Shown here: positions 1 to 64,000 of the stretch, one piece after another
How positions within the stretch are numbered: position 1 is the stretch's first letter
Layout: each line of letters opens with the position of its first letter
From: a virus
Reading direction: 5' to 3' (one strand)
Virus record (IMG/VR): IMGVR_UViG_3300033142_000925
Span: 16,784-80,783 of that record
DNA: 64,000 nucleotides
Translations under genes and position numbers: made by a program
Notes under the pieces: generated by a model
What the model was told of the DNA's origin: nothing
Seen by the model: only the letters and a program-made list of their open reading frames with translations
Databases searched by the model: none

Positions 1-991
1 CCTTTTTGGAGGTAGACGCTGGTTTTCCAGTAGTCCTCTTCGGAGGGTCCTCAGCTTCTTCTTCCTCTTCCCACGGGATATCGTCTTCGAAGTCGTCATC
101 TGCGGGCGTTTCATCGTCGCCGGGTTCCTCATCGTCTTCAACATCGTCAAGGTAGGAATCGTCGGGCTCATCCTCGGAGTCGTCTTCCAATTCCACCTCT
201 TCATCGTCGTCCACGTCTTCGGAGTCCTGACCAGTAAGGTACGCTGCAACCTTGGTCACTTCGTCCACATCGATTACACCCAGTTCGTCAAGATCGAGTT
301 CATCAAGTTCCTTCGATATTTCTACCTCGGGCATGTCAGTCTCTTCTTTCTCGGCTCCCCAGACCACAGCAGTGTACTTGGTAGTCTTCCCTTTCCGACG
401 TTCTTTCTTAGTGAAGAGAACCCGTGTTGCAAGCTGCTTACCATCTTTAATGAACGGTGTATGTTCACCATTGATCATACCAGTGAGTCCTTCCCACTGG
501 GCCTCGCTCAGGCTGAGCAATCCCACGTCTACATTGGAATCCTCATTGTCCGGGTCCAGTTCGAAGTCGGCTTCCTGATGCTTCTTGCCATTCTTATCTT
601 TGATCAGAACGTACTGACCACGGATCGCTTTCAGCACCACAGCGCCCTTGCCACGGATGTCATTCGCCCTGTTTTTGAGCTTGTTACCCGCTGCCTGCTC
701 GTTCTCCTCTTCACGAAGACGTTTGCCTTCCTGATAGAGTTCGAGGGTGTGTTCACAGATTTCGCAGTCGTCAGTAGCGAACCCGCCACCTTCAACGCCC
801 CCGGCGCACACTACTGAACGCCTGCCCTGCGGACCTTCGTACCAGTGTGAGAAAAAGCTGGTGTATTCCAACCCCAACAGATACCACGGAGTCTTCGAAT
901 CGGGTATGCTCAGATAGAGGCTCTGCCCGCCTGATTCCATAGAAGCACTGGTCTGTTGTATGTCTTCGGTTTTCCCAAGACTTTTAGCCAT
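1..991 (-). CDS. T4 gp32-like single-stranded DNA-binding protein (3' end runs off window; absent from ORF track)
   Basis: Manual translation from ATG 991 (RBS GGAGG): MAKSLGKTED...SHW..VVC..DDCEICE putative Zn motif; very acidic C-terminal tail (DDDFEDDIPW); next to UvsY-like gene. Confidence 0.75.
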   Translation of the reverse strand, partial: MAKSLGKTEDIQQTSASMESGGQSLYLSIPDSKTPWYLLGLEYTSFFSHWYEGPQGRRSVVCAGGVEGGGFATDDCEICEHTLELYQEGKRLREEENEQAAGNKLKNRANDIRGKGAVVLKAIRGQYVLIKDKNGKKHQEADFELDPDNEDSNVDVGLLSLSEAQWEGLTGMINGEHTPFIKDGKQLATRVLFTKKERRKGKTTKYTAVVWGAEKEETDMPEVEISKELDELDLDELGVIDVDEVTKVAAYLTGQDSEDVDDDEEVELEDDSEDEPDDSYLDDVEDDEEPGDDETPADDDFEDDIPWEEEEEAEDPPKRTTGKPASTSKK

Positions 992-1004
992 AATCGGCCT
1001 CCTA

Positions 1005-1517
1005 CTATAATTCGGCGAGCGACCCGCTACCCTTCAACGAAGAGGCCGACAGGTTCCGAATCTCGGAGTCTGTCAGACGGGCGATCTCGCGCAGTGTCCA
1101 AACTTTTGTATTGTAACCACTCACCAAAATATTGACCTTTTTGGTGATATCCTTCAGGTCGCGGAGAGCGGCTTTCTTCGCTCTATACTCACTGGCGTTT
1201 TCCAGCATGACTTTGGATTTCTTAAACCCCTCAGTCTTCTTACCAAACTCCGTGTCCACATCCATATATTTTTCCTGAAACCAGAGTTCAAAGTCTTCTT
1301 CCCCTTCTTCGATCTCACGTTCCAGAGGAATGAGAAATGTCTTCCAGTACGATATACGCGCCGGGAGTTCGTTCAATCCCTGTTTGATTTCATCCACTGA
1401 CATATCATCAAGGAACATAGAGTCCACCACAGGGGCCGAATACTTCTTACCCTTGTAAGTAAACTCAATATCGATATTCTCAATGCCCTTGATACCTATT
1501 AAACTCTTTTTTGCCAC
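1005..1517 (-). CDS. UvsY-like recombination mediator / helical protein
   Basis: GTG 1517 with AGGAGG; helical protein with KTE..K..V motif; adjacent to SSB. Confidence 0.5.
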   Translation of the reverse strand: MAKKSLIGIKGIENIDIEFTYKGKKYSAPVVDSMFLDDMSVDEIKQGLNELPARISYWKTFLIPLEREIEEGEEDFELWFQEKYMDVDTEFGKKTEGFKKSKVMLENASEYRAKKAALRDLKDITKKVNILVSGYNTKVWTLREIARLTDSEIRNLSASSLKGSGSLAEL

Positions 1518-1542
1518 TTCACGGCCTCCTATATAGTAATAA

Positions 1543-2649
1543 TCACTGTTTTCGAGATTTCCTAACAACTGAATTGATATCCAATCGATCAACCCCTTTC
1601 CGGTCGTCGAGCCGCTGCTGATCTTTCTCAGTTCCACGGATCATCTTATCGATACCCTTGCTGCGAGCCATACCGGACAACAACAGGTGAACCTGTAGCT
1701 CAGTTATCCGGGAATTGTAGTAGCTGGTCCGAATCACCGAAGGGGTGTGTCGGGTAGCCTTGCTCACAGATGTGAATATTTCCTCAATGAACTCCGCAGT
1801 CCACGACCACCGTTTCCAACTCATCGGGACCCCGATGGATATCACATACTGCTTTGCTGTTCTGATATCGAGGGACCCGAACACGAGGCTCGACTCTCTG
1901 ATCGCACGCATCAACCCTCCATCCTCATCGACCCTCGCTGAAAATACCATCCGACGCAGATCGATATAGCCATTCTTGGCGAACAGCATTCTGCGAAGGT
2001 CATTGGCATCCAACGCCTTGTACCCCGCGGATACATCAATAAAGTCAGAGTACTTTTCCAACTGGGTCAGCACATGGAACCGCTTCAGACTGGTCACTAT
2101 CCCGGCGTTCACTGCGCCCCAGTAATCCCCGTCTTCCGACCGGCCGTACCTCTGGACGCAGAAATCGTTGTCAATCAGAAGAGTCGATACCCGTTCTCTC
2201 TGGATATACTCTTTGATCAACCGGTCCAGTGCTTCCAAAGCGTTCGGCTTGGTCGGCAATCCTTCCCGACTCTCAGGCAACGTGTAGATCAGGAAAATGT
2301 CTTTCCCGAGTTCGATCAGATAGTCCAGCACCGGGAACAGGAATCCAGTTCCAGCACCTCCGCCTCCACCAATAGTGACAAGCACGCTGCGAGCAGGGCC
2401 AAAGTTCTTCCGGTTGTTCAGAAACTCTTCAATATCCTCAATCCTCTCACTGGCAAGTTGTTCACCAAAGTGAGGATCACGACCCGTCCCACCCGTCTCG
2501 AATACAAGCCGCTCATACCGACCCATACCCATATGGGCAAAGTCGATCCCGGCAAGGTTCATCACCACTGCCGGGATCTCCATACCCTCTTTGAAAGCCT
2601 TGGCGAGTCGTCCCCCGCCTTGGCCCAAACCTATTACGAAGTCAAACAT
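1543..2649 (-). CDS. Tubulin/FtsZ-family GTPase (TubZ/PhuZ-like)
   Basis: VIGLGQGGGRLA, VMNLAGID, GGTGRDP..GE, signature GGGGGAGTG, LIDN, basic C-terminal tail. Confidence 0.9.
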   Translation of the reverse strand: MFDFVIGLGQGGGRLAKAFKEGMEIPAVVMNLAGIDFAHMGMGRYERLVFETGGTGRDPHFGEQLASERIEDIEEFLNNRKNFGPARSVLVTIGGGGGAGTGFLFPVLDYLIELGKDIFLIYTLPESREGLPTKPNALEALDRLIKEYIQRERVSTLLIDNDFCVQRYGRSEDGDYWGAVNAGIVTSLKRFHVLTQLEKYSDFIDVSAGYKALDANDLRRMLFAKNGYIDLRRMVFSARVDEDGGLMRAIRESSLVFGSLDIRTAKQYVISIGVPMSWKRWSWTAEFIEEIFTSVSKATRHTPSVIRTSYYNSRITELQVHLLLSGMARSKGIDKMIRGTEKDQQRLDDRKGVDRLDINSVVRKSRKQ

Positions 2650-3454
2650 CGAACTTCTCCTTCATCGCAGTCACCCAATTCTCCATGAGTTCCACAAGAG
2701 CTTCCACGTCTCCGGCAGTGTGCTTGATCACTGCTTTCGAGATTTTCAAGGTAGGTACCAGAGCAATTTCTCTGGCAAAGAAGTCGCGAGTCTTTTTCAG
2801 CATCCTCGCAAGGTCTTCCATCCCGCTCACATCCTTACGGAGTTTTTCCCGCATCTTCTTGAGCTTTTCGATGGCCGCCTCTACATCAGAATCCGTTTCA
2901 TGCCCCTGCTTCTTGAGTTCTTCCAGTTCGGTAAGAACCTCATCATACGAAATCTGCAAATCATCATTCGAAGAATCGTTCTGGAACTCGTCAACCTGTA
3001 ACTGCGCCTCTTTCAACTTCTCTTCGAGGTCGGCAATCCGCTGGTCCCGTTCGTCCTCGGGCTCCATGTCCATGTCAATATCGAGATCGTCGTCTTCAGG
3101 CGGCGCGATCTGAGCGAGAGCCTTATTCATACTCGTTGCATCGATCTTCAGGATCACATTCCGGTCAGCATAGATTTTCATATACCTCGACGCCTGCTGG
3201 CGACCAAAGTTCAGGTGCTTGTCAACAAACGGAATCCACTGTCCATGAGGTGTCTTTTCCTTATAAGCAGTGAGGGCCGCACCCACATCGATCCACATCT
3301 TGACCGATTCCATAGTATGAATCGCAGCATTATTATGAAGCTCATTGATCTTAACCGCAGCTTTGACTGCCGCTGCGTTGGCAGGTTTCGTCGTTACCAC
3401 AGCCTTTGTCTTAGCTGGGGTTTTCTTCTTCGTCGCTGTCTTTGTACTGGCCAT
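2642..3454 (-). CDS. DUF3102-like DNA-binding protein with C-terminal coiled coil
   Basis: G..L...KEKTPHGQW..FV...LNFGRQQASRYMKIY; coiled-coil C-half; overlaps tubulin start. Confidence 0.65.
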   Translation of the reverse strand: MASTKTATKKKTPAKTKAVVTTKPANAAAVKAAVKINELHNNAAIHTMESVKMWIDVGAALTAYKEKTPHGQWIPFVDKHLNFGRQQASRYMKIYADRNVILKIDATSMNKALAQIAPPEDDDLDIDMDMEPEDERDQRIADLEEKLKEAQLQVDEFQNDSSNDDLQISYDEVLTELEELKKQGHETDSDVEAAIEKLKKMREKLRKDVSGMEDLARMLKKTRDFFAREIALVPTLKISKAVIKHTAGDVEALVELMENWVTAMKEKFDV

Positions 3455-4361
3455 ATATTTCCTCCACTTGGTCAGGTTCTAATTGATTGGGGTCCATCCC
3501 CTCTGGTAACTCTACTGATACGGTAGGAACATGGCGGTTCAATAATTTGTACTGCCCCACTTTCTTCTCAGTGCCGTACATCCCATCACCCCCGGCATCG
3601 TCACCGTCATAGCTTAGTACCACTTTCTTGGCATACTTTCGTAGAAGCCGGATCTTCTCCGGCGTCATCGCCATTGTACCCATATTCGCCACGGCAGCTA
3701 TTCCAAACTGCTGAAGGTAGATAGCATCAAACTCACCTTCTACCACTACAACAGTAAATAATCGTCGGTTCGGTGAATACCTTACAACCTGTCTCAATCC
3801 GAATAGCGCCCGATGAGGTGATCTGCTCTTCCTCGTTTTCGGTGCCATCTCCGGTTTCACCGCTCTTCCTACATATGAAACCAGCCTCCCTTCCGGCGTA
3901 TAAATTGGAAGCACTACACGGTCGTGATATTTCTTCACACCTGACCGCATATCAAATCGCCGGATCATGCTCTCGTCTATCCCACGCCGGAGAATGTACT
4001 GCCATTCCGGGGAGCCCTCTTCCAGCTTAGGGAATACTTTATGGAATGATTTGATATTGAAATACTTAAATCGGTTGTCGTCAGAATGCAGCTTCTCCCG
4101 GATACGCTCTTCCAGTTCTGAAATGTCATCCTGACCTCGAACCAATCTACGAGCCAGTGACATGGGAATACCCACAGTCTCCACAAGGAACTCCGCAAGA
4201 CCGGCCTCAGCACCGCAAGCGAAGCACCTGAAATAACCACTATCGGCCCAGATTCCCCCGGACGGATTGTGATCGTCGTGAAATGGACAGATCACCATGA
4301 GGCGCTTATCGCCATCCTCGTAATCAACACCTTGACCACGTAAGATCGCTTCAACTTCCAA
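3411..4361 (-). CDS. dnaG: DNA primase (CHC2 Zn finger + Toprim)
   Basis: CPFHDDHNPS..CFAC; VVEGEFD; YDGDDAG; DPN. Confidence 0.93.
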   Translation of the reverse strand: MEVEAILRGQGVDYEDGDKRLMVICPFHDDHNPSGGIWADSGYFRCFACGAEAGLAEFLVETVGIPMSLARRLVRGQDDISELEERIREKLHSDDNRFKYFNIKSFHKVFPKLEEGSPEWQYILRRGIDESMIRRFDMRSGVKKYHDRVVLPIYTPEGRLVSYVGRAVKPEMAPKTRKSRSPHRALFGLRQVVRYSPNRRLFTVVVVEGEFDAIYLQQFGIAAVANMGTMAMTPEKIRLLRKYAKKVVLSYDGDDAGGDGMYGTEKKVGQYKLLNRHVPTVSVELPEGMDPNQLEPDQVEEIYGQYKDSDEEENPS

Positions 4362-5811
4362 GGCTCTTCTTCCCCGCTCTCGGTTTAGGTTTCGGCTTCC
4401 TCGCCTTTCGTTCCATGTCTATAGAGTGCCCAGTCATACCGGCAAGCGTACTGGTTCTCTTGACCTCTTCATTCAATCGCATGATCGACAGGTTAGGACT
4501 CAGCTTGATCGGTTTCTTCGGCGGCTCAGCATTACGCATCTTGACTACCTGAAACTTCATCCGACCCTCAATCACATCCTTATCCGTACGGATCAATGCT
4601 ACAATCACCGGGGCGGCCTCTGATATTGCTCGGGCATACTTCAGGTCCGACGCGTCGTACAGTTCCTTTCCATAGGCTTCATCAATCACCTGTCCAGCGG
4701 TCCACCCTACAAGGTCATGCTCATTACAGAATGCCTTGAAATCCCAGACCACCTCGCTCTGATCCTTCCAATCGCTCCGGCCTTTCATGATAGGCTCAAC
4801 GATGTTAATATAATCCAACCCGACCACATCAATCCGCTTCCCCGTCTCTTCCTCGAAGCGCAGCTTATCCCGTTCTAAATCAGCTACCGTCCACCGGCGA
4901 GGATATCCACACAAGGCCAACACGTTATCACGTGATGCTTTGTACTGGATGATCGTTTCGTCCCATCTCTTGTAGTCGGCTGGATCAAGATCGGCGGTCC
5001 TGAACTTCATCCCGTGTATCCGAGTGAGCCGGGAGTCAATCCTGAATGCCAATTCATCTACTGACATCTCACCGGAACCTATCATCACATTGTGGCCGTG
5101 TTCGTAAGCAGTCACACAGAACTCAATGATGGCGGCTGTCTTCCCTACTCCGGTCACCCCTGCTACCAGTGCAAACTCTTTCGGCATGATACCGCCAGTC
5201 ATCCGATCAAACGCATAGATACCGGTACGGATACCAGCCTCCCCATCCTCGGACTCGTCCTTTGCCGCTTCCTTCTCTTCCATCACTTCCTTTCTATGGG
5301 CATAATGATCCAGATACAGGACAGCGTTCTCAGAGTCTCGAATTACGGCTTCTCTGGATACACTTGATAGGGTACGTTTCGAAGAGTCCAAATCAAACTG
5401 ACGTATCGATCCAATCACAGACCCACACGCAACAAGGACCCGGCGCGACTCCGACAACCGAAGAAGCTGGGTCATCATATGCCGTACCGTCTTAGGACTG
5501 ATCGGCGCGGTGTTCACTTCGTATAACTGTTCCAGAGCTTCAGCAAATAATCCCTGCTCTGACTTGCTCATGATCCCTCGATCTCGTAGCTCATTCAGGA
5601 CCATGGCTTTTGACAAGGTTATCCGAAGGTCCTCGGCTACCGTGTACACGTCCTGTAACAGAATGTCAGAAAACCAGTCTTTCTCTACTGTACCCAACAC
5701 AGCGGGATTTTCCCGGAGGGCATAAGCAAGCAATTGGTATTCAATCTCGATGTCTCTAAAATCTGAAGCCCTCTCAGTGACTTCCTGCTCAATACTCTTT
5801 TTCCCAGCCAA
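4351..5811 (-). CDS. dnaB: Replicative DnaB-like helicase
   Basis: GIRTG..FD, Walker A GVTGVGKT, SGEMS, LDYI, VVKMRN; TTG 5811 with AGGAGG. Confidence 0.92.
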   Translation of the reverse strand: MAGKKSIEQEVTERASDFRDIEIEYQLLAYALRENPAVLGTVEKDWFSDILLQDVYTVAEDLRITLSKAMVLNELRDRGIMSKSEQGLFAEALEQLYEVNTAPISPKTVRHMMTQLLRLSESRRVLVACGSVIGSIRQFDLDSSKRTLSSVSREAVIRDSENAVLYLDHYAHRKEVMEEKEAAKDESEDGEAGIRTGIYAFDRMTGGIMPKEFALVAGVTGVGKTAAIIEFCVTAYEHGHNVMIGSGEMSVDELAFRIDSRLTRIHGMKFRTADLDPADYKRWDETIIQYKASRDNVLALCGYPRRWTVADLERDKLRFEEETGKRIDVVGLDYINIVEPIMKGRSDWKDQSEVVWDFKAFCNEHDLVGWTAGQVIDEAYGKELYDASDLKYARAISEAAPVIVALIRTDKDVIEGRMKFQVVKMRNAEPPKKPIKLSPNLSIMRLNEEVKRTSTLAGMTGHSIDMERKARKPKPKPRAGKKSLGS

Positions 5812-6592
5812 TTGCTTCCTCCTGAGTTTCCCGGTCGTACAGTTCACTCGCAAACTTCACGATGTGTGGGTTCATATAATCAATATCCTCTTCCATTCTA
5901 TCCGACCAATCCGAGTTCTGAGTCTTCCGGTAATCCTCACCAGCCATAATCAGGAAGCGAAGGTGCCCCCGCAACATGGACATAGTAGATTCCCCGAACA
6001 TCCTTCCCAGTTCCTCTTCATGAAGGTTGGTACAGATGATAAACGCGACACCTCCCGATATCATCCGGCGGATAAACTCTTCCAGAGTCTTCGCCACGAA
6101 GTTTGATTTCTGGGCGATGTATACCTTATCTAACTCATCGAACAATATGATTTTTCCTGACTCATATTCTTCTAAAAGTTCGCTATCTTTTACCTTCACC
6201 GCTTCCACATACTGCTGGGCCGTGAAGTACTGAACAGAATAGCCCTGTACAACCGCAGCTTTTCCGATAGCACACTGAATCGAAGTCTTTCCACGGCCAT
6301 TCGGACCCATGAGCAGCATACCCAGAGATTTCCGAGTCGCTATCTTCAGCTTGTCGATGTATCTGGAAGCCACAACAAGCATCTGCTCCGGGCGGACCTC
6401 AGTCAGGTCTTCCAGTGCGAGATCCCAGTATTCCGTCGGTATCTTCGCCTCGATCAGACCGTTCAGATAACGCTGTACGATCCGACAGGAACACTCATGC
6501 TCCCCGATGAAGCCTACACCTTGACAGATCGTACAGCCGTCGACCAACTCAGCTTTCAGGTCTGTCATCTGATCAATCAGTTTCTTTCTCAT
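5789..6592 (-). CDS. dnaC: DnaC/IstB-like helicase loader ATPase
   Basis: CxxC..CxC, Walker A GPNGRGKT, ILFDELD, IICTNL, GEDYR. Confidence 0.88.
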   Translation of the reverse strand: MRKKLIDQMTDLKAELVDGCTICQGVGFIGEHECSCRIVQRYLNGLIEAKIPTEYWDLALEDLTEVRPEQMLVVASRYIDKLKIATRKSLGMLLMGPNGRGKTSIQCAIGKAAVVQGYSVQYFTAQQYVEAVKVKDSELLEEYESGKIILFDELDKVYIAQKSNFVAKTLEEFIRRMISGGVAFIICTNLHEEELGRMFGESTMSMLRGHLRFLIMAGEDYRKTQNSDWSDRMEEDIDYMNPHIVKFASELYDRETQEEAIGWEKEY

Positions 6593-7364
6593 TCTTTCCC
6601 TCCCCAAACTCTGCAATCAACGTCTTCTCCTGTTCATCCAGTAGTTTTTTATACGCTGCACTGTTCTCCATGTTCGTAGATACGTTCAGATAAGTATCGT
6701 CATCCTCCATAGCATCCTCGAACTCTGAAAGCATACTCGGATACAAGAACAGCCCAAAGTTAAACTTCATCCTCGGGTACTTCTCCACACGATACCATTT
6801 ACAGTACGCATCGAAGTCCACTTGACCCACAACTTCCAGCAGTGTAGCAAACTTGTTCTTCTTCGTCAGGAACACGGGGTTGATTTGTGAAGGTCTGAAA
6901 TACTTCAGTAGGATGACTTCCACCTTCTGCCAATCCTCATCATCCCTGATATCCTCAGCACTCCACTGACCTTTCAAATGTACACCCGAGTGACCATTTG
7001 CCAAACTTTTAGGTTTAGCCGTAGCCGTCCCGTTCTCTCTCTCTTCTCTTATACTATTACTATATACCTTTAAGATAAGAGGAACAGACTCGGCTATAGC
7101 TAAACCTAATTTATTTAGCACCCGCACCTCCTTTCTGTTACCCTTGGCAGTGGCCACCTCAATAAAACCGGTTGCTGCCAGTGCGCGAGTAGTGTGTGTG
7201 ATCATCTGCTTAGATAACCCTGTAGCTTTCCTGATCTCGTCCTGTGTGGGAGCATCCTGACCGTGGTCCTCGAAGTAACTGAATAGCAGCAGTAGTTGAT
7301 ACCGGTCACTGGCGGCTGCCAGCTTCCATAGATTTGTACGTGTCTTCGCCGATAGCGCCCTCAT
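6573..7364 (-). CDS. Putative replication initiator (N-terminal HTH)
   Basis: PTQDEIRKATGLSKQMI..L...GFIE wHTH; directly upstream of DnaC/DnaB; contains internal inverted repeat. Confidence 0.6.
   Translation of the reverse strand: MRALSAKTRTNLWKLAAASDRYQLLLLFSYFEDHGQDAPTQDEIRKATGLSKQMITHTTRALAATGFIEVATAKGNRKEVRVLNKLGLAIAESVPLILKVYSNSIREERENGTATAKPKSLANGHSGVHLKGQWSAEDIRDDEDWQKVEVILLKYFRPSQINPVFLTKKNKFATLLEVVGQVDFDAYCKWYRVEKYPRMKFNFGLFLYPSMLSEFEDAMEDDDTYLNVSTNMENSAAYKKLLDEQEKTLIAEFGEGKNEKETD
7009..7109. repeat. 19-bp imperfect inverted repeat flanking AT/pyrimidine-rich spacer; candidate replication origin
   Basis: ttaggtttagccgtagccg (7009-7027) vs cggctatagctaaacctaa (7091-7109), 17/19 complementary. 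Confidence 0.55.
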
Positions 7365-7726
7365 TACAGAAGATCCTCCTCAGCAGATACTGAAGGTGGA
7401 GCCACTTGATGGACGGTAGTTGTCATCTCTAAGCTGGACCGTCTTCTCTTTCTGGGATTCTGATACATACCAGAGAATGAGGTATACACCAGTGTCTCGG
7501 CAGTTCGCCTACCTATCCGGGGATCATGCTCGACAAGGGCTCTGGCCGCCTGCCGCTTGTTCATTCCCCTTACCAGACAATCCTCAAGGTACTCGACCCG
7601 CTGCATAGTAACGGTCATACTCTCCCGGTGCTCACTATACGCCTTTGACAACTCCATCATATCTGGATCATTTACCGTCCCCTGTACAATAACAGTTTCG
7701 ATAGCTGTGCGCAATCGTTTCGTCAT
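7364..7726 (-). CDS. Hypothetical protein
   Basis: 120-aa ORF with RBS; stop overlaps initiator start. Confidence 0.7.
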   Translation of the reverse strand: MTKRLRTAIETVIVQGTVNDPDMMELSKAYSEHRESMTVTMQRVEYLEDCLVRGMNKRQAARALVEHDPRIGRRTAETLVYTSFSGMYQNPRKRRRSSLEMTTTVHQVAPPSVSAEEDLL

Positions 7727-7751
7727 AGAGACCCCCTTTAATAAGAACTAA

Positions 7752-8336
7752 TCACACGAGCGGGAGATTTCTAACAACACTTTTGAAAACACGGCGGTGA
7801 ATTACGTACAGATAGTCCACGGGGATCGACAATTCGTCCGCCGATTCTTGGGCAGAGTATCCCTTACGCATGAGTCGAAACCAGTCCAAAGCAGTTCGGT
7901 ATAGTTTTGGACTGTTAGCCTTTTTCAAAGCAGTTCGGTATTGTCTTGGACGGTTTGCTTCCGTACTGAGTATTTCTTCGATACGGTCAAGGGTGATGTT
8001 CGCTTCCACAAGCTCATAACATGGGTCATGGTCCGCGAACTCTTGCGGGTGTGCATACTGATCATAGTGGGCCATCTTCTCGTTGAATGGTAGCTTCCTC
8101 AGCCGTCCATCGATCATATGGCCATACTTGGAAAATGCTGCGGAGCGGGCAGTCTCCACCGGGGTCTTGCGCCCGTCGTACTTATTCATCGCCTTGATGA
8201 TCGCTTCCCATATCTCCTGTTCAGCATCCTCTCTGTCCATGGAATTAGGGAATCTTCGGGCGACCTTGTACGCGTGGTATCCTACATAATTCTTCAGATA
8301 CCCATCTGTCATTACTTCATTTAATACGGCAGTCAT
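7752..8336 (-). CDS. Sigma-70-like phage sigma factor / transcription regulator
   Basis: Region-2-like DREDAEQEIWEAIIKAMNKYD; C-terminal HTH GYSAQESADELSIP; GAGGAGG RBS. Confidence 0.65.
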   Translation of the reverse strand: MTAVLNEVMTDGYLKNYVGYHAYKVARRFPNSMDREDAEQEIWEAIIKAMNKYDGRKTPVETARSAAFSKYGHMIDGRLRKLPFNEKMAHYDQYAHPQEFADHDPCYELVEANITLDRIEEILSTEANRPRQYRTALKKANSPKLYRTALDWFRLMRKGYSAQESADELSIPVDYLYVIHRRVFKSVVRNLPLV

Positions 8337-8368
8337 AGCTTCCTCCTCAAGAAACTTGTTCTGCTATA

Positions 8369-8397
8369 ATAGTACCACATTGACAAGTCTGTGTCAA
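8369..8397 (-). promoter_or_regulatory. Sigma70 promoter of replication operon with overlapping palindrome
   Basis: TTGACA-17 nt-TACTAT with TGn extension; TTGACA-N6-TGTCAA palindrome at 8380-8397. Confidence 0.8.
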
Positions 8398-8426
8398 GTC
8401 GTGTTTTTTCGTGTTCTTCGGGAGAT

Positions 8427-8457
8427 AAAAGAGGTGACTCCATTACAGAGCCACCCC
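8427..8457 (-). terminator. Intrinsic terminator ending late/lysis transcript
   Basis: GGUGGCUC-loop-GAGUCACC followed by UCUUUU. Confidence 0.7.
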
Positions 8458-8489
8458 AAAGAGAAGAGAGACCACCCCGAAGGGCGATG

Positions 8490-9005
8490 TTATCTTGTAC
8501 CAAAGTAGATACCGACACCGATCAACACAGTCTCCACGATAACTACTACAAACAGAGTATCCCGCTGAGACTTCAGCTTGCCCTGTTTGATTTCATATTC
8601 CGTCACGAGATCAATTATTGCCTGCTCGTGAACGCCTTCATTCGCCTTCAGTTCCGCCAGTGTATCTGTCAAAGATATCCCCAAGTCGGTCAATTGTTCC
8701 TCCAAGCTCAGTATGTGAGATTCCAAGCTTGCTTGTCTCACTAAGGCCCTCGCTAATACTCTGTTCAAGTCGTCTATTTTCTGCTGCGAGGTCACCTGAG
8801 ATTCCGAGGCTTCTATCAAGGTCCGCTCTAAGTTCTTGATTATCCCGCTTTGTGTCTGCCACTGTTGTTTCAAGGTCTGATACTCGGACATTAGCGTCTT
8901 CCAGTCCTCGTTTGTAACTGTCACGCTCTGCGCGAAGGCTATCGGCAAGTTCATTAGCAGCAGTGAGATCAGGATCAGGCCGGAGACGAACCGCAATCGA
9001 GTCAT
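8490..9005 (-). CDS. Spanin-like coiled-coil protein (signal peptide + C-terminal TM)
   Basis: Signal peptide ending AFA-Q, long coiled coil, C-terminal hydrophobic helix; overlaps 8638-9069 in another frame. Confidence 0.55.
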   Translation of the reverse strand: MTRLRFVSGLILISLLLMNLPIAFAQSVTVTNEDWKTLMSEYQTLKQQWQTQSGIIKNLERTLIEASESQVTSQQKIDDLNRVLARALVRQASLESHILSLEEQLTDLGISLTDTLAELKANEGVHEQAIIDLVTEYEIKQGKLKSQRDTLFVVVIVETVLIGVGIYFGTR

Positions 9006-9069
9006 AGACCGCCACCATCAGCAGAATTATTACCAGCGCTGCTATCGCCTTCCACATCCACGGTTTCAT
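8638..9069 (-). CDS. Rz/i-spanin-like protein
   Basis: N-terminal TM anchor then coiled coil; GGAGG RBS; follows holin-like gene. Confidence 0.6.
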   Translation of the reverse strand: MKPWMWKAIAALVIILLMVAVYDSIAVRLRPDPDLTAANELADSLRAERDSYKRGLEDANVRVSDLETTVADTKRDNQELRADLDRSLGISGDLAAENRRLEQSISEGLSETSKLGISHTELGGTIDRLGDIFDRYTGGTEGE

Positions 9070-9400
9070 TCTTACCTCCTGTTACTGTTCGTGCTTGCAT
9101 ACCTGCCCCGATATTCTTCGAGGTTTCCCGGAGTCCATACCGGGCTGCGATTGCTATGAGAACTCCCGACAACGATGCGAGGACCGTGCCGAACTTCATG
9201 TTATCAATGAGTTGTGAGTAGAACATCACCGGCACTTCCATGAACCTGCCTTCCTCGTCAGTCATGGCCGCAAGTTCCTTCATATCGCCCATGGCTTGGA
9301 CTGTTAAAAAGCTCATCAATACCAGTACACCAATACAGATCAACGTGAATGTCAGTGCGATCCTGAACAACCGCCCTCCTGACTGTTTGAATAATGCCAT
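9002..9400 (-). CDS. Holin-like membrane protein
   Basis: Two hydrophobic helices; between tail fibres and spanin-like pair. Confidence 0.5.
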   Translation of the reverse strand: MALFKQSGGRLFRIALTFTLICIGVLVLMSFLTVQAMGDMKELAAMTDEEGRFMEVPVMFYSQLIDNMKFGTVLASLSGVLIAIAARYGLRETSKNIGAGMQARTVTGGKNETVDVEGDSSAGNNSADGGGL

Positions 9401-9414
9401 CTTATCCCCCTACT

Positions 9415-11997
9415 TTACCATCTTGATTTGTCTAATATCAACATTGTGGTTGTTGACAAAGCCAACCCTACCGGCTCATTCACAATACTCTCAAGAGTGT
9501 AATCCTCAAATGCTTTGAACTGAGAATACCAACCCTCCTCTACATTATATCCATAAACAGTTCCAGAGACTAAACTCGACAACCCGGTCAAAATACCTCC
9601 GGGTACAACTACTTCACAAGTTGCCCCGTCCGCCGCTGCTGTTTGGGCAAAACCAACACATCGTTTAATACCCTCACCAACAACACGAATCAACGAAAGA
9701 AATGAAGGATCAGCATCGTTATCTATAGCAAGTACCTGTCTATCCGAATAAGCTATTTCTCCGGCAGTACCCATGGGAAAAGGTGTTCCAAAAGTGACAA
9801 CGTAAGTACTTGTATCATATTCTATAAGCATCCCCTCAGTACTCGAACAGATCAGATACTTTGATTTAGTCAGCCTATGAAGCCTGCTTGCTTGACTGAA
9901 CGCTGACGGAGTATATATTGTACCCCCAGAAAGGGTCCCTCCTGATTCAGTTACAGTAACAAGCCTGAACCCAGCCGCACCAGTATCTCGCATAACCAAT
10001 AAAACATGCGTATCATCGATCATGGATGTGCCTGTGATCCATAACGCAGGAGACGCCCACGCCGCCGCATCTATCGTTGCGATAGAACCCAAAGAAGGAT
10101 TGACACCTGACGTATCTATTACAACCCCACGAATACCTGTTCCTGACTTGAACCAGAAACCATACGCCTTATCTTCAGAAACTATACAGTGTATTGGATA
10201 TCCCATAGATGAATCCCCAACCGTATCAGGAGTGTTTTTTGTGATAGTCATATCACTGATATCATAATGATTGGCCTTAAATGTTGCACCACTGACCCAA
10301 GTAACTAACACCTTATCCGCAGATAACAACGATGCTTTATTAAATGCTCCACCACTGGCTTCTTCAGTAACTGGTGTTCCTTCTGTAAGAGAATCAGTAC
10401 CATTTCTCTTAACAACTTTCCCTATGATTGTACCTGCACCTACAGTAGAAAGGTATGCCCGTTCATCGTCTAAAGCTACAATACCTGTACGATTTCCAGC
10501 AATGTCTCCGGTATTATACATAGGCCAGATACCAACTTCACCTTTAGCATCTAAATCAAGGATACCTACAAATTGGATTCCAGTTCCAATAGCAGTAAAC
10601 CAGATCGTATTGTTCGTTCCTTGAAAGAAGAAAGGGGTTGTAAACGTATCTGTACCACTATAGATATCCTGTGACAGTCTACGTCTTGTTATTTTTGTGA
10701 ACTCATCCATAGTACTACCGTCCCATGTTTTCACAGTACCATTGATAAGTCTCTCTATCATATCTCCAATTTCGACACTTTCACCGGCAGCTACTTCATA
10801 TTCGCCAACAGGTGCAAGTATTGAAAACCCCAGATGATATTCTTCAATAGCCCCGGCCTGAATCCCTGTACCATCCTCCACATCATCCAACCGCGTCCGT
10901 ATATCCCACCCCACTGGCAGAGTGTTATCAATACCGAAATCCGACCACTGTTCCAAAGTTTCCCATGTGAAAATGGGATCGTCCCCAAAGAAGATCCCCA
11001 AATCAGAGGCCCCTTCCACTATCTCCACTTCGGCAATCTTTATCCAGCCTGCGGTACGTGCCGGAGGTGCTGAGTATGCGCCTGCTTGAGTATCACTCAC
11101 AAGGGATGTCAAACCTGTTGCTGTCCCTCCAAACGACAAGATACCGGTCTTTGCAGCAAAGAAGGTGATCGTATCTGTACTTCTGGAAGTTGTAAACGGT
11201 TTATCAAAAGCGAACCCTGTAAAGGCAGCGTCTACCGCCGTTGCTATCACCGTACCTGAATCCAAACTGGTAACAGCAATCTCAGCATACAGGAGATTAT
11301 CACTCTCCACCAAGTCGAGAACACTCTGAGGAACCGGATTGCTACCATCGGTATTGAACCAGAGAAGAACCGATTGTCTGAATATGGTCCCTGCTGCATT
11401 CCGGGACATAATAAACAGCATGTACCTACCGTCATACATATTCGACGCCCCGGTCTCTGCCGGGAACTGAAGGTCTGATTCCTGTGTGAGTATCGCCGCC
11501 CCTTTCTTTATTGTGAACTCGAAGCCATATTCCAGCCCGGTATTCACAACCGCAGTACTGACCAGCCCTGTTACAGGGTCCTTAAAGTTTCTGGACAACG
11601 CGTTGTACCCTGCTTCTGTCGGTCTGATCTCAAGTGAATCCCTACGATCTCCGGTCTGCGCAGTCGCATCATCAAACGCTATAAGCGTGTCTACCGGTAC
11701 CGGAACTATAAATGGAGATTTAGCTTCCGATACAAATCCAAATGTGCCGTTCACCATATACGGACCTTGGTAATCTATGACAACCCCCGTCTTCAGACTC
11801 GCGGTAAAATCGGTTGTGTGAACAAGCTGTAATCCACGAAATACTTCAGCGTGGGTCTCCTGATCCGAGAGTGATGCAAGAAGATCAATCAAGTTCTGAT
11901 ACTGCTGCGTCCCTACCCGATTGATATCAGCATCTCTGAATATTTCGTTAGGGAACCATTGCTGGGTCTTAACCCCTCGTCCATCTCCGTATTTCAT
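9415..11997 (-). CDS. Tail fibre / receptor-binding protein 2
   Basis: N-terminal ~200 aa paralogous to 12021-16214; beta-rich; downstream of baseplate. Confidence 0.75.
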   Translation of the reverse strand: MKYGDGRGVKTQQWFPNEIFRDADINRVGTQQYQNLIDLLASLSDQETHAEVFRGLQLVHTTDFTASLKTGVVIDYQGPYMVNGTFGFVSEAKSPFIVPVPVDTLIAFDDATAQTGDRRDSLEIRPTEAGYNALSRNFKDPVTGLVSTAVVNTGLEYGFEFTIKKGAAILTQESDLQFPAETGASNMYDGRYMLFIMSRNAAGTIFRQSVLLWFNTDGSNPVPQSVLDLVESDNLLYAEIAVTSLDSGTVIATAVDAAFTGFAFDKPFTTSRSTDTITFFAAKTGILSFGGTATGLTSLVSDTQAGAYSAPPARTAGWIKIAEVEIVEGASDLGIFFGDDPIFTWETLEQWSDFGIDNTLPVGWDIRTRLDDVEDGTGIQAGAIEEYHLGFSILAPVGEYEVAAGESVEIGDMIERLINGTVKTWDGSTMDEFTKITRRRLSQDIYSGTDTFTTPFFFQGTNNTIWFTAIGTGIQFVGILDLDAKGEVGIWPMYNTGDIAGNRTGIVALDDERAYLSTVGAGTIIGKVVKRNGTDSLTEGTPVTEEASGGAFNKASLLSADKVLVTWVSGATFKANHYDISDMTITKNTPDTVGDSSMGYPIHCIVSEDKAYGFWFKSGTGIRGVVIDTSGVNPSLGSIATIDAAAWASPALWITGTSMIDDTHVLLVMRDTGAAGFRLVTVTESGGTLSGGTIYTPSAFSQASRLHRLTKSKYLICSSTEGMLIEYDTSTYVVTFGTPFPMGTAGEIAYSDRQVLAIDNDADPSFLSLIRVVGEGIKRCVGFAQTAAADGATCEVVVPGGILTGLSSLVSGTVYGYNVEEGWYSQFKAFEDYTLESIVNEPVGLALSTTTMLILDKSRW

Positions 11998-12020
11998 CTA
12001 TCTCTCCTCAATACCTATAA

Positions 12021-15000
12021 CTATTTCACAACTAAAGCTGTAGTTGTTACTGCTTTCCCTACAGCTATACCCTTAAAGCTTTCAACTAAAGAAGCATCTG
12101 TAAAATCAGCTCTATACTCGTGCCCTATATTCAAACCAACCAATCCTTCAAGGATACCACCATGAACCACATCAACTGTATCCCCAGATCCGGCAGTCTC
12201 TTTAGCAAGACCTAAATATTTTGGTACTTCAAAAGTGCGGTAATGTACATCTGCTGATCCATCATTATATCTGTAGAAACCCAAACATATACCGGGAGCA
12301 ACCATAGCAAACTTTCCTTCTCCGACTATGGATGCTGCAAGTGCGCTTACGTCTATTTCATCAGTTAAAAATACAACTCCTGATGGGCTAATTTTAGCTA
12401 ACATAGCTCTCATCTGTAATACTGAACCAGACGATGATGTTTTACTTTGATATGTAAATACTACATATCCACCGCCCAGTACTATAAGTGACGCATCTGT
12501 TGAAGATGTACTGTAATAAATCCCAGAAAATGAAACATCACTGAATAGTACTTGTAATGTTTTAGGACTTGCAGTAGTTCCATCTAAAGCTTCATGTTTT
12601 AAAAGTGCAATTCGACATTGATAATCTTCTCTTGCAAATATAACTAAATACCCATCTCCCATATGTCGTAGTCTGACCTCATTAACTCCTGTCCAACCCG
12701 GTAGCACAAGAGTGTTTCGTGTCCATGGAGTAAACGAAGTCCCTGTAAAATAAACCATACCATAACCAACGGTTGAAGCAGTAGTATACGCAAAGGCAAA
12801 CCATTTATCATTTATTTCAATACAATCAATCTTTGTTGCTGTACCAGTAATAAGCGTTTGTTTTGAAGCTATTATAGATATAGATGAACCATTAAAATTA
12901 AACCCGACACATTTTACATCCGAATCAGTACCATCTTTGTAAACAACAACAAAATCATCATTTGTCATATTACAAACAGCGATACTATTTGTTCCATTTA
13001 CTTCAAAATTAAGTAGCGCACCTTCAATTGTTATAGTGCCGCCACCTGAATTATATTTGACAACAATAACTTCACCATCATTCGATCCACCTGTATCATT
13101 ATATGCAATTACAACATACTCATTACCTAAATAACAGGTATTATGATAATAAGCTGATTCTGTTTGTAATATTGTCTCAGAAGTTTTCCATACTATATCA
13201 CCATCAACCAGTTCTCCTACTCTGGCATAAAAATCAGTAACCCCTATATTACACCATGAAACCATAAAAAAGTTGGTTTCCATTGGTGTTACTACAAATT
13301 GCACCAGAGTCCCCGTATCATAGAGTTGTTCGGCTATCAGCATGTTTAGTTTACACTTTTTATATTCATCATTCTTTTCAAAATAACCTATGGGATCTCC
13401 TTTTGTTACAGCTTCACTAATTGTAACAGGGACAGACATTATTGACGGATCAAACCCTAAATGCCTTTCTAAAATAGCCTTATCCTGAATCCCCTGACCT
13501 GTTCGCATATCATCAGTGGCCTTTTGAATCGCCAAACTTATTGGAGTACCTGAAGCAATCGCTCTTGGAATAAACGCATCAGGTAAGGCTTCAAAAATCT
13601 TACTCTGCTTATTGAAATATATATCAGCTTCAAGATTAGTCGTAATGCTTTCGGTCAATAAACCACTATAAATATCAAAGAAGTTTAAGTCACCATTCAT
13701 ACCCAAATAATAAGGTAAATGGTATGCGTAGAAATCAAGATCCCCAGCAATAAAACGATTATTACCGTAAGCCACATACATATCATCGGCTCCGATAACC
13801 CCAGCATCGAACCAATCAATTCCATTGTAAGAATAAGAAACATGGAAAGCATCATCACCCGCCATGAACACACCATTTCCAAACGCAATTGATCTAACGG
13901 CTCCGGGTATTACAATTCCCCGAGATGTCCATGTTCCGGTTGGGTCTGTTGCTGTATATATTTCACCAGTAGACAGTCCAGCTACATAGATACCATTTCC
14001 ATAACTTAGGGATATAGCAGCCGCACCAGCAAACTTATCACCTTGATCAGTCCACGCTCCTGTCGGATCAGCAGTAGTATATATATGGCCAGTACTCTCA
14101 CCGACGATGTACAGACTTTCCGCATACAAAGAAGAGCTTCCAGTTAGAACATAACCCGCCCACGTTGCGTTTGCAGTCCAAGTCACCCCGGTCGGTGAGG
14201 TATACATGACATTGGAAGTTCCAGTCATAACAAAGTAACTGGGACTCGCCATTAAAGTATGCCAATAATTATGCACACTTCCTTGGTCAACCCAAGTAAA
14301 CCCGTCAGTAGAAGTAAACGCATTACTATCACCACAAACTACAAGAATTGTTCCATTATAAGCAAAATAACGACCTCGAAGTGTACCTCCTCCCAGAGTA
14401 TGCTCATCAGTCCAATTCACACCATCAATTGAAGCCCATATCGAAGTCGACGTTATCATTACAAAAGCACCCGCACCATATCCCGTTCTTTTTATAGGTG
14501 TTGCAGTTATAATTCCATTAGCAATCCAAGCCTCTGGATCTGAACCACCAAATCGTAGGAGATCCGTGAAATTACTATGCGTATCTGGCGTACCTGACCA
14601 CGCTGTGTCCTCATTAACTGATCCACTTTCTGACGGTATTACAATAAATGTAGAATCGTTTATTCCCCCAGATCCTAAATCTAATGAGGCTATAAACCTC
14701 AATGTCTGATTCAATACCGTGTACGTAGATCCATTATCAAACTGCTGACTGATTAACTCACGTATAGCTGTTCCATCATACCAACTGAGAATAAACTTAT
14801 CGGTTGCAAAATCGTATTTCAATATTAAATGTGTAGATCCCACATCCCAACCAGCAATAAACTGATCTACAATGGTATCATACTGAAATCTGGGATAATA
14901 CTCAGTATCAATAGTAAACTCATCTAAAAAAAGATGATCGGCACTCACCGCTTCCGGTCCGTGTATACCATTCACAAACGGATAATAAGCCCAACCGGGA

Positions 15001-16214
15001 GTGATCTGTATATCCTGCCAGTAAGTGTATACCGCATCTGTTCCAACCCAATTTGCAAAAACATACGCATGAATGGTATTGCCAATATAAGCTCCAATAT
15101 CAACTCTGATCTCTAAATCAAGAGTATCATCATCCAACCATGTATATTTAAACTCAGTTGTAAAATAATCCGTCACCGTATGTGCAACCCAATCAACAAT
15201 AACACCAAACTTATGTGACTGGTCACTATTGAATATCTGCAATTGTGTATTCGGTGAAGTTCCTCTTTTAGCTCTACCTCTTACTGTATAAAACTGAACA
15301 TCTGATACAATATCTTCTGATATTACGCCTCTATATGAAAATCCACTTATCGCTACCTTATTCCAGACCTCACCATTGAGAGTTTCTTGAGTTACAACCA
15401 CACCGTCGGTGACTGCATCCCAGTTAGCAGTGGTCAAGTCTGTAGGATCGGTGACAATATTCGTATATCTACCACCAATAAAATGAGGTATAATCACACT
15501 ACCCAATCCCGGTCGTTTTACGTTATCAACATCCACTCCCAGACTCGGATCAAAAAATACGAGGCTTCCTGAATCCACATCCCACGAATCAGAATCCCGA
15601 ACATCCTTAATATTAGCCTGAGTGATCGCAGTCGCGCTCTGAGCCACATACACTTCAGCTACCTTGATCCATCCAGCCGTCGACGCGGGAGCTACAGGTG
15701 TCGCTGATGGAGTTCCTGCGAGTACTTGAAAATCAAATCCGTACTCCACCTTTGTGTCGGTCGGAGCCGTTGTAACAAGACCCGTTACCGGGTCCTTGTA
15801 CGCTCTGGATAAACTGTCATATTCGGTTCGGTTAGGTCGTACTTCTACAATATCAATACGATCATTGGAGCCATCACCCGTCGTCACTGCGATATTGGTA
15901 TCCACTGGAACATTGACAACAAACACATCGCCCGGAGATCCAACAAAAGCCCATACCCCATCCTGCATATAATACCCAGACACGGACAGGCATATCCCCA
16001 TTCCCAATGACATAGTTAAGAGGGTGCTATGCGTCAGCCGCAAGCCATTCACCGCGATATTGGGCGATGCATCTTTTAGACTCAAAGTGTTCATCAAGGA
16101 CACTATCAGATTCGTATATTCCTTCTCGTTCAGGAAGTTTACATCACCGTCTACTAACTGTTCATTGGGAAACCACTGAGGTGCCCTGATTCCTTTACCT
16201 TCTGGAAATTGCAT
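12021..16214 (-). CDS. Tail fibre / receptor-binding protein 1
   Basis: Follows baseplate genes; SxDGxxW / DPTGxWT propeller-type repeats; AT-rich distal part. Confidence 0.78.
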   Translation of the reverse strand: MQFPEGKGIRAPQWFPNEQLVDGDVNFLNEKEYTNLIVSLMNTLSLKDASPNIAVNGLRLTHSTLLTMSLGMGICLSVSGYYMQDGVWAFVGSPGDVFVVNVPVDTNIAVTTGDGSNDRIDIVEVRPNRTEYDSLSRAYKDPVTGLVTTAPTDTKVEYGFDFQVLAGTPSATPVAPASTAGWIKVAEVYVAQSATAITQANIKDVRDSDSWDVDSGSLVFFDPSLGVDVDNVKRPGLGSVIIPHFIGGRYTNIVTDPTDLTTANWDAVTDGVVVTQETLNGEVWNKVAISGFSYRGVISEDIVSDVQFYTVRGRAKRGTSPNTQLQIFNSDQSHKFGVIVDWVAHTVTDYFTTEFKYTWLDDDTLDLEIRVDIGAYIGNTIHAYVFANWVGTDAVYTYWQDIQITPGWAYYPFVNGIHGPEAVSADHLFLDEFTIDTEYYPRFQYDTIVDQFIAGWDVGSTHLILKYDFATDKFILSWYDGTAIRELISQQFDNGSTYTVLNQTLRFIASLDLGSGGINDSTFIVIPSESGSVNEDTAWSGTPDTHSNFTDLLRFGGSDPEAWIANGIITATPIKRTGYGAGAFVMITSTSIWASIDGVNWTDEHTLGGGTLRGRYFAYNGTILVVCGDSNAFTSTDGFTWVDQGSVHNYWHTLMASPSYFVMTGTSNVMYTSPTGVTWTANATWAGYVLTGSSSLYAESLYIVGESTGHIYTTADPTGAWTDQGDKFAGAAAISLSYGNGIYVAGLSTGEIYTATDPTGTWTSRGIVIPGAVRSIAFGNGVFMAGDDAFHVSYSYNGIDWFDAGVIGADDMYVAYGNNRFIAGDLDFYAYHLPYYLGMNGDLNFFDIYSGLLTESITTNLEADIYFNKQSKIFEALPDAFIPRAIASGTPISLAIQKATDDMRTGQGIQDKAILERHLGFDPSIMSVPVTISEAVTKGDPIGYFEKNDEYKKCKLNMLIAEQLYDTGTLVQFVVTPMETNFFMVSWCNIGVTDFYARVGELVDGDIVWKTSETILQTESAYYHNTCYLGNEYVVIAYNDTGGSNDGEVIVVKYNSGGGTITIEGALLNFEVNGTNSIAVCNMTNDDFVVVYKDGTDSDVKCVGFNFNGSSISIIASKQTLITGTATKIDCIEINDKWFAFAYTTASTVGYGMVYFTGTSFTPWTRNTLVLPGWTGVNEVRLRHMGDGYLVIFAREDYQCRIALLKHEALDGTTASPKTLQVLFSDVSFSGIYYSTSSTDASLIVLGGGYVVFTYQSKTSSSGSVLQMRAMLAKISPSGVVFLTDEIDVSALAASIVGEGKFAMVAPGICLGFYRYNDGSADVHYRTFEVPKYLGLAKETAGSGDTVDVVHGGILEGLVGLNIGHEYRADFTDASLVESFKGIAVGKAVTTTALVVK

Positions 16215-16225
16215 ATTATCCTCTC

Positions 16226-16972
16226 CTATACCACAGTCGCGTCTGAAGTCTTCGTCATCTGTACTGTCCCCCGAACGACTGCATCAATGGTTTTATAGAA
16301 CTGAACGGTCCCGATAAACGCATCAATAGTCTTTGTAAACCTAAACTGTTTGATAAATACAAGGTCGAAATCAACTCCCGCTGCTCGTATTCTATCTATA
16401 AGTTCACCGACATAAGAAATAACAGCACCAACACCGTCACCCCCCACAAAGTTCTGATTAACGTATGCTTGATTTGTATTGTTCAGAAATATCGATTCGG
16501 TGAAATCCTGCGCACCCTCGATCCTAACCTGAAAATACAGATTCTTAGAGTCAAACTGCTCAACAACCTGAATGGTAGTCGTATCCACAATGAAGTACGT
16601 AAGCGCATCGATAATCGCCCACCGAGTAGTCCTGCGTGGGTTACTCTGCTGGATCGCAATCGCACGGTACCTCTTCCTGAACGTTTCATCCGGCTCCGCT
16701 CTGTTACGTCGAGGGAGATTCAAAAAAGCGCTCACAAGGATATCCAGATTCTCATCTTCAGCTATATCTAAATCAAACGACTGAACAAAATAATTTGATA
16801 CCGTCCGCAAGTACTCCAACTCGTTACATAATGCCCCACAATTGAAGTCTGAAGACTCCTCAATGACCGGTTCCGGTGTGAAATCTTCAGATCCTATGAT
16901 GGCAACATACGTTTCCCCGGTCTTATTCACCGCGTCGGATACTGCTTTGTTGAAAGTACTTATAATTCCCAT
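16226..16972 (-). CDS. Baseplate wedge protein
   Basis: ENLD.L...L.LPR...EPDETFRKR motif typical of wedge proteins after baseplate J. Confidence 0.7.
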   Translation of the reverse strand: MGIISTFNKAVSDAVNKTGETYVAIIGSEDFTPEPVIEESSDFNCGALCNELEYLRTVSNYFVQSFDLDIAEDENLDILVSAFLNLPRRNRAEPDETFRKRYRAIAIQQSNPRRTTRWAIIDALTYFIVDTTTIQVVEQFDSKNLYFQVRIEGAQDFTESIFLNNTNQAYVNQNFVGGDGVGAVISYVGELIDRIRAAGVDFDLVFIKQFRFTKTIDAFIGTVQFYKTIDAVVRGTVQMTKTSDATVV

Positions 16973-16974
16973 AA

Positions 16975-18054
16975 TTACACCAATGATACGGAGATCGTAC
17001 CGGCACGCCCTACCTGAGTGGCCGCAATAGTCACATTGGCCGCAGGCACCGTAAGGTCCACATCCACAACACCGTACACACCCATGATCGCACCTACGAT
17101 CTCGTTATAAATGATATCAACACCTACTCCCAGCGTATTCACGTATCCGCTCACAGCGTCAACGATATCGTTCTCAAGCTGGTCAGTATCGACCCCTGAT
17201 AATACTTCGACACTCATAGTAATATCCTGAGTTACAATGCTCGGAGCCTGTACTACCACATTCACACCGGCTGACCTGTATCCGGGATTATCCTCAGTGC
17301 CATCCCCGTCAATGACTCCCTGAACTTCCAGCACCTTAGCCGCTGAAACTTCCACCGCCGACCCATCATCCACATATAGATCCACATTGACATTTCCTAC
17401 AGGGGGAAACAACTCAACAACAGATACACTGGTTATTCCCTCAACACTCAGAGCGCCCGCTGTCAATCCAGCAATATTGGACCGTCCGAGTCCTTCAATA
17501 TAAGCTTGAAACCGGGTTTTATAGGCAATATCAGATTCCTGATCCACACCACCAGTCGCGGCCAGTGAGTTAGTCACCGTATCGACGCCTGCAATACTGT
17601 CTTCAAGAACCGTAAGAGTTCCACTACCGATATTATATGAACTACCCGCACTCTCGGCTTCACAGGATACAGCGTTCGAATTGACCTGTCCCGCAGCAAT
17701 CGTGCCTATTTCAGTCGTCAGGAAGCGCAGCCCGGAAGCCGTCTTAACCCGCGTCCCTATTGGAATTGTAATCTCCCCGTTTGCTATTGCTCGGGAGAAC
17801 ACCACATCAACCGCCGCTTTCGTACCGTTCTTCCTCTCGAAGTCAAAAGCGGTCTCCTGTACGTTGTCAAGATATCGCCGGAATCCAAGATAGATTCCTA
17901 CATATATCTCCTCCATACTGAGTGCGGACCCTTCAACAAATGACCTGATCACCGATCCCGGCGACAGGTCAGTGATTGAGCTTGAGTTCGCAATGATATA
18001 CGCAACCATATCAGAAACAATATCATCAAACTGTTTTGTCGTAAATCCTGCCAT
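16975..18054 (-). CDS. Baseplate J-like protein
   Basis: TDLSPGSVIRS, IPIGTRV, GGVDQESD, YRSAGV. Confidence 0.92.
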   Translation of the reverse strand: MAGFTTKQFDDIVSDMVAYIIANSSSITDLSPGSVIRSFVEGSALSMEEIYVGIYLGFRRYLDNVQETAFDFERKNGTKAAVDVVFSRAIANGEITIPIGTRVKTASGLRFLTTEIGTIAAGQVNSNAVSCEAESAGSSYNIGSGTLTVLEDSIAGVDTVTNSLAATGGVDQESDIAYKTRFQAYIEGLGRSNIAGLTAGALSVEGITSVSVVELFPPVGNVNVDLYVDDGSAVEVSAAKVLEVQGVIDGDGTEDNPGYRSAGVNVVVQAPSIVTQDITMSVEVLSGVDTDQLENDIVDAVSGYVNTLGVGVDIIYNEIVGAIMGVYGVVDVDLTVPAANVTIAATQVGRAGTISVSLV

Positions 18055-18095
18055 TCTCCTCTCCCTTCAAATGGTGCACGCGTGCACCATTTGGA

Positions 18096-19832
18096 TTATG
18101 TAACCACCGTCACGGGGAGGCTTTCTTCAGCCCCTATAACGTTGATATTCATACTGATATTCAATACATCCGAATCAAGGCTTACTATCATATTCTCCAC
18201 AGACTCGATTCTCGGGTCCTGTGTGAGTGAGTTCCTGATTGCCGTTTTCAGATACTTGATTGCGAGTTCCGTGCCCGCTATTCCCGCCTGCGCAGTGATA
18301 CCGAAAGCACTCTGCTTGATCATACTTCCAGCCATGGTATTGAGTCGGAGGTCTATCGCCTGTTGAATATTCTCAATTCCGCTGATCAAGGCTACATCAC
18401 TATTTTCTTGAATCACAATATCCCCATTAGCATCAATCCTGATATCGGTACCATACGGATCTCGTGTGAAATCCTCAGTAAGAATAAATTGTTCCTTGTT
18501 GACACCATCCCCCGGATCAACCTGTACGGGTAAGAAAATCTCTTCGCCCGGAGTAAGGTCTTCATTGGAAGTGATCCCAGCATTGACTGAGGCGATATAC
18601 GGCCACAGATTCTCATCACCCAGTTCATTCAATGCGATCCGTTGAAGAGTGTCATCTCCCTTCACCGTATATACTTTCAATCCTGAATATTCATACGATG
18701 CCAGTGAGACCGATCTTTCAACAGTATCTCCTGATACGTCCACGCCTGCATCTTCTTCAATTTCCACGGTGTTGGACTGCTGCCAGCCTACACTGATTTG
18801 AAATCCGTAAGTCTTCAGAGCTTGAATGATGGTCTCCCGAAATAACTCCTGAGCGTTCGCATACCGTTCGAATGTGATCTTCCCAGCCCGGTACGTATCA
18901 AACAACGTACCCGTAGCTATCATCCCGATATCGATCATATTCTTAGAAATGTCCAGCGGAGCGGTCAACACACGAGTGGTCTGATTCAGAAACCGGTTGT
19001 ACCTCGTTCGGAGTTCCAAAGATTTGGCTTTCAAGAGAGCAACTGAATTGAGAATACCCTGAACATCTTGATACACGTTCAACAGCGTGTCCAGAAAACC
19101 GTCAGCGTCATCGAGGGCGCTGATCGGGTCCTTGGAGATATTAACCACGCGACCTTTCTTCACTCTCAGCTTGTCAAGTTTTTCATATACAAACAGACTG
19201 ATCGTGAAAGGATACCTGAGTGGATTGTCCGCATTCCGGTCCAGTGTGAAATCGAGAAGCACACATTTGTAAGCTTGCTCATCCGCCAGATCGTAAACCC
19301 GAAGCTCTTTCTTATCCCAATCCTTTTTGTCTTTGTAGCGCATGATCTTATCACGGAACTCATAAAAAGCATTCCTGCCTGTGAACCCTACCCGATTACT
19401 CGAAGCCTTATCCGCACCTGATACCGCAGCCGCCACATCGGTGAATGCGCTCACTACAGCATTGGAATAAGTTGGGAATACGTGCGTGGTCCCGGATATT
19501 GCTTTGAGGGTTATCTGAATATTGTCTGCCCCGTATTCATCCACAAAGGCATTCCCAAAGGTCTTCGTGATCGCGGTCCGCTGAGGTTCCTTAATGGTCA
19601 GACTGTTCGGAGGCATAAGAAGAGTAAACGACTCAACAACATTCCCACTATTTTTATCTACTATTTCAAACAACCAACTCTTGCTCAAAACAGAATCTAA
19701 ACTACCTCGCGCAGCATGGGTACCATATTTTGAGGTGTTGCCCAACCAAGACTGTCCAATCTTGAAGTTAGCTGCACCGGCTCCCGGCTGAGGTCCTGCA
19801 TTTCCAAAAAGATTCGCTATTATATCACTCAT
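18096..19832 (-). CDS. Fused tube-initiator / LysM / gp25-like baseplate protein
   Basis: N-terminal tube-like fold (PNSL..KEPQR..ITKT), LysM YTVKGDDTLQRIA, C-terminal gp25-like QDPRIESV. Confidence 0.75.
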   Translation of the reverse strand: MSDIIANLFGNAGPQPGAGAANFKIGQSWLGNTSKYGTHAARGSLDSVLSKSWLFEIVDKNSGNVVESFTLLMPPNSLTIKEPQRTAITKTFGNAFVDEYGADNIQITLKAISGTTHVFPTYSNAVVSAFTDVAAAVSGADKASSNRVGFTGRNAFYEFRDKIMRYKDKKDWDKKELRVYDLADEQAYKCVLLDFTLDRNADNPLRYPFTISLFVYEKLDKLRVKKGRVVNISKDPISALDDADGFLDTLLNVYQDVQGILNSVALLKAKSLELRTRYNRFLNQTTRVLTAPLDISKNMIDIGMIATGTLFDTYRAGKITFERYANAQELFRETIIQALKTYGFQISVGWQQSNTVEIEEDAGVDVSGDTVERSVSLASYEYSGLKVYTVKGDDTLQRIALNELGDENLWPYIASVNAGITSNEDLTPGEEIFLPVQVDPGDGVNKEQFILTEDFTRDPYGTDIRIDANGDIVIQENSDVALISGIENIQQAIDLRLNTMAGSMIKQSAFGITAQAGIAGTELAIKYLKTAIRNSLTQDPRIESVENMIVSLDSDVLNISMNINVIGAEESLPVTVVT

Positions 19833-20209
19833 TCTGCTCTCACCTTTGTCTGTCCTGCGTCCGTGATCTTGACCGTTGTGGATATGACACAAGCACCTCC
19901 ACCGTCCAGAACACCCGGTACGTTTAATGTTCCCGTCTCGTCGTCAACCCGAAGGGGTTCAACTCCATCCACCCTGTTTTTCACAGCGGACGCCGGAACA
20001 TTCGTCGGGAAGGGCGCAACTGAAGTACACAGCCCCGGCGTATCTCGCAATCCCGTAGGGATCGTAACAGACAGATTATCTTTATACACTCCGTTAGCTT
20101 CAGCTTTCACCTTCGTTGACGGGGTGCCCAGTACAGTTACAGACCCGGAAATACCGGCTCCCGTAATCCCTATTGTCATTCCCTGAACAGCAACTTCCTT
20201 CAGTGCCAT
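19829..20209 (-). CDS. PAAR-like spike tip protein
   Basis: TKVKAE..GVY, V.VDG...LRVDD, ITDAGQTKVRAE; follows spike gene. Confidence 0.65.
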   Translation of the reverse strand: MALKEVAVQGMTIGITGAGISGSVTVLGTPSTKVKAEANGVYKDNLSVTIPTGLRDTPGLCTSVAPFPTNVPASAVKNRVDGVEPLRVDDETGTLNVPGVLDGGGACVISTTVKITDAGQTKVRAE

Positions 20210-20808
20210 TACTGGTCCACCTCCAAGTTCCCGTTTATCGTTACTGTTGAAGCACTCGATACAATCGTATTACCGTTTGAATCAGTAAGCTCAAAAGTCC
20301 CGGCTGCCACGTCCAACTTGAAAAACGTACCGTCCGGGGTCTCTATAGTTATTGTACCATCTTCTTCGATCAGAACCGAAGTACCTGATTTCAAGATGAT
20401 TTTATCTTCGAGAGGCTTGTCCGCTTCAAGCATCGTGGTCGCTGTGGTCTTGCTGCCGGAGTTCACCGGAGGCTTGCTAAACTCGTTAGCCAGATACGGA
20501 AAGATGGTACCAACTATCACTTTGTGCCGGGTACCGTAAGAAGCGTACATAACTACTACGAAATCCTCGATAGCGGGCAAACTAACGGTACCATAAGGCG
20601 CTCCGGCAATCGTTCCAGCCTGAGACATTACCGGTATATTCTGAAGCACTTGACCATCATGCGTCTTCAAATCACAGGTCACCCGCTGGGAATACACCTC
20701 GATCACCTGAGCGATGAATGCAGACCGCCCATGAGGGGCCATCGTGGTTCGGTTAGGGAATTGCACGGCACTCTGTTCTACCTGTACATCCCGCTTCTGC
20801 TTTCTCAT
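20209..20808 (-). CDS. Baseplate central spike (gpV/gp5 OB-fold)
   Basis: OB-fold with LPAIEDFVVV, then beta-strand repeats ending INGNLEV. Confidence 0.75.
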   Translation of the reverse strand: MRKQKRDVQVEQSAVQFPNRTTMAPHGRSAFIAQVIEVYSQRVTCDLKTHDGQVLQNIPVMSQAGTIAGAPYGTVSLPAIEDFVVVMYASYGTRHKVIVGTIFPYLANEFSKPPVNSGSKTTATTMLEADKPLEDKIILKSGTSVLIEEDGTITIETPDGTFFKLDVAAGTFELTDSNGNTIVSSASTVTINGNLEVDQ

Positions 20809-22208
20809 GACATCGCGTTCCTTCTGAAGATTTTATCCTTCAGTTCGATAGGCTTAGTTCTATTAAAGCCACGGGTTACAGTAAGGTTGCTCTTCAGGGC
20901 CCCTTGATACTGCCACGTATGCGCAACGCCCTCCACATAGAAGAATCCCTCAATTCCGTACACTTCGATCTTGTCACCAATCTTCGGATCGTCGTCGGAG
21001 TTTGAGGGTACCATGTGAGTAATCGCGCCTGACAGGTAATTCTCATTATCCGTAAACCAATTCAACAGAGTTATGGCCGCTTCCTTGCTGACCGTCTCCG
21101 CCGCCCCTTGCGTGATCTCCCGATCTTCCCCCACAATTTCCTCTATGCGGGTGTAGAACAGTTCTGTGATCAACGGCTTGAACAGGTACTTCCCTACAAG
21201 CGGCTTATCAACCTCGGCCTGTCCCAGCAGGAGACGAGCAAGATCGGAAAGCTCGAAGGCCGGTTGCTTCACAGAGTAAAACGTATAAACCTCATCCATG
21301 CTCTTGGCCAGATCAAACTGAAGTAGATGGTTCTGATCAATCCGCTTTGCCGGGAGACTGTCGAATGCGTTCCCTACAACTCCGTTGGTTTTGGTACCAT
21401 TAAACGGTGTTTCTCTGAATACCAGACACGCTTTCTCCGGGAGTGTCACTTCCTTATTATCGATGGTCACTTTCCTCGGCCCGTTGTCGATCCAGAACTC
21501 ATTGAACGGTTTCTGAACCAACTGCTCAGCCAACTGCCAGAAGGTGAGGGTCTGCTCTGTACCGTTGAAAAGTTCAAACGTTCTCGGGATCGCCGGAGCG
21601 AGGCTGCTGGTCAGTCCTGACCCTACATCGAGATAAGCATCGAGATAGGTAATGAACTTGGTCGCATCGATAGCCGTCAAGTAGTCTATGAATGCTTCAA
21701 TCAGGACCCTTACCATCTCAGCAAAAGACACCCCGTCAATCGAAGCGTCAAGGATGGCTTTACTCAGGGCCGCAGCCGCGTCAATCAGACCGTCAGATTC
21801 GAGGCCCAGTGCGGTGCCCAGTCCAAGGCCGACATTTGCGGTTACGAGTAAGCCGCCGAATTGCTGGCATGTGAGTGTCGCGGTTCTGGTAGGCTTTCCA
21901 TCGGACGGGTTGATCGATCCTGAATATGACACCCTTGTGATATACCCCAGAAACTTGAGCGTTCCGAACTCGTAGATTCGAATCACATCCATAAGGTTGA
22001 GAACATCCAGAATATGAGTATCCGCGCTCTGAGGAAGCACGGCTAACTGACAGGACCCTTGCGGATTCTTAATGGTTTTCTGAAACCGGTAATTCATAAT
22101 GTCCGGCGTAACGTCGAGGGTATCTTTCTTGTTCCCGGCAGGCCACTCCCACCGGTCAATCTCTACCCTTATGGACATTCGTCGTATTGTATCAATAACA
22201 GCGGCCAT
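20805..22208 (-). CDS. Baseplate hub protein
   Basis: QKPFNEFW, FRETPF, PKIGDKI..FYVEGVAHTW..LTVTRG; after tape measure. Confidence 0.75.
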   Translation of the reverse strand: MAAVIDTIRRMSIRVEIDRWEWPAGNKKDTLDVTPDIMNYRFQKTIKNPQGSCQLAVLPQSADTHILDVLNLMDVIRIYEFGTLKFLGYITRVSYSGSINPSDGKPTRTATLTCQQFGGLLVTANVGLGLGTALGLESDGLIDAAAALSKAILDASIDGVSFAEMVRVLIEAFIDYLTAIDATKFITYLDAYLDVGSGLTSSLAPAIPRTFELFNGTEQTLTFWQLAEQLVQKPFNEFWIDNGPRKVTIDNKEVTLPEKACLVFRETPFNGTKTNGVVGNAFDSLPAKRIDQNHLLQFDLAKSMDEVYTFYSVKQPAFELSDLARLLLGQAEVDKPLVGKYLFKPLITELFYTRIEEIVGEDREITQGAAETVSKEAAITLLNWFTDNENYLSGAITHMVPSNSDDDPKIGDKIEVYGIEGFFYVEGVAHTWQYQGALKSNLTVTRGFNRTKPIELKDKIFRRNAMS

Positions 22209-24280
22209 TAGTTACCCACCGTCGGAATGACCATTTCGCCATCCGTAAATACGATACCAGCTTCACTCAATGCGGTCACAAGTTCCCGGATCGCTGTTGA
22301 AAGTTCACCCTCAGTAGTTGTCTGCCGGTTATAGAACTGCATAAGGATCGGATCGATTACATCTGTAATTTCACCTTTCTCTCTGATCTTACCCCCGATA
22401 TCAAACAATCCAAGCCCCTCAACCGCTTCCTTCTTAGCCTGTCCACGGACCGCAGAGAGAATATCATTAAACAAACTACTAAACCCTCCAACACCTCCGC
22501 CGAATGATTGAAAGTCACCCTCTTTTAATGATCGCCACGCCCCCATCCATCCGGGAGTAGCATCTGATATTTCATTGATCTGCCCCTGAAGACCTTCATT
22601 CTCCCGAAGTGACCGTATGGTCGACGCGTTGGTTGCAAAGTTAGGATTTTGAAGCCAAGGGTCAACCGCATTCATATCTTTAATAGTCAAATTGGCTTCA
22701 TCAATCTCAGCAGTAAGATTACTAACATCCTGCGCAGTTATCGTATTCACTTCTTCAATGGTCTGATTTATTTGACCTTGAGCCGCTTCCATAAGGTCCC
22801 GGCGCACTCCACCAAACTGAACATTGGTCGCATTGGTGTTGATCGGGTTTCCTGTGATCCATGCCGCCACACCCCCGAGCATTGTAGTCAATTCAAGGGC
22901 TGCATCCTGAACACCCTTGAGAGCTTCAATCTGTCTGGCTGCTGTCACTTCCCGAGCCTGATCATAATCAACAAGATTTCCATCGTCATCGTAAATCTTT
23001 CCTCTGACTCCGGCGGTAGCAACCCCTTTACCCGCTGCCGTGGAATATTCTCTACCCGATGATTGGATGAACGCATCAACCATGCTCATGCTGGTCCCGG
23101 CTCCCATATACTTCTGGACCCTCATTCTCATAAGGTCCTCATCCCCGCCCGTCGACCGCTGAAGGTACTGAAATACAGCTTCATTGGTTTCGGTAGGATT
23201 CTGTTCCATCCGCATCATAGTATCGGTCACACTCTCACCCGATTTTCTCATAGCCTGAAATGCTATGATGTCTTCCGGTGTTTGAAGCTGTGCCGCGCTC
23301 TGGGCTCTATTTGTTGCCAACTGATTCAAGGCCACTGCGCCGGTTGGTGACAGTCCGCCAAATTGGGCATATCCCGCCAATACGTTGCCTCGTTGATTCA
23401 CCTCATCCTGAGACAGCTTGATCCCGCTGGTCATCGCGCCTTCGATGGTTCTGTTCATTTCTGTGAGGAAGGTTCCGAGACTTCCCCGGCCAAACGTTCC
23501 CGCGCCCCCGGCCAAGGTCCCGTATTCCATATTGACCCCGGCCCGCTGTGTAGTACCGAGAAGCTGTCCAAGCAAGCCAGCGTCAACACCTGCCCCTGTC
23601 ATTACATCAGCAAACAGGCCAAACTGCCCCGCTGTGCCCTTCGTAAACTGGGCACCCGAAGTGCTGGCCGATGTCATGAGCGCATTTACCATACCAATAG
23701 GCACACCCGTACGTCCGAGTTCAGTCATATAATTCTGAGTGTTTTCGTACGATGCTCCAAGTCGCTGGGAGATCCCCCCACCGAAGACGTTTTCCATACG
23801 TCCATATGAACTTTCTGCGAACTTCTGTACTCCCATGGCCCCTGCTCCGAGTGCCATGAGTGCGATTCCTATAGGACCGCCGACGAGACCGCCAGCCATG
23901 TTCGCGAGGCCACCGGCTGCGGCACCTCCACGACCTGCGCCTGCGGCCTCAGCAGTAGAGAAAGCGCCACCGACCGCACCGGGCCGGATGGCGTTATTGT
24001 ATCCACTATTCGAGGATTGTCTCTGTCTGGATTGTTCCTGATAATCCCGGTTCCGGGTTTCACGTGCGGCTACATCTGCATTCGACTGACCACCCGCCAT
24101 GACTCCTGAGTTCGGAGATACAGCCTTCGAGAAGGGGTCACCTCCACCAATAGCACCGGGTGACAACCCCTTTGCGGAGGCTGCCACCTGATCATAGGCT
24201 TCTTTGAGCTTTCGTATTTCTCGTGCCGCTTGGTCTGCGCCTTGCGCCTCGACCTTAATCCGGCTGACTATATCCGGCAT
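22208..24280 (-). CDS. Tape measure protein
   Basis: Ala/Gly-rich helical 690 aa directly after tail chaperones. Confidence 0.8.
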   Translation of the reverse strand: MPDIVSRIKVEAQGADQAAREIRKLKEAYDQVAASAKGLSPGAIGGGDPFSKAVSPNSGVMAGGQSNADVAARETRNRDYQEQSRQRQSSNSGYNNAIRPGAVGGAFSTAEAAGAGRGGAAAGGLANMAGGLVGGPIGIALMALGAGAMGVQKFAESSYGRMENVFGGGISQRLGASYENTQNYMTELGRTGVPIGMVNALMTSASTSGAQFTKGTAGQFGLFADVMTGAGVDAGLLGQLLGTTQRAGVNMEYGTLAGGAGTFGRGSLGTFLTEMNRTIEGAMTSGIKLSQDEVNQRGNVLAGYAQFGGLSPTGAVALNQLATNRAQSAAQLQTPEDIIAFQAMRKSGESVTDTMMRMEQNPTETNEAVFQYLQRSTGGDEDLMRMRVQKYMGAGTSMSMVDAFIQSSGREYSTAAGKGVATAGVRGKIYDDDGNLVDYDQAREVTAARQIEALKGVQDAALELTTMLGGVAAWITGNPINTNATNVQFGGVRRDLMEAAQGQINQTIEEVNTITAQDVSNLTAEIDEANLTIKDMNAVDPWLQNPNFATNASTIRSLRENEGLQGQINEISDATPGWMGAWRSLKEGDFQSFGGGVGGFSSLFNDILSAVRGQAKKEAVEGLGLFDIGGKIREKGEITDVIDPILMQFYNRQTTTEGELSTAIRELVTALSEAGIVFTDGEMVIPTVGN

Positions 24281-24509
24281 TTGCCAACTGCTCCTTCATC
24301 CGTTCAATCTGTTCCGGCGTATACCCCGCTCTCGCGAAGTTCTTCTCCGCCGTCTCGTCGATCACCGGATCACCCGCTTTCCTGTCATGGAAGCGCTTTA
24401 TCTGTTCCGACGATGGCAGTTCAGTCCAGCCATAGAACATCAAAACCTTCTGGTTTTCAGTTAGCTTCTTGAACCTCTCATCCGTCGGCAGTATTCGAAA
24501 ATGATGCAT
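24255..24509 (-). CDS. Tail assembly chaperone, second part (probably reached by frameshift)
   Basis: Frame open upstream: LARDESLDLWIMHHFRILPTDERF..LT..Q, resembling Twort-like chaperones. Confidence 0.65.
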   Translation of the reverse strand: MHHFRILPTDERFKKLTENQKVLMFYGWTELPSSEQIKRFHDRKAGDPVIDETAEKNFARAGYTPEQIERMKEQLANAGYSQPD

Positions 24510-24519
24510 GATCCATAGG

Positions 24520-24909
24520 TCAAGACTTTCGTCCCTTGCTAAGGTCTTCCAGTCCGCCCGATTTAAGTTTTGATTGAAACTCGCCGCGAAACCGCAAATA
24601 GGATGTGTACAGTTCCCCTATGCACGCCTCATCATAACACGTCCAAGCGGATTTAAACCACTCAGGCGACTCCTCACGGATGACGAGGTTATCCGCGTAG
24701 GCTGTAGCTTCGACAAGCGCGAGGTGATCCGCTGGGTAAGTATCCCGTGCAAATCCTCCGAGCTTCCTTGAGATGTCTGCTTCTATTCCTGCTTTTTCAA
24801 ACGGGCTTGGGTACTTCATTGTGAAGACCTCGCCGTTATACTCGACCGTGAACTTCAGATCATCTTCATGAATAATCTGTTGTCCGATTCTGATATCTTT
24901 CTTCGCCAT
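24520..24909 (-). CDS. Tail assembly chaperone
   Basis: Between tube and tape measure; PEWF..LYTSYLRFR; ATG 24909 with GAGGAG. Confidence 0.75.
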   Translation of the reverse strand: MAKKDIRIGQQIIHEDDLKFTVEYNGEVFTMKYPSPFEKAGIEADISRKLGGFARDTYPADHLALVEATAYADNLVIREESPEWFKSAWTCYDEACIGELYTSYLRFRGEFQSKLKSGGLEDLSKGRKS

Positions 24910-24978
24910 TGTGTCTCCTCTTCTCAAAAGGAATACCCAGTGGGGCTGGACGTAACCCCACCGAGTTTAAAACGATGG

Positions 24979-25326
24979 TTAGATCGTTCGCTCTACACTC
25001 ATCATCCGCAGATTCGCGGTTATGTAACTGTTGGGCGTGATCTGAACCCCATTACTCGCAATCATAACCTTTCGGAACTGATTTACGAGTTGACCGGTTG
25101 CGGTGTTCAGGAATTGCAGTGTATCGAACTCACCCGGTTTCCCGTCATTCGACTGCACCTGACTCCGTGTCGGTATAAACTCAGCCAAGGCGACCGCGCC
25201 GCCATCTGGCCATGGACCCTCGCCCGGTCTCTCCGGGAGAAAGGTTGATAGTGTAACAGTACACGAGTATCCCTGCGAATCATAGTCAACAGGACCATGA
25301 TAGTTCAGGACGTTGGCTGGATTAAC
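24979..25326 (-). CDS. Tail tube protein, exon 2
   Basis: VNPANVLNYHGPVDYDSQGYSCTVTL... continues exon 1 in frame after splicing (149 aa total). Confidence 0.85.
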   Translation of the reverse strand, partial: VNPANVLNYHGPVDYDSQGYSCTVTLSTFLPERPGEGPWPDGGAVALAEFIPTRSQVQSNDGKPGEFDTLQFLNTATGQLVNQFRKVMIASNGVQITPNSYITANLRMMSVERTI

Positions 25327-25584
25327 CAATTTTGTTATCCTAAAGGCTTTTTATCCCTTAGTTCTACACCTTCATTTCAGTGTAGTTCAGCATATCTTTT
25401 CAACTCAATGAGTTGGTGCGGCCTCGTGGAAGGATTATATTCTGCCTTAGCAGGTTCACCTTCTATGCGTTGCCCCTGACCAGCCGTTTAAAGCATAGCC
25501 TTCGGTTCGGATTCCCATCTCAGGGTTCCCGCTTCATTCCGCACTTTCTTACCCCTATATCGCTACAGGGGAGGCCGTCAATCC
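25327..25584 (-). ncRNA. Group I self-splicing intron (258 nt, no homing endonuclease)
   Basis: Exon 1 ends in U, intron ends in G; P1 GGGCU/GGCCU with U.G; P10 GGAUUGAC/GUUAAUCC; P2, P3 GUGCGG/CCGCAC, P7 GCAUA/UAUGC, P8, P9 visible. Confidence 0.9.
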
Positions 25585-25686
25585 AGCCCAATCCTCGTCG
25601 TAGGAAGCCCCGGTCGCGAGACCTACAGGCTGTCCGTTAATAAGAACTTGTACCCATGCACCACCAGCAAGTATTTTCTGCGCCAT
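25585..25686 (-). CDS. Tail tube protein, exon 1 (absent from ORF track)
   Basis: AGGAGG + ATG 25686: MAQKILAGGAWVQVLINGQPVGLATGASYDEDWA; immediately after sheath. Confidence 0.85.
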
Positions 25687-25695
25687 GCGATCCTC

Positions 25696-27426
25696 CTATA
25701 CGCTCGCCACGAGTTCGTGGAAGTGGTTCGTTATGAAATTGAAATTGACTGGCAGTGTCACGTACGCATCGTAATCGATGAATACCTGATCAGCGTTCAA
25801 TGTGATCTGTACACCCCACCATGAGAGCCCGTCAGCCGGGTTCTTGATGAAGATGCCAAGGTCCTGATAGATTGCCAGTCTCGCTTCTACCGCCCCTTTC
25901 AAAACACCGCCCGTGACTGCCGTTCCCGGCTGCCCAACAAACTGCAATTCCAGTGATTCTCTCAGGTCCCGTGATGCAAAGAACATCTCGGTTACTACTG
26001 AGAACTCATTCCACTTCAGATCGTTTGTCTGGTAAGTGTTAAACTGTCGCACCAGTCGAGGCCGACCAGTCGGTGCGTAGTTGATCGCGGCAACACCTTC
26101 CTGTAACAGAGCTTCAAGGTTGCTGTCAGTTAGCTTGTATTCAAGCTCTATGAAGTCCAATTCCTTGAAGGTGAGAGGTTGGTTGATTGCCAAGGTACAT
26201 TTCATACCCATCAGCATACAGGCCGCATACGACCCGGAATAATTCTGGATTACTCCATTCACATCCCTTCGAGTACCACCATTGAAGGCGTATAACCCGG
26301 CCTTGCTGTTAAGCGTCTGTGCTGCCGTAACCGCCGCTGCGATATCGGTTGCCAAGACTCCCGTCTTCCACGGAGCCCCTACAAGGAACTGCCGTTCTTT
26401 CCGTCCGGTCACTGCGCTCATTGCCTCACAATGGGTTTTGATAGGCGCGTGTACCGCCGCCAGCGGGTCAGGTGTCGAGATGAACTGCACATTCTCCGCT
26501 TCCATCTGCAACAAGGCCGCTGTCCACTGGGTCGTATCATAGTCACCCTCAACCGCTCCAACAAGGAACTCTGCGACACTGTTGTCCACGATTTCTACAT
26601 TGGTTGCGAGGTTTCCCGCCGCCGCTGATACTCTCGCAGACTGCGCGTTGATAACATCAAGCATCGCGTACATTGAAGATTCTGCTTCAACGGCTGCGGC
26701 GTTGATGTCCGCTGCGGTTACTCCGTCCAGTTCCAGTGGGCTATCATTCTCACTGCCCGCAATCGCAAAACAGGTATAGCCAGTCTGGGCGTTGATGTAC
26801 GTCGCCAATTCGCCGATAGTGCCATAATCATTCAAGTCGATACTCAGTGGATTCGTGACATCTGTATCGAGTGTTTGTGCTGCACTGGTATTCACGATGG
26901 TCATACTGGACGCGCCGCCCGTATTCTCAATCGAAAAACTCTTCTTCCAGATGTTGTCAAACTCCTCAACCGGATCGCTCTGAAACTCTATGGTGACTTT
27001 TTTACCGAACGTGTCGGTACTGGTCGCCACAGTCACTTTAATCTGATTCGTATAGAGACCGTAATCCCTACTGGCCAGATTGATCTTTGTGACTGCCGAC
27101 GCAACCAAGGCGAGCGCTGCCTGTGTTGCGGCGTTTACACGCATCGCGAAGATGCGCTGGGGGCTTAGTCCTCCCCCCGGACTGAATGCAAGTCGAACAG
27201 CCTCCATCAAAGGTCCGCCACGAAGAGCGTCCACTGCTTCGGCGATGGTATTGAACTGTAGAAGGGTAGCGGGCTGACCCCCCGTACATTGGCCCATAAC
27301 CACGCCATTGTTAGCAGAGGCAAGCCCCGCAGCACCTTTCACCGAGTCGATACGTGAGTATGCTCCCGGTATGATGTGCGAACTGATCTGACCAGCACTT
27401 TGGAATGTGCGATAATTCAGACTCAT
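25696..27426 (-). CDS. Tail sheath protein
   Basis: HIIPGAYSRID, GGQP, LRGGPL, SRDYG..TNQI, C-terminal sheath domain. Confidence 0.93.
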   Translation of the reverse strand: MSLNYRTFQSAGQISSHIIPGAYSRIDSVKGAAGLASANNGVVMGQCTGGQPATLLQFNTIAEAVDALRGGPLMEAVRLAFSPGGGLSPQRIFAMRVNAATQAALALVASAVTKINLASRDYGLYTNQIKVTVATSTDTFGKKVTIEFQSDPVEEFDNIWKKSFSIENTGGASSMTIVNTSAAQTLDTDVTNPLSIDLNDYGTIGELATYINAQTGYTCFAIAGSENDSPLELDGVTAADINAAAVEAESSMYAMLDVINAQSARVSAAAGNLATNVEIVDNSVAEFLVGAVEGDYDTTQWTAALLQMEAENVQFISTPDPLAAVHAPIKTHCEAMSAVTGRKERQFLVGAPWKTGVLATDIAAAVTAAQTLNSKAGLYAFNGGTRRDVNGVIQNYSGSYAACMLMGMKCTLAINQPLTFKELDFIELEYKLTDSNLEALLQEGVAAINYAPTGRPRLVRQFNTYQTNDLKWNEFSVVTEMFFASRDLRESLELQFVGQPGTAVTGGVLKGAVEARLAIYQDLGIFIKNPADGLSWWGVQITLNADQVFIDYDAYVTLPVNFNFITNHFHELVASV

Positions 27427-27611
27427 TTGTTACCCTCCAATACTGATTTTAAGGTTTTTGCCCACTCAGCTTTTGTTTTTAGTATACCACGATACTGCCC
27501 TTCAACATAGGCCCTCGTGTACGGATGTATATCCGGTACTTCGAGTTCTATGTACTTAAAGGCAGGGTATTTCGGTTCTTTTTTAGTTCTGGTAGAACTT
27601 GTCTTAGCCAT
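27423..27611 (-). CDS. Small conserved tail-region protein
   Basis: 62 aa, coupled to sheath start. Confidence 0.65.
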   Translation of the reverse strand: MAKTSSTRTKKEPKYPAFKYIELEVPDIHPYTRAYVEGQYRGILKTKAEWAKTLKSVLEGNK

Positions 27612-27619
27612 ATAACCCC

Positions 27620-28399
27620 CTATACAGCCCCCAACGTGAAATACGTCGGTAAGGTCTGTGTATCTATTGATGCGATACTCGTCAATGAGGTATCAAATAC
27701 CGTTGCCCGATGGTTCATAGCGAGCGTCACAGTAATATTTGATCCATATAGAAGAGTCCCAAAATCGAGGTTTATATCCCCCGAACGTCGTCCTTGTATT
27801 CCTGACAGGTCATACCCATCCACATTGTGTAGATCAATTCTCTTCTGAGTTACAAAGTGGGCAACCATATCAAACAGAAAACTCGTTACCTCTTTGCTCT
27901 CACTCCACACATTGAAATCGATGCTATGACTCGTATGATATTGCTTTGTTATCCCTACAATCGACCCGGTTGCTGCGACCCTTGCCAGAACCTTTGCCCA
28001 GCCTGCGTCAGAGCAGAACACTTCCTTCGCGTCCCGGTAACCGCCCATGTTTACAATATCTTCCTCACTCCAAATGGCCGCTGTGTATTCGTCGCCCATA
28101 ACCTCAACATCTTCTTGCATTGTCGAGTCGACCACGGTCACTGCCGGAAATACGTTCGTACTCTGACTCTGCCCCAGTACCTCCTGAGACAGAAGGATCG
28201 CGAACGGGTGGACCGTACCCACTCTGATATTGTCAAAGTTGGGGAACAGTTGAGAATATCCAACCGTCTGAAGAAAGTCCCTGACCTCTCGGGCCAGCTT
28301 GATCTCTGGATTCTCAGACTCCAACAAATAGATGAATCGATCATTTGCAGCTACGGGTCTGACCTCTGCTCTGGATGTCTTGTAAATATTTCCCATCAC
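27620..28399 (-). CDS. Putative tail terminator/completion protein
   Basis: VFPAVTV, IDFNVWSE; position before sheath. Confidence 0.6.
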   Translation of the reverse strand: MMGNIYKTSRAEVRPVAANDRFIYLLESENPEIKLAREVRDFLQTVGYSQLFPNFDNIRVGTVHPFAILLSQEVLGQSQSTNVFPAVTVVDSTMQEDVEVMGDEYTAAIWSEEDIVNMGGYRDAKEVFCSDAGWAKVLARVAATGSIVGITKQYHTSHSIDFNVWSESKEVTSFLFDMVAHFVTQKRIDLHNVDGYDLSGIQGRRSGDINLDFGTLLYGSNITVTLAMNHRATVFDTSLTSIASIDTQTLPTYFTLGAV

Positions 28400-29274
28400 T
28401 TCATATCCTGTTCGAGCGCACGCTGTAGAATCTCTTCAGCATACGGTCGCATGTAATCTACTACCGCCTGACGCACGGGCCATGGCGGTTGCTCAGGTAC
28501 GATCCACGACATCGGGTCACTCCCAGCCGATACGACCCTGAAGGTAAGGTAGCTTGATGACTTCGCTTTCTGAGTCGACGCCTGCATTGCTACCATACCC
28601 GCATATCGTCCAGCCTTCTGAGTGTATTCACCCATCGTCTTGCCGCCCTTGGTTATGGTCTTTTTCTGGATTCCCCGCTTAGACTTCCTATCAAACCGAG
28701 TCCCCCATGAATAATCCCGTCCTCCCTGACTATTGTTATCCACTGTGGACCGTCCCCCGGTAGGTGACGCCCCGGCTGCTTTCTTCTGATCCGCATCCTT
28801 AACCTGTGAACTGAAACTCTTATATACAGATATCGGCATAGGGTTATTCCTGAACTGATCGCTTCCCGGAGTCCCGTGCCTGAATGCCACTATGTTATAT
28901 CGGCCTTTCTTACCTACCTTACTCTTCGGACCCTTCAACAGTCCTTCCTTCAGATCAATCAGACCGTGCCCTCTTTCCAGAAGGTCTGTGACTGACATAC
29001 CGTTCTTTGTCGTATACGATGTGAAAACTTCCCATGATGTCGGGCTGATCTGCCTCCGTTCAATAGTCCTGTGATACTGCTTTGAGTTGACCACAAACGG
29101 CAATCCGGGAAGGTGCCCACCGGCAGCTACCCTCATCCACGCTTCCTGATACATCGTACTGAGCTTTTCGACTGCCAGCATCGTAGTGCTGAGTACCAGA
29201 TTCCCTTTGCCCTTCGACATGAGTTGAACGAACTCGGGAACGATCTCTTGTGCTGTTACAGTCAGGGTCTTCAT
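28396..29274 (-). CDS. Neck/tail completion protein
   Basis: DLKEGLL, YLTFRVVS..SDPMSWIVP typical of SPO1-like neck genes. Confidence 0.6.
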   Translation of the reverse strand: MKTLTVTAQEIVPEFVQLMSKGKGNLVLSTTMLAVEKLSTMYQEAWMRVAAGGHLPGLPFVVNSKQYHRTIERRQISPTSWEVFTSYTTKNGMSVTDLLERGHGLIDLKEGLLKGPKSKVGKKGRYNIVAFRHGTPGSDQFRNNPMPISVYKSFSSQVKDADQKKAAGASPTGGRSTVDNNSQGGRDYSWGTRFDRKSKRGIQKKTITKGGKTMGEYTQKAGRYAGMVAMQASTQKAKSSSYLTFRVVSAGSDPMSWIVPEQPPWPVRQAVVDYMRPYAEEILQRALEQDMK

Positions 29275-30392
29275 CAGTATATCACCTTATCATGGAGCCG
29301 GTCCTTCAGTTTAACACTGACACGGTTCACGAACGCTTTATTCTCTGAGTTCCGCAGCGTATGAAGGTTGGTCAAGGCTGTGAACGTCGGATGGTAGGTA
29401 AACTGGGCCGTATATGGAATTGCAGGCTTCGTAACGTTCCATTTTAGTTCATTTCGACCAAAAACCTCTACATCGTTGCCCGGACCGGTCGTATAATCGG
29501 TTCCGTCCTTCGTGATCACCCTCAAAACCCTACTCAGATCATAATAGGCTGTCACCACGTCGTTTCCTGCCACTAACGAGGGTTGAATTACCACCGAACC
29601 GATCTGCTCCTGCGAGAGGGCTGTGAATAGGTCCTCTGGCGCTGGTTGAGCCCAGTAAGGAACCACAAGTATTGCATCCGCATCTTCAAGGACATACGGC
29701 TGCTCGTACCTGATTCTCCCGGAGACGCCGGTAAGCATGAAGTCAAACGGCTTCACATACGTATAATCCACTTCTAAAACGTCACCAACTTCCCATGTAC
29801 CCATAGCAGTGAGGGTGATATATTCCTTTGTAGCACTCGCAACCGTATAGGTCTCTGTCTTGGTCGTATTATATACTCGGGTTACCTCATCAACAGATCC
29901 CTCATATGATTTGCCCTTCTCTATGAACCGGGCGGCCACTACTCTCAACACGTTGGTAGCGTAGACATCAGAGTTCTCGTCGGTCACGGCTACCAGTGGT
30001 GAATAGGTATAGGTTGTAGTCAGAAGCCGGTGCAATGCTGGATAAGGTGGGTCGAGTTGAATATAGGACCCATCAGCCGGTTGCGATACAGCCAGCACAA
30101 GCGGCACATCCTTATGAAAGACTTGCGGCGTTCCTATTACAGGTATGTACTTTGGATATACTCGACCGGTGCTGCTATGCCTTGCCACCTCATCAAGAAT
30201 CTGAAAGCTGTCCGGGTTCCTATAAATCGAACCACGTCCCGCACATACGGTACAATTCGGATCGGGTCTCATCGTGTCAGGGTTCAGACAGGAACATTTG
30301 ACAGCCTGCGTCCACCGGAGCCACTGTCCGTGTCGGGCGAGAGCTTCTTCATATCTGCGAACGGTTTGAAATGTCCTGAAGGCGTCAGCCAT
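29274..30392 (-). CDS. Head closure / neck protein
   Basis: W..A.KCSC....PDPNCTVCAGRG motif. Confidence 0.65.
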   Translation of the reverse strand: MADAFRTFQTVRRYEEALARHGQWLRWTQAVKCSCLNPDTMRPDPNCTVCAGRGSIYRNPDSFQILDEVARHSSTGRVYPKYIPVIGTPQVFHKDVPLVLAVSQPADGSYIQLDPPYPALHRLLTTTYTYSPLVAVTDENSDVYATNVLRVVAARFIEKGKSYEGSVDEVTRVYNTTKTETYTVASATKEYITLTAMGTWEVGDVLEVDYTYVKPFDFMLTGVSGRIRYEQPYVLEDADAILVVPYWAQPAPEDLFTALSQEQIGSVVIQPSLVAGNDVVTAYYDLSRVLRVITKDGTDYTTGPGNDVEVFGRNELKWNVTKPAIPYTAQFTYHPTFTALTNLHTLRNSENKAFVNRVSVKLKDRLHDKVIY

Positions 30393-30402
30393 ATCCTCTC
30401 CC

Positions 30403-31533
30403 CTACGTTATGATGCTGATCGGTATCGGTGCAAACTTGTACCGGTTCTTTTCCAACCATGAAGTAATTTCATCTGAATACTGTTTGATCCTCGCTCCAA
30501 AATAGGCGCTCGTTGCACTTTGAGTTGAGCTAAAGCTCTCACTGAGCCCATCCAGACTGACCGACTGGCTTGAGAATCCTGCCAGCAGCCCATCACCGAT
30601 GACCGAGAGACACTTAATTGTAGCATATTTAGCTATCACACTTCTAAGCCCGTCCGGTACGAGGTCGGCATTCTTGTATCCGGTCTCATAATCGAACTCG
30701 AAAGCGTCAGGGTACTTGGCTCCATTATTTCTTGTCCATAAGGGACCATACACAGAGTACGGACCATAACTGAAACCGCCCTGCGGGAACATATGAACCT
30801 GTCCGAGTTGCTTCTCTACCCTGAGCCAGTCATTCGCGATCATGTCCATAATCTCACCGCCGACCGGAGAGTTCCACTTCGCTCGGGTGACCTTGATGAT
30901 CGGAAAATGCCTGAACTGAATGAAGCCATACTTGGTCCACAGTTGTGGATCGAACTCATAAGGCTCATCCTCATTGGTATAATCCACACCTTCTCGCCAG
31001 AGCCTCGACTGTACCAGTGAATCCGCTGGTCGTGTGACCCATGACTTTCGTCGGATGTCCATAGTCAAAAGGGATTCGAACTCGCTCACGGCTTCCCGTG
31101 CAATCTGCCGGAACTGCTCATCCTCCCATTCACTCTGCGCAATGTCAGAACCGATACTATCGATTCCCCACATCATGGTATATCGTAAATCGTCAGGGGT
31201 GTAGATGTCTCCCCACTCTCCCGGAGGTGGTTTGTAATTTCCAAAGGTGTACCCGATCTTATCGACCTCTGTCCCACCCTGAATCGCTGCGGACTGATCA
31301 CTCTCCGCCCCCGCCGGTTCTTTAAAATAGGAGGTCTTATACCACTTCGTACTGTCGCCTGCCGCATCATCATAATAGTATTTTGTCTGTTCAGGAATAA
31401 GCGGAAGCCGTGTATTTACATCAGTAATCTCAACATACGCACCACCCTCAGTATCAGATCGATATATCTTGATCCGGTCATAGTATTCCAAAACATGAGA
31501 GATGTTATTTACGTCTACTAATAGTCTTACCAT
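30403..31533 (-). CDS. Head-tail adaptor (neck) protein with N-terminal Ig/FN3-like domain
   Basis: SSQSVSLDGLSESFS..SA...YFGARI; N-terminal IYRS...Y..Y.D..G...WYK. Confidence 0.7.
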   Translation of the reverse strand: MVRLLVDVNNISHVLEYYDRIKIYRSDTEGGAYVEITDVNTRLPLIPEQTKYYYDDAAGDSTKWYKTSYFKEPAGAESDQSAAIQGGTEVDKIGYTFGNYKPPPGEWGDIYTPDDLRYTMMWGIDSIGSDIAQSEWEDEQFRQIAREAVSEFESLLTMDIRRKSWVTRPADSLVQSRLWREGVDYTNEDEPYEFDPQLWTKYGFIQFRHFPIIKVTRAKWNSPVGGEIMDMIANDWLRVEKQLGQVHMFPQGGFSYGPYSVYGPLWTRNNGAKYPDAFEFDYETGYKNADLVPDGLRSVIAKYATIKCLSVIGDGLLAGFSSQSVSLDGLSESFSSTQSATSAYFGARIKQYSDEITSWLEKNRYKFAPIPISIIT

Positions 31534-31718
31534 CAGTTTCCTCCTGTCAGGGCGCTCGTTATTTCAGGGGCAACAATCTTCGCCCCTGCTGCATCGGGTT
31601 CACCCGTAACCTCTGCCTCCGCTATCTCCGGCTCTTTGGGAATACTCGCCCCTGCCACACTGGGAGACCCCGGAAGTGACGCAATCGTCAACGGTGTGAA
31701 TGCCGGATCAGTAGCCAT
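31533..31718 (-). CDS. Small Pro/Ala-rich protein
   Basis: 61 aa, coupled; shares P.FTP...A.LPG.P with upstream ORF. Confidence 0.55.
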   Translation of the reverse strand: MATDPAFTPLTIASLPGSPSVAGASIPKEPEIAEAEVTGEPDAAGAKIVAPEITSALTGGN

Positions 31719-31920
31719 AAACCAAACCCCTTATTATCAATTGTAACACACGATATACAGATGTCGGAGTGTGGGCCTTAACAAGCTCGGGACCTCCCGG
31801 AAGTGCCGCCCTTTCCAAGCTCGGAGTGAATGTGGGTAGAATACCCGCTCCCACACCCTCACCAAACCCATCCGTAATAATAAGATTGCTGTCTCCATAC
31901 CCTTCAAGAATCAAACTCAC
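31708..31920 (-). CDS. Small hypothetical protein
   Basis: 70 aa; LILEGYG / IITDGFG repeat; overlaps neighbours. Confidence 0.55.
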   Translation of the reverse strand: MSLILEGYGDSNLIITDGFGEGVGAGILPTFTPSLERAALPGGPELVKAHTPTSVYRVLQLIIRGLVYGY

Positions 31921-34166
31921 ACCCGAACCCTCTCAAAAACATTCTGATAGGCAGGGTTACCATCTACATCCAATAAATTAAAACGCATGACCTCAGTCAC
32001 ATTATCAGCCTTATAGAAAATCTCTTGATTGGCGTCCTCATCTATGAGCCTTCGTCCACCAGCCTGATCCCACAATAGGACCATAAACTCACCCATGCTT
32101 CCAGATATCGGAGTACCCGGAACAAGGTCCCACACCGCCGCAGATATGGTATTCAGAGACTTAATGGTATCTATCACTGTCATCCCGGCTGAGTTGTCAG
32201 TCACGATTCCTGTACCTTTGATTATTGCCAAACCACCTGTACAGGAAGCATCCAGTATGATAGTTACCTCACGGGCGCTTATATCAACAACACATCCCGC
32301 CACCGCATTCACTATCTGAACAGTTCCCGCATCGGCTATTAAAGAAACTGTCGAAGCTACACCGTTGAAGTCGATGATCGTCGGCACGCTTCCAAATGAT
32401 ACATTCCGTCCACTGACAAGACTCCCTGCTCCGAGCGTTATGGTATTGTACAGTCCACAACCCTCCATCAGGAGACTTGCCGTCACGGTGATCCCGTCAA
32501 CGAGACAATCAATAAACTGACAGTTGACCAGTGCGGCAGCCCCGGCGATATACAGTCTTTCAAATCCACAATTGGTATACGTATCAGCAACCCCGAGCGT
32601 GAATACATCCGAGACTACTGCCCCGGCTCCGAAGAAACTGTACCCGCTAAACGATTGTCCCGGCGTAACCGCTCCTTTGACTGAATACCTATACAGGTTG
32701 TAGTTGGCAGCTATCAAGATCGCATCAGCAAAGTCATCTACCGGAGCGCTTATCGTACCGAACGGAAATACCGTTCCTGAATCGCCACTACCAGAATCAT
32801 AATAAACCTGATCCCACGTCGGAATCGTAATGCTCTCAGGATTGATCAACTCGTTATCGACCGTCGCACCGTTAGAATTATCAGTGAGTTTCGCAGTACC
32901 TCGACAAACAATCGTTCCACCGGTCACCGTCGATTCCAAGATGATCTGCCCTGTAGCCATATCAATACTGACCGCATCGGCTCCTGTCTTGTTGATGAGT
33001 CTAATCCCACCATTGTACCCACGAAGTGCCAGCGGTTGACCTGCTCCACCGCAATCTATTGTCGGAGTCGCTTGTCCCGGCACACCACTGAAACAGTTCA
33101 GGATATGAGCAACTGCTGACCCACCTAACGTGATTATTCCAAGAAGAATAGAGTCGTGAATCTCTCCGTTGACATAGTTCAGCGTACCTACATGACAATG
33201 CTCTATCGTCGTCCCACCATCCAGCACCCCTGAAACGGTACAGTCTCGTATCTCACAGTTGAGAGTTAGTGCATCTGTACCTATAACCAAAGCAGTCTGG
33301 GTAGCATTCCTGCCGATCAGCGTGAAGTTCGCTACGTTGTCTCCCGATCCTAATGTGATATTGGACAACATCTGTAGCGTATCAAATCCTTTCACGTTAG
33401 CAATCAGAACCGCATCAGGTATGTTGTCCACCGGAAACTCTCTCGTACCTATTGGATAACCAATACCAGAGATTCCAGAACCGGTATCCACCCACACCGC
33501 ATTCTGATAACTACTGTACTGGATTGCTTCAAGTTCCTGCGTGGTACCCGATGATGATGATTCCTTCGAGACTGTGGTAAACGCGGTTGATATGAGCGCC
33601 GGTATCGGGTCGCCTACGTCATCAACCGCTACCAGATTCCCAGATTTAATATCGCACTCTACCACATGATAAAAGCTATACCCGTCTCCCGATTCCCACG
33701 TATCATCTGACCCACCCGTTAGTGGGTAGGTTTTCACGTGGGTCGCGTCTATCCGCTCAATGACTGTCGCCAGTGAACCATCGGTGTTGTTGAAAGCGAC
33801 ATCCCCCGGCTCGATCAGATCTGAAACGAAGTCAGCCAAACCATCGGTAAGGATAACGCCGGGGAGTCCATTTGTTGTTTCTCCTGCTGTGGTGGTCCCT
33901 GTAGAGGAAACGGTAACCCGTTGCTCAAACGCCAGTTGAGCATTCTGCAACGTAGCGGTGATACTTACTAACGAAGCCCCACCAAGCGCTTCCTTTCCAC
34001 CAGCATCGAGTAATGGTTTATCGTCAAGGCTTTCCTGTGCTGGCTCAAGTATACCGCGAATGGTATCCACCAAATCTTGAACTGAGATGGTAATGGACGG
34101 AGCCTCGACTACTATTACCCGAGGACTCCTCCACCATTCTACATGAACATCTGACCGTTCAGCCAC
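31917..34166 (-). CDS. Putative virion structural protein with duplicated beta-helix module
   Basis: Two copies of V..D.GSG.SG..[YF]P.GT...PVD...DA.LIA followed by beta-helix-like repeats. Confidence 0.6.
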   Translation of the reverse strand: MAERSDVHVEWWRSPRVIVVEAPSITISVQDLVDTIRGILEPAQESLDDKPLLDAGGKEALGGASLVSITATLQNAQLAFEQRVTVSSTGTTTAGETTNGLPGVILTDGLADFVSDLIEPGDVAFNNTDGSLATVIERIDATHVKTYPLTGGSDDTWESGDGYSFYHVVECDIKSGNLVAVDDVGDPIPALISTAFTTVSKESSSSGTTQELEAIQYSSYQNAVWVDTGSGISGIGYPIGTREFPVDNIPDAVLIANVKGFDTLQMLSNITLGSGDNVANFTLIGRNATQTALVIGTDALTLNCEIRDCTVSGVLDGGTTIEHCHVGTLNYVNGEIHDSILLGIITLGGSAVAHILNCFSGVPGQATPTIDCGGAGQPLALRGYNGGIRLINKTGADAVSIDMATGQIILESTVTGGTIVCRGTAKLTDNSNGATVDNELINPESITIPTWDQVYYDSGSGDSGTVFPFGTISAPVDDFADAILIAANYNLYRYSVKGAVTPGQSFSGYSFFGAGAVVSDVFTLGVADTYTNCGFERLYIAGAAALVNCQFIDCLVDGITVTASLLMEGCGLYNTITLGAGSLVSGRNVSFGSVPTIIDFNGVASTVSLIADAGTVQIVNAVAGCVVDISAREVTIILDASCTGGLAIIKGTGIVTDNSAGMTVIDTIKSLNTISAAVWDLVPGTPISGSMGEFMVLLWDQAGGRRLIDEDANQEIFYKADNVTEVMRFNLLDVDGNPAYQNVFERVRV

Positions 34167-34175
34167 ACTTTCTCC

Positions 34176-37100
34176 CTACGGTAGATTTACTACCGAGTCA
34201 GTATTCAATACCGCACCTATGGACACTCCCGCCTCACCGAAGATAGCGTCCGTTTCGAACGGTTCCTTTCCCTTAACCCTCGCTACCGCAACAAGATTGA
34301 TCGGCGCTACATACTGGATCAGATTACTCAAGCTCGCGCCACCCGCAGTTGTCTCGATAAACACGACGTGTGCATTATCGGTAGGTGTAAGATCCACACC
34401 TCCGGTGATATCTCCAATGGTTCCCGAGGCCAACGTGTAAATGTTGGTTACCCGGTCCACTGAACTATAGATAAAACTTAGATAGTTTCCCGTGTCGTTC
34501 GGGTCCAAAATCCTTATGACCCCTGAATCAGGTACGTCATTCGGTGTTGGAGATACCGAGCGGGTTCCAAGCGCCAGCAAGATTGTCGCGTCTCCCAGCC
34601 TATTATTCGGGTTCAATGTTCCGACTGTAAACTCACCGCGCAGGATAGCTCTACTTCCTACTCCATCAGATCGATATGCCGCTGCCTTAACCCCAGAAGT
34701 CAAACCAATAATCGCCAAGGTCTGAAGGTTCGGTGGATCGTAGGTGTCACCAGCATTGTCGATAAGCTGGATATTCCTAACATCTGCCGTAGCAAGGTAA
34801 CCCTTCTCGATGTACACACCCTGAGCGCCCTGAACCAGTGTACCGGCTCTTGCACCCATCTGAGATGCACCACGCACCTCTGTAAAGGTAGACCATGCCC
34901 GCCTGTAGATTCTGCCCTCGGTATAATCGGCATCCGTCAGACCGGCCACATTTACCTGATAAACCGATTCCTTCATTAAGATGAACTTCCAGTACTCATA
35001 CACGGCCTTGACCGCCTGAGCGTTTACCGGGGTTCCAGCAACCGTTCGAGTAATATCACCCGAAACAACTATCTTGTAGTTCTTGTCGCCCACACCCCCA
35101 CCGATGTCTTTCGGTGCGCCATCAGCCGCCGCCGCATCACCCCAATCTGCCACCACTGAGGGGGTAAAAGTTCCACCGGAACCGGCCCCTGTCACAAGGT
35201 TTACAGCGTTGAACGGAGTAGCATTTGCCATCTCAACATAAACGTAGGTGTCATCGTACTCCATGAAATATCCCTGAGCCCCCGAAGTGGCCTGAGTCAA
35301 AAGCTCGCCAAGAACAAGGGCAATCGAGGGGGTCGCAGAGGTGAGACGCTTCTGAACCATCATGACCCGAATATCGGTATCGTATCCAGCTACCTCATCA
35401 GCGACCGCATTCACGGTACTGGTAGCGCCAGAAACTACTCCGGTGATTGTATCAGTGTTGACAAGGTTCGTAGCGCCCTTATTGTTCCAATAAATTGTTC
35501 CTGTTCCACCGACCGTAGCCTCAGTAACTACAACCCGTTTCGTAATAACCCCCGCGCCATCAACTATGATCGCCTCTTCACCGGCTTCGAAGGTTCCTGT
35601 TCCACCACTCTGCGTGGATGAATACTGCGCGGTATTGTTGTTCAAACTATCAGAACCGTTCGAGATGAATACTGCATTCTGACCACCAGCAGGGGTGTTA
35701 ACCTGTGCGGAGTCATAGGTACTGAAGTATGGCCGCAAGTGCCATGTCAGCGATCCCGCGTTGATCAACTGTCCCAGTGCTGGAACGGTCGGGTTGATAT
35801 ATCTCGGATTTGTAGATGTCTTGATTTTCACCAGCGCATCCACATGACCTTCCAACCACCACGAGTCCTGAACCTCTTCGTCCTGCTCTAAGAATAGATC
35901 CGGCTGCGGAGTCGGGTTCGAAATACTGTAGAAGAATCCATGATCCCCGATAGCGTTGACAACTCCCGCTGACTGGTAGTTTCCGATGAGGTTGTTTCCA
36001 GCACTATCCTTGAAAGCTCCCTTTTCAATGAACCTGAAAGAAAGGTCCGGGATAAGATAGTCATTCAGAATCGTATACAACTGGTCTCGTACATCACCAT
36101 CAAGGGCCGGTTTGTCATCCAACTGCCCAAGCTCTTGAAATAGCTCAACCGCGTATGTGTAAAAGGCATTCGCACTTCTCACAAGGTTCAAACTGAGAGT
36201 GGGGAAGATACCTCCCTGATTCACTCTCTGTTGTTTCCGTGAACCGTCCGGGATGTTTACCAGTGCCCCGGTATCCAGATAGAAGTTCTGAGCATTCTCA
36301 ACCTCTGCAACTTTAAGCCATGTATCATCGGACTGAAGCACTTCGATGTCTGCCGCGTCGTTCCAGTTTGCTCCTGTCTTTCCAGCAAGTATAAGTTTTC
36401 CACTGGCGTCACCGTCGTCGATCACCGCAAGGACACGTCCCTGAATGGTATTGGCAACCGAATCCTGTATGACATCCCCTACCGAGAAAACCGAACCGGC
36501 AACAAGGTTGTCGTAATACACAACATCTTGAATGTAGAGCGCATTGTTATTGATCCATGCTGCCGCTGAAACGTCCGAGTCGATCACACGTATGGACCCA
36601 AGTAGCGCTGTCCCGAACACTTTCTGAGCGTACCCTTGAGCCCCTGTCACTCCTGTAGTATCAGATATACGTGCATCGTCCGGTACAATGAGCGTTCCAG
36701 CATCATCGTAGTGGATGATCTCACAGTTGTTCGTATCTGTCGCTCCCGGAACTTCAAGAATCCCAGCAACCTGAGTGGTCCCGAGTTTCACACTATTATC
36801 CGTCTCAGTTCCGTCTGCCGCACATACGTTTGTGGCACTGATATCCAGAGTCTCATCATTCACAAAACCCGTTGTCAGTGTGTCTCCGTAGAATGTACCA
36901 TGCCCTGCTACCCCATCAATATTGTACTCGATGAACCGGATCGTCATGATCCCGGTCGCGCCCGATATCACAGCCCCGATCCTGATCAGGTCCTTTCCAG
37001 CTTCGATCACTCCATCAAAATCAAGTGTGCTTAGGACTTCGATGAGTTCGTTGTCCTCGAATTGTCCAAGTACGTTGGTGAGGGCCAACACACCGGTAAC

Positions 37101-37277
37101 AATCGGAGTTCCACCGGTTACCGACAAAATCTTTCCAAGCGCCCCGCTGTCTGCTCCCCGAACGTAGTCGCCGACTTCAGGGGCATTCGATGTACCAATA
37201 TCATAGGTCAGGAGACCGTCGATATGTGATATAACTTTAGCACTGTAATTAAAATCCCAACAATCTGATATAGCCAT
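34176..37277 (-). CDS. Large putative virion structural protein
   Basis: 1033 aa; repeated F..G[ED].[IV]....SGA.G modules; C-terminus VNLP. Confidence 0.6.
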   Translation of the reverse strand: MAISDCWDFNYSAKVISHIDGLLTYDIGTSNAPEVGDYVRGADSGALGKILSVTGGTPIVTGVLALTNVLGQFEDNELIEVLSTLDFDGVIEAGKDLIRIGAVISGATGIMTIRFIEYNIDGVAGHGTFYGDTLTTGFVNDETLDISATNVCAADGTETDNSVKLGTTQVAGILEVPGATDTNNCEIIHYDDAGTLIVPDDARISDTTGVTGAQGYAQKVFGTALLGSIRVIDSDVSAAAWINNNALYIQDVVYYDNLVAGSVFSVGDVIQDSVANTIQGRVLAVIDDGDASGKLILAGKTGANWNDAADIEVLQSDDTWLKVAEVENAQNFYLDTGALVNIPDGSRKQQRVNQGGIFPTLSLNLVRSANAFYTYAVELFQELGQLDDKPALDGDVRDQLYTILNDYLIPDLSFRFIEKGAFKDSAGNNLIGNYQSAGVVNAIGDHGFFYSISNPTPQPDLFLEQDEEVQDSWWLEGHVDALVKIKTSTNPRYINPTVPALGQLINAGSLTWHLRPYFSTYDSAQVNTPAGGQNAVFISNGSDSLNNNTAQYSSTQSGGTGTFEAGEEAIIVDGAGVITKRVVVTEATVGGTGTIYWNNKGATNLVNTDTITGVVSGATSTVNAVADEVAGYDTDIRVMMVQKRLTSATPSIALVLGELLTQATSGAQGYFMEYDDTYVYVEMANATPFNAVNLVTGAGSGGTFTPSVVADWGDAAAADGAPKDIGGGVGDKNYKIVVSGDITRTVAGTPVNAQAVKAVYEYWKFILMKESVYQVNVAGLTDADYTEGRIYRRAWSTFTEVRGASQMGARAGTLVQGAQGVYIEKGYLATADVRNIQLIDNAGDTYDPPNLQTLAIIGLTSGVKAAAYRSDGVGSRAILRGEFTVGTLNPNNRLGDATILLALGTRSVSPTPNDVPDSGVIRILDPNDTGNYLSFIYSSVDRVTNIYTLASGTIGDITGGVDLTPTDNAHVVFIETTAGGASLSNLIQYVAPINLVAVARVKGKEPFETDAIFGEAGVSIGAVLNTDSVVNLP

Positions 37278-37280
37278 AGT

Positions 37281-37604
37281 TTACTCCTTAAACTCTTTGG
37301 GCCACTCGTCTTCAGGTATGCCCCACTGCTTCGCCATCTCTACGAAGGCTTGCTTTTCGTCATGGAACGCCTTTATGAGCCTGCCATTACGCATCCAGAT
37401 AAGATTCCCAGACACGGTATTTACTGTTTTCACAGCGCCGCACAAGCGACATCTGTGACCATCTATGAATACACCACAGGAGGGGCATATGGCATTAGCC
37501 CGTCCCTCCTCAGTAGATAGATCGGTACTTACTTCAACTTCGACCTCTCCTGAACCGTCCATGGCTCGTAAAGTTTCCTTCTTTGTAGTCTTCGTCTTAG
37601 CCAT
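37281..37604 (-). CDS. Zn-ribbon protein
   Basis: CPSCG....CRLCG. Confidence 0.6.
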   Translation of the reverse strand: MAKTKTTKKETLRAMDGSGEVEVEVSTDLSTEEGRANAICPSCGVFIDGHRCRLCGAVKTVNTVSGNLIWMRNGRLIKAFHDEKQAFVEMAKQWGIPEDEWPKEFKE

Positions 37605-37613
37605 AAAACCCTC

Positions 37614-39878
37614 CTATGGTAAATTGACTGACTTATCTCTGATCATCGTAAAGGGAACACTGAAGGTTCCCGTTATGGTATCACTTGCTGCGTTGAACTT
37701 GAAGCCTTTCTTTCTGGCAATCACGCTCACAGCTTGACTTCCTTCATAATTATAGTTGTCCGTAAAGATGCCGCTCGCGTTCGTGACACCCTCCGTGATC
37801 AACACCCCTACATCAGTCTCAATTCTTACATTAACATCGGACACTGCCAACCCTGCTTCGTTTTTACAGGTCACTGTGAGAGACACCGTATTGACGATTA
37901 TCACCGCGCCTTGAGGACTGCCCGTAAAGTAATCGCTTCCGGGATTCGATGTTCCCGAAGCGTTGATTTTCACAATACCGTCCCGGTTGACCTGAAATCG
38001 GCAGTCATAGGTTTGTGATCCCCATGTTCCAGTATAGGTATTACACGTCTCGCTTCCTGAACCGGCAGCAAGGTACTCAACCTCCAACCTATTGGTAGCA
38101 TCCCCGCCTGAGTACTCGATAGCTATATGATATTCGGTCGCGGCGACTAAGGTATACTCGTCCTCGAACTCAAAAGATACATCTGCAAAAGAGGTTAGCA
38201 GTGTGGATATATCGAGCGTGTTGCTCGTTGCCAACGCGGTCCCGGTAGGCGCACCACCTGAATTGGCGTACAGCTTGCAAACTACATTTCCGGTCGGAGA
38301 GTTCTGCTTGCGGATACTCCAAATAGCCCGCGATAGACTTCCCGCCGTTCCTGTGAACTGCTGAGCTACTCGGGTTATCGAGCCTGAGTAGACATCAACA
38401 TCCCCATCCTCTGTAGGTTGGTAGGAATCGACCAACGTCGCGTTCGTCGAGTTCTCGATATCTCCGGTCACCGATCCGGTGAAGACCATATCGTCGTATC
38501 CGAAGGTTCCAACAACAGAATGATGAGCGCCTATAGTACACGCAACAAAGGAACAATCCTTTACATTGTGCGACGTGGACGCGAGCCGGACCGCTCTGCC
38601 CGGTGAATTGATAAACTGGCAGTATTGAACAAGCAAGGTAGATACAAGAATCTCAGCGCAGTTTTCAAAGGTGGATGAGAGTACCTTCTTGTCTATGTTC
38701 TCCACCTGTAGTGTGATTGTCGATAGATTCTGAAATATACAACCTCGAACACCGAACTTATCGACGTTCGTATCCGAAACATCCAACAACACGCCCACTG
38801 ATCCTGCGTCTTTGACGGTGAACCCTGAAATACCCCGTCCACCAGTTTCAGTTCCCATATAGATTTCGGTCGTACCTGTCCCATTGCCTACGAAATTGAG
38901 TTCGTAGAAGTCGGCCGGGAATGCGGTGTCTTTGAAAACCAGAATCTGGGACTCATCCTCAAAGAACGTGTTATCCGTCCCTACGTTATCCCCGATAATG
39001 ATCTTCCCTTGAATGAAATAAACTCCCTCTTTTTTTTCTATGATCCCGAACTTCTTGAGGTCCTCCCCATTGGAGGCATCGGTCATGAAGTCATCAAACG
39101 TAGCAGGAGCGCCAGAGGTGCCTTGCTCTAAGGTCAGACCTGTCCCATAGTACATAACATCCCACCAGCAGTTGATCTTTGAACCAAGAGCGGTAACCGT
39201 GAAGGACCAGCCCACATAATCGATATCTTCTGGATGCGGACCTATCGTGTAGGATGCTTCGATATTGTCATAGGCCGCATCCACGTGCATGGCAAACGGC
39301 ACCCATCCACCATCGTAACCCTGATCAGACCCGGCAAGCTCCCACTCCCCGTAGTTGTTGGTCGTGATCGTAGTAACTGAGTTAGTGGTCCCCGCTCCGG
39401 TCCCGGTTGGAATAGCCATCACGGAGCCTGAGACAATCTGTGTGGCACTCTCCACATACCACGTATTGGTCCCGTTATCATAGGACAACAGTTGCCCAAT
39501 CTGAACACCGTCATCAGTGACTTGTTTACCAACGTCAGAGGCCACACAGTTGATGTATCCCGCAGAAGATAGCGTGAACCATCTAACCTCGGCCTCGACC
39601 CTCATAATGATCCCACCATTGGCCTTGAGGTCAAACTGAGAGGGGGTAGCACCGAGCATCCATCCGACAATCAATCCCCCGCTCATATCAGTATGTGTGC
39701 CATCACCCGCTGACAGTAAATCGTAGAGATGGACGGAGGTCGTCTTGGATACCTTCTTGGAGAGCGAACCTGTTCCTTCGACATAGACCTCCTCATCCAG
39801 CGTGGGCGAACCACTCCAATCGGTGGTTGCGTCTGCTGCTGAGATTAAGGTCATATTAGGGACGACTACGCCTGCCAT
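37614..39878 (-). CDS. Putative virion structural protein (beta-helix + C-terminal Ig-like domain)
   Basis: F.NC-type repeats; C-terminal LTVTCKN..G...EGVTNASG; ends VNLP. Confidence 0.6.
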   Translation of the reverse strand: MAGVVVPNMTLISAADATTDWSGSPTLDEEVYVEGTGSLSKKVSKTTSVHLYDLLSAGDGTHTDMSGGLIVGWMLGATPSQFDLKANGGIIMRVEAEVRWFTLSSAGYINCVASDVGKQVTDDGVQIGQLLSYDNGTNTWYVESATQIVSGSVMAIPTGTGAGTTNSVTTITTNNYGEWELAGSDQGYDGGWVPFAMHVDAAYDNIEASYTIGPHPEDIDYVGWSFTVTALGSKINCWWDVMYYGTGLTLEQGTSGAPATFDDFMTDASNGEDLKKFGIIEKKEGVYFIQGKIIIGDNVGTDNTFFEDESQILVFKDTAFPADFYELNFVGNGTGTTEIYMGTETGGRGISGFTVKDAGSVGVLLDVSDTNVDKFGVRGCIFQNLSTITLQVENIDKKVLSSTFENCAEILVSTLLVQYCQFINSPGRAVRLASTSHNVKDCSFVACTIGAHHSVVGTFGYDDMVFTGSVTGDIENSTNATLVDSYQPTEDGDVDVYSGSITRVAQQFTGTAGSLSRAIWSIRKQNSPTGNVVCKLYANSGGAPTGTALATSNTLDISTLLTSFADVSFEFEDEYTLVAATEYHIAIEYSGGDATNRLEVEYLAAGSGSETCNTYTGTWGSQTYDCRFQVNRDGIVKINASGTSNPGSDYFTGSPQGAVIIVNTVSLTVTCKNEAGLAVSDVNVRIETDVGVLITEGVTNASGIFTDNYNYEGSQAVSVIARKKGFKFNAASDTITGTFSVPFTMIRDKSVNLP

Positions 39879-40282
39879 TCAGCCTCCCTCTTCTTTGCAA
39901 ACTCGGCGATCTCTACACGGTCGTCTCCCCGGCAGTCATAGGACAAGCACGAGGCTGGTGGGTTCGGCCATACAGAACATTTCCCATCGATATGATAAGG
40001 ACACCCTTTATGGGGATCGACCGCCAAGGTAGCGAGATGAGTAGGCCGACCTGTTTTCTCTTTGAGCCAGTCAGGTGTATCGATATAGTGCATCTTGAAC
40101 TTTCGGTTCAGGAACTCATCTCGATTCATGACGGGGAATAGACTCCCTTTGCAACACGGAGCCTCACACCCTTCACACATGGATGGTTGACGCGGACCTT
40201 GCTCTATGGTCGCTACTTTGAGTTTGTCGCCGTTAGCGGCTATCGTGATGTTCCACACTTGAACAAGGTGTTTATCTTCCAT
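39866..40282 (-). CDS. YkgJ/CxxCxxCC cysteine-cluster protein
   Basis: CEGCEAPCC...GCPY..GKCSVW..PASC..YDC. Confidence 0.8.
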   Translation of the reverse strand: MEDKHLVQVWNITIAANGDKLKVATIEQGPRQPSMCEGCEAPCCKGSLFPVMNRDEFLNRKFKMHYIDTPDWLKEKTGRPTHLATLAVDPHKGCPYHIDGKCSVWPNPPASCLSYDCRGDDRVEIAEFAKKREAEWQA

Positions 40283-40291
40283 CCTGTTTTC

Positions 40292-41068
40292 CTACGGTAT
40301 CTGATCAAGTGTCAGATACGCAATTCCACCCGACGGGGCAGCTATAAGTTCAACCTCATGTACTGCCATCCGTACTTCAATCTGCTCCGTCAACCTTGAA
40401 GCCGCAGTAACTATAACGAACGTGGTGTTATTCAACCTCACAGAGTATGAGCCCTCTGTGGTCCCTGTTACAATAATACTAACTACGGGAGCGGGAACAC
40501 CTTCGATCACACCCCCACTGCTAACTTCAAGCAACTCAATAACACCGTCGGCATTTCTTCTTACAAATATCACGTTATACTTTGCATAAAACGCCGCGTT
40601 GTAACTATCCAAAGCCGTAGTGGGTACACCATACGGATCAGGAAGAGAACTTTGACCGGTCAGAGTTACACGTCTAAGGCCACCCGTGGTAGCCTCATCA
40701 TAATTGTTAGTAGCAGCACATTGAACTACTATCCAATAAGTAGCTCCGGCAACTAATGGAAAAGCTGCGATAACAGCAGAGTACCAACCCACCGTATTTA
40801 ATATCGTTGTACCCCTTCCGATGGCACTTACAATATTTCCGGGTCGATCATTTCCAGAATCATGATCATATAGAGCTATTTCAAAATCTTCAGAGGTATT
40901 CGACGCCAATGATTGATACCAGCCAAGTTCCTTAATTTCGTTTACACCCGCCGGGGCCGTGACCTTTATACCAATGGCGCTGTCACCCAAAGATTCACTT
41001 GTTCCAACGGGATCAACTGTAGGCGCAGTTAATACAAACCCCGCATTGGTTCCTGTTACTATAGCCAT
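40292..41068 (-). CDS. Putative head decoration/fibre protein; C-terminal domain paralogous to 41084-41371
   Basis: C-terminal ~90 aa closely matches neighbour (GSYSVRLNNTTFVI.TAA, GGIAYLTLDQ.P). Confidence 0.6.
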   Translation of the reverse strand: MAIVTGTNAGFVLTAPTVDPVGTSESLGDSAIGIKVTAPAGVNEIKELGWYQSLASNTSEDFEIALYDHDSGNDRPGNIVSAIGRGTTILNTVGWYSAVIAAFPLVAGATYWIVVQCAATNNYDEATTGGLRRVTLTGQSSLPDPYGVPTTALDSYNAAFYAKYNVIFVRRNADGVIELLEVSSGGVIEGVPAPVVSIIVTGTTEGSYSVRLNNTTFVIVTAASRLTEQIEVRMAVHEVELIAAPSGGIAYLTLDQIP

Positions 41069-41083
41069 CTATTCGTCCCCCGC

Positions 41084-41371
41084 TTACGGCATCTGATCGA
41101 GAGTGAGATATGCAATTCCGCCTGCCGGTACAGCTACAAGTTCAACCTCGTTCACTGACATTCTAACAAAAATCTGCTTGGTCAACTGAGCCGCCGCCGT
41201 GAGTATCACAAACGTGGTATTGTTCAACCGAACAGAATACGATCCCGCTGTAGCCCCGGATACAATGATACTTGTTACCGGAGCCGGAATGCCGTCAAGA
41301 GGTGTAGCATCACTGTTCGTGGCATTCATCTCAATGATACCGTCTGCCCTTCTTAAAATTGCTAAAGCCAT
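41084..41371 (-). CDS. Small putative structural protein
   Basis: GAGGAG RBS; paralogue of C-terminus of downstream gene. Confidence 0.7.
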   Translation of the reverse strand: MALAILRRADGIIEMNATNSDATPLDGIPAPVTSIIVSGATAGSYSVRLNNTTFVILTAAAQLTKQIFVRMSVNEVELVAVPAGGIAYLTLDQMP

Positions 41372-41390
41372 TTGTTACTCCTCATGCTTA

Positions 41391-41399
41391 ATTATAGCA
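41391..41399 (-). promoter_or_regulatory. Extended -10 promoter candidate
   Basis: TGCTATAAT upstream of RBS of 41371 gene. Confidence 0.45.
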
Positions 41400-41766
41400 C
41401 GTTCCGCCACTCCCAAAGAGTGCCGGTCTTGTCTGCTTCTATCAATAGAACCTTATCCTCATCCACGCACCGTAACCCGATGAGCCACACATGACTTCTG
41501 CTTGTGGACCCTCCACTTACGGATACCTGAACTGAGGTTCTTTTCCTGTATTCAATTTTAGTCTTTCCCATCTCGGGGAACTTGATACGACGCCCACCGT
41601 GTATGATGAACGTGTTACTCACGCAATCCACATAAATGGAGTTCGCATTCCATAGGAACATGATCGACTTGATCTGATCCTTGATAGCGAATAGGTCTTC
41701 GAACTTTACTTCGTGAGGGCTGGGTTCATTCTCAACCGACACGATTATTTCCAGTTTATCTTCCAC
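41392..41766 (-). CDS. Hypothetical protein
   Basis: 124-aa ORF, AGGAG RBS. Confidence 0.65.
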   Translation of the reverse strand: MEDKLEIIVSVENEPSPHEVKFEDLFAIKDQIKSIMFLWNANSIYVDCVSNTFIIHGGRRIKFPEMGKTKIEYRKRTSVQVSVSGGSTSRSHVWLIGLRCVDEDKVLLIEADKTGTLWEWRNVL

Positions 41767-41817
41767 TTCTCTCTTCTCCTGAGAAAATGCACAAACCCCC
41801 GATTAAGGGGGTAGCGC

Positions 41818-42351
41818 TTACTGTTCGTCGTACTGGAAAGTGATCGTTTTTTGGTTGAGCCCTCCTGCGGGAGTGTTCTCGGTCACATCCAGTTGCAGAA
41901 CTATCCAATCGCTGTACGCCGGGGCCGCAGTGATCTGGCCCGAAAGCCCGCCGCCTATCCCGATGTTGGCGCTGGCCGGTTCTACTTCAGGCATGACTTG
42001 ATCCGCATCTGCCGAGTCCGCTTCAATAGGCCCACCTACAAGGTAGGACGCTGCTGAGTAACCCGATATACGTAGATTTGTAGACATGCCCTCTTCTGTT
42101 AGCCATCCACCACCGAGATTCGACAACCATATTTTGATGTTGTCCACGATGGTGGACCCACCCATATCAGACACGAATAACCGGAGCCACTTCTCGAAAG
42201 CGTGACCGTCGGCTTGCGCGGTTATAGGGTAAGTTGCAGGGACCAACTCCGAAGAGTCATCGGACCCCATATTGATATTGTTCGGATCGACCGTTTCTAC
42301 GGAACCGGCCTGCGGACCATTTGTCTCCGCTATGACGACTGTGGCAGCCAT
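41818..42351 (-). CDS. Putative structural (Ig-like) protein
   Basis: FEKWLR, SDWIVLQL.V...TPAG......TFQYDE. Confidence 0.6.
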   Translation of the reverse strand: MAATVVIAETNGPQAGSVETVDPNNINMGSDDSSELVPATYPITAQADGHAFEKWLRLFVSDMGGSTIVDNIKIWLSNLGGGWLTEEGMSTNLRISGYSAASYLVGGPIEADSADADQVMPEVEPASANIGIGGGLSGQITAAPAYSDWIVLQLDVTENTPAGGLNQKTITFQYDEQ

Positions 42352-42354
42352 GGG

Positions 42355-42678
42355 TTATTCAGCCCACGCAAGCCATGTCACGATCAGAGCATCCCCGGAG
42401 GTATCAGTTCCGCCTGTATTGTCAATTTCAGCGTCCACTCGGATCAACTGACCCTCATCAGTATTCAAAACAAACTCTGCGGTCCTATCTACCAGTGCAG
42501 CGGTTGTGGTTGTCACCTCAATAACGCTCACAAGCTGATCGCCCTTCTTGATGTCAGCAACAGTAAAAATACCTGCGGTGGAACCATCAATAGGTGCCTG
42601 ACGTACAAAAGGCGTCGGACGCTCAAGCATCTGTCGCCATATTGGAATAGCTCTCTGGATTCTTTCTTTAAAACTCAT
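42355..42678 (-). CDS. Putative head decoration protein
   Basis: Directly after MCP; IKKGDQLVSV, DTSGDALIVTW; start 42678 with AGGAG. Confidence 0.55.
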   Translation of the reverse strand: MSFKERIQRAIPIWRQMLERPTPFVRQAPIDGSTAGIFTVADIKKGDQLVSVIEVTTTTAALVDRTAEFVLNTDEGQLIRVDAEIDNTGGTDTSGDALIVTWLAWAE

Positions 42679-42699
42679 TTCATTTTCTCCTCGATCAAG

Positions 42700-42733
42700 A
42701 TAACCGGGAGCCCTCATTGAGGACCCCCGTTAT
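42700..42733 (-). terminator. Stem-loop after major capsid gene (stabiliser or weak terminator)
   Basis: AUAACGGGGGUCCUCA-A-UGAGGGCUCCCGGUUAU. Confidence 0.55.
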
Positions 42734-42763
42734 GAATAATCTCAATTCAAAAGGTCAACGACC

Positions 42764-44158
42764 TTAGAACCAACCGAGATTAGCTGGACTGACATTTTTG
42801 ATGTAAGCGTGCTGCTCTTCTTTCTTCAGCGCCAAGGCACCAAATAAGAGCATGAGGAAAGGATACACGGCTTCATTTGTGGGATACAAATCGAATTTCA
42901 TTAATGGCAAAAATTGAAACCACTCTATCGCATCGTATATCTCATCCATGGTAAGGATGAAGATGTCAGATGTTCCGGGGAGGCTCGCATTGTCGTCAAC
43001 GATTGCATCTGCATCGCCGTCCACATAGGTTGAAAAATATCCCATGAAACGAACATCGCTGCCGTCGGCTGCACCCACTTTGGACCTGTATACCGCATAA
43101 GCGGTGATCGAGGCGTCAGGGGTAACCGATACGGAAAATACGTTCGTATCGCCGACAGTCGTAATAGTATCAGAATCTTCAGTGGAGGCAAGGCCCTCAC
43201 CATATCGATTCACTGCGGAAACTTTATAGTGATACTCACCAAGGTCCCCTGCTGCAAAGTACGAATCGCCGGTTGCTGTTCTGGTAATGCTGTTGATGGT
43301 GACCTGTGCAGGTCGAAGCGCTGTCAGGGTTGAAGCTACGGGAGCCGCACCTTCGTTGATGAATACGTCATCGAGCATTTCCAGTTTCCCGAATGGAGTC
43401 GGATACTCATTGAATATGGCAGCACCAACATCCTGACCTGACTGAAACCGCACGCGATCTCTGATCAAGTTCTGAAGATCCTGATGGACCATGGTGGAAG
43501 AAAGCAGCAAGCTACCTTTTCCATACTGATCACGAATCTGGCGTGAGCCATCATTGATCAGTTTTTCTACCGATGAACCGGAAGCAGTCGCCCCACGTGC
43601 ATCAAGCACATTGGATGTAGCCTGCTGTTTGATTCCTTTCGGCTGTTCGGGAAAGATTGTGTCATTCCCGTTAAACATTGCCTTCTCAACTTCGCGGATT
43701 ACCCACAAAGCTCCGGCATTCTGTTCAATGGTCAGGGCATTCTCGATCATGTTCGAGAGAGTCGCCTGCAAAGTCGCCTTTCGGAGAGTCTGCAAGTACT
43801 TGGCTGTCTCATACACACGAGCAATGGTCTGGTCAGCTTCCTGACTCTGGCCACCTTCAGGCACCCATGCTCCATCGCTGGAACCTACTGCCGTACGCTT
43901 GTCCCACTGGTGAACAGGGCTGGCTATGGGTTTCTTTTTCACCCGCTGGAAGAGGCGAGCCTCATCCTGCGACCACAACACGTTTACGAGCGTGTTTTCA
44001 AGGGATTCCGGGATCAATGCACGGCCACCAGCAAACCCGCTGGCGTCTACACCTGATCCGGCTTCTAACGCTTTAGTGAGTTCCTGTAGGACCTCAACGT
44101 TACCGAAGTCTCCGTGTCCCACGAAGTTCTGAGGGAATAGTTCAGGATTTATGTTCAT
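42764..44158 (-). CDS. Major capsid protein (SPO1/Twort-like)
   Basis: ELTKALEAG, GRAL.PESLE..L, EKAMFNG..PKGI, QFLPLMK.DL, LFGALALK; after protease and scaffold. Confidence 0.92.
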   Translation of the reverse strand: MNINPELFPQNFVGHGDFGNVEVLQELTKALEAGSGVDASGFAGGRALIPESLENTLVNVLWSQDEARLFQRVKKKPIASPVHQWDKRTAVGSSDGAWVPEGGQSQEADQTIARVYETAKYLQTLRKATLQATLSNMIENALTIEQNAGALWVIREVEKAMFNGNDTIFPEQPKGIKQQATSNVLDARGATASGSSVEKLINDGSRQIRDQYGKGSLLLSSTMVHQDLQNLIRDRVRFQSGQDVGAAIFNEYPTPFGKLEMLDDVFINEGAAPVASTLTALRPAQVTINSITRTATGDSYFAAGDLGEYHYKVSAVNRYGEGLASTEDSDTITTVGDTNVFSVSVTPDASITAYAVYRSKVGAADGSDVRFMGYFSTYVDGDADAIVDDNASLPGTSDIFILTMDEIYDAIEWFQFLPLMKFDLYPTNEAVYPFLMLLFGALALKKEEQHAYIKNVSPANLGWF

Positions 44159-44839
44159 TTAATTACCCTCCTTCATGAGCGCTTCAACCTTCTGGTCTAC
44201 CCGGTCATTCCGGTTTCCCAGTTGGTTCTTGTTGATGCGTCCCTCGATCATACCGGCCTCAGTGAGGTCGATCTTCCCGGCGCGGACCCATTCTCGTGAT
44301 TTCTGAAGCACGGTCATATTGTCGTACTCCACTTTCCCGCCTTCAAATCGGCTCTTATTCAGAACCTTGACGGACTGGCTTCGAACCGGAGTGCCCCCGA
44401 TCTGACGGATCATATCGGCTGTACTTTTTTCGAGTTTGGCAGTCATCAGGAGAACTTCTCCCTGACTCTTCACCATTTTCTCTACCCGGTTGAACTTTGC
44501 CTGCATGGACTTGCTTAGCTGCATGATGGTTTCATCCATCGCTTTAGTAAGCTGGCGCAGGAAAGGTTCGACATCAATTGCCGCAGCCGCGTTCGGATCT
44601 TCGGCAAGGATTTCAGAGATGGACTTTTCGTAATCCATATCCTCTTCTTCCTCTTCCTCAGACTCGTCTTCGTCTTCGGCATCTTTTGACTTGCCCTTGG
44701 GCTCGTCGTCATCTTTGGCCTTCCGAAGTGATTCTTCCGAATCGGATTCCAACGACTTCTGGAGGTCGGTCAAGGCGTCGTTGAAATCCTTTTCGATGAG
44801 TTCATCATCCAGAAGAACTTCTTGTATTGCTTCACTCAT
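44159..44839 (-). CDS. Scaffolding protein
   Basis: Acidic/coiled coil; many x-x-K-[AS] sites (LQKS, LRKA, YEKS, LTKA, LSKS, LEKS, LNKS, LQKS). Confidence 0.75.
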   Translation of the reverse strand: MSEAIQEVLLDDELIEKDFNDALTDLQKSLESDSEESLRKAKDDDEPKGKSKDAEDEDESEEEEEEDMDYEKSISEILAEDPNAAAAIDVEPFLRQLTKAMDETIMQLSKSMQAKFNRVEKMVKSQGEVLLMTAKLEKSTADMIRQIGGTPVRSQSVKVLNKSRFEGGKVEYDNMTVLQKSREWVRAGKIDLTEAGMIEGRINKNQLGNRNDRVDQKVEALMKEGN

Positions 44840-44865
44840 ACTGTGAAACCCTCCAAGTGATATTT

Positions 44866-45663
44866 TTACCTTCCCGCCCCAACAACGTTAGGGATTTTCC
44901 GGGATAGGTAGTTGATAATTTTAGCTGCTGAATTGCCTTCATATCCTCTATCGTATACGAAGTTAAGCATGTCATTATAGCTACCAATCTTATTATCTCT
45001 GACTGCTTTTAAAAGGTCACCAAACATTCCCCGTAGTTCTTCCGGGGGAACCATATTGTCGACCGTTGATCCCTGAAGACTCTCAGGACTGAGGGCACGA
45101 CCGCCTGTAAATACAGACGCATCTACTCCACCACCCGCCATGAGTGCTTTAGCGAAAGCGGCGAACGGTACCATCTGAACACCACCAAGAGTCCCATCAT
45201 TGACGGGCCTATGTGTGATCGCGGTTTCGTCCCATATAACTTGCTTGATTGCATTCTCGCTCTTTTGGAGAATACCACCACCGATTGAAGCGCCGAGGCG
45301 CTTTGCCCCACTCTGGATATTCTTCCAAACCTTCTGTGCGATGTCGTTGGCCTGATACAGATAACCTTTTACAAGGGTCCTGTGATCTTTAGTGAACTTC
45401 ACTTCCAACGGTTCGCCGATGATGAATCCCGGATCATGTGTCGCTTTATGCTTGTGATCCCACGATAGAACACCGTGCGAGAGGAAGTAGTCGGCGGCTT
45501 TCTGTAAGGCCGCCATGTCTACGGTCTCTCCGTCCTGATCTTTCATCTCGTTAGAGGCTTGGAGATAGACTATCCACTGCCCATTTTCTTCGGCGCCCTT
45601 GATAAGGACATCGCTGAATGGGCTGTAGAATGGGTTGCTAAGCTGTGCAATTCCCTGTCTCAT
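44866..45663 (-). CDS. Prohead protease
   Basis: ASNEMKDQDGE, LSWDH, IIGEP, LGASIGG, AITHRPVN. Confidence 0.88.
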   Translation of the reverse strand: MRQGIAQLSNPFYSPFSDVLIKGAEENGQWIVYLQASNEMKDQDGETVDMAALQKAADYFLSHGVLSWDHKHKATHDPGFIIGEPLEVKFTKDHRTLVKGYLYQANDIAQKVWKNIQSGAKRLGASIGGGILQKSENAIKQVIWDETAITHRPVNDGTLGGVQMVPFAAFAKALMAGGGVDASVFTGGRALSPESLQGSTVDNMVPPEELRGMFGDLLKAVRDNKIGSYNDMLNFVYDRGYEGNSAAKIINYLSRKIPNVVGAGR

Positions 45664-45680
45664 CGTTTCACTCTCCCATT

Positions 45681-45725
45681 AAAAAAACCCATCTCACCTG
45701 ATATTGCAATATCAGCCAAGATGGG
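45681..45725 (-). terminator. Intrinsic terminator/attenuator in protease leader
   Basis: CCCAUCU..AGAUGGG stem enclosing perfect 18-bp palindrome CTGATATTGCAATATCAG, then U7, immediately before protease RBS. Confidence 0.7.
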
Positions 45726-45790
45726 GCTTCAATGAGCCTCTTTTAGTAAAGGTCCAAATGGTCACTCGGGAATCCATTTGCCTTAATTAA

Positions 45791-45799
45791 ACTATACCA
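45791..45799 (-). promoter_or_regulatory. Extended -10 promoter candidate for protease-scaffold-capsid operon
   Basis: TGGTATAGT overlapping stop codon of upstream gene. Confidence 0.4.
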
Positions 45800-46190
45800 C
45801 AGGATGGCCGTTTGAAACAAGTGCTTTGCAGTGGCGACATTTCACCTCCACAAGTGCCTTCTCTAACCCTCGACCTTTCAACAGAAGAGCGCCGCAATCA
45901 GGACACCGAAACTCATCAAGGTCCCCTCCAATCACAAGATTGAAACTCTTCTTGACTGTTTTCTTCCAATCCTTCTTGCCGCCCTTCCACTCATCCACTG
46001 TTTGCTTCTTCTTCGCTCGTTCCTTACTGAACTTCGGTTTGAACTCACCCGTCCGGGCCATACGTTTATAGATTCCTACAATGTACTCGTAGTCCTCACC
46101 GTGACCTTGTTCTTCGGCGCGTTCTTTGGCGAGCTTCCACTTCTCTTCGTCGAAGGGCTCACCATGTACCGTCTTCCAGTTAGGAGGCAT
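45792..46190 (-). CDS. Protein with C-terminal Mu Com-like Zn ribbon
   Basis: EFRCPDCGALLLKG.....VEVKCRHCKALV; N-terminal helical domain EEKWKLAK..IVGIYKRM. Confidence 0.75.
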   Translation of the reverse strand: MPPNWKTVHGEPFDEEKWKLAKERAEEQGHGEDYEYIVGIYKRMARTGEFKPKFSKERAKKKQTVDEWKGGKKDWKKTVKKSFNLVIGGDLDEFRCPDCGALLLKGRGLEKALVEVKCRHCKALVSNGHPVV

Positions 46191-46195
46191 TTGAT

Positions 46196-46534
46196 TTATT
46201 CGCCGAATACTTTCGGAAAGCTCTTCACCAAAAGGTCTAACTCCACGGCGGAAAGAGAGCGGGCTGCAAGTCTTTTCATTGCAACGCGAAGGTCTTCCAC
46301 ATCCAACGGTTTCACTTTCTTCGCTTTCGCTTTGGGTGCTTTCACAACTTCTGCTTCACTGGTTTTCTCAACCGCTCCCTCATCAGGCTCGGTTGCCGGG
46401 GTCTCAACGGTGGGAGTATCTGCTCCGGTTTCGTTGATCTCTTCGTCCTTAGATTTTTCGTCTCCTGCTGTCAGCACATCGGCCTCCTTGTCTTTGTCTC
46501 TTGCCATCGGTTTGTCTCCTTGCCCGCTCTTCAC
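46196..46534 (-). CDS. Acidic/lysine-rich hypothetical protein (start may be 46507)
   Basis: Low-complexity ORF; LVKS near C-terminus. Confidence 0.6.
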   Translation of the reverse strand: MKSGQGDKPMARDKDKEADVLTAGDEKSKDEEINETGADTPTVETPATEPDEGAVEKTSEAEVVKAPKAKAKKVKPLDVEDLRVAMKRLAARSLSAVELDLLVKSFPKVFGE

Positions 46535-46552
46535 GGGTTATTTAATACTCTA

Positions 46553-46561
46553 AGTATATCA
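46553..46561 (-). promoter_or_regulatory. Extended -10 promoter candidate
   Basis: TGATATACT with adjacent palindrome AGGTCC-N3-GGACCT (46563-46577). Confidence 0.4.
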
Positions 46562-46602
46562 CAGGTCCAACGGACCTCAAAACCTTGTTCTGCTATAATT
46601 GT

Positions 46603-47766
46603 CTAATTCCACGGGGTCGGTTTGATCAATTTTTCAGGATCGTCTATAGGCTTCTGAAGCCTTGCGCCCTCCCGCATAGCCGCCTCCATAGACGCTCTGA
46701 ACTTCGCATCGATGTCCTCAAACCCCTGAATGTACTTCACCCACGTACATCGACAGTGCGGGTGCTGAGTCCCAGCAGCTACCCACCAGTCAGCACGTCG
46801 GCGGCCATAGTTGTCTTTCCCCGGCCAGATCGCAGTGTACATTGTACCATCTATCATTACCTGATCGCCACTGTCAGGGGGTTCCGGCAATAGGACCACG
46901 ACCCTATCATTCACTTGACCCACACAAAACGGGCACGCCTCCGATGAGGATATGCCCTTCATGAATATCGTTTCATCCGGTCGCGCCCGGTCCATCTCTG
47001 TAATGAGTTGACCGTTGTTCATGGAGTTTCCGATCTCGGTCTCAGCTATACGCCGCCAGTCCCGATTCATCTCTCCGAACTTATCGAATAGATTCTCCCG
47101 GAGTTCCCGGTGACTCTGCCGATTCTTGATACCAGTTTGTAGGGTGTCATGGATCTTTTTGTACTGGTTCTGCTTCAGGTCCACAATCAACTCACCAGCG
47201 TGTTGCTGAGCAAAAGCTACGGTGTTCTGCCATAGCGGACCCTTCAGTTTGTTCATAGTGTCATCTACTGCATCCCGGACACTCAGATATCCGGCAGACA
47301 GAGAATCGTCAATGCTCATACCTTTGAGCAGCTTCCCCAGCGCAAGAGCGTGAGATGCGATCCGTTCCTCTTCTGGTGCATAGATATAATTGAATACCTT
47401 CAGGATGTCCCGCTTGATGATCTTCCACTGGCCTTTTGTCAACGGCTTCCCACTCTTTGGATCTATGAATATTCGGTTGTTCAACAGGAAGGGATCAGTC
47501 GAGGCTTTCGCCATGCCGATCCACTTCGAGGATATGACATTGTACATCTTGATCAGGTGCCGCTCGATACGGTCCTTGCTGAATGCTTCCAGTTCCCGGA
47601 CAGATCGAAACGGGGAGACCTCTTTCTGCTGTCTCTCAGAGTCGTATCCCAGCGCCTTGGTCAGCGCTGTTATTGCTTTGTCAAACTTCAATTCGGGATG
47701 GTGATGAAGGTTCTTGAGTTCAAGTACTATATGTGATTCACGAGTTTGAGAGCAAAGTTCACACAC
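46603..47766 (-). CDS. MuF / SPP1 gp7-like minor head protein
   Basis: DWRRIAETEI..MNNG, ACPFC, HPHCRCTW; GTG 47766 with GGAGG. Confidence 0.85.
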   Translation of the reverse strand: MCELCSQTRESHIVLELKNLHHHPELKFDKAITALTKALGYDSERQQKEVSPFRSVRELEAFSKDRIERHLIKMYNVISSKWIGMAKASTDPFLLNNRIFIDPKSGKPLTKGQWKIIKRDILKVFNYIYAPEEERIASHALALGKLLKGMSIDDSLSAGYLSVRDAVDDTMNKLKGPLWQNTVAFAQQHAGELIVDLKQNQYKKIHDTLQTGIKNRQSHRELRENLFDKFGEMNRDWRRIAETEIGNSMNNGQLITEMDRARPDETIFMKGISSSEACPFCVGQVNDRVVVLLPEPPDSGDQVMIDGTMYTAIWPGKDNYGRRRADWWVAAGTQHPHCRCTWVKYIQGFEDIDAKFRASMEAAMREGARLQKPIDDPEKLIKPTPWN

Positions 47767-47968
47767 GTCCGTGGCCCCTCCCTGCAAGGAAGGAACAATA
47801 GTTCAACCAGATCGAGGTATCCGTGGTCAGGTAGTCTTTTATCATTCTGCTACCCTCATCCATACTCCGATTCAGTGCGGCTTTAATATTTTTAGGGGGA
47901 GCTTTCCGGCCCATGTACTTACACCACTTTGCGAACCTGTCACCGGTTCTTAATGCTTCTGATCTCAT
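47759..47968 (-). CDS. Hypothetical protein
   Basis: 69 aa; overlaps both neighbours. Confidence 0.55.
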   Translation of the reverse strand: MRSEALRTGDRFAKWCKYMGRKAPPKNIKAALNRSMDEGSRMIKDYLTTDTSIWLNYCSFLAGRGHGRV

Positions 47969-48867
47969 GCTCCATACCTCTCCATATAGTTCCGATACCC
48001 TGACGAATGCTCCATCCTGAAGATGAAGTTATTCCGGGTACGCTTACTCGCGATCTGGTTCAGTAGGAATGCCTTGGCGAACGAATATGGAATCTTGATC
48101 TCCGCCTTCGCTGTCGCCCGTGTACGTTCCTTCTTTTTAACAATCTGCTTCACTCGGATCGTGAGGCTATCACCTTTATATTTCAGGTCCATGTCCTCAG
48201 CTTTCTTCGGGAGAATCCATTTCTTCTTCCCATTCGGTAACCCGGCTGTCAGCTTCGCAACCTTGGTTTTTATCATAGCACGAATATGAGAAGTAGACAG
48301 GTCCCCGGTCACTGACCAGCCGCCCATCCTCTTCTTTTCAGTCTTCACTCGGGACGCTTTCATAACCGGCAGCGCCGTGTCGTGCTTGCCTTCCTCATAG
48401 GTCCTGTATTCCTTGCCTTTCTTCGAGGTCTTTGTAATCGTCAGCTTGACCTTGGGCTTGGTAGAAAATCGTTCCTTCAATTGAATCAGTGACCGACCGA
48501 TCAGGTCCACAACTGCTTTCTTGTCACCAACAGGTGCGGGGGTTGATTTTACCCGGTCGACCACATCCTTATAGATTTGATGGGCCGTATCCGCTGGACC
48601 GTTCTTGATCGCTTCTACCAGACCCTCGAATCCTTTGATGTTCCGGGCCTGCATAACAGCGTCAACCTCGCTGCCAAGGTTGGTTGTCATTGCATAGTTG
48701 AAATATTCCCGGCCACGTCGCCACGAGTCAGCGAGTACCTGCTTTTCACCTTTCTGACCGCCCTCTACGACAACCCATTTCTTGCCGACCTTCTTACGGG
48801 TTGTCCCGTCGGCCCATGTGTGGGTTTCGCCCTGTGCGGCTGCCTTAGCTTTCAGTATCAGGTTCAT
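47965..48867 (-). CDS. Basic putative internal head protein
   Basis: Starts MNLILKA then GETHTWADG..RKKVGKKWV hairpin; Lys-rich. Confidence 0.6.
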   Translation of the reverse strand: MNLILKAKAAAQGETHTWADGTTRKKVGKKWVVVEGGQKGEKQVLADSWRRGREYFNYAMTTNLGSEVDAVMQARNIKGFEGLVEAIKNGPADTAHQIYKDVVDRVKSTPAPVGDKKAVVDLIGRSLIQLKERFSTKPKVKLTITKTSKKGKEYRTYEEGKHDTALPVMKASRVKTEKKRMGGWSVTGDLSTSHIRAMIKTKVAKLTAGLPNGKKKWILPKKAEDMDLKYKGDSLTIRVKQIVKKKERTRATAKAEIKIPYSFAKAFLLNQIASKRTRNNFIFRMEHSSGYRNYMERYGA

Positions 48868-50623
48868 CTTTCTTCCTATGAAGCGGTTCGTCGAAGATGG
48901 ATTCCATTCTCGCGATCCGGTCGTCGAATGCATTCTGCATAGCCTTCAGCAAAGCCATCTCAGATACGGTGGCATATACCATATTATAAACGCCCTGCGT
49001 CTCAACCTTGGTGATCGTGATAGAGGGGGCCCTCACTATAAACTCATGCTCATGTGCATGTTCAGATATGCCACTGGCCTCAGCCGCGCTATAGTTGACT
49101 TCGTTCACATCCTCAATCAGTTCGTCAATATCAATACCTTTGATCTTCTTGCTCTCACTGGTAAAGTCGTTGGCCAGAACAATGACAGTTCCTCCGGCAT
49201 TCGCGAATCCTTTTGCTGTTGACTCCTGAGTAGAAAATGAAGCCATGCCTACAGGAATCACATCCCCTACCTTCGCTACCTTCCAGTCATCATTACCTGT
49301 TCCCCTGTACAGTTCATTATGAGTAGCGGTCATCATTTTAGCCAAGACCACATCCCCTGTATTGTTGTAAGCTACTGACCCCGGATCGAGCCCGTCCCGT
49401 CGTTTGGTATCCGCTTCCTTTACAATAGATCGAGTTTCCCTAACATTATTTCCACGGACCCATTCACCAATAGTATTCAGATCGTCAGCGTCCCATTCAA
49501 GATCACTACGATCAGTCATGGTAAAATCTTCAAGGTCACCTCCGGCCTCTTCCTCAGCCTCATCCAATACTTTTTGTACCCAGTCCTCAGTACCAGATAT
49601 GCTCATACCATTATTGATCATCATGGAAAGCGCTTCACCTTCCTCAACTTCTATATAATCATTCGAATCTGAAAAGCTCCATACATCACTATCGGACAAA
49701 ATCGGATTTCCTTGATGCTCCCACCAATCCTTGATTTGATCTATATCCACCTCGCCATACTCATCAGTAGCATTATTATTGATATACGCAAAAGCCTCAG
49801 ATGTAGCTACAGCATCATCCCAATCAAGATCCCCTTCCATAGCAAGGCCCATTTCAAACCATTGACTATCATTGGAGTTATCGATAAAACCTTGAATATC
49901 CTCATTCGTTTTCAGGTGTTCACGAATCCATGTCCGAGCATCCAATCGGAGACCTTCGTTGCCGTAGTCCTCATCCTCATCTTCCCGGTCCATAACCGTG
50001 TTAATGATATGAATGGTTGCTCGTTTGATATCGTCTTCAGTAATCGGTTTTGGTGCTTCTTTCATATCGAAGTCAGCCGTATCCTCAAACCAACTCTCGG
50101 CCTTGTCCTGAATGAGTCCCGCCTTGCCGATTATATCATTCATCTTGTCTTCGCCATGCGTATCCAATGTATTTATCGCACGCTCTTTGAGATCCGCCGC
50201 AGATTCCCCGGACCCGCCGGTTACTACTTTCAGACCGGTGGATACCTCAGTCACCACCACGTCAGGGCCTACGCTGTTGTTTCTCTCAATCTCCCGGTGA
50301 ACCACAAACGACTTACCGAACTTATCGAATCTCTCCACAATAGCTTTGTCAGGTATTCGTATCGCCTCTTTAACAACATTAGTGGAACCCTCGTCCGGCT
50401 GCTTGTCCCGGAGAACGTACACACGGTTATCGCCCTTCGGTCCTTTCGGTACCGGAGCCGGGAGCATAACAAGGTCTTGATGGTTGATGATCGTGGGATT
50501 CTTTGGGGCCTGATCAGGGCGCACATAGAATGTCTGGATAAAAGGCTTTCCCTTCCTTGAGACCATTCGTTTTACTGGCACGAGCCCTTTCCGACTCATG
50601 GTTGCCTTGATCAGTAGTCGCAT
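48845..50623 (-). CDS. ADP-ribosyltransferase (R-S-E class, Alt/VIP2-like) multidomain protein
   Basis: C-terminal ELYRG, ASFST, EHEFIV motifs; N-terminal MRLLIKA tag; LLKA after ART domain. Confidence 0.75.
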   Translation of the reverse strand: MRLLIKATMSRKGLVPVKRMVSRKGKPFIQTFYVRPDQAPKNPTIINHQDLVMLPAPVPKGPKGDNRVYVLRDKQPDEGSTNVVKEAIRIPDKAIVERFDKFGKSFVVHREIERNNSVGPDVVVTEVSTGLKVVTGGSGESAADLKERAINTLDTHGEDKMNDIIGKAGLIQDKAESWFEDTADFDMKEAPKPITEDDIKRATIHIINTVMDREDEDEDYGNEGLRLDARTWIREHLKTNEDIQGFIDNSNDSQWFEMGLAMEGDLDWDDAVATSEAFAYINNNATDEYGEVDIDQIKDWWEHQGNPILSDSDVWSFSDSNDYIEVEEGEALSMMINNGMSISGTEDWVQKVLDEAEEEAGGDLEDFTMTDRSDLEWDADDLNTIGEWVRGNNVRETRSIVKEADTKRRDGLDPGSVAYNNTGDVVLAKMMTATHNELYRGTGNDDWKVAKVGDVIPVGMASFSTQESTAKGFANAGGTVIVLANDFTSESKKIKGIDIDELIEDVNEVNYSAAEASGISEHAHEHEFIVRAPSITITKVETQGVYNMVYATVSEMALLKAMQNAFDDRIARMESIFDEPLHRKKDEPDTES

Positions 50624-50626
50624 CTG

Positions 50627-51055
50627 TTACCCCCTGAAGTATGTTATTATGACTATGAGGACCATACACACAGCCATAAACCCAGACAGAACTTCAACCC
50701 GGTGAGTCTTGAGCCATCTCTTTTCAGATTGTATCTTCATCTCCCGCTCATCCATCTTCCGATGGACAATGTTCTCAATCTGGTTCTGGTCCACTCCTCC
50801 ACGCTGATACATTTCTTTAACTGTCGTGGCTATCTCAGTCACCCGTTCATTGGTATTGCTGATCTTTGTATCGTATCCGTCAAATAGTTTCTCACGGACC
50901 TCTCCCACCTTTTCAGAAATCTCTTTCTGGTGGTTGTTTTGATTATGTTCCATTCTGTCCAACCGTTTATCCATAGCCGTCAATAACACCTCATGCTGTG
51001 ATATTAAATTAGCATTGTATAGGCACTGTTTACTTGCGCCGGGCGTATCACTCAT
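50627..51055 (-). CDS. Coiled-coil protein with C-terminal TM (XhlA-like)
   Basis: HE..L..MDKRLDRME; C-terminal hydrophobic helix. Confidence 0.55.
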   Translation of the reverse strand: MSDTPGASKQCLYNANLISQHEVLLTAMDKRLDRMEHNQNNHQKEISEKVGEVREKLFDGYDTKISNTNERVTEIATTVKEMYQRGGVDQNQIENIVHRKMDEREMKIQSEKRWLKTHRVEVLSGFMAVCMVLIVIITYFRG

Positions 51056-51393
51056 CAGTACTCACTCCTATCAAACTCTCCCGGAATTACGTTCAACTTC
51101 GCTGCGGAGATGCTTTCCTCTGCCATGATGCGGGCCTTCTGTAACGAGTCCCGCTCCCCCAACTTGTTTACATAGCGATCTTTCAGATCGTGGTACACTT
51201 CATCGTACGGTCCTTCCTTTTTCTGATCGAGCCGTTTTCGTAAAGCATCCATATCAGAGTTCAGTCGGTCGATCCCTTTATTGGCCGCTTCGATAACCTG
51301 TTCCTGTTCGCGAACAATGATAGCAGCTTTCGTATCCAGTTTTACCTTGACCGCATCGAGTTGGTCTGCGCTCTTCTCCGCCTGATTACGCAC
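51055..51393 (-). CDS. Coiled-coil hypothetical protein
   Basis: 112 aa helical; coupled to neighbours. Confidence 0.6.
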   Translation of the reverse strand: MRNQAEKSADQLDAVKVKLDTKAAIIVREQEQVIEAANKGIDRLNSDMDALRKRLDQKKEGPYDEVYHDLKDRYVNKLGERDSLQKARIMAEESISAAKLNVIPGEFDRSEY

Positions 51394-54300
51394 TTCGGGC
51401 CTCCTCTTCGTATTTGTTCAGCATACCGATAAATCCCTTATCATCCAATGCCGTTACCGACCGAGGATTGCCGATGATATTCATTTCTTTCCGCTTCGTG
51501 GCCATCAAGTCTTCAGACCGCATATCCATAGGGTTCACACCGGACAGAACATAGGTCGAAGTATCCCTATCCTGACCCTTCCTGAATATCCGGGCGTTCC
51601 GCTGATCAAATGCGGCTGCGCTGTCCGGTATATCCAAGTGAAAAGTGACCGATCCCCCAGCCTGTAAGTTATGGCCGGATTCGAGAGTCTTAGTCCCTAC
51701 AATGAACCTGAGCGGATTGCCCGGATCATTAAATGCGGCCTTAGTCTTTGCCATCTCTCCGGGACCGGTCTCACCGTGAATCATCGCAACGGACCCTACA
51801 CCAAACTCTTTCTCAAGTCTCTTCTGAGCCGTTCGCATAGCCTTCAGTACGGGTTTACCCGGCTGGGATACGTGAACAACTGCCTTCTCTCCGGGATGGT
51901 TATTCTTCATCGTGTCGATAATCGTATCGACCTTAGCATTACTCTCGGTATAGCCGTCAGATAGAATCGAATAGTTTCTGGAATCTCTACGAGCCGAAGC
52001 TCCGGGAAGTTTCTGTTCCCGCTCATCCCTATATTGCCTCTCACTTGCCGCATACGCTTTCCGCTGTGGAGCAGACATTGGAATACGGAGTGTATTGACC
52101 TTGTTCTCAACCGGTAGTTGATTCTTCTGCGTGTAAACCCAGTCTCCGGTCTCTTTCCTGAACGCATCGTTGGCAGCGTCCTGAAATATGCCGGTACCTT
52201 GGTTGAGTCCCTTATATCGCTTCTCAAAATCAGCCATTGAACCCATACCATGTTCAGGATCAATGAAGTTGATCTTCCTGTAGAGTTCCTTCTTTGACGT
52301 TTTGATGTTCGTACCTGACATAGCCATCTTCAGAGGAACGTCTGCGAGTTGATCTAAAGCCTTATATCTCCCAGCCGCACCAGTACCGGCAGTCATTTCA
52401 TGAATCTCATCTAAAACAACCATATCGTATCCGGCATCTTTCAGGATCGAAGCGTCTTCCCTGAGTGCATCCTGTGAAACGATATGAATACCGTCCTGTT
52501 CAAGGTGTCGGCGGTGACGTTCAGTCTTCGAAGTGTTGGAGGTCGACTGCCTGACGAGCTTCTGCATATCCTTATCAAGGAAAGTCTCGCGTTGTTTGTG
52601 GAAGTCGCCACGAGTACCTGACGGGGTTACTACCAGAATCTTCTTAGCTCCCTTATTAGCCATAGCATCCATGATCCCCGCATAGGCAATTCCTGTCTTT
52701 CCAATACCCGCTTCAAAGTCTAACAGAACCCTACCCTTCTCATTGAAGAAACGGAGTCCGGCTTCCTGTGCTGCATCGAACTTGATACTGTCCTTAATAC
52801 CCGGTGGTTTATATCCGGTATTTGATTCATGAGCCTTGATAGCTGCAAGATTATCCTTCTCTGCCGACTTGTCAGCAGCACCCTGAAAGAAGTTGTTCAG
52901 AGACTCTTTCGGAATCTCCATGACCAGCCGCTTAGCGCGCCCTTTCTTAACGGTTCGTATCGAATAGGTACCTTTCTTCAAACCGGCATTCTTAGCCCTG
53001 TCACGAGCCCGTGCAAGGTCCTTACCCATATCTACCTGTACAACATCAGCCGGTGGATCTTCCAGCGCGTTGATCATATGCGCGGCTGCTCTCAGAGAAC
53101 CTACAGCCGTACCCAGTGCGCGCTGTGCTGCGGTGATCTGCTTCAGAGCATGACCATTAGCTGAGGCCATGGACAGGATTGCTTCGGCATCGTCTTTGTC
53201 CCGCGCCAGTCCCCTAATATCATCAGCGTTGGCCAGTCGTTTCTTGGTTTCCTTCAATGCACGGTCAACGACTTTCTCACGTTCTGTGGCTACATACTCT
53301 TCAAGGGCCTTACGCACGACTTCGCCCTTACCATCCAATTGGATCTTTGCGGTGACCGCTCGGGCCACAGCTTCAATCCCCAGTTCCTTTACAGTGTCAG
53401 TCGTGAAAGTAGCACCGGAACCGTACACATCTCCGATCAATCCGTTCAATGCGGAGATTGCACCTTGGTCAACATGCCCGTTGATCGCCTGACTCTGAGC
53501 ATTGAGGATGTCATACATCTGAATATTCTTTGCTGTCTCGGCCTGATCCTTGACCTGTCTCTGGATCTCATCCATTTCACTGGTCGTGGCTGCGGCAAAC
53601 ACCGCTCCAACCTTCAGGTCGGAAGGAATGTCAGCACTCTCCGCACCGATGGCCTTAATCGCTTTCCTGAACTGCTTTCTGGCTGCCAGTACTTCAAGAG
53701 CCTTGTCCTTATCGAGTAAGGTCTTCAGTTCCGGTGCTGCGTTAGGGTCCTCGGGCATATAGTCTTTCATCAGGGTGTTGAGCGCTTCCCGCTCCACATT
53801 CTTGACTTGCTTCTGGACCGCTTTCTTGAGTTCCTTCTCAGACTGCTTATCAACTTCGTTTTCAATAGCCTTCTCATCCATGGTCTTAAACGCCTTTCGC
53901 GCTTCAACCATCTTCCGGGCCTTGTCCTCAAGTTCTTTCATCTGCTTAGCACTAATATTATCTCTGATCTCATCAGGGGTAACACCCAGAATATCTGTAA
54001 CCACCTCAGTATAGGCGGCTCGGGCTGTCTTTCGTGCTGCGTGCTGAACTTTACGGGTTGCTGCGGCCTCGCTGATCTCTTCCTTGGTCAGCGCCTTCGT
54101 TTCTTCTTTTTTCTTAGCCTCGATCCGTTTCCGCTTCACAGTATAGTCTTCACGGCTCATGATATTGTCAATCTTCAGGTGATTCAGTTTCCCACCGGCC
54201 CCGCCGACCACGACATAGCCGCCGTCACTGGTTCCCTGCAACAGGACCCTTGCACCCCGGATCGTAACCCAGCGCATTCCACGAGCTTTCACTTCATCGG

Positions 54301-56359
54301 CTGAGTAATATTTCTTACCCTCGCCGTTTGCTTTCATAAGATCACCCAGCCAGAAGAACTTGATCAGCTTATGATTGCGATGGAGAAACCATTGTCCGCT
54401 ATCGCTCTTGAGCAAGTCCCCTTCTCCGAATGATTTGTTCACTCCGAACCTGTCTACCAGATTCGTAATTCTCTGTTCCATAATTCGCCTCAGTTTCGGG
54501 TCTTCAATACCCGCAAGGATTACGCCTTTCTTAGACAGTACGTTTGTCAGTTGTTCACGGATATCATTATCACTCACGAGGCCGAACACCGAGGAAGCCG
54601 AACGGGAGGGATCTCGAAGACTCTCGACTTCGGTAACATCCCCACCAAATGAATCGCCTTTCGGAGCGCCCTGTGCCCTGTAGCGTAATGATCCACCATT
54701 GTCGATTCTCCATGCTCTCGCACCGTCCCATATAACATTATCATTATCCATACCCAGAACATCCCAGTTACTCACCAACGCGTCGGCCAGAAACCCATCC
54801 CGAAGCTGCTTCATAGCCTCAGACTGTTCATCTCCATAGAGGTCGGAAAGTGGTACGCCCTCAATATAGTCGGCAACCTGTACGAGCTTCCCCTCACTGT
54901 CGTGTGAAAGTTGAACATCAGGGACCGCCACACCGAGCGTTTTGTAGATTCGGTTCGCCATGTATTCATCTTTGAGATGACCTTCACCGGTTGAACGTTT
55001 CAGGACCTTCTCTTCACCATTGGCCAGCCTGACATGGGCTGCGCCTCCGGTAGTCCCTCCAAGATTCTTGAGGGTGGCATAATGTCCCATACCTCTGGGC
55101 CGCTTCCCACCATTATCAGGATATGTATAATGCCATCGACCGTTCTTGAAGTACTTATTGATATACTTTGACTTCTGTAGCTTCATCGATTCTTTAATCT
55201 CATCAGGTCCGAACAGGTGCATAGCGTATTTCAAGGAAAGCTCTTCGAATGCGGTTGTCATGCCTTCTGACTTACTCTTCATAACCTTCGCCGGGTTCAA
55301 TTTCATATAGTTGACATTCGGCCTTCCATGCGCTTTATAGTCCCAAGCCTTCGGCGCGTACTGGTCATCCCATGCCACGGTCTCAGTCACCTCGAATCCA
55401 TATTTCGAATATATCTTAGGTAACACGTCACCCAGACAATCCAATGACTTCGCTCCATTCTTTATAGCCGTCTTCATGATTGAAGCGCCTTCATGGGCAC
55501 CCGGTTCAGAGAAAACAGATATAAGGTCTCCGTCACCGGTAACCGCATAGCCGCTCTTACCTGTCTCGGAGATATACGCCTTGGCACGCTTGCCCTCATA
55601 TTCTTTCGCAGTGTAGGAAGTAACAAACGCATCGAACTCTTTTGGAGTCTTTGCGTCTCGAACAGGTACAAACTCAGCTAAGGGAACATTGGAATAAGTT
55701 GTGACCAGTTTGATAGCGTCCTTCTTATCCACGAAGGTCGCCAGTTCTTTTTTAGCTGGCTTACGCCCTTTCTTGTCACCGGGGTATTCATAGTACCAGC
55801 GTCCATCCTTGCCCCGCCATCGTTTGGTATACTTTGCCTTCTCCAAGTGACCGATACTGTCATTATCCGCAGTCAGAATGTATGTTTTAGACTTCCGTAA
55901 TTTCTTAGGCGGCTTCAGAGTCAACCCTTTCCGGTCCTTCAACATCTGTTTGAAGGTTGCCATATCTACCTGATCACAGGACCCGTAATAATCTGATCGG
56001 TCATACTGTCTCTGGTATGCTGCCTTGGCTTCTACCTGACTGTTGAACCCGAGCATACACTTGTCTTCATCATAGTTACCGGTATATGGATCATTTTGGT
56101 GTACGATATATACCTTATCGGAGAACTTGCTGGGTCCCATATATACATCCACATGATCACCGTCGACACCGAGAGTAAGACGCACATAGCCATAAGCAAT
56201 ATGCATAAAAGTACGCCACATATTCCCATGATCGTCCTCCCCCTGCCTGTAAGTTCCTCGTTCATTCTCAATTGAGATGGGTAATCCCTGAAATGTGCAT
56301 TTGCCTTGGAGCTTGCGACTGCGCCAGTCTACTGCATTAGTAATAATGCCTCGTTTCAT
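51386..56359 (-). CDS. Polyvalent protein: InPase + GNAT + PI3/4K-HipA-like kinase + SNF2 helicase
   Basis: YGY...GVDGDHVDV..YDEDKCMLGF; DLISVFS..GAKSLDC..LPKIYSKYGF; EYMANRIY..DALVSNWD..RIDNG; EAGIGKT, DEIH, SGT, GHNLQ, QRNARIFRKGQ. Confidence 0.85.
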   Translation of the reverse strand: MKRGIITNAVDWRSRKLQGKCTFQGLPISIENERGTYRQGEDDHGNMWRTFMHIAYGYVRLTLGVDGDHVDVYMGPSKFSDKVYIVHQNDPYTGNYDEDKCMLGFNSQVEAKAAYQRQYDRSDYYGSCDQVDMATFKQMLKDRKGLTLKPPKKLRKSKTYILTADNDSIGHLEKAKYTKRWRGKDGRWYYEYPGDKKGRKPAKKELATFVDKKDAIKLVTTYSNVPLAEFVPVRDAKTPKEFDAFVTSYTAKEYEGKRAKAYISETGKSGYAVTGDGDLISVFSEPGAHEGASIMKTAIKNGAKSLDCLGDVLPKIYSKYGFEVTETVAWDDQYAPKAWDYKAHGRPNVNYMKLNPAKVMKSKSEGMTTAFEELSLKYAMHLFGPDEIKESMKLQKSKYINKYFKNGRWHYTYPDNGGKRPRGMGHYATLKNLGGTTGGAAHVRLANGEEKVLKRSTGEGHLKDEYMANRIYKTLGVAVPDVQLSHDSEGKLVQVADYIEGVPLSDLYGDEQSEAMKQLRDGFLADALVSNWDVLGMDNDNVIWDGARAWRIDNGGSLRYRAQGAPKGDSFGGDVTEVESLRDPSRSASSVFGLVSDNDIREQLTNVLSKKGVILAGIEDPKLRRIMEQRITNLVDRFGVNKSFGEGDLLKSDSGQWFLHRNHKLIKFFWLGDLMKANGEGKKYYSADEVKARGMRWVTIRGARVLLQGTSDGGYVVVGGAGGKLNHLKIDNIMSREDYTVKRKRIEAKKKEETKALTKEEISEAAATRKVQHAARKTARAAYTEVVTDILGVTPDEIRDNISAKQMKELEDKARKMVEARKAFKTMDEKAIENEVDKQSEKELKKAVQKQVKNVEREALNTLMKDYMPEDPNAAPELKTLLDKDKALEVLAARKQFRKAIKAIGAESADIPSDLKVGAVFAAATTSEMDEIQRQVKDQAETAKNIQMYDILNAQSQAINGHVDQGAISALNGLIGDVYGSGATFTTDTVKELGIEAVARAVTAKIQLDGKGEVVRKALEEYVATEREKVVDRALKETKKRLANADDIRGLARDKDDAEAILSMASANGHALKQITAAQRALGTAVGSLRAAAHMINALEDPPADVVQVDMGKDLARARDRAKNAGLKKGTYSIRTVKKGRAKRLVMEIPKESLNNFFQGAADKSAEKDNLAAIKAHESNTGYKPPGIKDSIKFDAAQEAGLRFFNEKGRVLLDFEAGIGKTGIAYAGIMDAMANKGAKKILVVTPSGTRGDFHKQRETFLDKDMQKLVRQSTSNTSKTERHRRHLEQDGIHIVSQDALREDASILKDAGYDMVVLDEIHEMTAGTGAAGRYKALDQLADVPLKMAMSGTNIKTSKKELYRKINFIDPEHGMGSMADFEKRYKGLNQGTGIFQDAANDAFRKETGDWVYTQKNQLPVENKVNTLRIPMSAPQRKAYAASERQYRDEREQKLPGASARRDSRNYSILSDGYTESNAKVDTIIDTMKNNHPGEKAVVHVSQPGKPVLKAMRTAQKRLEKEFGVGSVAMIHGETGPGEMAKTKAAFNDPGNPLRFIVGTKTLESGHNLQAGGSVTFHLDIPDSAAAFDQRNARIFRKGQDRDTSTYVLSGVNPMDMRSEDLMATKRKEMNIIGNPRSVTALDDKGFIGMLNKYEEEARSA

Positions 56360-56850
56360 TCGACACCCTCCAACATCTTATTCGAATAGGTGGTCTTCCT
56401 CTTAGCGCTCCAATCTTTCCAGACTCCATTCAGACCGTAACCATATTTAAAATCCCCCGGAGCTAACGGGTTACTGGGTAGGCTGTTCTTGACATTGAAC
56501 GTCACCTCCCCAAAGTCGGCATACATCACCACGTACTTACCCGGATACTTCCTGCTCATAGCCGCACCGTACTTCTTAGCATCGGCGACCTTCCAGCCTT
56601 TCTTATTAGCGTCAATCCTCACGGATACATTGCCGGTGGTCCCACTACTCGAAGGTTTACCGGAGATTTCTAAAGGCATAGGCTTCTTATGCGCGGATTC
56701 ACGCCGCTTCGTTGGTGGGGGAGACTTAGGTCGGGGCGCGCTCTTTTTCTTCTTAGCCCCGTAGTAGTACTTATAGTTCCCCGGCGTGCCAGTCCGTTTC
56801 GTGTAATTAGACTTCAACAACTCGATGGGATCAACAATTATAATTCTCAT
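56356..56850 (-). CDS. Basic putative internal head protein
   Basis: MRIIIVDPIELLKS-NYTKRTGTPGNYKYYY tag. Confidence 0.6.
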   Translation of the reverse strand: MRIIIVDPIELLKSNYTKRTGTPGNYKYYYGAKKKKSAPRPKSPPPTKRRESAHKKPMPLEISGKPSSSGTTGNVSVRIDANKKGWKVADAKKYGAAMSRKYPGKYVVMYADFGEVTFNVKNSLPSNPLAPGDFKYGYGLNGVWKDWSAKRKTTYSNKMLEGVE

Positions 56851-56874
56851 CTACACCTCACCTTTATGAACGGT

Positions 56875-57735
56875 TTAGCTCCGTGGCTTTTTTACATTCT
56901 TAACCGGTGTGTGTTTTGTGGTTGACTCAGGTTTGCTCGACCCTATCTCTTCGGGTTTCACAATGATGGTCCTGCGACCAAAATTGTCATGAGCGCGGCT
57001 GCCTGAACCTGACGCACTGGCATTGTAGTTTTTGTGAGGTGCTTTCGCGCCCTTCACTCGACCCTTGCCATCAACACGTTTGGTGTCGGCGTACTTGCCC
57101 TCATCTTCGGGCTTGCTTGAGCCGATCATCCTTTCCGCTGCCATCTTCGCGAACTTCATTCGTTCGGCATGACCTTCGTAGGGAATCTTGCTCTTAGTCT
57201 TACCACTCACATTTGAGAGGCTTGCCGGATGGTCTGCTTTCTCCAAAGGTTCAATCTCTCCGGGAACCAGAATCAGTGCAAATCTTGTTTTCATATCACC
57301 CTCCAATAGTGACTTGTTCACGTTTTCATTTTCCATCTCGATGAGATGGGTATAGTATTTCGAATCTTCGTGCAAGTGATCCAACGCAATCTCTCGCGCT
57401 ACCCCTTTGCTTGAAGTGTGTTCCATTTCAATCTTGATCCCGAGCTTCAATTCTTTCGGGTCAACTTCCATTGTATCGCCTTCCTTGTGAAGACCTTCTT
57501 TCTTCAGGTGGTCAACTGCCGCTTTGGATTTAGAAAGACTGCTTACAATCGACTTAACATCGCGCGGACTCATTTTATACTTGGCTCCTATCGCATTGAG
57601 CGTAGACTCTGAAGGATTCGAGTTCTTGAGAAACAACTGAGCAATAGCTTTCGCAGTCATCTTGTATCCAATCTCATCACCACAAGAACCGGTCACAGGT
57701 CCTGTAGCTACGGACTCAAGTTTCTTCTTATTCAT
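56875..57735 (-). CDS. DUF5661-like domain protein
   Basis: ELKLGIKIEMEHT....AREIALDHL.ED.KYYTHL; flanked by LSKS, VNKS, LEKA. Confidence 0.7.
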   Translation of the reverse strand: MNKKKLESVATGPVTGSCGDEIGYKMTAKAIAQLFLKNSNPSESTLNAIGAKYKMSPRDVKSIVSSLSKSKAAVDHLKKEGLHKEGDTMEVDPKELKLGIKIEMEHTSSKGVAREIALDHLHEDSKYYTHLIEMENENVNKSLLEGDMKTRFALILVPGEIEPLEKADHPASLSNVSGKTKSKIPYEGHAERMKFAKMAAERMIGSSKPEDEGKYADTKRVDGKGRVKGAKAPHKNYNASASGSGSRAHDNFGRRTIIVKPEEIGSSKPESTTKHTPVKNVKKPRS

Positions 57736-57871
57736 CGTCATCCGCCGGATCAAATCCTAATATCTGAACAACCTCTTTCGGGGTTGACTCCTGCTTGTCA
57801 TCATCCGGGGAAGTATCGGGAGTCCATGCAACTTCCTCGGCTGATCCGATATACACATCAGGTGCTTTCAA
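57728..57871 (-). CDS. 47-aa acidic protein (absent from ORF track)
   Basis: GGAGG + TTG: MKAPDVYIGSAEEVAWTPDTSPDDDKQESTPKEVVQILGFDPADDDE; fills gap and overlaps both neighbours. Confidence 0.6.
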   Translation of the reverse strand: MKAPDVYIGSAEEVAWTPDTSPDDDKQESTPKEVVQILGFDPADDDE

Positions 57872-58748
57872 CTTTCCGCCTCCACTTTTCAAAGATCGCC
57901 GGGTTCACATAGCTGCCCAGCGCCACCACTCGGGTGTTGCCCAGTTGCTTAGCTACTGCATTGCCCACAGCAATCACAGCCTTCTTATACTCGACCATGG
58001 TCTTAGGGGCATTACCCCTCATTGCTTTCATAGCAACCTCAGTTCCGAGGTGGGTTCTGAAATCCTTGCTCTGGAACTTCGCCCCGTCTCCCAGTCGGTG
58101 GGTATATCTCAAAAGGCCGTCGCCGGTAACACCGAACAATCGACCTGTTTTTCCTGTCTCACGCTTCCTCTTCAGAAGCATCTTTGCCACACTCGCATCG
58201 GTTACGGGGATTTCCAAGTCGATCCCTTTCTTCCCGACGAACTTCAGGACCACACCAGAATCGGTACGTTTTACGTGTCGCCCTTCCAGTGTCGTAGCGC
58301 CGAATGCGTCGACGCTCCCTTTCGTATTCTTCTCGCTGCCCGGTCTGATCCCCGTACTCATGATCAACCATAAGACCGTCGCCGCCTCGTTCTTCCCCTT
58401 CACGTCGGCAGCAACCTCTTGATTGATCCCGTCGAAGGCTTTGTTCAGCGCTCGTATCCTTGCAAACTTTTCCTTGCTTGCCGAATCCACATGAGCCGGA
58501 TTGTAGATGTACTGCGTTCGCCCTTTGGCATCGTCGCCCTTCACCCACAGCTTGGATTTCGGATCGCTGAAATACTGAAGGTTCGTCCACGCGGGAGGAA
58601 CCTTGAACTTGTTCTGTATCCGGGCGGGCAGCTTGTCCCTGTTCTTCACAGGAACCCATCTCCCCTCGGCTATCTTTACATACTTGCCGCTCTTGCTTTT
58701 CGCACCGATGGCGGCCCGTTTTGCTTTGGTGAAGATGATCAGTTTCAT
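57858..58748 (-). CDS. DNA topoisomerase IB (poxvirus/bacterial type)
   Basis: VPPAWT, DAKGRTQYIY, GIRPG, FGATTL, FVGKKG, KDFRT, LGNT....GSY; catalytic R-K-R-N-Y intact. Confidence 0.93.
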   Translation of the reverse strand: MKLIIFTKAKRAAIGAKSKSGKYVKIAEGRWVPVKNRDKLPARIQNKFKVPPAWTNLQYFSDPKSKLWVKGDDAKGRTQYIYNPAHVDSASKEKFARIRALNKAFDGINQEVAADVKGKNEAATVLWLIMSTGIRPGSEKNTKGSVDAFGATTLEGRHVKRTDSGVVLKFVGKKGIDLEIPVTDASVAKMLLKRKRETGKTGRLFGVTGDGLLRYTHRLGDGAKFQSKDFRTHLGTEVAMKAMRGNAPKTMVEYKKAVIAVGNAVAKQLGNTRVVALGSYVNPAIFEKWRRKVEST

Positions 58749-59102
58749 TTAGCCCCATACTCCCACAACCGTCATCCAGAAGAATCCATTATAGAATGCC
58801 GTCATCAAGATGCGCCCGATGGGTGTTTTCTTGTTGATGATCTTCATCCGATCCCCTTCAGTCTTCACATATGCAAACAAAGCTACCAGCAACGCACCGG
58901 CCAGTTGTCCCAGCTTCAAGGGCTGCCAGACCATAGTCAAATCACTTTTCAATATGAGCGCCTGACTTCCTAATACTCCCAGAACCAACATCCCGTATAC
59001 ACCGAACTTGATCATCCATCGCCGGTGTTTTGACTTCGCCTCTTCGATGACTCGTAATCGCTCTTCAAGGACTGCGCGGGGTATTGGTTTCCTTGCGGCC
59101 AT
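58749..59102 (-). CDS. Three-TM membrane protein
   Basis: Three hydrophobic segments; directly after portal. Confidence 0.6.
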   Translation of the reverse strand: MAARKPIPRAVLEERLRVIEEAKSKHRRWMIKFGVYGMLVLGVLGSQALILKSDLTMVWQPLKLGQLAGALLVALFAYVKTEGDRMKIINKKTPIGRILMTAFYNGFFWMTVVGVWG

Positions 59103-60671
59103 CTACTCCACCAATATGCGGAGTGTCCGCTCTTTAGATTTAGTTAGGGTCTGTAATTCCTTCAAAGACTTCTCAGCCTTATCGTCATCTTTTTCCGTTC
59201 TGGTAGAATCTGGTTGTTCGGCGGCCTCTTCAGCCTCCTGACCCTGAGCGCTTTCGCCCTGATCTTCCTGACCAAATCCACCCATTCCCATGCCCTGTTC
59301 AGCCATTTCCTTCTGCTGCTCGGCCTGTTTGTCACCCATGGCCATCTGTACAGCCTGAGCATTCATAGGCATCTCTGACCAGTCTTCTTTGAAAGGGTCG
59401 AGTCCGTCCTCTTCACGGACCTCATCGATTGTTCTCCATCCCATGATCTGCTTGTTTCGGACTTCGGCTTTCTTCTGTTCGTCCTCACGTTCGAGACCGA
59501 CAAACTTAAACCGGTATTTCTGAGTGACCTTCCTGATCACCTTGTTGACGTGTTGTTCTGTGAATCCCAGCATTGAAGCAAGGCCCCGGTCCTTAGAGGA
59601 TTGTATCCGGGGCTCTGCATTCTCACCGATGATCGATGTGCTGTCGTCTGTTTTTATTCCAAGCTCTGCAAGGTCCATCGAGAATACAGCACCCACGAGC
59701 GAAGATACGAACATCATGGTTTTATGATATTCCATATCCTTGTTCGACGTGGACAGGTTCTTGAAGTCGACCCCCACACCGTCCTTTCCACTCGGTAAGA
59801 TAGGGATCGAGAATTGCGCTCCCGATCCGGTCATAGCTGCATACCAATAATTTCGTATGCTATCCAATTGAGGCTTGGCCACATCACCCATGACAGAAAT
59901 GAAACCTTTCGGTACACGGTCCTTAATCAACTGATCCCGGATGTAATTGTATCCAAATAGCAGCGTGGTAATAATGTTGATACACATCTCAACCGGGCTG
60001 TATCCATAACCACGATACTTGACATCAGACCGCTTGAACTTGTAGTCGAATATCAGATTCTCGCTCTTGTACTCTGCATATATTTTCTCATCGATCTTCT
60101 GAACGAAGCGGACCCCTTGGCCCCATCGCTTTTCGTCTATGACGCGTCCGATGGTTGCTCCGTCTAACCCCCAGAACGCCACCGGTTCACCCAGTCTGTT
60201 ATACTGGATTTCCGTGGCGACTTGATCGATTTCATACGTGTCGCGAACCAACATAGAAACATAATCCATGAAGTCGTCTTCACGTTCCCCGTCAAATACG
60301 AATCCAGTCTGCTCTATGAAGTTGGTCAACTCTATTATTTCACTTTCGTTCTCTTTCTCACCTCGGTACTCTTGCGTCCGGTTCTCAATCTCAAATCGAA
60401 AGCCGCGATCATTCTGTTCTGTCGCGTACTTCAGAAAGGGGAGAATCTGGTCCTGTCGGGTATTGATAATTCCATTGATCAACGGCAACTGACCAACAGA
60501 TCGTCTGAGCGTATCAAAGTTAAGTTGAAGTATCCGTTCCCGGACTCCCTGCGCTCCGCCCCAGAGCCATGTCTGGACCCTTGGATCGACGAGTTGACTG
60601 GTAAGTTTTCTGATTGTTGCATCCTCGTTAAAGGATACGGCTGTATTTGATTTCTTCCTTTTTCTTGCCAT
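59103..60671 (-). CDS. Portal protein
   Basis: IINTRQDQI, LVRDTYEIDQ, LDGATI, YGYSPVE, KDMEY, SKDRGL, TIDEVREEDGL.P; start MARKRKK with GGAGG. Confidence 0.93.
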   Translation of the reverse strand: MARKRKKSNTAVSFNEDATIRKLTSQLVDPRVQTWLWGGAQGVRERILQLNFDTLRRSVGQLPLINGIINTRQDQILPFLKYATEQNDRGFRFEIENRTQEYRGEKENESEIIELTNFIEQTGFVFDGEREDDFMDYVSMLVRDTYEIDQVATEIQYNRLGEPVAFWGLDGATIGRVIDEKRWGQGVRFVQKIDEKIYAEYKSENLIFDYKFKRSDVKYRGYGYSPVEMCINIITTLLFGYNYIRDQLIKDRVPKGFISVMGDVAKPQLDSIRNYWYAAMTGSGAQFSIPILPSGKDGVGVDFKNLSTSNKDMEYHKTMMFVSSLVGAVFSMDLAELGIKTDDSTSIIGENAEPRIQSSKDRGLASMLGFTEQHVNKVIRKVTQKYRFKFVGLEREDEQKKAEVRNKQIMGWRTIDEVREEDGLDPFKEDWSEMPMNAQAVQMAMGDKQAEQQKEMAEQGMGMGGFGQEDQGESAQGQEAEEAAEQPDSTRTEKDDDKAEKSLKELQTLTKSKERTLRILVE

Positions 60672-60696
60672 GGGTATCTGGTACCTCCACAACTTG

Positions 60697-60705
60697 ATTA
60701 TAACA
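60697..60705 (-). promoter_or_regulatory. Extended -10 promoter candidate for portal operon
   Basis: TGTTATAAT between terminator and portal RBS. Confidence 0.55.
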
Positions 60706-60733
60706 TGATAGTCCACTCAAACAAAAGGGCATG

Positions 60734-60759
60734 AAAAAGGGGAGCCGTATAGACTCCCC
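60734..60759 (-). terminator. Intrinsic terminator
   Basis: GGGGAGUC-UAUAC-GGCUCCCC-UUUUU. Confidence 0.8.
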
Positions 60760-60812
60760 GGTGGGTTTCCCCAGTGGACTTGTAGCCCACTTAATTTATG
60801 TGAACATCCGTA

Positions 60813-61154
60813 TCAGCCCCCGAAGGGGCTGGGCAAAGGACCTTTCAGTCGGATACCTATGGCTGCCCAATTGGTCATCGCACCCGTTTGATAGGGTCCC
60901 AGAAGTAGCTGGGATTCTCCTATATAGTTGTCGGTTGCAACAGTTGTTTCGTTCGTTTCGATAACGGCTTCCGCATAGACCATATTCGCGAAGTCGTAGT
61001 CCAACGTATCGACGGTTTTGTGATCGGGAAGCATTAAGGCATTAACCGTCAAACCCGTTTCTTCAATGAACTGGTTGACGCCCCCGAACACGGGAAAACA
61101 GACGAGTACGAGTGCCATGATCACAAGGATCAACAGCAACATTCCGTGCTTCAC
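60813..61154 (-). CDS. Secreted/membrane-anchored hypothetical protein
   Basis: Long hydrophobic N-terminus; AGGAGGAGG RBS. Confidence 0.6.
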   Translation of the reverse strand: MKHGMLLLILVIMALVLVCFPVFGGVNQFIEETGLTVNALMLPDHKTVDTLDYDFANMVYAEAVIETNETTVATDNYIGESQLLLGPYQTGAMTNWAAIGIRLKGPLPSPFGG

Positions 61155-61323
61155 TTCATATCCTCCTCCTGTTTTGATCTTAAAGTAAGCAGCGACGCGA
61201 GATTTCCCCGTACACTCGCCCGGTGCATGTTCGCCGCTGTTCCTACGGCCTTCCGCTCCCCTATCGTCCCACGCTGCATTGTTATTACTCTATTCTACAC
61301 CGATAACCTCGTATCACCAAGGG

Positions 61324-61500
61324 TTATCTGCTAACCGATGTGTCCAAAGGTTTCAATGCCATCACAATGAACACACAAAGTGGGGTAAGAAGAATCGTCA
61401 GAAAGAACCAACCTACTGCGCTCCTGTTCTTATTCGACGCAATGATTCCTGCCACGATTCCTGCTACAATCCAAATCACAAACACTGCAAATATTTCCAT
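61324..61500 (-). CDS. Small two-TM membrane protein
   Basis: IASNKNRS..GWFFL..LLTP; start MEIF with AGGAG. Confidence 0.65.
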   Translation of the reverse strand: MEIFAVFVIWIVAGIVAGIIASNKNRSAVGWFFLTILLTPLCVFIVMALKPLDTSVSR

Positions 61501-61551
61501 CTTTCTCTCCTTATACATTTCTCAAATGGGTCTTCGAGGACCCATTTGGAT

Positions 61552-61821
61552 TTATTTCAACACCTTCCGTAAGATGTCACAATTCGGATTTCCGGGACAC
61601 TTCTCAGGGTCCACACCTGTACATCCAATCTCTTTACACACTTCTTCAAATTGGTCAAATGGTAACTCGGGTGTACATTTGGTTTCTTCCTGCAAGGACA
61701 TGCCACACCACGGGCACACCTTAAACGTACTGCCGGTGTATTCCATTCCATGTATCCGGGCGAGGGTCTGCGCGCCGTCTATCTGCGGCATACTCAATTT
61801 CCATTCTTGACAATCACATAT
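61552..61821 (-). CDS. Cys-rich hypothetical protein
   Basis: ICDC..W, FKVCPWCG, CPGNPNC. Confidence 0.55.
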   Translation of the reverse strand: MCDCQEWKLSMPQIDGAQTLARIHGMEYTGSTFKVCPWCGMSLQEETKCTPELPFDQFEEVCKEIGCTGVDPEKCPGNPNCDILRKVLK

Positions 61822-62101
61822 CATAACTTGGCACCTCTGCACCCTCTGAGGTCCATCCCCAGTCTTTCTCTATCACCATCGTGATCCTGAACTCTGGACC
61901 CTTACGAGCCCACTTGTTGATACGAATCCTGAAGACCCGCCTCGGTATCACCGATTCGTACACATACGCTTTATGCCCTTCCTTATCGTCAAGGATCACA
62001 GCGTGGCCCGTGTAAATCGTTCCACCCCGGACCGTCTCGCTCTTATGAATATTGATCAGACAGAAACCATCCACATCGCGCCATATCCCGTCAACATTCA
62101 C
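61814..62101 (-). CDS. Hypothetical protein
   Basis: 95-aa ORF in coupled run. Confidence 0.5.
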   Translation of the reverse strand: MNVDGIWRDVDGFCLINIHKSETVRGGTIYTGHAVILDDKEGHKAYVYESVIPRRVFRIRINKWARKGPEFRITMVIEKDWGWTSEGAEVPSYDM

Positions 62102-62205
62102 CCGTTCTCTCTGAACTTCACAAGCCGATTGACCACCTGATCCACAGCCTTGTCCACTGCTTTCCGTAGTTCCGCATCCTGCTTAATATCAATCGTCAGT
62201 TTCAC
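62098..62205 (-). CDS. 35-aa hypothetical protein (absent from ORF track)
   Basis: GTGA overlaps at both ends, GGAGG RBS; MKLTIDIKQDAELRKAVDKAVDQVVNRLVKFRENG. Confidence 0.45.
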   Translation of the reverse strand: MKLTIDIKQDAELRKAVDKAVDQVVNRLVKFRENG

Positions 62206-63101
62206 ACACCCTCCGCGATCTCTTTCAATTTCTCCCTGCTGGCCACTTCCAAATCCACAGCCTGATCCCATGCAGCCATATCAATATGGTCGGTCACTGC
62301 GTCCTCAACCAGTGCTTCAAGTACTGAAGGTTGAAGCGCATCAAGCTCCCATGACTTCGTTCCGTACAGGTCCGCATAACCTTCGAATCGTGAGTCGGTC
62401 TGCTTGGCTGGATTCTCCGGGGGATTGTACTGCTGGACCTGATCCATATTCAGGGCAATCCGTTCCATGGTAACCGGTATATGTTCTTCGGCTATCCCAT
62501 CGCGCCAGTCCAAGAATGTAGCCATCCGATCAGAAACATCTCGTGTCATATCCATACCTGACGGATCGTGGTCTCCCAGATAAATCAAGTGCAAAACATG
62601 GCCCTCGAAATGTGCCGCCGTGAATCTCTGACTCGCCTCATACAGTGCGCTTTGAGATGAATATCCCCGGTTCGCCATGAACGTCACATCCCATTTGGAA
62701 CACACCGGCTGAATAATATTTGATACGGCATCCTTCTCACACCACACCTCAACGAAATGCTCTTGCGTAAGCCATCTGTTTTCGTAGTAGTTCTTGACTG
62801 CTGCATCAAGGATCTGTCTCGGGCTCTTCCAGTGAGTATTCGACTCGGGCTTCCGCACACGGTCCTCAATCATGGACCAATCGATCATCCCGGCAAGCCG
62901 TCCCTTATTCACTACGCTCCCGATCTTCTTATACTCACTCTGGCTATTCGGTATGAAGTCACCAGCAACCAGTTGATAGTAAAGCTGCCGCAATGTCAGT
63001 ATGTATCCTTGGCTTCTGTAGTCATCCAGAATATCATTTATTGTATCAATCAGATCCAAAGACCTCTGAGTCGGGTTCCAATCTATAAACTTGTCTTCCA
63101 T
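62202..63101 (-). CDS. Topo VI-A/Spo11-like wHTH-Toprim protein
   Basis: LTLRQLYYQLV, VEVWCEKDA, RGYSS, YLGDHDPSG, WELDAL. Confidence 0.8.
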   Translation of the reverse strand: MEDKFIDWNPTQRSLDLIDTINDILDDYRSQGYILTLRQLYYQLVAGDFIPNSQSEYKKIGSVVNKGRLAGMIDWSMIEDRVRKPESNTHWKSPRQILDAAVKNYYENRWLTQEHFVEVWCEKDAVSNIIQPVCSKWDVTFMANRGYSSQSALYEASQRFTAAHFEGHVLHLIYLGDHDPSGMDMTRDVSDRMATFLDWRDGIAEEHIPVTMERIALNMDQVQQYNPPENPAKQTDSRFEGYADLYGTKSWELDALQPSVLEALVEDAVTDHIDMAAWDQAVDLEVASREKLKEIAEGV

Positions 63102-63119
63102 CTCTCCCCCTACCTGAAT

Positions 63120-63530
63120 CTATCGGACAGCCTCCGAACTTCTAACACCGGCCCATGAAGGTTCACACCAGTACCGGCCTTTCTGATCATACGTAAACTC
63201 TGAATACTCTTTCAAAAGTCTCTGACGATCAATCGCACGCTCAGCATGGCGTCTCAATCCTTTTGAATTAGAATACACCGTGAAAGCCTTAAACCGGATC
63301 ACACCATCCGGCTCACACCACACATCCTCAGTACTTTGTGGGGCAGTGTTACAAAAGACCTTAACCTTGTGTGCCCCGTCCTGAGCTAAAATATGCAGAA
63401 TCGTACCCACAACCACTCCACTGAATAACTGCGCACCACTCCGGTACACTTCAATGGATACCGGCATAACTAAATACTCTTCAGGAAAGTATATCGTCAG
63501 CATCCCCGGCTTGATGGGCCATCGACTCAT
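63120..63530 (-). CDS. Hypothetical protein
   Basis: 136-aa ORF with ATGA overlap. Confidence 0.55.
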   Translation of the reverse strand: MSRWPIKPGMLTIYFPEEYLVMPVSIEVYRSGAQLFSGVVVGTILHILAQDGAHKVKVFCNTAPQSTEDVWCEPDGVIRFKAFTVYSNSKGLRRHAERAIDRQRLLKEYSEFTYDQKGRYWCEPSWAGVRSSEAVR

Positions 63531-63829
63531 TCCTTACAATCCGGGCATGACCAAATATGATACCCGTGATAGTACCAACCATACTTCTCAGATCGGTAGT
63601 CAAGCCCGATAGCGTCACAACTCTCGCACTTGACTATACTGACCTTCGAGAAGGCGTTGAAACCCTCAATAAACTTTTTAATCGGTTCGAAGCGTACCTT
63701 CGGATCTGCAACAAGTCTTTTATACATTTGTCTTCGTAGGAAAGCAGATCGCCAGCAAACCCACGCTTTAATAAAGAGTACTTTATGTGCATAATAAGTT
63801 CCCCACTGGAATGCAGTTCTACTCATCAC
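63527..63829 (-). CDS. Zn-finger-like hypothetical protein
   Basis: CESC...GW......CPDC. Confidence 0.55.
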   Translation of the reverse strand: MMSRTAFQWGTYYAHKVLFIKAWVCWRSAFLRRQMYKRLVADPKVRFEPIKKFIEGFNAFSKVSIVKCESCDAIGLDYRSEKYGWYYHGYHIWSCPDCKE

Positions 63830-63837
63830 AGACTCCC

Positions 63838-64000
63838 TTAAAACTTGTAAGCAAGTTCGGCCTCTGGATCACCCAGCGGCGCGTTGTCACTCATCAGGAC
63901 TTCCTCCGAATGCCACTCGATCAGACTCGTAGTCATGAACCCGTCCGGGTAGGTCGGCCCCAGTACTTTGTGAGCGCTGATCTTCATATCACCAAGCGAT
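63838..64000 (-). CDS. Hypothetical protein, 3' fragment
   Basis: Open frame ...MKISAHKVLGPTYPDG...LAYKF* entering from window edge. Confidence 0.4.
   Translation of the reverse strand, partial: SLGDMKISAHKVLGPTYPDGFMTTSLIEWHSEEVLMSDNAPLGDPEAELAYKF

Follow-up and report, generated by a model that had tools for sequence, protein, structure and literature searches.

Genes and tags of the locus

We have analysed a window of 64,000 nucleotides from the genome of an uncultured phage, which has a total length of 80,783 bp. Its head genes are organized in the order portal, a block of putative cargo genes which includes a MuF-like gene, protease, scaffold and major capsid protein (MCP). The interval between portal and protease has about 14 kb. 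The features are given from the portal onwards, with positions counted from the first letter of the window; an arrow marks a predicted cut and a slash separates the parts of a tag.

59103..60716, minus strand: portal protein (Pfam Phage_portal 3.8e-17; phrog_12 1.8e-36), probable start M16
59106-59147, minus strand: C-terminal tail of the portal protein, LTKS/KERTLRILVE
57858..58748, minus strand: type IB topoisomerase, Topo IB (Pfam Topoisom_I 7e-20, residues 91-276)
58647-58748, minus strand: N-terminal tag of Topo IB, MKLIIFTKA/KRAAIG..GKYVKIAEGRWVPV, leader MKLIIFTK↓A and type-B hairpin
56875..57753, minus strand: DUF5661 two-module protein (Pfam DUF5661 1.8e-11), with DUF5661 domain, junction and second module
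57235-57321, minus strand: its junction VNKS/LLEGDMKTRFALILVPGEIEPLEKA/, in short VNKS/..FALILV..PLEKA/
56356..56850, minus strand: 164-aa protein, no assigned function (match to the leader pattern)
56761-56850, minus strand: its tag MRIIIVDPIELLKS/NYTKRTGTPGNYKYYY, leader MRIIIVDPIELLK↓S and type-A hairpin
51386..56359, minus strand: 1657-aa polyvalent protein, from InPase to SNF2 helicase (Pfam InPase 1.3e-39; SNF2-rel_dom and Helicase_C also match)
55784-55900, minus strand: polyprotein junction cassette 1, LRKS/KTYILTADNDSIGHLEKA/KYTKRWRGKDGRWYYEYP, that is LRKS/17-aa spacer/LEKA/type-A hairpin
55121-55180, minus strand: polyprotein junction cassette 2, LQKS/KYINKYFKNGRWHYTYP, that is LQKS/type-A hairpin
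54329-54442, minus strand: candidate triple site of the polyprotein
48845..50623, minus strand: 592-aa ART-like protein (match to the leader pattern; structural neighbours)
50522-50623, minus strand: its tag MRLLIKA/TMSRKGLVPVKR..FIQTFYV, leader MRLLIK↓A and type-C hairpin
47965..48867, minus strand: 300-aa protein, no assigned function (match to the leader pattern), true start 48867
48766-48867, minus strand: its tag MNLILKA/KAAAQGETHTWADG..KKWVVV, leader MNLILK↓A and type-B hairpin
46603..47787, minus strand: MuF-like minor head protein (HPHCRCTW motif; weak matches to phrog_115, minor head protein, and phrog_2662)
44866..45663, minus strand: prohead maturation protease (phrog_1028 head maturation protease, 1.1e-21)
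45079-45156, minus strand: protease internal site FAK↓A, then a copy of the mature N-arm of the MCP
44159..44839, minus strand: scaffolding protein with eight [LVM]-x-K-[SA] sites (phrog_15087 2.3e-5)
42764..44158, minus strand: MCP (PDB 9vel, SPO1 gp6.1, 3.8e-34; 5lii, phi812 MCP, 3.1e-20)
44069-44080, minus strand: predicted MCP maturation site ELTK29↓A30, with the N-arm at 44006-44068

A first-pass annotation had proposed that unrelated proteins of this block share one kind of tag, and all the peptides which it quoted are found at their positions on the minus strand. The cassette is absent from the MuF-like gene (46603-47787) and from six small genes of the block (58749-59102, 51055-51393, 50627-51055, 47759-47968, 46196-46534 and 45792-46190). 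The MuF-like protein is shorter than its homologues of about 700 aa; blastp aligns it with proteins of 702 aa (L014) and 716 aa (L013), with an internal gap. A Pfam search with the ART-like protein gave no match; the structural neighbours of its residues 380-560 in the Atlas are ART/ModB families (TM 0.55-0.57). In the 300-aa protein an AGGAAG ribosome-binding site precedes an internal ATG.

Frequency of the motif

The tag is real and non-random. A strict leader, M-x-(3 hydrophobic)-...-K-[AS], has only 4 matches when the 80,783-bp genome is read in six frames. Each of them is the start of a gene that lies between portal and protease, namely Topo IB and the 164-aa, ART-like and 300-aa proteins. 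The chance of such a placement among 82 ORFs is 4e-4, for a pattern picked post hoc. The site itself, [LIVMF].K[AS], is found 49 times in the head module, 2.5-fold the 19.7 expected from per-protein shuffles, and 50 times in the rest of the genome, where the same shuffles give 39.7 (1.26-fold). The scaffold (8 vs 0.9 expected) and the protease (4 vs 0.77) are both rich in it by this measure. A very loose N-terminal criterion shows a weak enrichment (6/13 vs 12/69, p=0.03). L-x-K-[AS] is short and also occurs within folded domains, as in Topo IB (101) and SNF2 (1504), so that several of its matches need not be sites.

Protease, scaffold and capsid protein

The same motif is present in the head proteins. 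The K29/A30 site of the MCP and the roughly eight scaffold sites of the first-pass annotation are there; the scaffold has exactly 8 copies of [LIVMF]-x-K-[AS]. The eight relatives with the scaffold gene in their locus have 8-10 sites each. A tblastn search with the MCP reaches 712 phage records. By alignment only, K29↓A30 corresponds to K24↓S25 of Staphylococcus phage phi812 and to LNK↓A of SPO1. The deposited phi812 chain in PDB 9row begins at S25 and has 439 aa, against 463 in 5lii; we have taken this shorter chain as the mature phi812 MCP. The alignment supports the view that the tag L-x-K-[AS] agrees with the site of capsid maturation in its own head lineage. The copy of the MCP N-arm in the protease is kept in 9 of 10 relatives, L009 having a shortened version; it is also found in the proteases of SPO1 and Touem01 and, in a looser form, in Mecenats66.

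Tag families

Among metagenomic proteins, hairpins of types A and B are found again in hundreds of clusters, either N-terminal or at domain junctions. The type-A profile finds 297 protein clusters among 1.84 billion, with matches that reach E = 1e-20 to 1e-30. In 219 type-A hairpins, 105 are N-terminal and 114 internal; K[AS] lies 0-4 residues upstream in 200 of them. Position P3 of the sites is L/I/V/M/F in 195 of 199, against a background of 22%, while P1' is occupied by A (172 sites) or S (27 sites). The N-terminal copies always follow a Met-initiated leader of 5-26 residues; upstream of most internal copies, at 4-17 residues, lies another K[AS]. The type-B hairpin (profile A7) is carried by at least 144 proteins; K[ASG] precedes 98 of 99 of these hairpins, with leaders such as MKLVFKA and MRLILKA, as in type A. 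Leaders of one kind combine with either hairpin type.

Two features of the first-pass description have to be modified. It had a single kind of hairpin, but the sequences form three classes (A, B and C). It also had a hydrophobic strand always placed upstream, but elsewhere many leaders are either amphipathic, such as ALELRKA, or acidic with many Gly residues; beta-like, helical and acidic forms occur, and many internal cassettes have no hydrophobic strand. The hairpins are aromatic, with a net charge of +3 to +7. The tag is portable, as had been claimed: in A3/A5 the first ~32 residues alone align. In the 164-aa protein the tag is conserved, while the remainder does not align; the tag of Topo IB aligns with type-B tags of other proteins in A7.

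The domains of tagged proteins are InPase, Zeta_toxin, ART-PolyVal, DUF5661, S-AdoMet_lyase, Phage_Mu_F, MuF_C, DarA_C, ddrB-ParB, Acb1 and Topoisom_I. This list supports the identification of the tagged proteins with the polyvalent-protein repertoire; the MuF, DarA and DdrB families in it have head-packaged members (PMC9024508). With 12 sequences AlphaFold2 gave no structure for the tag. With 57 sequences it predicts, in the 164-aa protein, a helix at residues 8-12 and strands at 18-20 and 27-29 (pLDDT 69-88), and the N-terminal strand is not packed onto the hairpin.

Modules and relatives

The cassettes mark the points at which homology among G000, L013 and L014 is lost; modules which are separate genes in one phage are fused in another. 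The similarity of the polyprotein to L013 and L014 is interrupted at residues ~167 and ~386-388, which are the cassettes; relatives add NUDIX and DUF5661. In the DUF5661 protein, residues 62-148 match the interior of the L013 polyprotein and residues 155-276 a separate 175-aa gene of L014. The tag of the ART-like protein is kept in the L013 and L014 homologues; those of the 300-aa protein begin with MILFLKHKA (L013) and MIYTITKA (L014). The portal tail in both relatives keeps the pattern x-K-S, then ER(T/R)(V/L)xI(V/L)(I/V)E at its end. In L014 three copies which encode an identical 17-aa hairpin differ at 7-12 of 51 nt (14-24%), all of them synonymous changes, so that the hairpin is conserved at the protein level.

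The type-A hairpin is also found inside protease-scaffold fusion proteins of other phages (L017, L021). Two cultured phages, Mecenats66 and Touem01, also have the leader and site; the proteins concerned are a helicase, a MuF protein and the protease. Virion mass spectrometry is not among the data given in the papers on Mecenats66 and its relatives.

Interpretation

A three-part tag shared by unrelated enzymes between portal and protease suggests that they are probably packed, trimmed and delivered with the DNA. We consider it probable, from the sequences compared here, that the block encodes polyvalent-type capsid cargo: Topo IB, the InPase-SNF2 polyprotein, the ART-like enzyme, the DUF5661 protein and proteins with no assigned function. 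The first part of the cassette would be a short removable leader, at the N-terminus an M-(K/R)-hydrophobic run of 6-14 residues and internally a 4-17-residue spacer which itself begins after a K↓S site. The second part, (E/D)-L-x-K↓(A/S), would have the specificity of the SPO1/Twort-type head maturation protease of the lineage; this protease would cut the capsid protein at its homologous LTK↓A, and the eight scaffold sites probably serve to shred the scaffold. The third part, one of several interchangeable basic aromatic beta-hairpins, would form the N-terminus of each module after its release. The precursors may thus join the prohead core; the activated protease would then strip leaders and spacers and separate the polyprotein modules, which would remain in the head and exit with the DNA.

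The first-pass reading is similar in its outline, and portability, the match to the capsid site, the polyvalent repertoire and the module boundaries at tags all favour it. Its division of labour, a leader that loads and a hairpin that tethers to DNA, is doubtful: leaders vary in type and length, and a leader could be merely the unprimed-side substrate of the protease. The roles may even be reversed, with cargo and cleavage unchanged. The hairpin would then be the address, which binds scaffold, capsid interior, portal or protease or leads the passage through the tail, while leader and spacer would provide the unprimed-side substrate and a route to a stable Ala/Ser N-terminus. The hairpin is indeed the most conserved element, with identical peptides despite the synonymous divergence in L014, it pairs with leaders which vary from 5 to 26 residues or lack a hydrophobic strand, and the same leaders accept either hairpin type. 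Since it also lies in polyproteins that hold protease and scaffold, it could be a capsid-interior or ejection signal and not a DNA tether. However, leader and site are found with no recognisable hairpin in the Mecenats66 protease, the Touem01 MuF protein and the second DUF5661 module of the present phage, and the basic, aromatic character of the hairpin fits nucleic-acid binding too. We regard this reversal as rather unlikely.

Considerably less likely is an uncleaved cassette, a small domain or linear motif common in polyvalent proteins, such as a nucleic-acid-binding or oligomerisation hairpin that has a capping helix. The likeness of L-x-K-A to the capsid site would then be fortuitous, and the proteins might have their function in the infected cell with no packaging. 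L-x-K-A and hairpin always lie at the same distance, and the site could therefore belong to one folded or binding motif; the short predicted helix just before the site also fits. Against this, the cassette has the same P4-P1' profile, (E/D)-L-x-K↓A/S, as the sites in the MCP, scaffold and protease of its lineage, and it marks the borders of genes and modules. A second upstream site in most internal copies, a Met-initiated leader before every N-terminal copy and a predicted strand that stays unpacked on the hairpin argue in the same direction, as do the position between portal and protease and the presence of the tag on MuF, DarA_C and ddrB-ParB proteins. Recombination linkers conserved as DNA for module shuffling, or chance and low complexity, are very improbable and already disfavoured: modules are clearly reshuffled at cassettes among related phages, but the copies with identical peptides differ in their nucleotides, the profile matches reach E = 1e-20 to 1e-30 among 1.84 billion proteins and all 4 strict leaders fall in one interval.

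Comparison with known systems

Trimmed capsid cargo remains our preferred reading, and the first-pass annotation knew no description of such a tag; our searches of Pfam, PHROGs, the PDB and a set of papers found none either. Its parts have parallels in several systems. Polyvalent proteins of phages and conjugative elements were described by Iyer, Burroughs, Anand, de Souza and Aravind in 2017 (PMC5512222). In the part of that source which we cite, they are multi-enzyme polypeptides adjoining portal and MuF, with predicted packaging and injection, and they share with our block the domains InPase, ART-PolyVal, Zeta toxin, DUF5661, SNF2, MuF and PBECR. The present polyprotein likewise joins the disparate InPase and SNF2 helicase domains in one chain of 1657 aa, and it lies beside portal and MuF head genes; for polyvalent proteins such a position is taken to imply packaging. 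The processing put forward in the same part of the source relies mainly on zincin-like metallopeptidases or on fused assemblin-like peptidases; we found neither a junction cassette nor a leader in the passages searched. Here, in contrast, junctions bear the Lys↓Ala/Ser site of the head protease itself together with a hairpin, and single-domain genes carry the cassette at their N-terminus.

Herelleviridae-type heads (phi812, 5lii and 9row; SPO1, 9vel) share a homologous MCP, a site which aligns to the residue, and a protease with a multi-site scaffold. In the SPO1 scaffold x-K-[AS] occurs 12 times, with L, I, V or M at P3 in 10 cases, against 8 sites here, and the SPO1 protease also has the copy of the MCP N-arm. 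In SPO1, however, the portal gene is followed at once by that of the protease, and the cargo block is missing. We found the site on a 14-kb enzyme set in the lineage of the window; Mecenats66 and Touem01 show this to a smaller extent.

In phage P1 an N-terminal signal of about 30 residues in DarB is sufficient to load this very large anti-restriction helicase/methylase into the head (PMC9024508). DarA_C and ddrB-ParB domains are among the carriers of our tag; unlike it, P1 has no described grammar of protease site plus hairpin, and its loading depends on a hierarchy of Dar proteins (PMC9024508). In phiKZ-like phages and SPN3US, propeptides of head and ejection proteins are cut by gp175/gp245 (PMC10052503, PMC7411985). 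There too many head-internal and ejected proteins are cut at one short motif, with propeptides implicated in targeting; but these are giant phages with a T4-related protease, a motif that ends in Glu and no described conserved hairpin after the cut.

The capsid-targeting sequence of T4 proteins IPI-III and Alt is removed by the gp21 prohead protease (Mullaney and Black 1996, via PMC9024508, PMC9026906). As described in the passages of these sources which we use, short N-terminal leaders on unrelated proteins end in the motif of the cognate head protease, capsid protein and scaffold are cut at the same motif, and an ADP-ribosyltransferase is part of the cargo. In our case 4 genes share a short leader, as do 105 N-terminal copies whose remaining sequence does not align. 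The T4 site is (L/I)-x-Glu↓, of gp21 type, with neither a conserved hairpin behind the cut nor internal polyprotein cassettes in those passages, and its function is experimental, whereas here it is inferred. Membership in the T4 system was rejected by the L-x-Lys↓Ala/Ser site, the phrog_1028 protease and the SPO1/Twort-like head module, so that T4 is an analogue only. The cassette is most likely a Lys-specific analogue of the T4 capsid-targeting sequence, which appears to be fused here to the biology of polyvalent proteins.

The head gene block and the tag at its gene starts

The window spans the right-hand 64 kb of a virus record of 80,783 bp, whose genes are nearly all on the minus strand.

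Head genes and accessory block
59103-60716, minus strand: portal (Pfam Phage_portal)
between portal and head maturation protease, 14 kb: accessory gene block
44866-45663, minus strand: head maturation protease (phrog_1028, 1e-21)
44159-44839, minus strand: scaffold (phrog_15087)
42764-44158, minus strand: major capsid protein, MCP (SU10_MCP)

Besides several small genes, the block encodes a type IB topoisomerase (Topo IB), a DUF5661 protein, a 164-aa protein, a 1657-aa polyprotein (InPase...SNF2), a 592-aa and a 300-aa protein, and a MuF-like minor head protein. The C-terminal third of the 592-aa protein has ART/ModB structural neighbours (TM 0.55-0.57). The MCP is distantly related (about 28% identical) to those of Herelleviridae, Morganella phage Mecenats66 and Pseudomonas phage Touem01; the last two are cultured myoviruses of about 90 kb.

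The first-pass annotation had proposed that unrelated proteins of this block carry a common cassette: a short leader, an L-x-K-[AS] site and a basic hairpin. Every peptide it quoted is found in the sequence, and the scaffold, for which it gave about eight K-[AS] sites, has 8 with 0.9 expected. A six-frame scan of the complete genome gives exactly four matches to the strict leader pattern M-x-[LIVF]3-x(0-9)-K-[AS], and each of them is a gene start in the portal-protease interval. The chance of such a placement among 82 ORFs is 4e-4, for a pattern chosen post hoc. The enrichment in head proteins also holds: with per-protein shuffles as the reference, head-module proteins have 49 [LIVMF]-x-K-[AS] sites (19.7 expected) and the remaining ones 50 (39.7 expected); the protease has 4 (0.77 expected). 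A deliberately loose N-terminal criterion is only weakly enriched, so the short motif is not diagnostic by itself; the composite is. The strict pattern is no general detector either: in the 91-kb relative G001 it matches only one real gene, because this phage often has K-G or other variants.

A 248-aa protein in the tail-gene region (16226-16972, minus strand) starts with MGIISTFNKA, which resembles a leader and site and has no hairpin; this may be due to chance. Two small predicted membrane proteins of the block (58749-59102 and 50627-51055, minus strand) have no cassette: one has 117 aa, the other 142 aa and a C-terminal hydrophobic helix. A very acidic ORF of 54 codons (57728-57892, minus strand; ..ESTPKEVVQILGFDPADDDE) is read in a different frame from the Topo IB gene, whose 3' end it overlaps; the ORF is kept in the related locus L013 (..ESTPQDVVAILGFDPNDEGD). 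The MuF-like protein (46603-47787, minus strand) has 394 aa, compared with 702-716 aa in the related loci L014 and L013. One end of the longer proteins corresponds to its residues 4-345 and the other to its residues 335-393, which means that about 290 middle residues are absent in this genome.

Three types of hairpin

The segments which follow L-x-K-[AS] are basic and aromatic, and we distinguish three types. Type A, KY(T/I)KR..G..G.W.Y.Y, belongs to the 164-aa protein and to two junctions of the polyprotein. Type B, K..P.GT.....KK.AEGKWV.V, is found in Topo IB and the 300-aa protein, and type C, LVPV....GK.F.QT.YV, in the ART-like 592-aa protein. The larger relatives G001 and G002 (a fragment) have these segments on many more genes and junctions.

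When 1.84 billion representative proteins are searched with a profile built from ten type-A cassettes, 297 clusters match, 26 with E<=1e-10. In the retrieved proteins 105 type-A hairpins are N-terminal and 114 internal; K-[AS] is present 0-4 residues upstream in 200 of the 219. Of 199 sites, 195 have L, I, V, M or F at P3 (background 22%), 41% have Glu or Asp at P4, and Ala (172) or Ser (27) stands at P1'. A second K-[AS] lies upstream of about 70% of the internal copies, mostly at a distance of 4-17 residues, which leaves a short spacer flanked by two sites. Type B is present on at least 144 proteins, with K-[ASG] before 98 of 99 hairpins. Leaders such as MKLVFKA and MRLILKA are recurrent in type B, so either hairpin can pair with the same leaders. 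At the DNA level, a strict pattern for KYTKRTG.PG.Y.Y.Y detects only 7 stretches in IMG/VR.

No family for any tag region is found in Pfam or PHROGs: the only library match, to Phage_ProQ_C_like over the 300-aa protein's type-B hairpin, is non-significant (E=0.24). Nothing relevant was found in the PDB with a profile of the tag, and the hairpin motif strings gave no phage paper among CC-licensed publications. Within these domain libraries, solved structures and searchable papers the cassette was not found, in agreement with the first-pass annotation, which knew of no description. A tblastn search with one tagged protein (P0019) has no match in 50,697 cultured phage records; by this single query no type-A hairpin was found among cultured phages, some of which do have the leader and site.

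The first-pass annotation had described the hairpin as a basic, aromatic beta-hairpin. The charge (+3 to +7) and the aromatic content fit this description. In AF2 models of the 164-aa protein with an alignment of 12 sequences the tag has no structure. When 57 tagged proteins are used, a short helix is predicted at 8-12 and strands at 18-20 and 27-29 around a GTPGN turn (pLDDT 69-88), which supports the beta-hairpin for type A. A three-stranded mini-domain is not favoured, as the N-terminal hydrophobic run does not pack onto the hairpin in the AF2 model.

A site that resembles the capsid maturation site

In a PDB search the MCP site ELTK29|A30-LEAGSGVDA aligns with ALNK|A-LEAGHTVNP of SPO1 gp6.1 (9vel) and with DVVK24|S25-FQTGYGI of the phi812 MCP (5lii); the bar indicates the bond. 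The phi812 protein has 463 aa in 5lii and 439 aa in 9row. By alignment the latter starts at S25 and is taken to be the product of a Lys|Ser cut at the aligned bond. The site and the N-arm are conserved in the 8 related IMG/VR loci which include the start of the MCP gene. Each of the 8 related loci containing the scaffold gene has 8-10 sites in the scaffold; that of SPO1 has 12 x-K-[AS] matches, 10 with L, I, V or M at P3.

The protease has its own copy of this region: at 45079-45156 (minus strand) FAK|A-LMAGGGVDASVFTGGRALSPES reproduces the cleavage site and mature N-arm of the MCP, LTK|A-LEAGSGVDASGFAGGRALIPE. The mimic is conserved in 9 of 10 relatives and shortened in locus L009. It is also found in SPO1 (PLDK|SLEAGYEVDPEKMEGGDVFRKESLD in the protease, ALNK|ALEAGHTVNPLDLEGGGAFRVESLE in the MCP) and Touem01, and in a looser form in Mecenats66. 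It may be the way in which the protease enters the prohead structure and is then released. At the portal C-terminus (59106-59147, minus strand) a conserved hydrophobic strand, KERTLRILVE*, comes after a K|S site. The portal ends with ERRVHIVIE* in L013, KERTVKIVIE* in L014, ..MFK|AFGFPLMRKGE in Mecenats66 and ..MQK|AFGLPPIFKIEP in Touem01. The strand could act as a partner of the cargo leaders, or it could be a trimmed tail.

Cultured relatives have leaders and sites as well. The portal-protease interval of Mecenats66 encodes a MuF protein and a 1371-aa helicase starting with MKRLMIK|ASIPAGAKWITVHPNG. Its protease starts with ..IFVLNSMLK|AS and its MCP has the site SSMMK|SLTAGY; in its scaffold there are 7 x-K-[AS] matches, 5 with L, I or M at P3. 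In Touem01 the MuF protein starts with VSLILDL..ELLFK|S and the MCP site is VALQK|SLQAGYGSD. The hypothesis is thus testable in two cultured phages.

Portability of the cassette

Tagged proteins do not align beyond their first 32 residues or so. Their Pfam content is the repertoire of polyvalent proteins together with anti-defence enzymes: InPase, Zeta_toxin, ART-PolyVal, DUF5661, S-AdoMet_lyase, Phage_Mu_F, MuF_C, LPD1, PBECR2, RelA_SpoT, DarA_C, ddrB-ParB, Acb1, Topoisom_I and GNAT.

The polyprotein is assembled differently in each relative (blastp). Its InPase module (residues 1-167) recurs in G001 in a protein of 2553 aa and in G002 in one of 800 aa. The part from residue 386/388 to 1657 corresponds to 1278-2548 of the same G001 protein and to 156-1603 of another G002 protein, which has NUDIX at its start. 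The homology breaks fall at LRKS...LEKA|KY (154-176) and LQKS|KY (394-398). Fusion is also seen in the DUF5661 protein: the first half corresponds to an internal part of the G001 polyprotein, the second to a gene of its own in G002, and VNKS|..FALILV..LEKA| marks the joint. G002 encodes one and the same 17-residue hairpin three times; these copies differ at 7-12 of 51 nucleotides, every change being synonymous, which indicates selection on the peptide. This divergence rules out a recent duplication or a linker for recombination at the DNA level.

A triple motif, VNKS|FGEGDLLKS|DSGQWFL..FFWLGDLMKA|, precedes the SNF2 part of the polyprotein (residues 640-677; 54329-54442, minus strand). It is kept in L013 and L014 and could be an additional junction or a structural element. 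Two unrelated IMG/VR phages have protease-scaffold fusion proteins (L017, reverse-complement positions 39-1676; L021, reverse-complement positions 3215-4882). Between the protease and scaffold parts they have ..VMAKS|LEFMKDQ..TELKY-KYTKRTGGPGNYTYTYPDG and a small extra domain, so the cassette also occurs inside head-assembly polyproteins.

Interpretation and known systems

The observation of the first-pass annotation is confirmed, and its interpretation is supported in part. The cassette has a definite grammar, is portable and is conserved at the protein level. Its specificity profile is identical to that of the capsid and scaffold sites, and it goes together with the head gene block and with protein families that are packaged in heads. 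Most likely it is a Lys-specific counterpart of the T4 capsid-targeting sequence, used by polyvalent-protein cargo both as N-terminal leader and as internal junction. The head protease would cut at the cassette site, and the tagged proteins would be packaged and then ejected. Ala or Ser N-termini are stabilising under the bacterial N-end rule; residues P1' would give such termini to the released proteins.

The roles originally assigned, with the strand loading the protein and the hairpin tethering it to DNA, are one option among others. The hairpin is better conserved than the leader and is also found between the protease and scaffold parts of the fusion proteins, while the leaders are heterogeneous. 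The hairpin may therefore bind the interior or lead ejection, and the leader may be a mere protease substrate.

A broader form of the Lys-specific cassette reading is tentative, and we consider it rather doubtful: that in a large clade with SPO1/Twort-like heads the injected proteome is wholly defined by a readable label of three parts: a leader that can be removed, a Lys|Ala/Ser site for the protease, and a basic hairpin, of which several types are interchangeable. The hairpin would then be a new element which binds DNA, portal or capsid interior and leads each freed enzyme out with the genome, and the head protease would enter the prohead by its copied MCP N-arm.

The cassette is of interest chiefly because it is general, can be recognised from the sequence itself and could be tested in two cultured phages. 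If it works as proposed, sequence alone could show which proteins many uncultured phages inject, for example anti-restriction SAM lyases, anti-CBASS Acb1, ARTs, Zeta toxins, a topoisomerase and helicases. It would also provide a compact tag, released by the protease, with which foreign proteins could be loaded into capsids unrelated to those of T4, and a rule for the processing of polyvalent proteins, which has so far been credited mainly to metallopeptidases.

This cargo class was defined by Iyer et al., who proposed processing by metallopeptidases or fused assemblin-like peptidases (PMC5512222); a junction cassette, as found here, does not appear in the passages of that paper which were searched. 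Cleavable capsid-targeting leaders and motif-directed processing of head cargo are established for T4, P1 DarB and phiKZ/SPN3US (PMC9024508, PMC9026906, PMC10052503, PMC7411985). The counterpart described here differs from the T4 sequence by being Lys-specific and by its presence in a lineage unrelated to T4.

Follow-up and report, generated by a model that had tools for sequence, protein, structure and literature searches.

A putative capsid-cargo polyprotein with candidate prohead-protease sites between its enzyme domains

Polyvalent proteins are widespread in phages, and the separation of their domains has so far been explained only for those that carry an embedded peptidase. In the account of phage-type polyvalent proteins by Iyer, Burroughs, Anand, de Souza and Aravind (J Bacteriol 2017, PMC5512222), an explicit analogy to RNA-virus polyproteins is made, and domain release is ascribed to an embedded zincin-like MPTase, a hub domain that is frequent and not obligatory. 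Here we ask how a 1657-residue phage protein in which neither Pfam nor PHROGs detected a peptidase family, and to which this release mechanism is therefore not available, could be resolved into separate enzymes. The protein is encoded in the window, by which we mean the whole stretch of DNA that was analysed (64,000 nucleotides, positions 16,784 to 80,783 of IMG/VR virus record IMGVR_UViG_3300033142_000925). We consider it probable that it is a capsid-cargo polyprotein processed in trans, putatively yielding four enzymes together with small acidic linker peptides.

Domain layout of the 1657-residue chain

The reading frame runs from ATG to stop with the position and length given in a first-pass annotation of this DNA, which named no strand; it is read from the minus strand, where its start codon and the stop codon of the upstream gene overlap (ATGA). 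All four domains proposed there were recovered, InPase and SNF2 by Pfam and GNAT and kinase by AF2 and Foldseek, and all seven K-[AS] sites fall at the residues it gave (LRK↓S at K156, LEK↓A at K174, VMK↓S at K361, LQK↓S at K396, VNK↓S at K642, LLK↓S at K651 and LMK↓A at K676; the arrow marks the predicted cut). The gene and its predicted products are as follows.

51386..56359, minus strand: whole polyvalent/polyprotein ORF, 1657 aa, 184 kDa, ATG to stop, without an embedded peptidase domain
55892..56359, minus strand: predicted product 1, InPase, aa 1–156, 18.1 kDa, ending LRK↓S (K156)
55838..55891, minus strand: linker peptide between K156 and K174, aa 157–174, 18 aa, acidic, pI 5.4, pLDDT <50
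55277..55837, minus strand: predicted product 2, basic β-hairpin tag (aa 175–192) and GNAT-fold domain (aa 217–361), 21.0 kDa, ending VMK↓S (K361)
55172..55276, minus strand: linker peptide between K361 and K396, aa 362–396, 35 aa, acidic, pI 5.6, pLDDT <50
54434..55171, minus strand: predicted product 3, basic β-hairpin tag (aa 397–414) and protein-kinase-fold domain (aa 420–640), 27.2 kDa, ending VNK↓S (K642)
54332..54433, minus strand: 9-aa spacer (aa 643–651, ending LLK↓S) and conserved 25-aa hairpin peptide (aa 652–676, ending LMK↓A)
51386..54331, minus strand: predicted product 4, 'RWVTIRG' module, helical middle and SNF2 helicase, aa 677–1657, 107.8 kDa

Residues 18–141 match the InPase family PF18823 (E=1.3e-39), residues 20–145 are modelled with an AF2 pLDDT above 85, and the PHROGs matched by InPase domains bear minor head, virion structural or DarB-like annotations. 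Sequence searches of Pfam and the PDB with the GNAT and kinase regions gave nothing significant, the best being a GNAT chain at E=0.62, and the ESM Atlas returned only unnamed viral clusters for the GNAT region. In the AF2 model the GNAT-fold domain reaches a pLDDT of 91.8 (61-sequence MSA) and its best Foldseek matches are all GNAT acetyltransferases; many of its 2939 homologues are stand-alone proteins. The kinase-fold domain, with a pLDDT above 90, has 180 Foldseek matches with E<=1e-3, including CtkA, RioK1, actin-fragmin kinase and Vps34, and its near-invariant residues are K454, E465, D533, D540/N541 and D553. Pfam places SNF2/ResIII at 1201–1440 (PF00176, E=1.4e-12) and Helicase_C at 1476–1595, with the helicase motifs GIGKT at 1218 and DEIH at 1317, and the middle region (677–1190) had no match in the ESM Atlas. 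Both hairpins of the first-pass annotation are borne out as predicted β-hairpins (strands 179–182/188–191 and 401–405/408–412); strands 657–661/664–668 are predicted in the 25-residue peptide, whose pattern [LLK↓S]-xxGxWYLxxxGxxxRFYWFxxLEK↓A is found in about 30 homologues.

The protein resembles polyvalent proteins in joining at least two unrelated enzyme domains in one chain, among them the signature InPase (PF18823) and SWI2/SNF2 ATPase (PF00176), in its phage gene beside head genes, within a virion/packaging neighbourhood, and in its predicted delivery with DNA. It differs from those of Iyer et al. in carrying what is likely a prohead-protease motif at every junction and no peptidase, including the MPTase, by Pfam or PHROGs; their text uses 'hairpin' only for InPase and ArdC-N, and a hairpin tag and junction grammar are absent from it (PMC5512222). 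Megablast of the gene gave no match among cultured phages, and tblastn of the whole protein gave only distant helicase or InPase matches and no close cultured relative, the nearest head-module helicase of a cultured phage being 21.6% identical over the helicase.

The motif in the head module

The phage is uncultured and contractile-tailed, with a tail sheath gene at 25696–27426. Its polyprotein gene sits between the portal gene (59103–60716) and the protease, scaffold and major capsid protein (MCP) genes (42764–45663), and this portal-to-protease placement is kept in Mecenats66 and related contigs. The neighbouring head-module features are listed below.

42764..44158, minus strand: MCP, 464 aa (phrog_752, E=1.5e-58; Pfam SU10_MCP)
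44159..44839, minus strand: scaffolding protein, 226 aa (phrog_15087), with eight L/M-x-K↓[AS] sites
44866..45663, minus strand: prohead (head maturation) protease, 265 aa (phrog_1028, E=1.1e-21)
46603..47787, minus strand: MuF/SPP1-gp7-like minor head protein, a weak assignment (phrog_115, E=2e-4; Pfam Phage_Mu_F, E=0.056)
48845..50623, minus strand: 592-aa protein with leader MRLLIK↓A, a basic hairpin-like stretch and LLK↓A near its C-terminal end
56356..56850, minus strand: 164-aa neighbour in which a 13-aa leader ending LLK↓S runs straight into a basic hairpin of the same type
57858..58748, minus strand: topoisomerase-IB-like protein (Pfam PF01028, E=7e-20) with N-terminal leader MKLIIFTK↓A
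59103..60716, minus strand: portal protein, 537 aa (Pfam PF04860, phrog_12)

The MuF-like gene has the position of the Mecenats66 'minor head protein', and the 592-aa protein has no Pfam or PHROG match. Neighbouring head-module genes bear short N-terminal leaders that end in the motif.

Within the head module, [LMIVF]xK[AS] occurs 49 times against 19.3±4.3 expected (0/1000 shuffles), with a z of 10.3 for LxK[AS]; in the rest of the window the counts are 29 and 21.6. Control motifs with R or E at P1, other P1' residues or a non-hydrophobic P3, and the reversed motif, were not enriched. The scaffold holds eight sites where 0.9 are expected (0/500 shuffles; LxK[AS] z=12.3). A search for related loci with the protease as query returned loci (with the whole polyprotein it returned one, which has no capsid genes, and with the MuF-like protein none), and the scaffolds of five related IMG/VR loci carry 8–10 sites, or 34–43 per 1000 aa. 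The pattern is also seen in Mecenats66, Touem01, SPO1 and A511.

In the MCP, LTK↓A at K29 stands at the propeptide end, directly before the conserved N-arm; the protease has the motif four times and, following FAK↓A (aa 172), repeats the MCP N-arm internally, and the portal has LTK↓S 11 residues from its C-terminus. The window MCP aligns to those of SPO1, phi812 and A511, and the SPO1/A511/Twort-like lineage shares with it a homologous MCP (about 25–29% identity) and K↓[SA] directly before the N-arm; in all of these phages the protease, too, has an N-arm copy. In Listeria phage A511 the annotated capsid mat_peptide (GenBank DQ003638.2) starts after ...ALK↓S, at K23↓S24, which is homologous to K29↓A30 of the window. 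This A511 site has Leu at P2, not P3. The mature A511 N-terminus reportedly goes back to work by Loessner and Scherer in 1995, alongside the GenBank feature. With the A511 annotation as an anchor, the scaffold, MCP, portal and protease together indicate that L-x-K↓[AS] is likely the prohead-protease motif of this phage. Phmmer found no PDB match for the protease, and a literature search found no paper that defines at which sequences the SPO1/A511-type protease cleaves; for this lineage the motif was found in the literature only for capsid maturation. What would be new here is its putative use at the junctions between the domains of a cargo polyprotein.

The K↓[AS] rule is not absolute, since in a related locus K↓G or K↓H closes some of the leaders. 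Nor does sequence alone define cleavage, because some motif copies lie within folded or helical regions (MCP K127 and K159; polyprotein K846, K1017 and K1506) and are presumably uncut; K846 and K1017, further conserved copies within the helicase part, could nevertheless divide it.

Junction placement and conservation

Residues 1–700 of the polyprotein contain seven copies of [LMIVF]xK[AS] against 2.1±1.4 expected in composition-preserving shuffles, 8 of 2000 of which reach seven, and five copies of LxK[AS] against 0.7 (z=5.4), while residues 701–1657 show no enrichment (4 against 3.9). In the AF2 models the sites lie outside the confidently folded InPase, GNAT and kinase domains, in agreement with the check on fold boundaries that the first-pass annotation had proposed. 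K156 and K174 fall within 146–177 and K361 and K396 within 359–397, both segments with pLDDT below 50, as is 670–720, which contains K676 and was folded without its downstream partner; K642 comes after the last kinase helix. Internal translation starts as a route to separate products were rejected because no Met follows any junction.

The sites are also conserved, being kept at cassette borders in about 28 homologues, with a density of 16.9 per 1000 aa in linkers versus 2.7 in domains and a site near 78 of the 88 domain edges tested, statistics that are inflated by shared ancestry. In a relative 83% identical, five sites are in place, with P3, P2 and P1' differing and the Lys unchanged. Its extra cassette matches no Pfam family, and a ParB-like guess based on a DGNHR motif is unsupported. 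In an operational sense the gene resembles a viral polyprotein, with a single ORF whose inter-domain junctions each carry, in an accessible linker, a conserved candidate protease motif.

We think it unlikely that the chain is packaged but only partially processed, for instance at K651/K676 to free the helicase, with InPase, GNAT and kinase staying one tri-functional chain or with hairpin-proximal sites protected. Not every motif copy is cut in known systems such as T4 and phiKZ, the K651/K676 pair with its spacer is the most conserved junction and the sole one in minimal homologues, the model puts K651 in a short strand, and K361 follows the end of the GNAT C-terminal helix by only 2 residues. 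Yet LKK↓S at the InPase end and the kinase-flanking sites are likewise conserved in almost all homologues and lie at pLDDT below 50, which speaks against this reading.

The hairpins raise a further question. The regex matched 32 times, which amounts to 31 distinct hairpins because one was matched twice, and 29 of these matches (28 distinct hairpins) have the motif at most 10 aa upstream; conservation there could partly reflect a single 'linker plus hairpin' module. This association would fit an uncleaved 184-kDa chain like P1 DarB, in which L-x-K-[AS] and hairpin form a structural or docking connector reused between domains and binding, for example, scaffold, protease, portal or DNA; N4 vRNAP and the plasmid ArdC/TraC1 polyvalent proteins are indeed transferred unprocessed (Iyer et al., PMC5512222). 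We regard such a chain as quite improbable, because conserved sites also occur at domain C-terminal ends with no hairpin following (K156, K361, K642), the spacer from K↓[AS] to hairpin varies from 0 to 4 aa, and the scaffold is filled with this motif, which also marks the MCP propeptide, where cleavage is annotated in A511. Shorter homologues, moreover, start at the sites: P0057, P0061 and P0064 begin with a short leader and a K651-type site, and ORF61 of the cultured Morganella phage Mecenats66 begins MKRLMIK↓A at a K676-type site. As the first-pass annotation had suggested checking, homologues gain and lose cassettes at K-[AS] sites.

A predicted route from procapsid to host

The analysis shows the motif statistics and their specificity, where the folds end, that the sites are conserved, and that domains come and go at them; packaging, cleavage, delivery and function of the proposed cargo polyprotein are inferred. 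The chain would be made late with the head proteins, as its placement between portal and protease-scaffold-MCP genes and its translational coupling suggest, and would enter the procapsid, where the phage's own head-maturation protease, acting in trans, would cleave it on the C-terminal side of the Lys in L/M/V-x-K↓S/A. By the same signal the protease would degrade the scaffold, remove the 29-residue MCP propeptide and trim the portal and itself. As sites bracket each linker on both sides, four basic enzymes are predicted (InPase, 18 kDa; hairpin-GNAT, 21 kDa; hairpin-kinase, 27 kDa; RWVTIRG-SNF2 helicase, 108 kDa), along with small peptides. All sequence-level predictions offered as tests of the earlier claim of four separate effectors held, which supports it in part; its product count needs mostly acidic excised peptides of 18, 35, 9 and 25 aa added. 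The enzymes would remain in the head, enter the host with the DNA and act early; a role in host take-over or counter-defence is suggested by domain types and by homologue cassettes such as S-AdoMet lyase, NUDIX and a Zeta-like kinase. The basic β-hairpin at the new N-termini may most likely, if speculatively, serve as a retention or ejection tag through binding to DNA or the inner capsid.

T4 offers a partial precedent, in that its internal proteins IPI–III and Alt carry a capsid-targeting leader that the prohead protease gp21 removes at L/I-x-E↓. The proposed cargo would likewise be loaded into the procapsid and trimmed at the capsid/core-protein motif; the phage encodes a head-maturation protease, and the polyprotein motif is that of the scaffold and MCP propeptide. 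The predicted excised peptides resemble T4 internal peptides, and leaders ending in K↓[AS] occur on neighbour genes and shorter homologues, although not at the polyprotein N-terminus (MKRGIITNA...). T4 cargo comes from separate genes and receives a single N-terminal cut, whereas here four enzymes are concatenated and every linker has two sites. The P1 residue is Lys where T4 has Glu, and by lineage the protease goes with the SPO1/A511 head module, not with gp21. In phiKZ, 201phi2-1 and SPN3US, head and ejection proteins are processed by gp175 or gp245, at S/A/G-x-E. There the prohead protease cleaves numerous proteins of the head interior and of ejection, and it cuts some of them more than once (PMC5694885, PMC7411985, PMC10052503). 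These giant phages have another motif and protease, and what is cut there is for the most part inner-body or ejection protein without enzymatic activity, as opposed to a chain of swappable enzyme cassettes. P1 DarB is a packaged methyltransferase-helicase antirestriction protein. It is similar in being a large head-associated SNF2-type helicase thought to act on incoming DNA, and the InPase region, and no other, matches a PHROG annotated 'DarB-like antirestriction'; the polyprotein differs in architecture and N-terminal cassettes, and Pfam detects no methyltransferase in it to pair with the helicase, where DarB-like proteins have an N6-adenine methyltransferase.

It is very unlikely that the protein is instead a late-made fusion of helicase and other enzymes which serves replication, recombination or evasion of defences in the cytoplasm, lies in the head operon by chance and never meets the protease: SNF2 helicases are common in phage replication modules (tblastn matches), but this reading leaves the head-module-confined motif enrichment unexplained and sits poorly with the conserved gene placement and with InPase matches to virion and minor-head PHROGs. 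Cleavage after injection by a host or co-injected protease, considered for polyvalent proteins by Iyer et al. (PMC5512222), has hardly any likelihood here, as Pfam finds no peptidase domain in the protein and its motif is the one carried by the scaffold and by the MCP propeptide, both of which related phages process in the procapsid.

If the cargo-polyprotein reading is true, the enzymes are separated in trans by the capsid-maturation protease, which recognises a conserved and well-defined signal at the junctions, and exact cut positions and fragment sizes are predicted. Our literature search found no paper on virion proteomics of Mecenats66 and none describing such a tag-and-cleave reading; it may have been overlooked because virion proteomics that relies on trypsin cannot reveal cuts after Lys. 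More tentatively, the hydrophobic leader or linker, L-x-K↓S/A site and basic hairpin (KYxKRxxxxGxWxYxY or KWVxI type) might form a portable grammar that lets any enzyme cassette recombine into the head module, as its own gene or as part of a polyprotein, to be co-packaged on one targeting event, cut in trans, held on DNA or the capsid wall by the hairpin left at its new N-terminus and ejected, perhaps as general cargo delivery in phages with SPO1/HK97-type proteases. Such a grammar, if true, would explain how peptidase-free polyvalent proteins are resolved, and it suggests a design principle for loading foreign proteins into phage heads. The candidate injected anti-defence enzymes would comprise InPase, GNAT, kinase and SNF2, to which relatives add S-AdoMet lyase, NUDIX and Zeta-like kinase, and fusion and fission at protease sites would shuffle cargo sets in evolution. 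The cassettes exchanged between sites are Zeta/AAA_33 (the Zeta-like kinase), DUF5661, S-AdoMet lyase, NUDIX, DUF7178 and DUF3293, of which DUF5661 is a separate, site-flanked gene in the window and an internal cassette in the homologues P0004 and P0008.

The 1657-aa protein and its gene neighbourhood

The protein is encoded among the head module genes, all of which lie on the minus strand, and its start codon overlaps the stop of the gene upstream. A tail sheath gene lies beyond the head module, and the virus is therefore a contractile-tailed phage. In the motifs below, a vertical bar marks the proposed cleavage point.

Genes of the head module and its surroundings (window positions, strand, description)
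62202-63101, minus: second topoisomerase gene, upstream of the portal (phrog_6247, E=1.7e-103)
59103-60716, minus: portal, head module; LTK|S 11 residues before the C-terminal end
57858-58748, minus: topoisomerase-IB-like gene, two genes after the portal (Pfam PF01028, E=7e-20)
56875-57753, minus: DUF5661 gene, between the topoisomerase-IB-like and 164-aa genes
56356-56850, minus: 164-aa gene, adjoining the gene of the 1657-aa protein
51386-56359, minus: the 1657-aa protein, ATG-to-stop ORF
48845-50623, minus: 592-aa protein gene
47965-48933 (probable start M23, 48867), minus: 322-aa protein gene
Between the 1657-aa protein and the MuF-like gene, minus: several genes without assignment
After those genes and before the protease, minus: MuF-like gene (weak match)
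44866-45663, minus: head-maturation protease; presumed catalytic Ser within GASIGG
44159-44839, minus: scaffold, 226 aa
42764-44158, minus: MCP

The first-pass annotation had read four domains from the sequence, InPase, GNAT, kinase and SNF2, and all four hold. Pfam places InPase at residues 18-141 (E=1e-39), SNF2/ResIII at about 1201-1440 and Helicase_C at 1476-1595, and detects no peptidase domain in the protein; the InPase part also matches PHROGs families labelled minor head protein, virion structural protein and DarB-like antirestriction. Neither GNAT nor kinase was detected by Pfam or PDB sequence searches, and both were identified by predicted fold and Foldseek. An AlphaFold2 model of residues 1-720, with an alignment built from 30 homologues, contains two confident domains, InPase and residues 420-640, the latter matching protein-kinase-like folds including H. 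pylori CtkA, RioK1, actin-fragmin kinase and Vps34 (180 hits at E<=1e-3). Nearly invariant residues in this region (K454, E465, D533, D540/N541 and D553) are compatible with a kinase active site. An exhaustive search with residues 197-361 returned 2939 relatives, many of which (130-260 aa) stand alone, with others forming parts of giant proteins; modelling with 60 relatives as the alignment gave a pLDDT of 91.8, with top Foldseek hits that were all GNAT acetyltransferases. Both short basic stretches previously described as hairpins are two-stranded beta-hairpins in the AlphaFold2 model, and an ESM Atlas search of residues 677-1190 yielded no family match.

All seven K-[AS] positions reported earlier (K156, K174, K361, K396, K642, K651 and K676) are correct in the translated ORF. 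Residues 1-700 contain seven [LMIVF]xK[AS] motifs against 2.1+-1.4 expected, a count reached in 8 of 2000 shuffles, and five LxK[AS] motifs against 0.7 expected in shuffles (z=5.4), while residues 701-1657 contain four [LMIVF]xK[AS] motifs against 3.9 expected.

The L-x-K|S/A motif in head proteins

Eight L/M-x-K|[AS] copies occur in the scaffold (226 aa), where 0.9 would be expected. LTK|A stands at K29 of the MCP, directly ahead of its conserved N-arm, and the head-maturation protease has four copies, one of which is followed by a duplicate of that arm. The head module as a whole contains 49 copies of the motif (19.3+-4.3 expected), compared with 29 in the remaining 12.5 kaa of the window (21.6 expected). 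The enrichment is specific: control motifs with R or E at P1, other P1' residues, a non-hydrophobic P3 or reversed order were not enriched. The same pattern recurs in five related metagenomic loci, in the cultured myophages Mecenats66 and Touem01, in SPO1 and in Listeria phage A511. In the GenBank record of A511, the annotated N-terminus of the mature capsid protein follows ...ALK|S, a position homologous to K29|A30 of our MCP; this feature reportedly derives from N-terminal sequencing by Loessner and Scherer in 1995. Because of the motif counts and controls, the recurrence of the pattern and the A511 annotation, we take L-x-K|S/A as the putative signal at which proteases of this lineage cut.

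The duplicated arm occupies protease residues 172-197, right after FAK|A, and is a near copy of MCP residues 29-55 (ALxAGxGVDAxxFxGGRALxPESL); it is also present in SPO1, Touem01, Mecenats66 and A511. One possibility is that it docks the protease in the shell as the MCP N-arm docks; another is that it serves as a self-cleavage or decoy site.

In four head-module neighbours the N-terminus is a short hydrophobic leader that terminates in the motif: the topoisomerase-IB-like protein (MKLIIFTK|A), the 592-aa protein (MRLLIK|A), which has no Pfam or PHROG match, the 322-aa protein (MNLILK|A) and the 164-aa protein (MRIIIVDPIELLK|S). These leaders are followed by a basic stretch of 'KWVxV' or hairpin type, the hairpin in the case of the 164-aa protein; in related loci, variants of the leader end in K|G or K|H. 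By analogy, the leaders look like T4-style capsid-targeting leaders.

Position, conservation and modularity of the junction sites

The junction sites are paired, one on either side of each linker. In the AlphaFold2 model, K156 and K174 (segment 146-177) and K361 and K396 (segment 359-397) fall in segments with pLDDT <50, and K642 comes after the last kinase helix. K676 lies just past a conserved 25-residue hairpin peptide in the low-confidence segment 670-720, and K651 within a short predicted strand just upstream of this peptide. In the separate GNAT model, K361 is two residues beyond the C-terminal helix. Three of the four linkers predicted to be excised are acidic (pI 4.4-5.6), reminiscent of the acidic propeptides that other phages remove before DNA packaging, the exception being the basic 25-aa hairpin peptide (pI 9.7). 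Of the four large products predicted, the one with the kinase has a pI close to neutral (7.0), and the other three have basic pI values of 9.0-9.4.

About 28 homologues share the order InPase, variable cassettes, SNF2, and the sites are conserved among them too. LKK|S marks the end of InPase in almost all of them. LEK|A and a hairpin stand ahead of the kinase, with a further site immediately after the kinase, and the series LLK|S, 25-aa peptide, LEK|A leads into the RWVTIRG module. Of 31 distinct hairpins, 28 have a motif no more than 10 residues upstream, with a spacer varying from 0 to 4 residues; by regex matches the figure is 29 of 32, with one hairpin entering twice. In the homologues, linkers hold 16.9 sites per 1000 aa and annotated domains 2.7, and a site lies near 78 of the 88 domain edges tested, although both counts are taken over interrelated homologues, which inflates the nominal P value.

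Homologues gain and lose domains at the K-[AS] sites, as had been anticipated, through swapped cassettes, minimal forms and homologues that start at a site. Cassettes between sites include Zeta-toxin/AAA_33 kinase, DUF5661, S-AdoMet lyase, NUDIX, DUF7178 and DUF3293, while minimal homologues join InPase straight to the spacer and helicase, and three homologues without InPase have instead a short leader ending at a K651-type site. The head-module 'helicase' ORF61 of the Morganella phage Mecenats66 starts MKRLMIK|A with a WITVHP motif directly after; this start is a K676-type site, with Met at P3 as in the Mecenats66 scaffold. DUF5661 is a separate gene in the window, where the domain (aa 95-143) lies between LSK|S75 and VNK|S147, but an internal cassette in homologues P0004 and P0008, and so exemplifies fusion and fission at the sites. 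Stand-alone GNAT relatives have leaders such as MRLVLK|A; in one of them, P0084, another site is followed by LVRLVIK|A, a 'fossil' leader retained inside the protein. In an 83%-identical relative, P0002 (L001:10001-15349, IMG/VR UViG_3300043219_000219), five sites are in the same place, with P3, P2 and P1' differing and K constant; an extra cassette of ~110 aa, which contains a DGNHR motif and matches no Pfam family, separates its InPase from its GNAT, with LKK|A at one edge and MQK|A at the other, and its GNAT tag is 'KRMPIG..GKWVxI' in place of the KYxKR hairpin.

A probable cargo polyprotein and its alternatives

The sequences show how specific, where placed and how conserved the motif is, and that domains are gained and lost there as modules. 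The most economical reading, and a probable one, is that of a cargo polyprotein, for which we infer packaging, cleavage, ejection and function. The prohead protease would cut the 184-kDa chain in trans within the procapsid, yielding four enzymes, predicted at about 18, 21, 27 and 108 kDa, and small peptides that would be expelled or, like T4 internal peptides, retained. The N-termini predicted from these cuts are S157/A175, S362/S397, S643/S652 and A677; natural ends after Lys would look the same as those made by trypsin. It is rather unlikely that only part of the sites is used. Still less likely is a chain that stays uncleaved, with motif and hairpin forming a structural or docking connector, which leaves unexplained why sites are conserved at domain C-ends without a following hairpin, why the spacer varies and why the scaffold is saturated with this motif. 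That the protein is not packaged is very improbable, and cleavage after injection is the most improbable of all.

Precedents for trimming of cargo by a prohead protease are T4 IPs and Alt and the head proteins of phiKZ/SPN3US; these are cut at different motifs and, unlike the 1657-aa protein, do not string exchangeable enzymes into one chain. P1 DarB shows that an SNF2-type helicase can be packaged, but our protein lacks the methylase by which DarB is defined. Our literature searches turned up neither the hairpin tag nor prohead-protease sites at the junctions of polyvalent proteins. The protein is a phage-type polyvalent protein as defined by Iyer et al. 2017 (PMC5512222), who explain domain release by an embedded MPTase, on which their analogy with RNA-virus polyproteins also rests, whereas the present protein has no peptidase.

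Further motif copies, LKK|A846 and VRK|A1017 (window 51386-54331, minus strand), are positionally conserved in most homologues and lie within a helical region ahead of the SNF2 core. If used, these candidate sites would divide the predicted 108-kDa product into pieces of about 19, 18 and 70 kDa.
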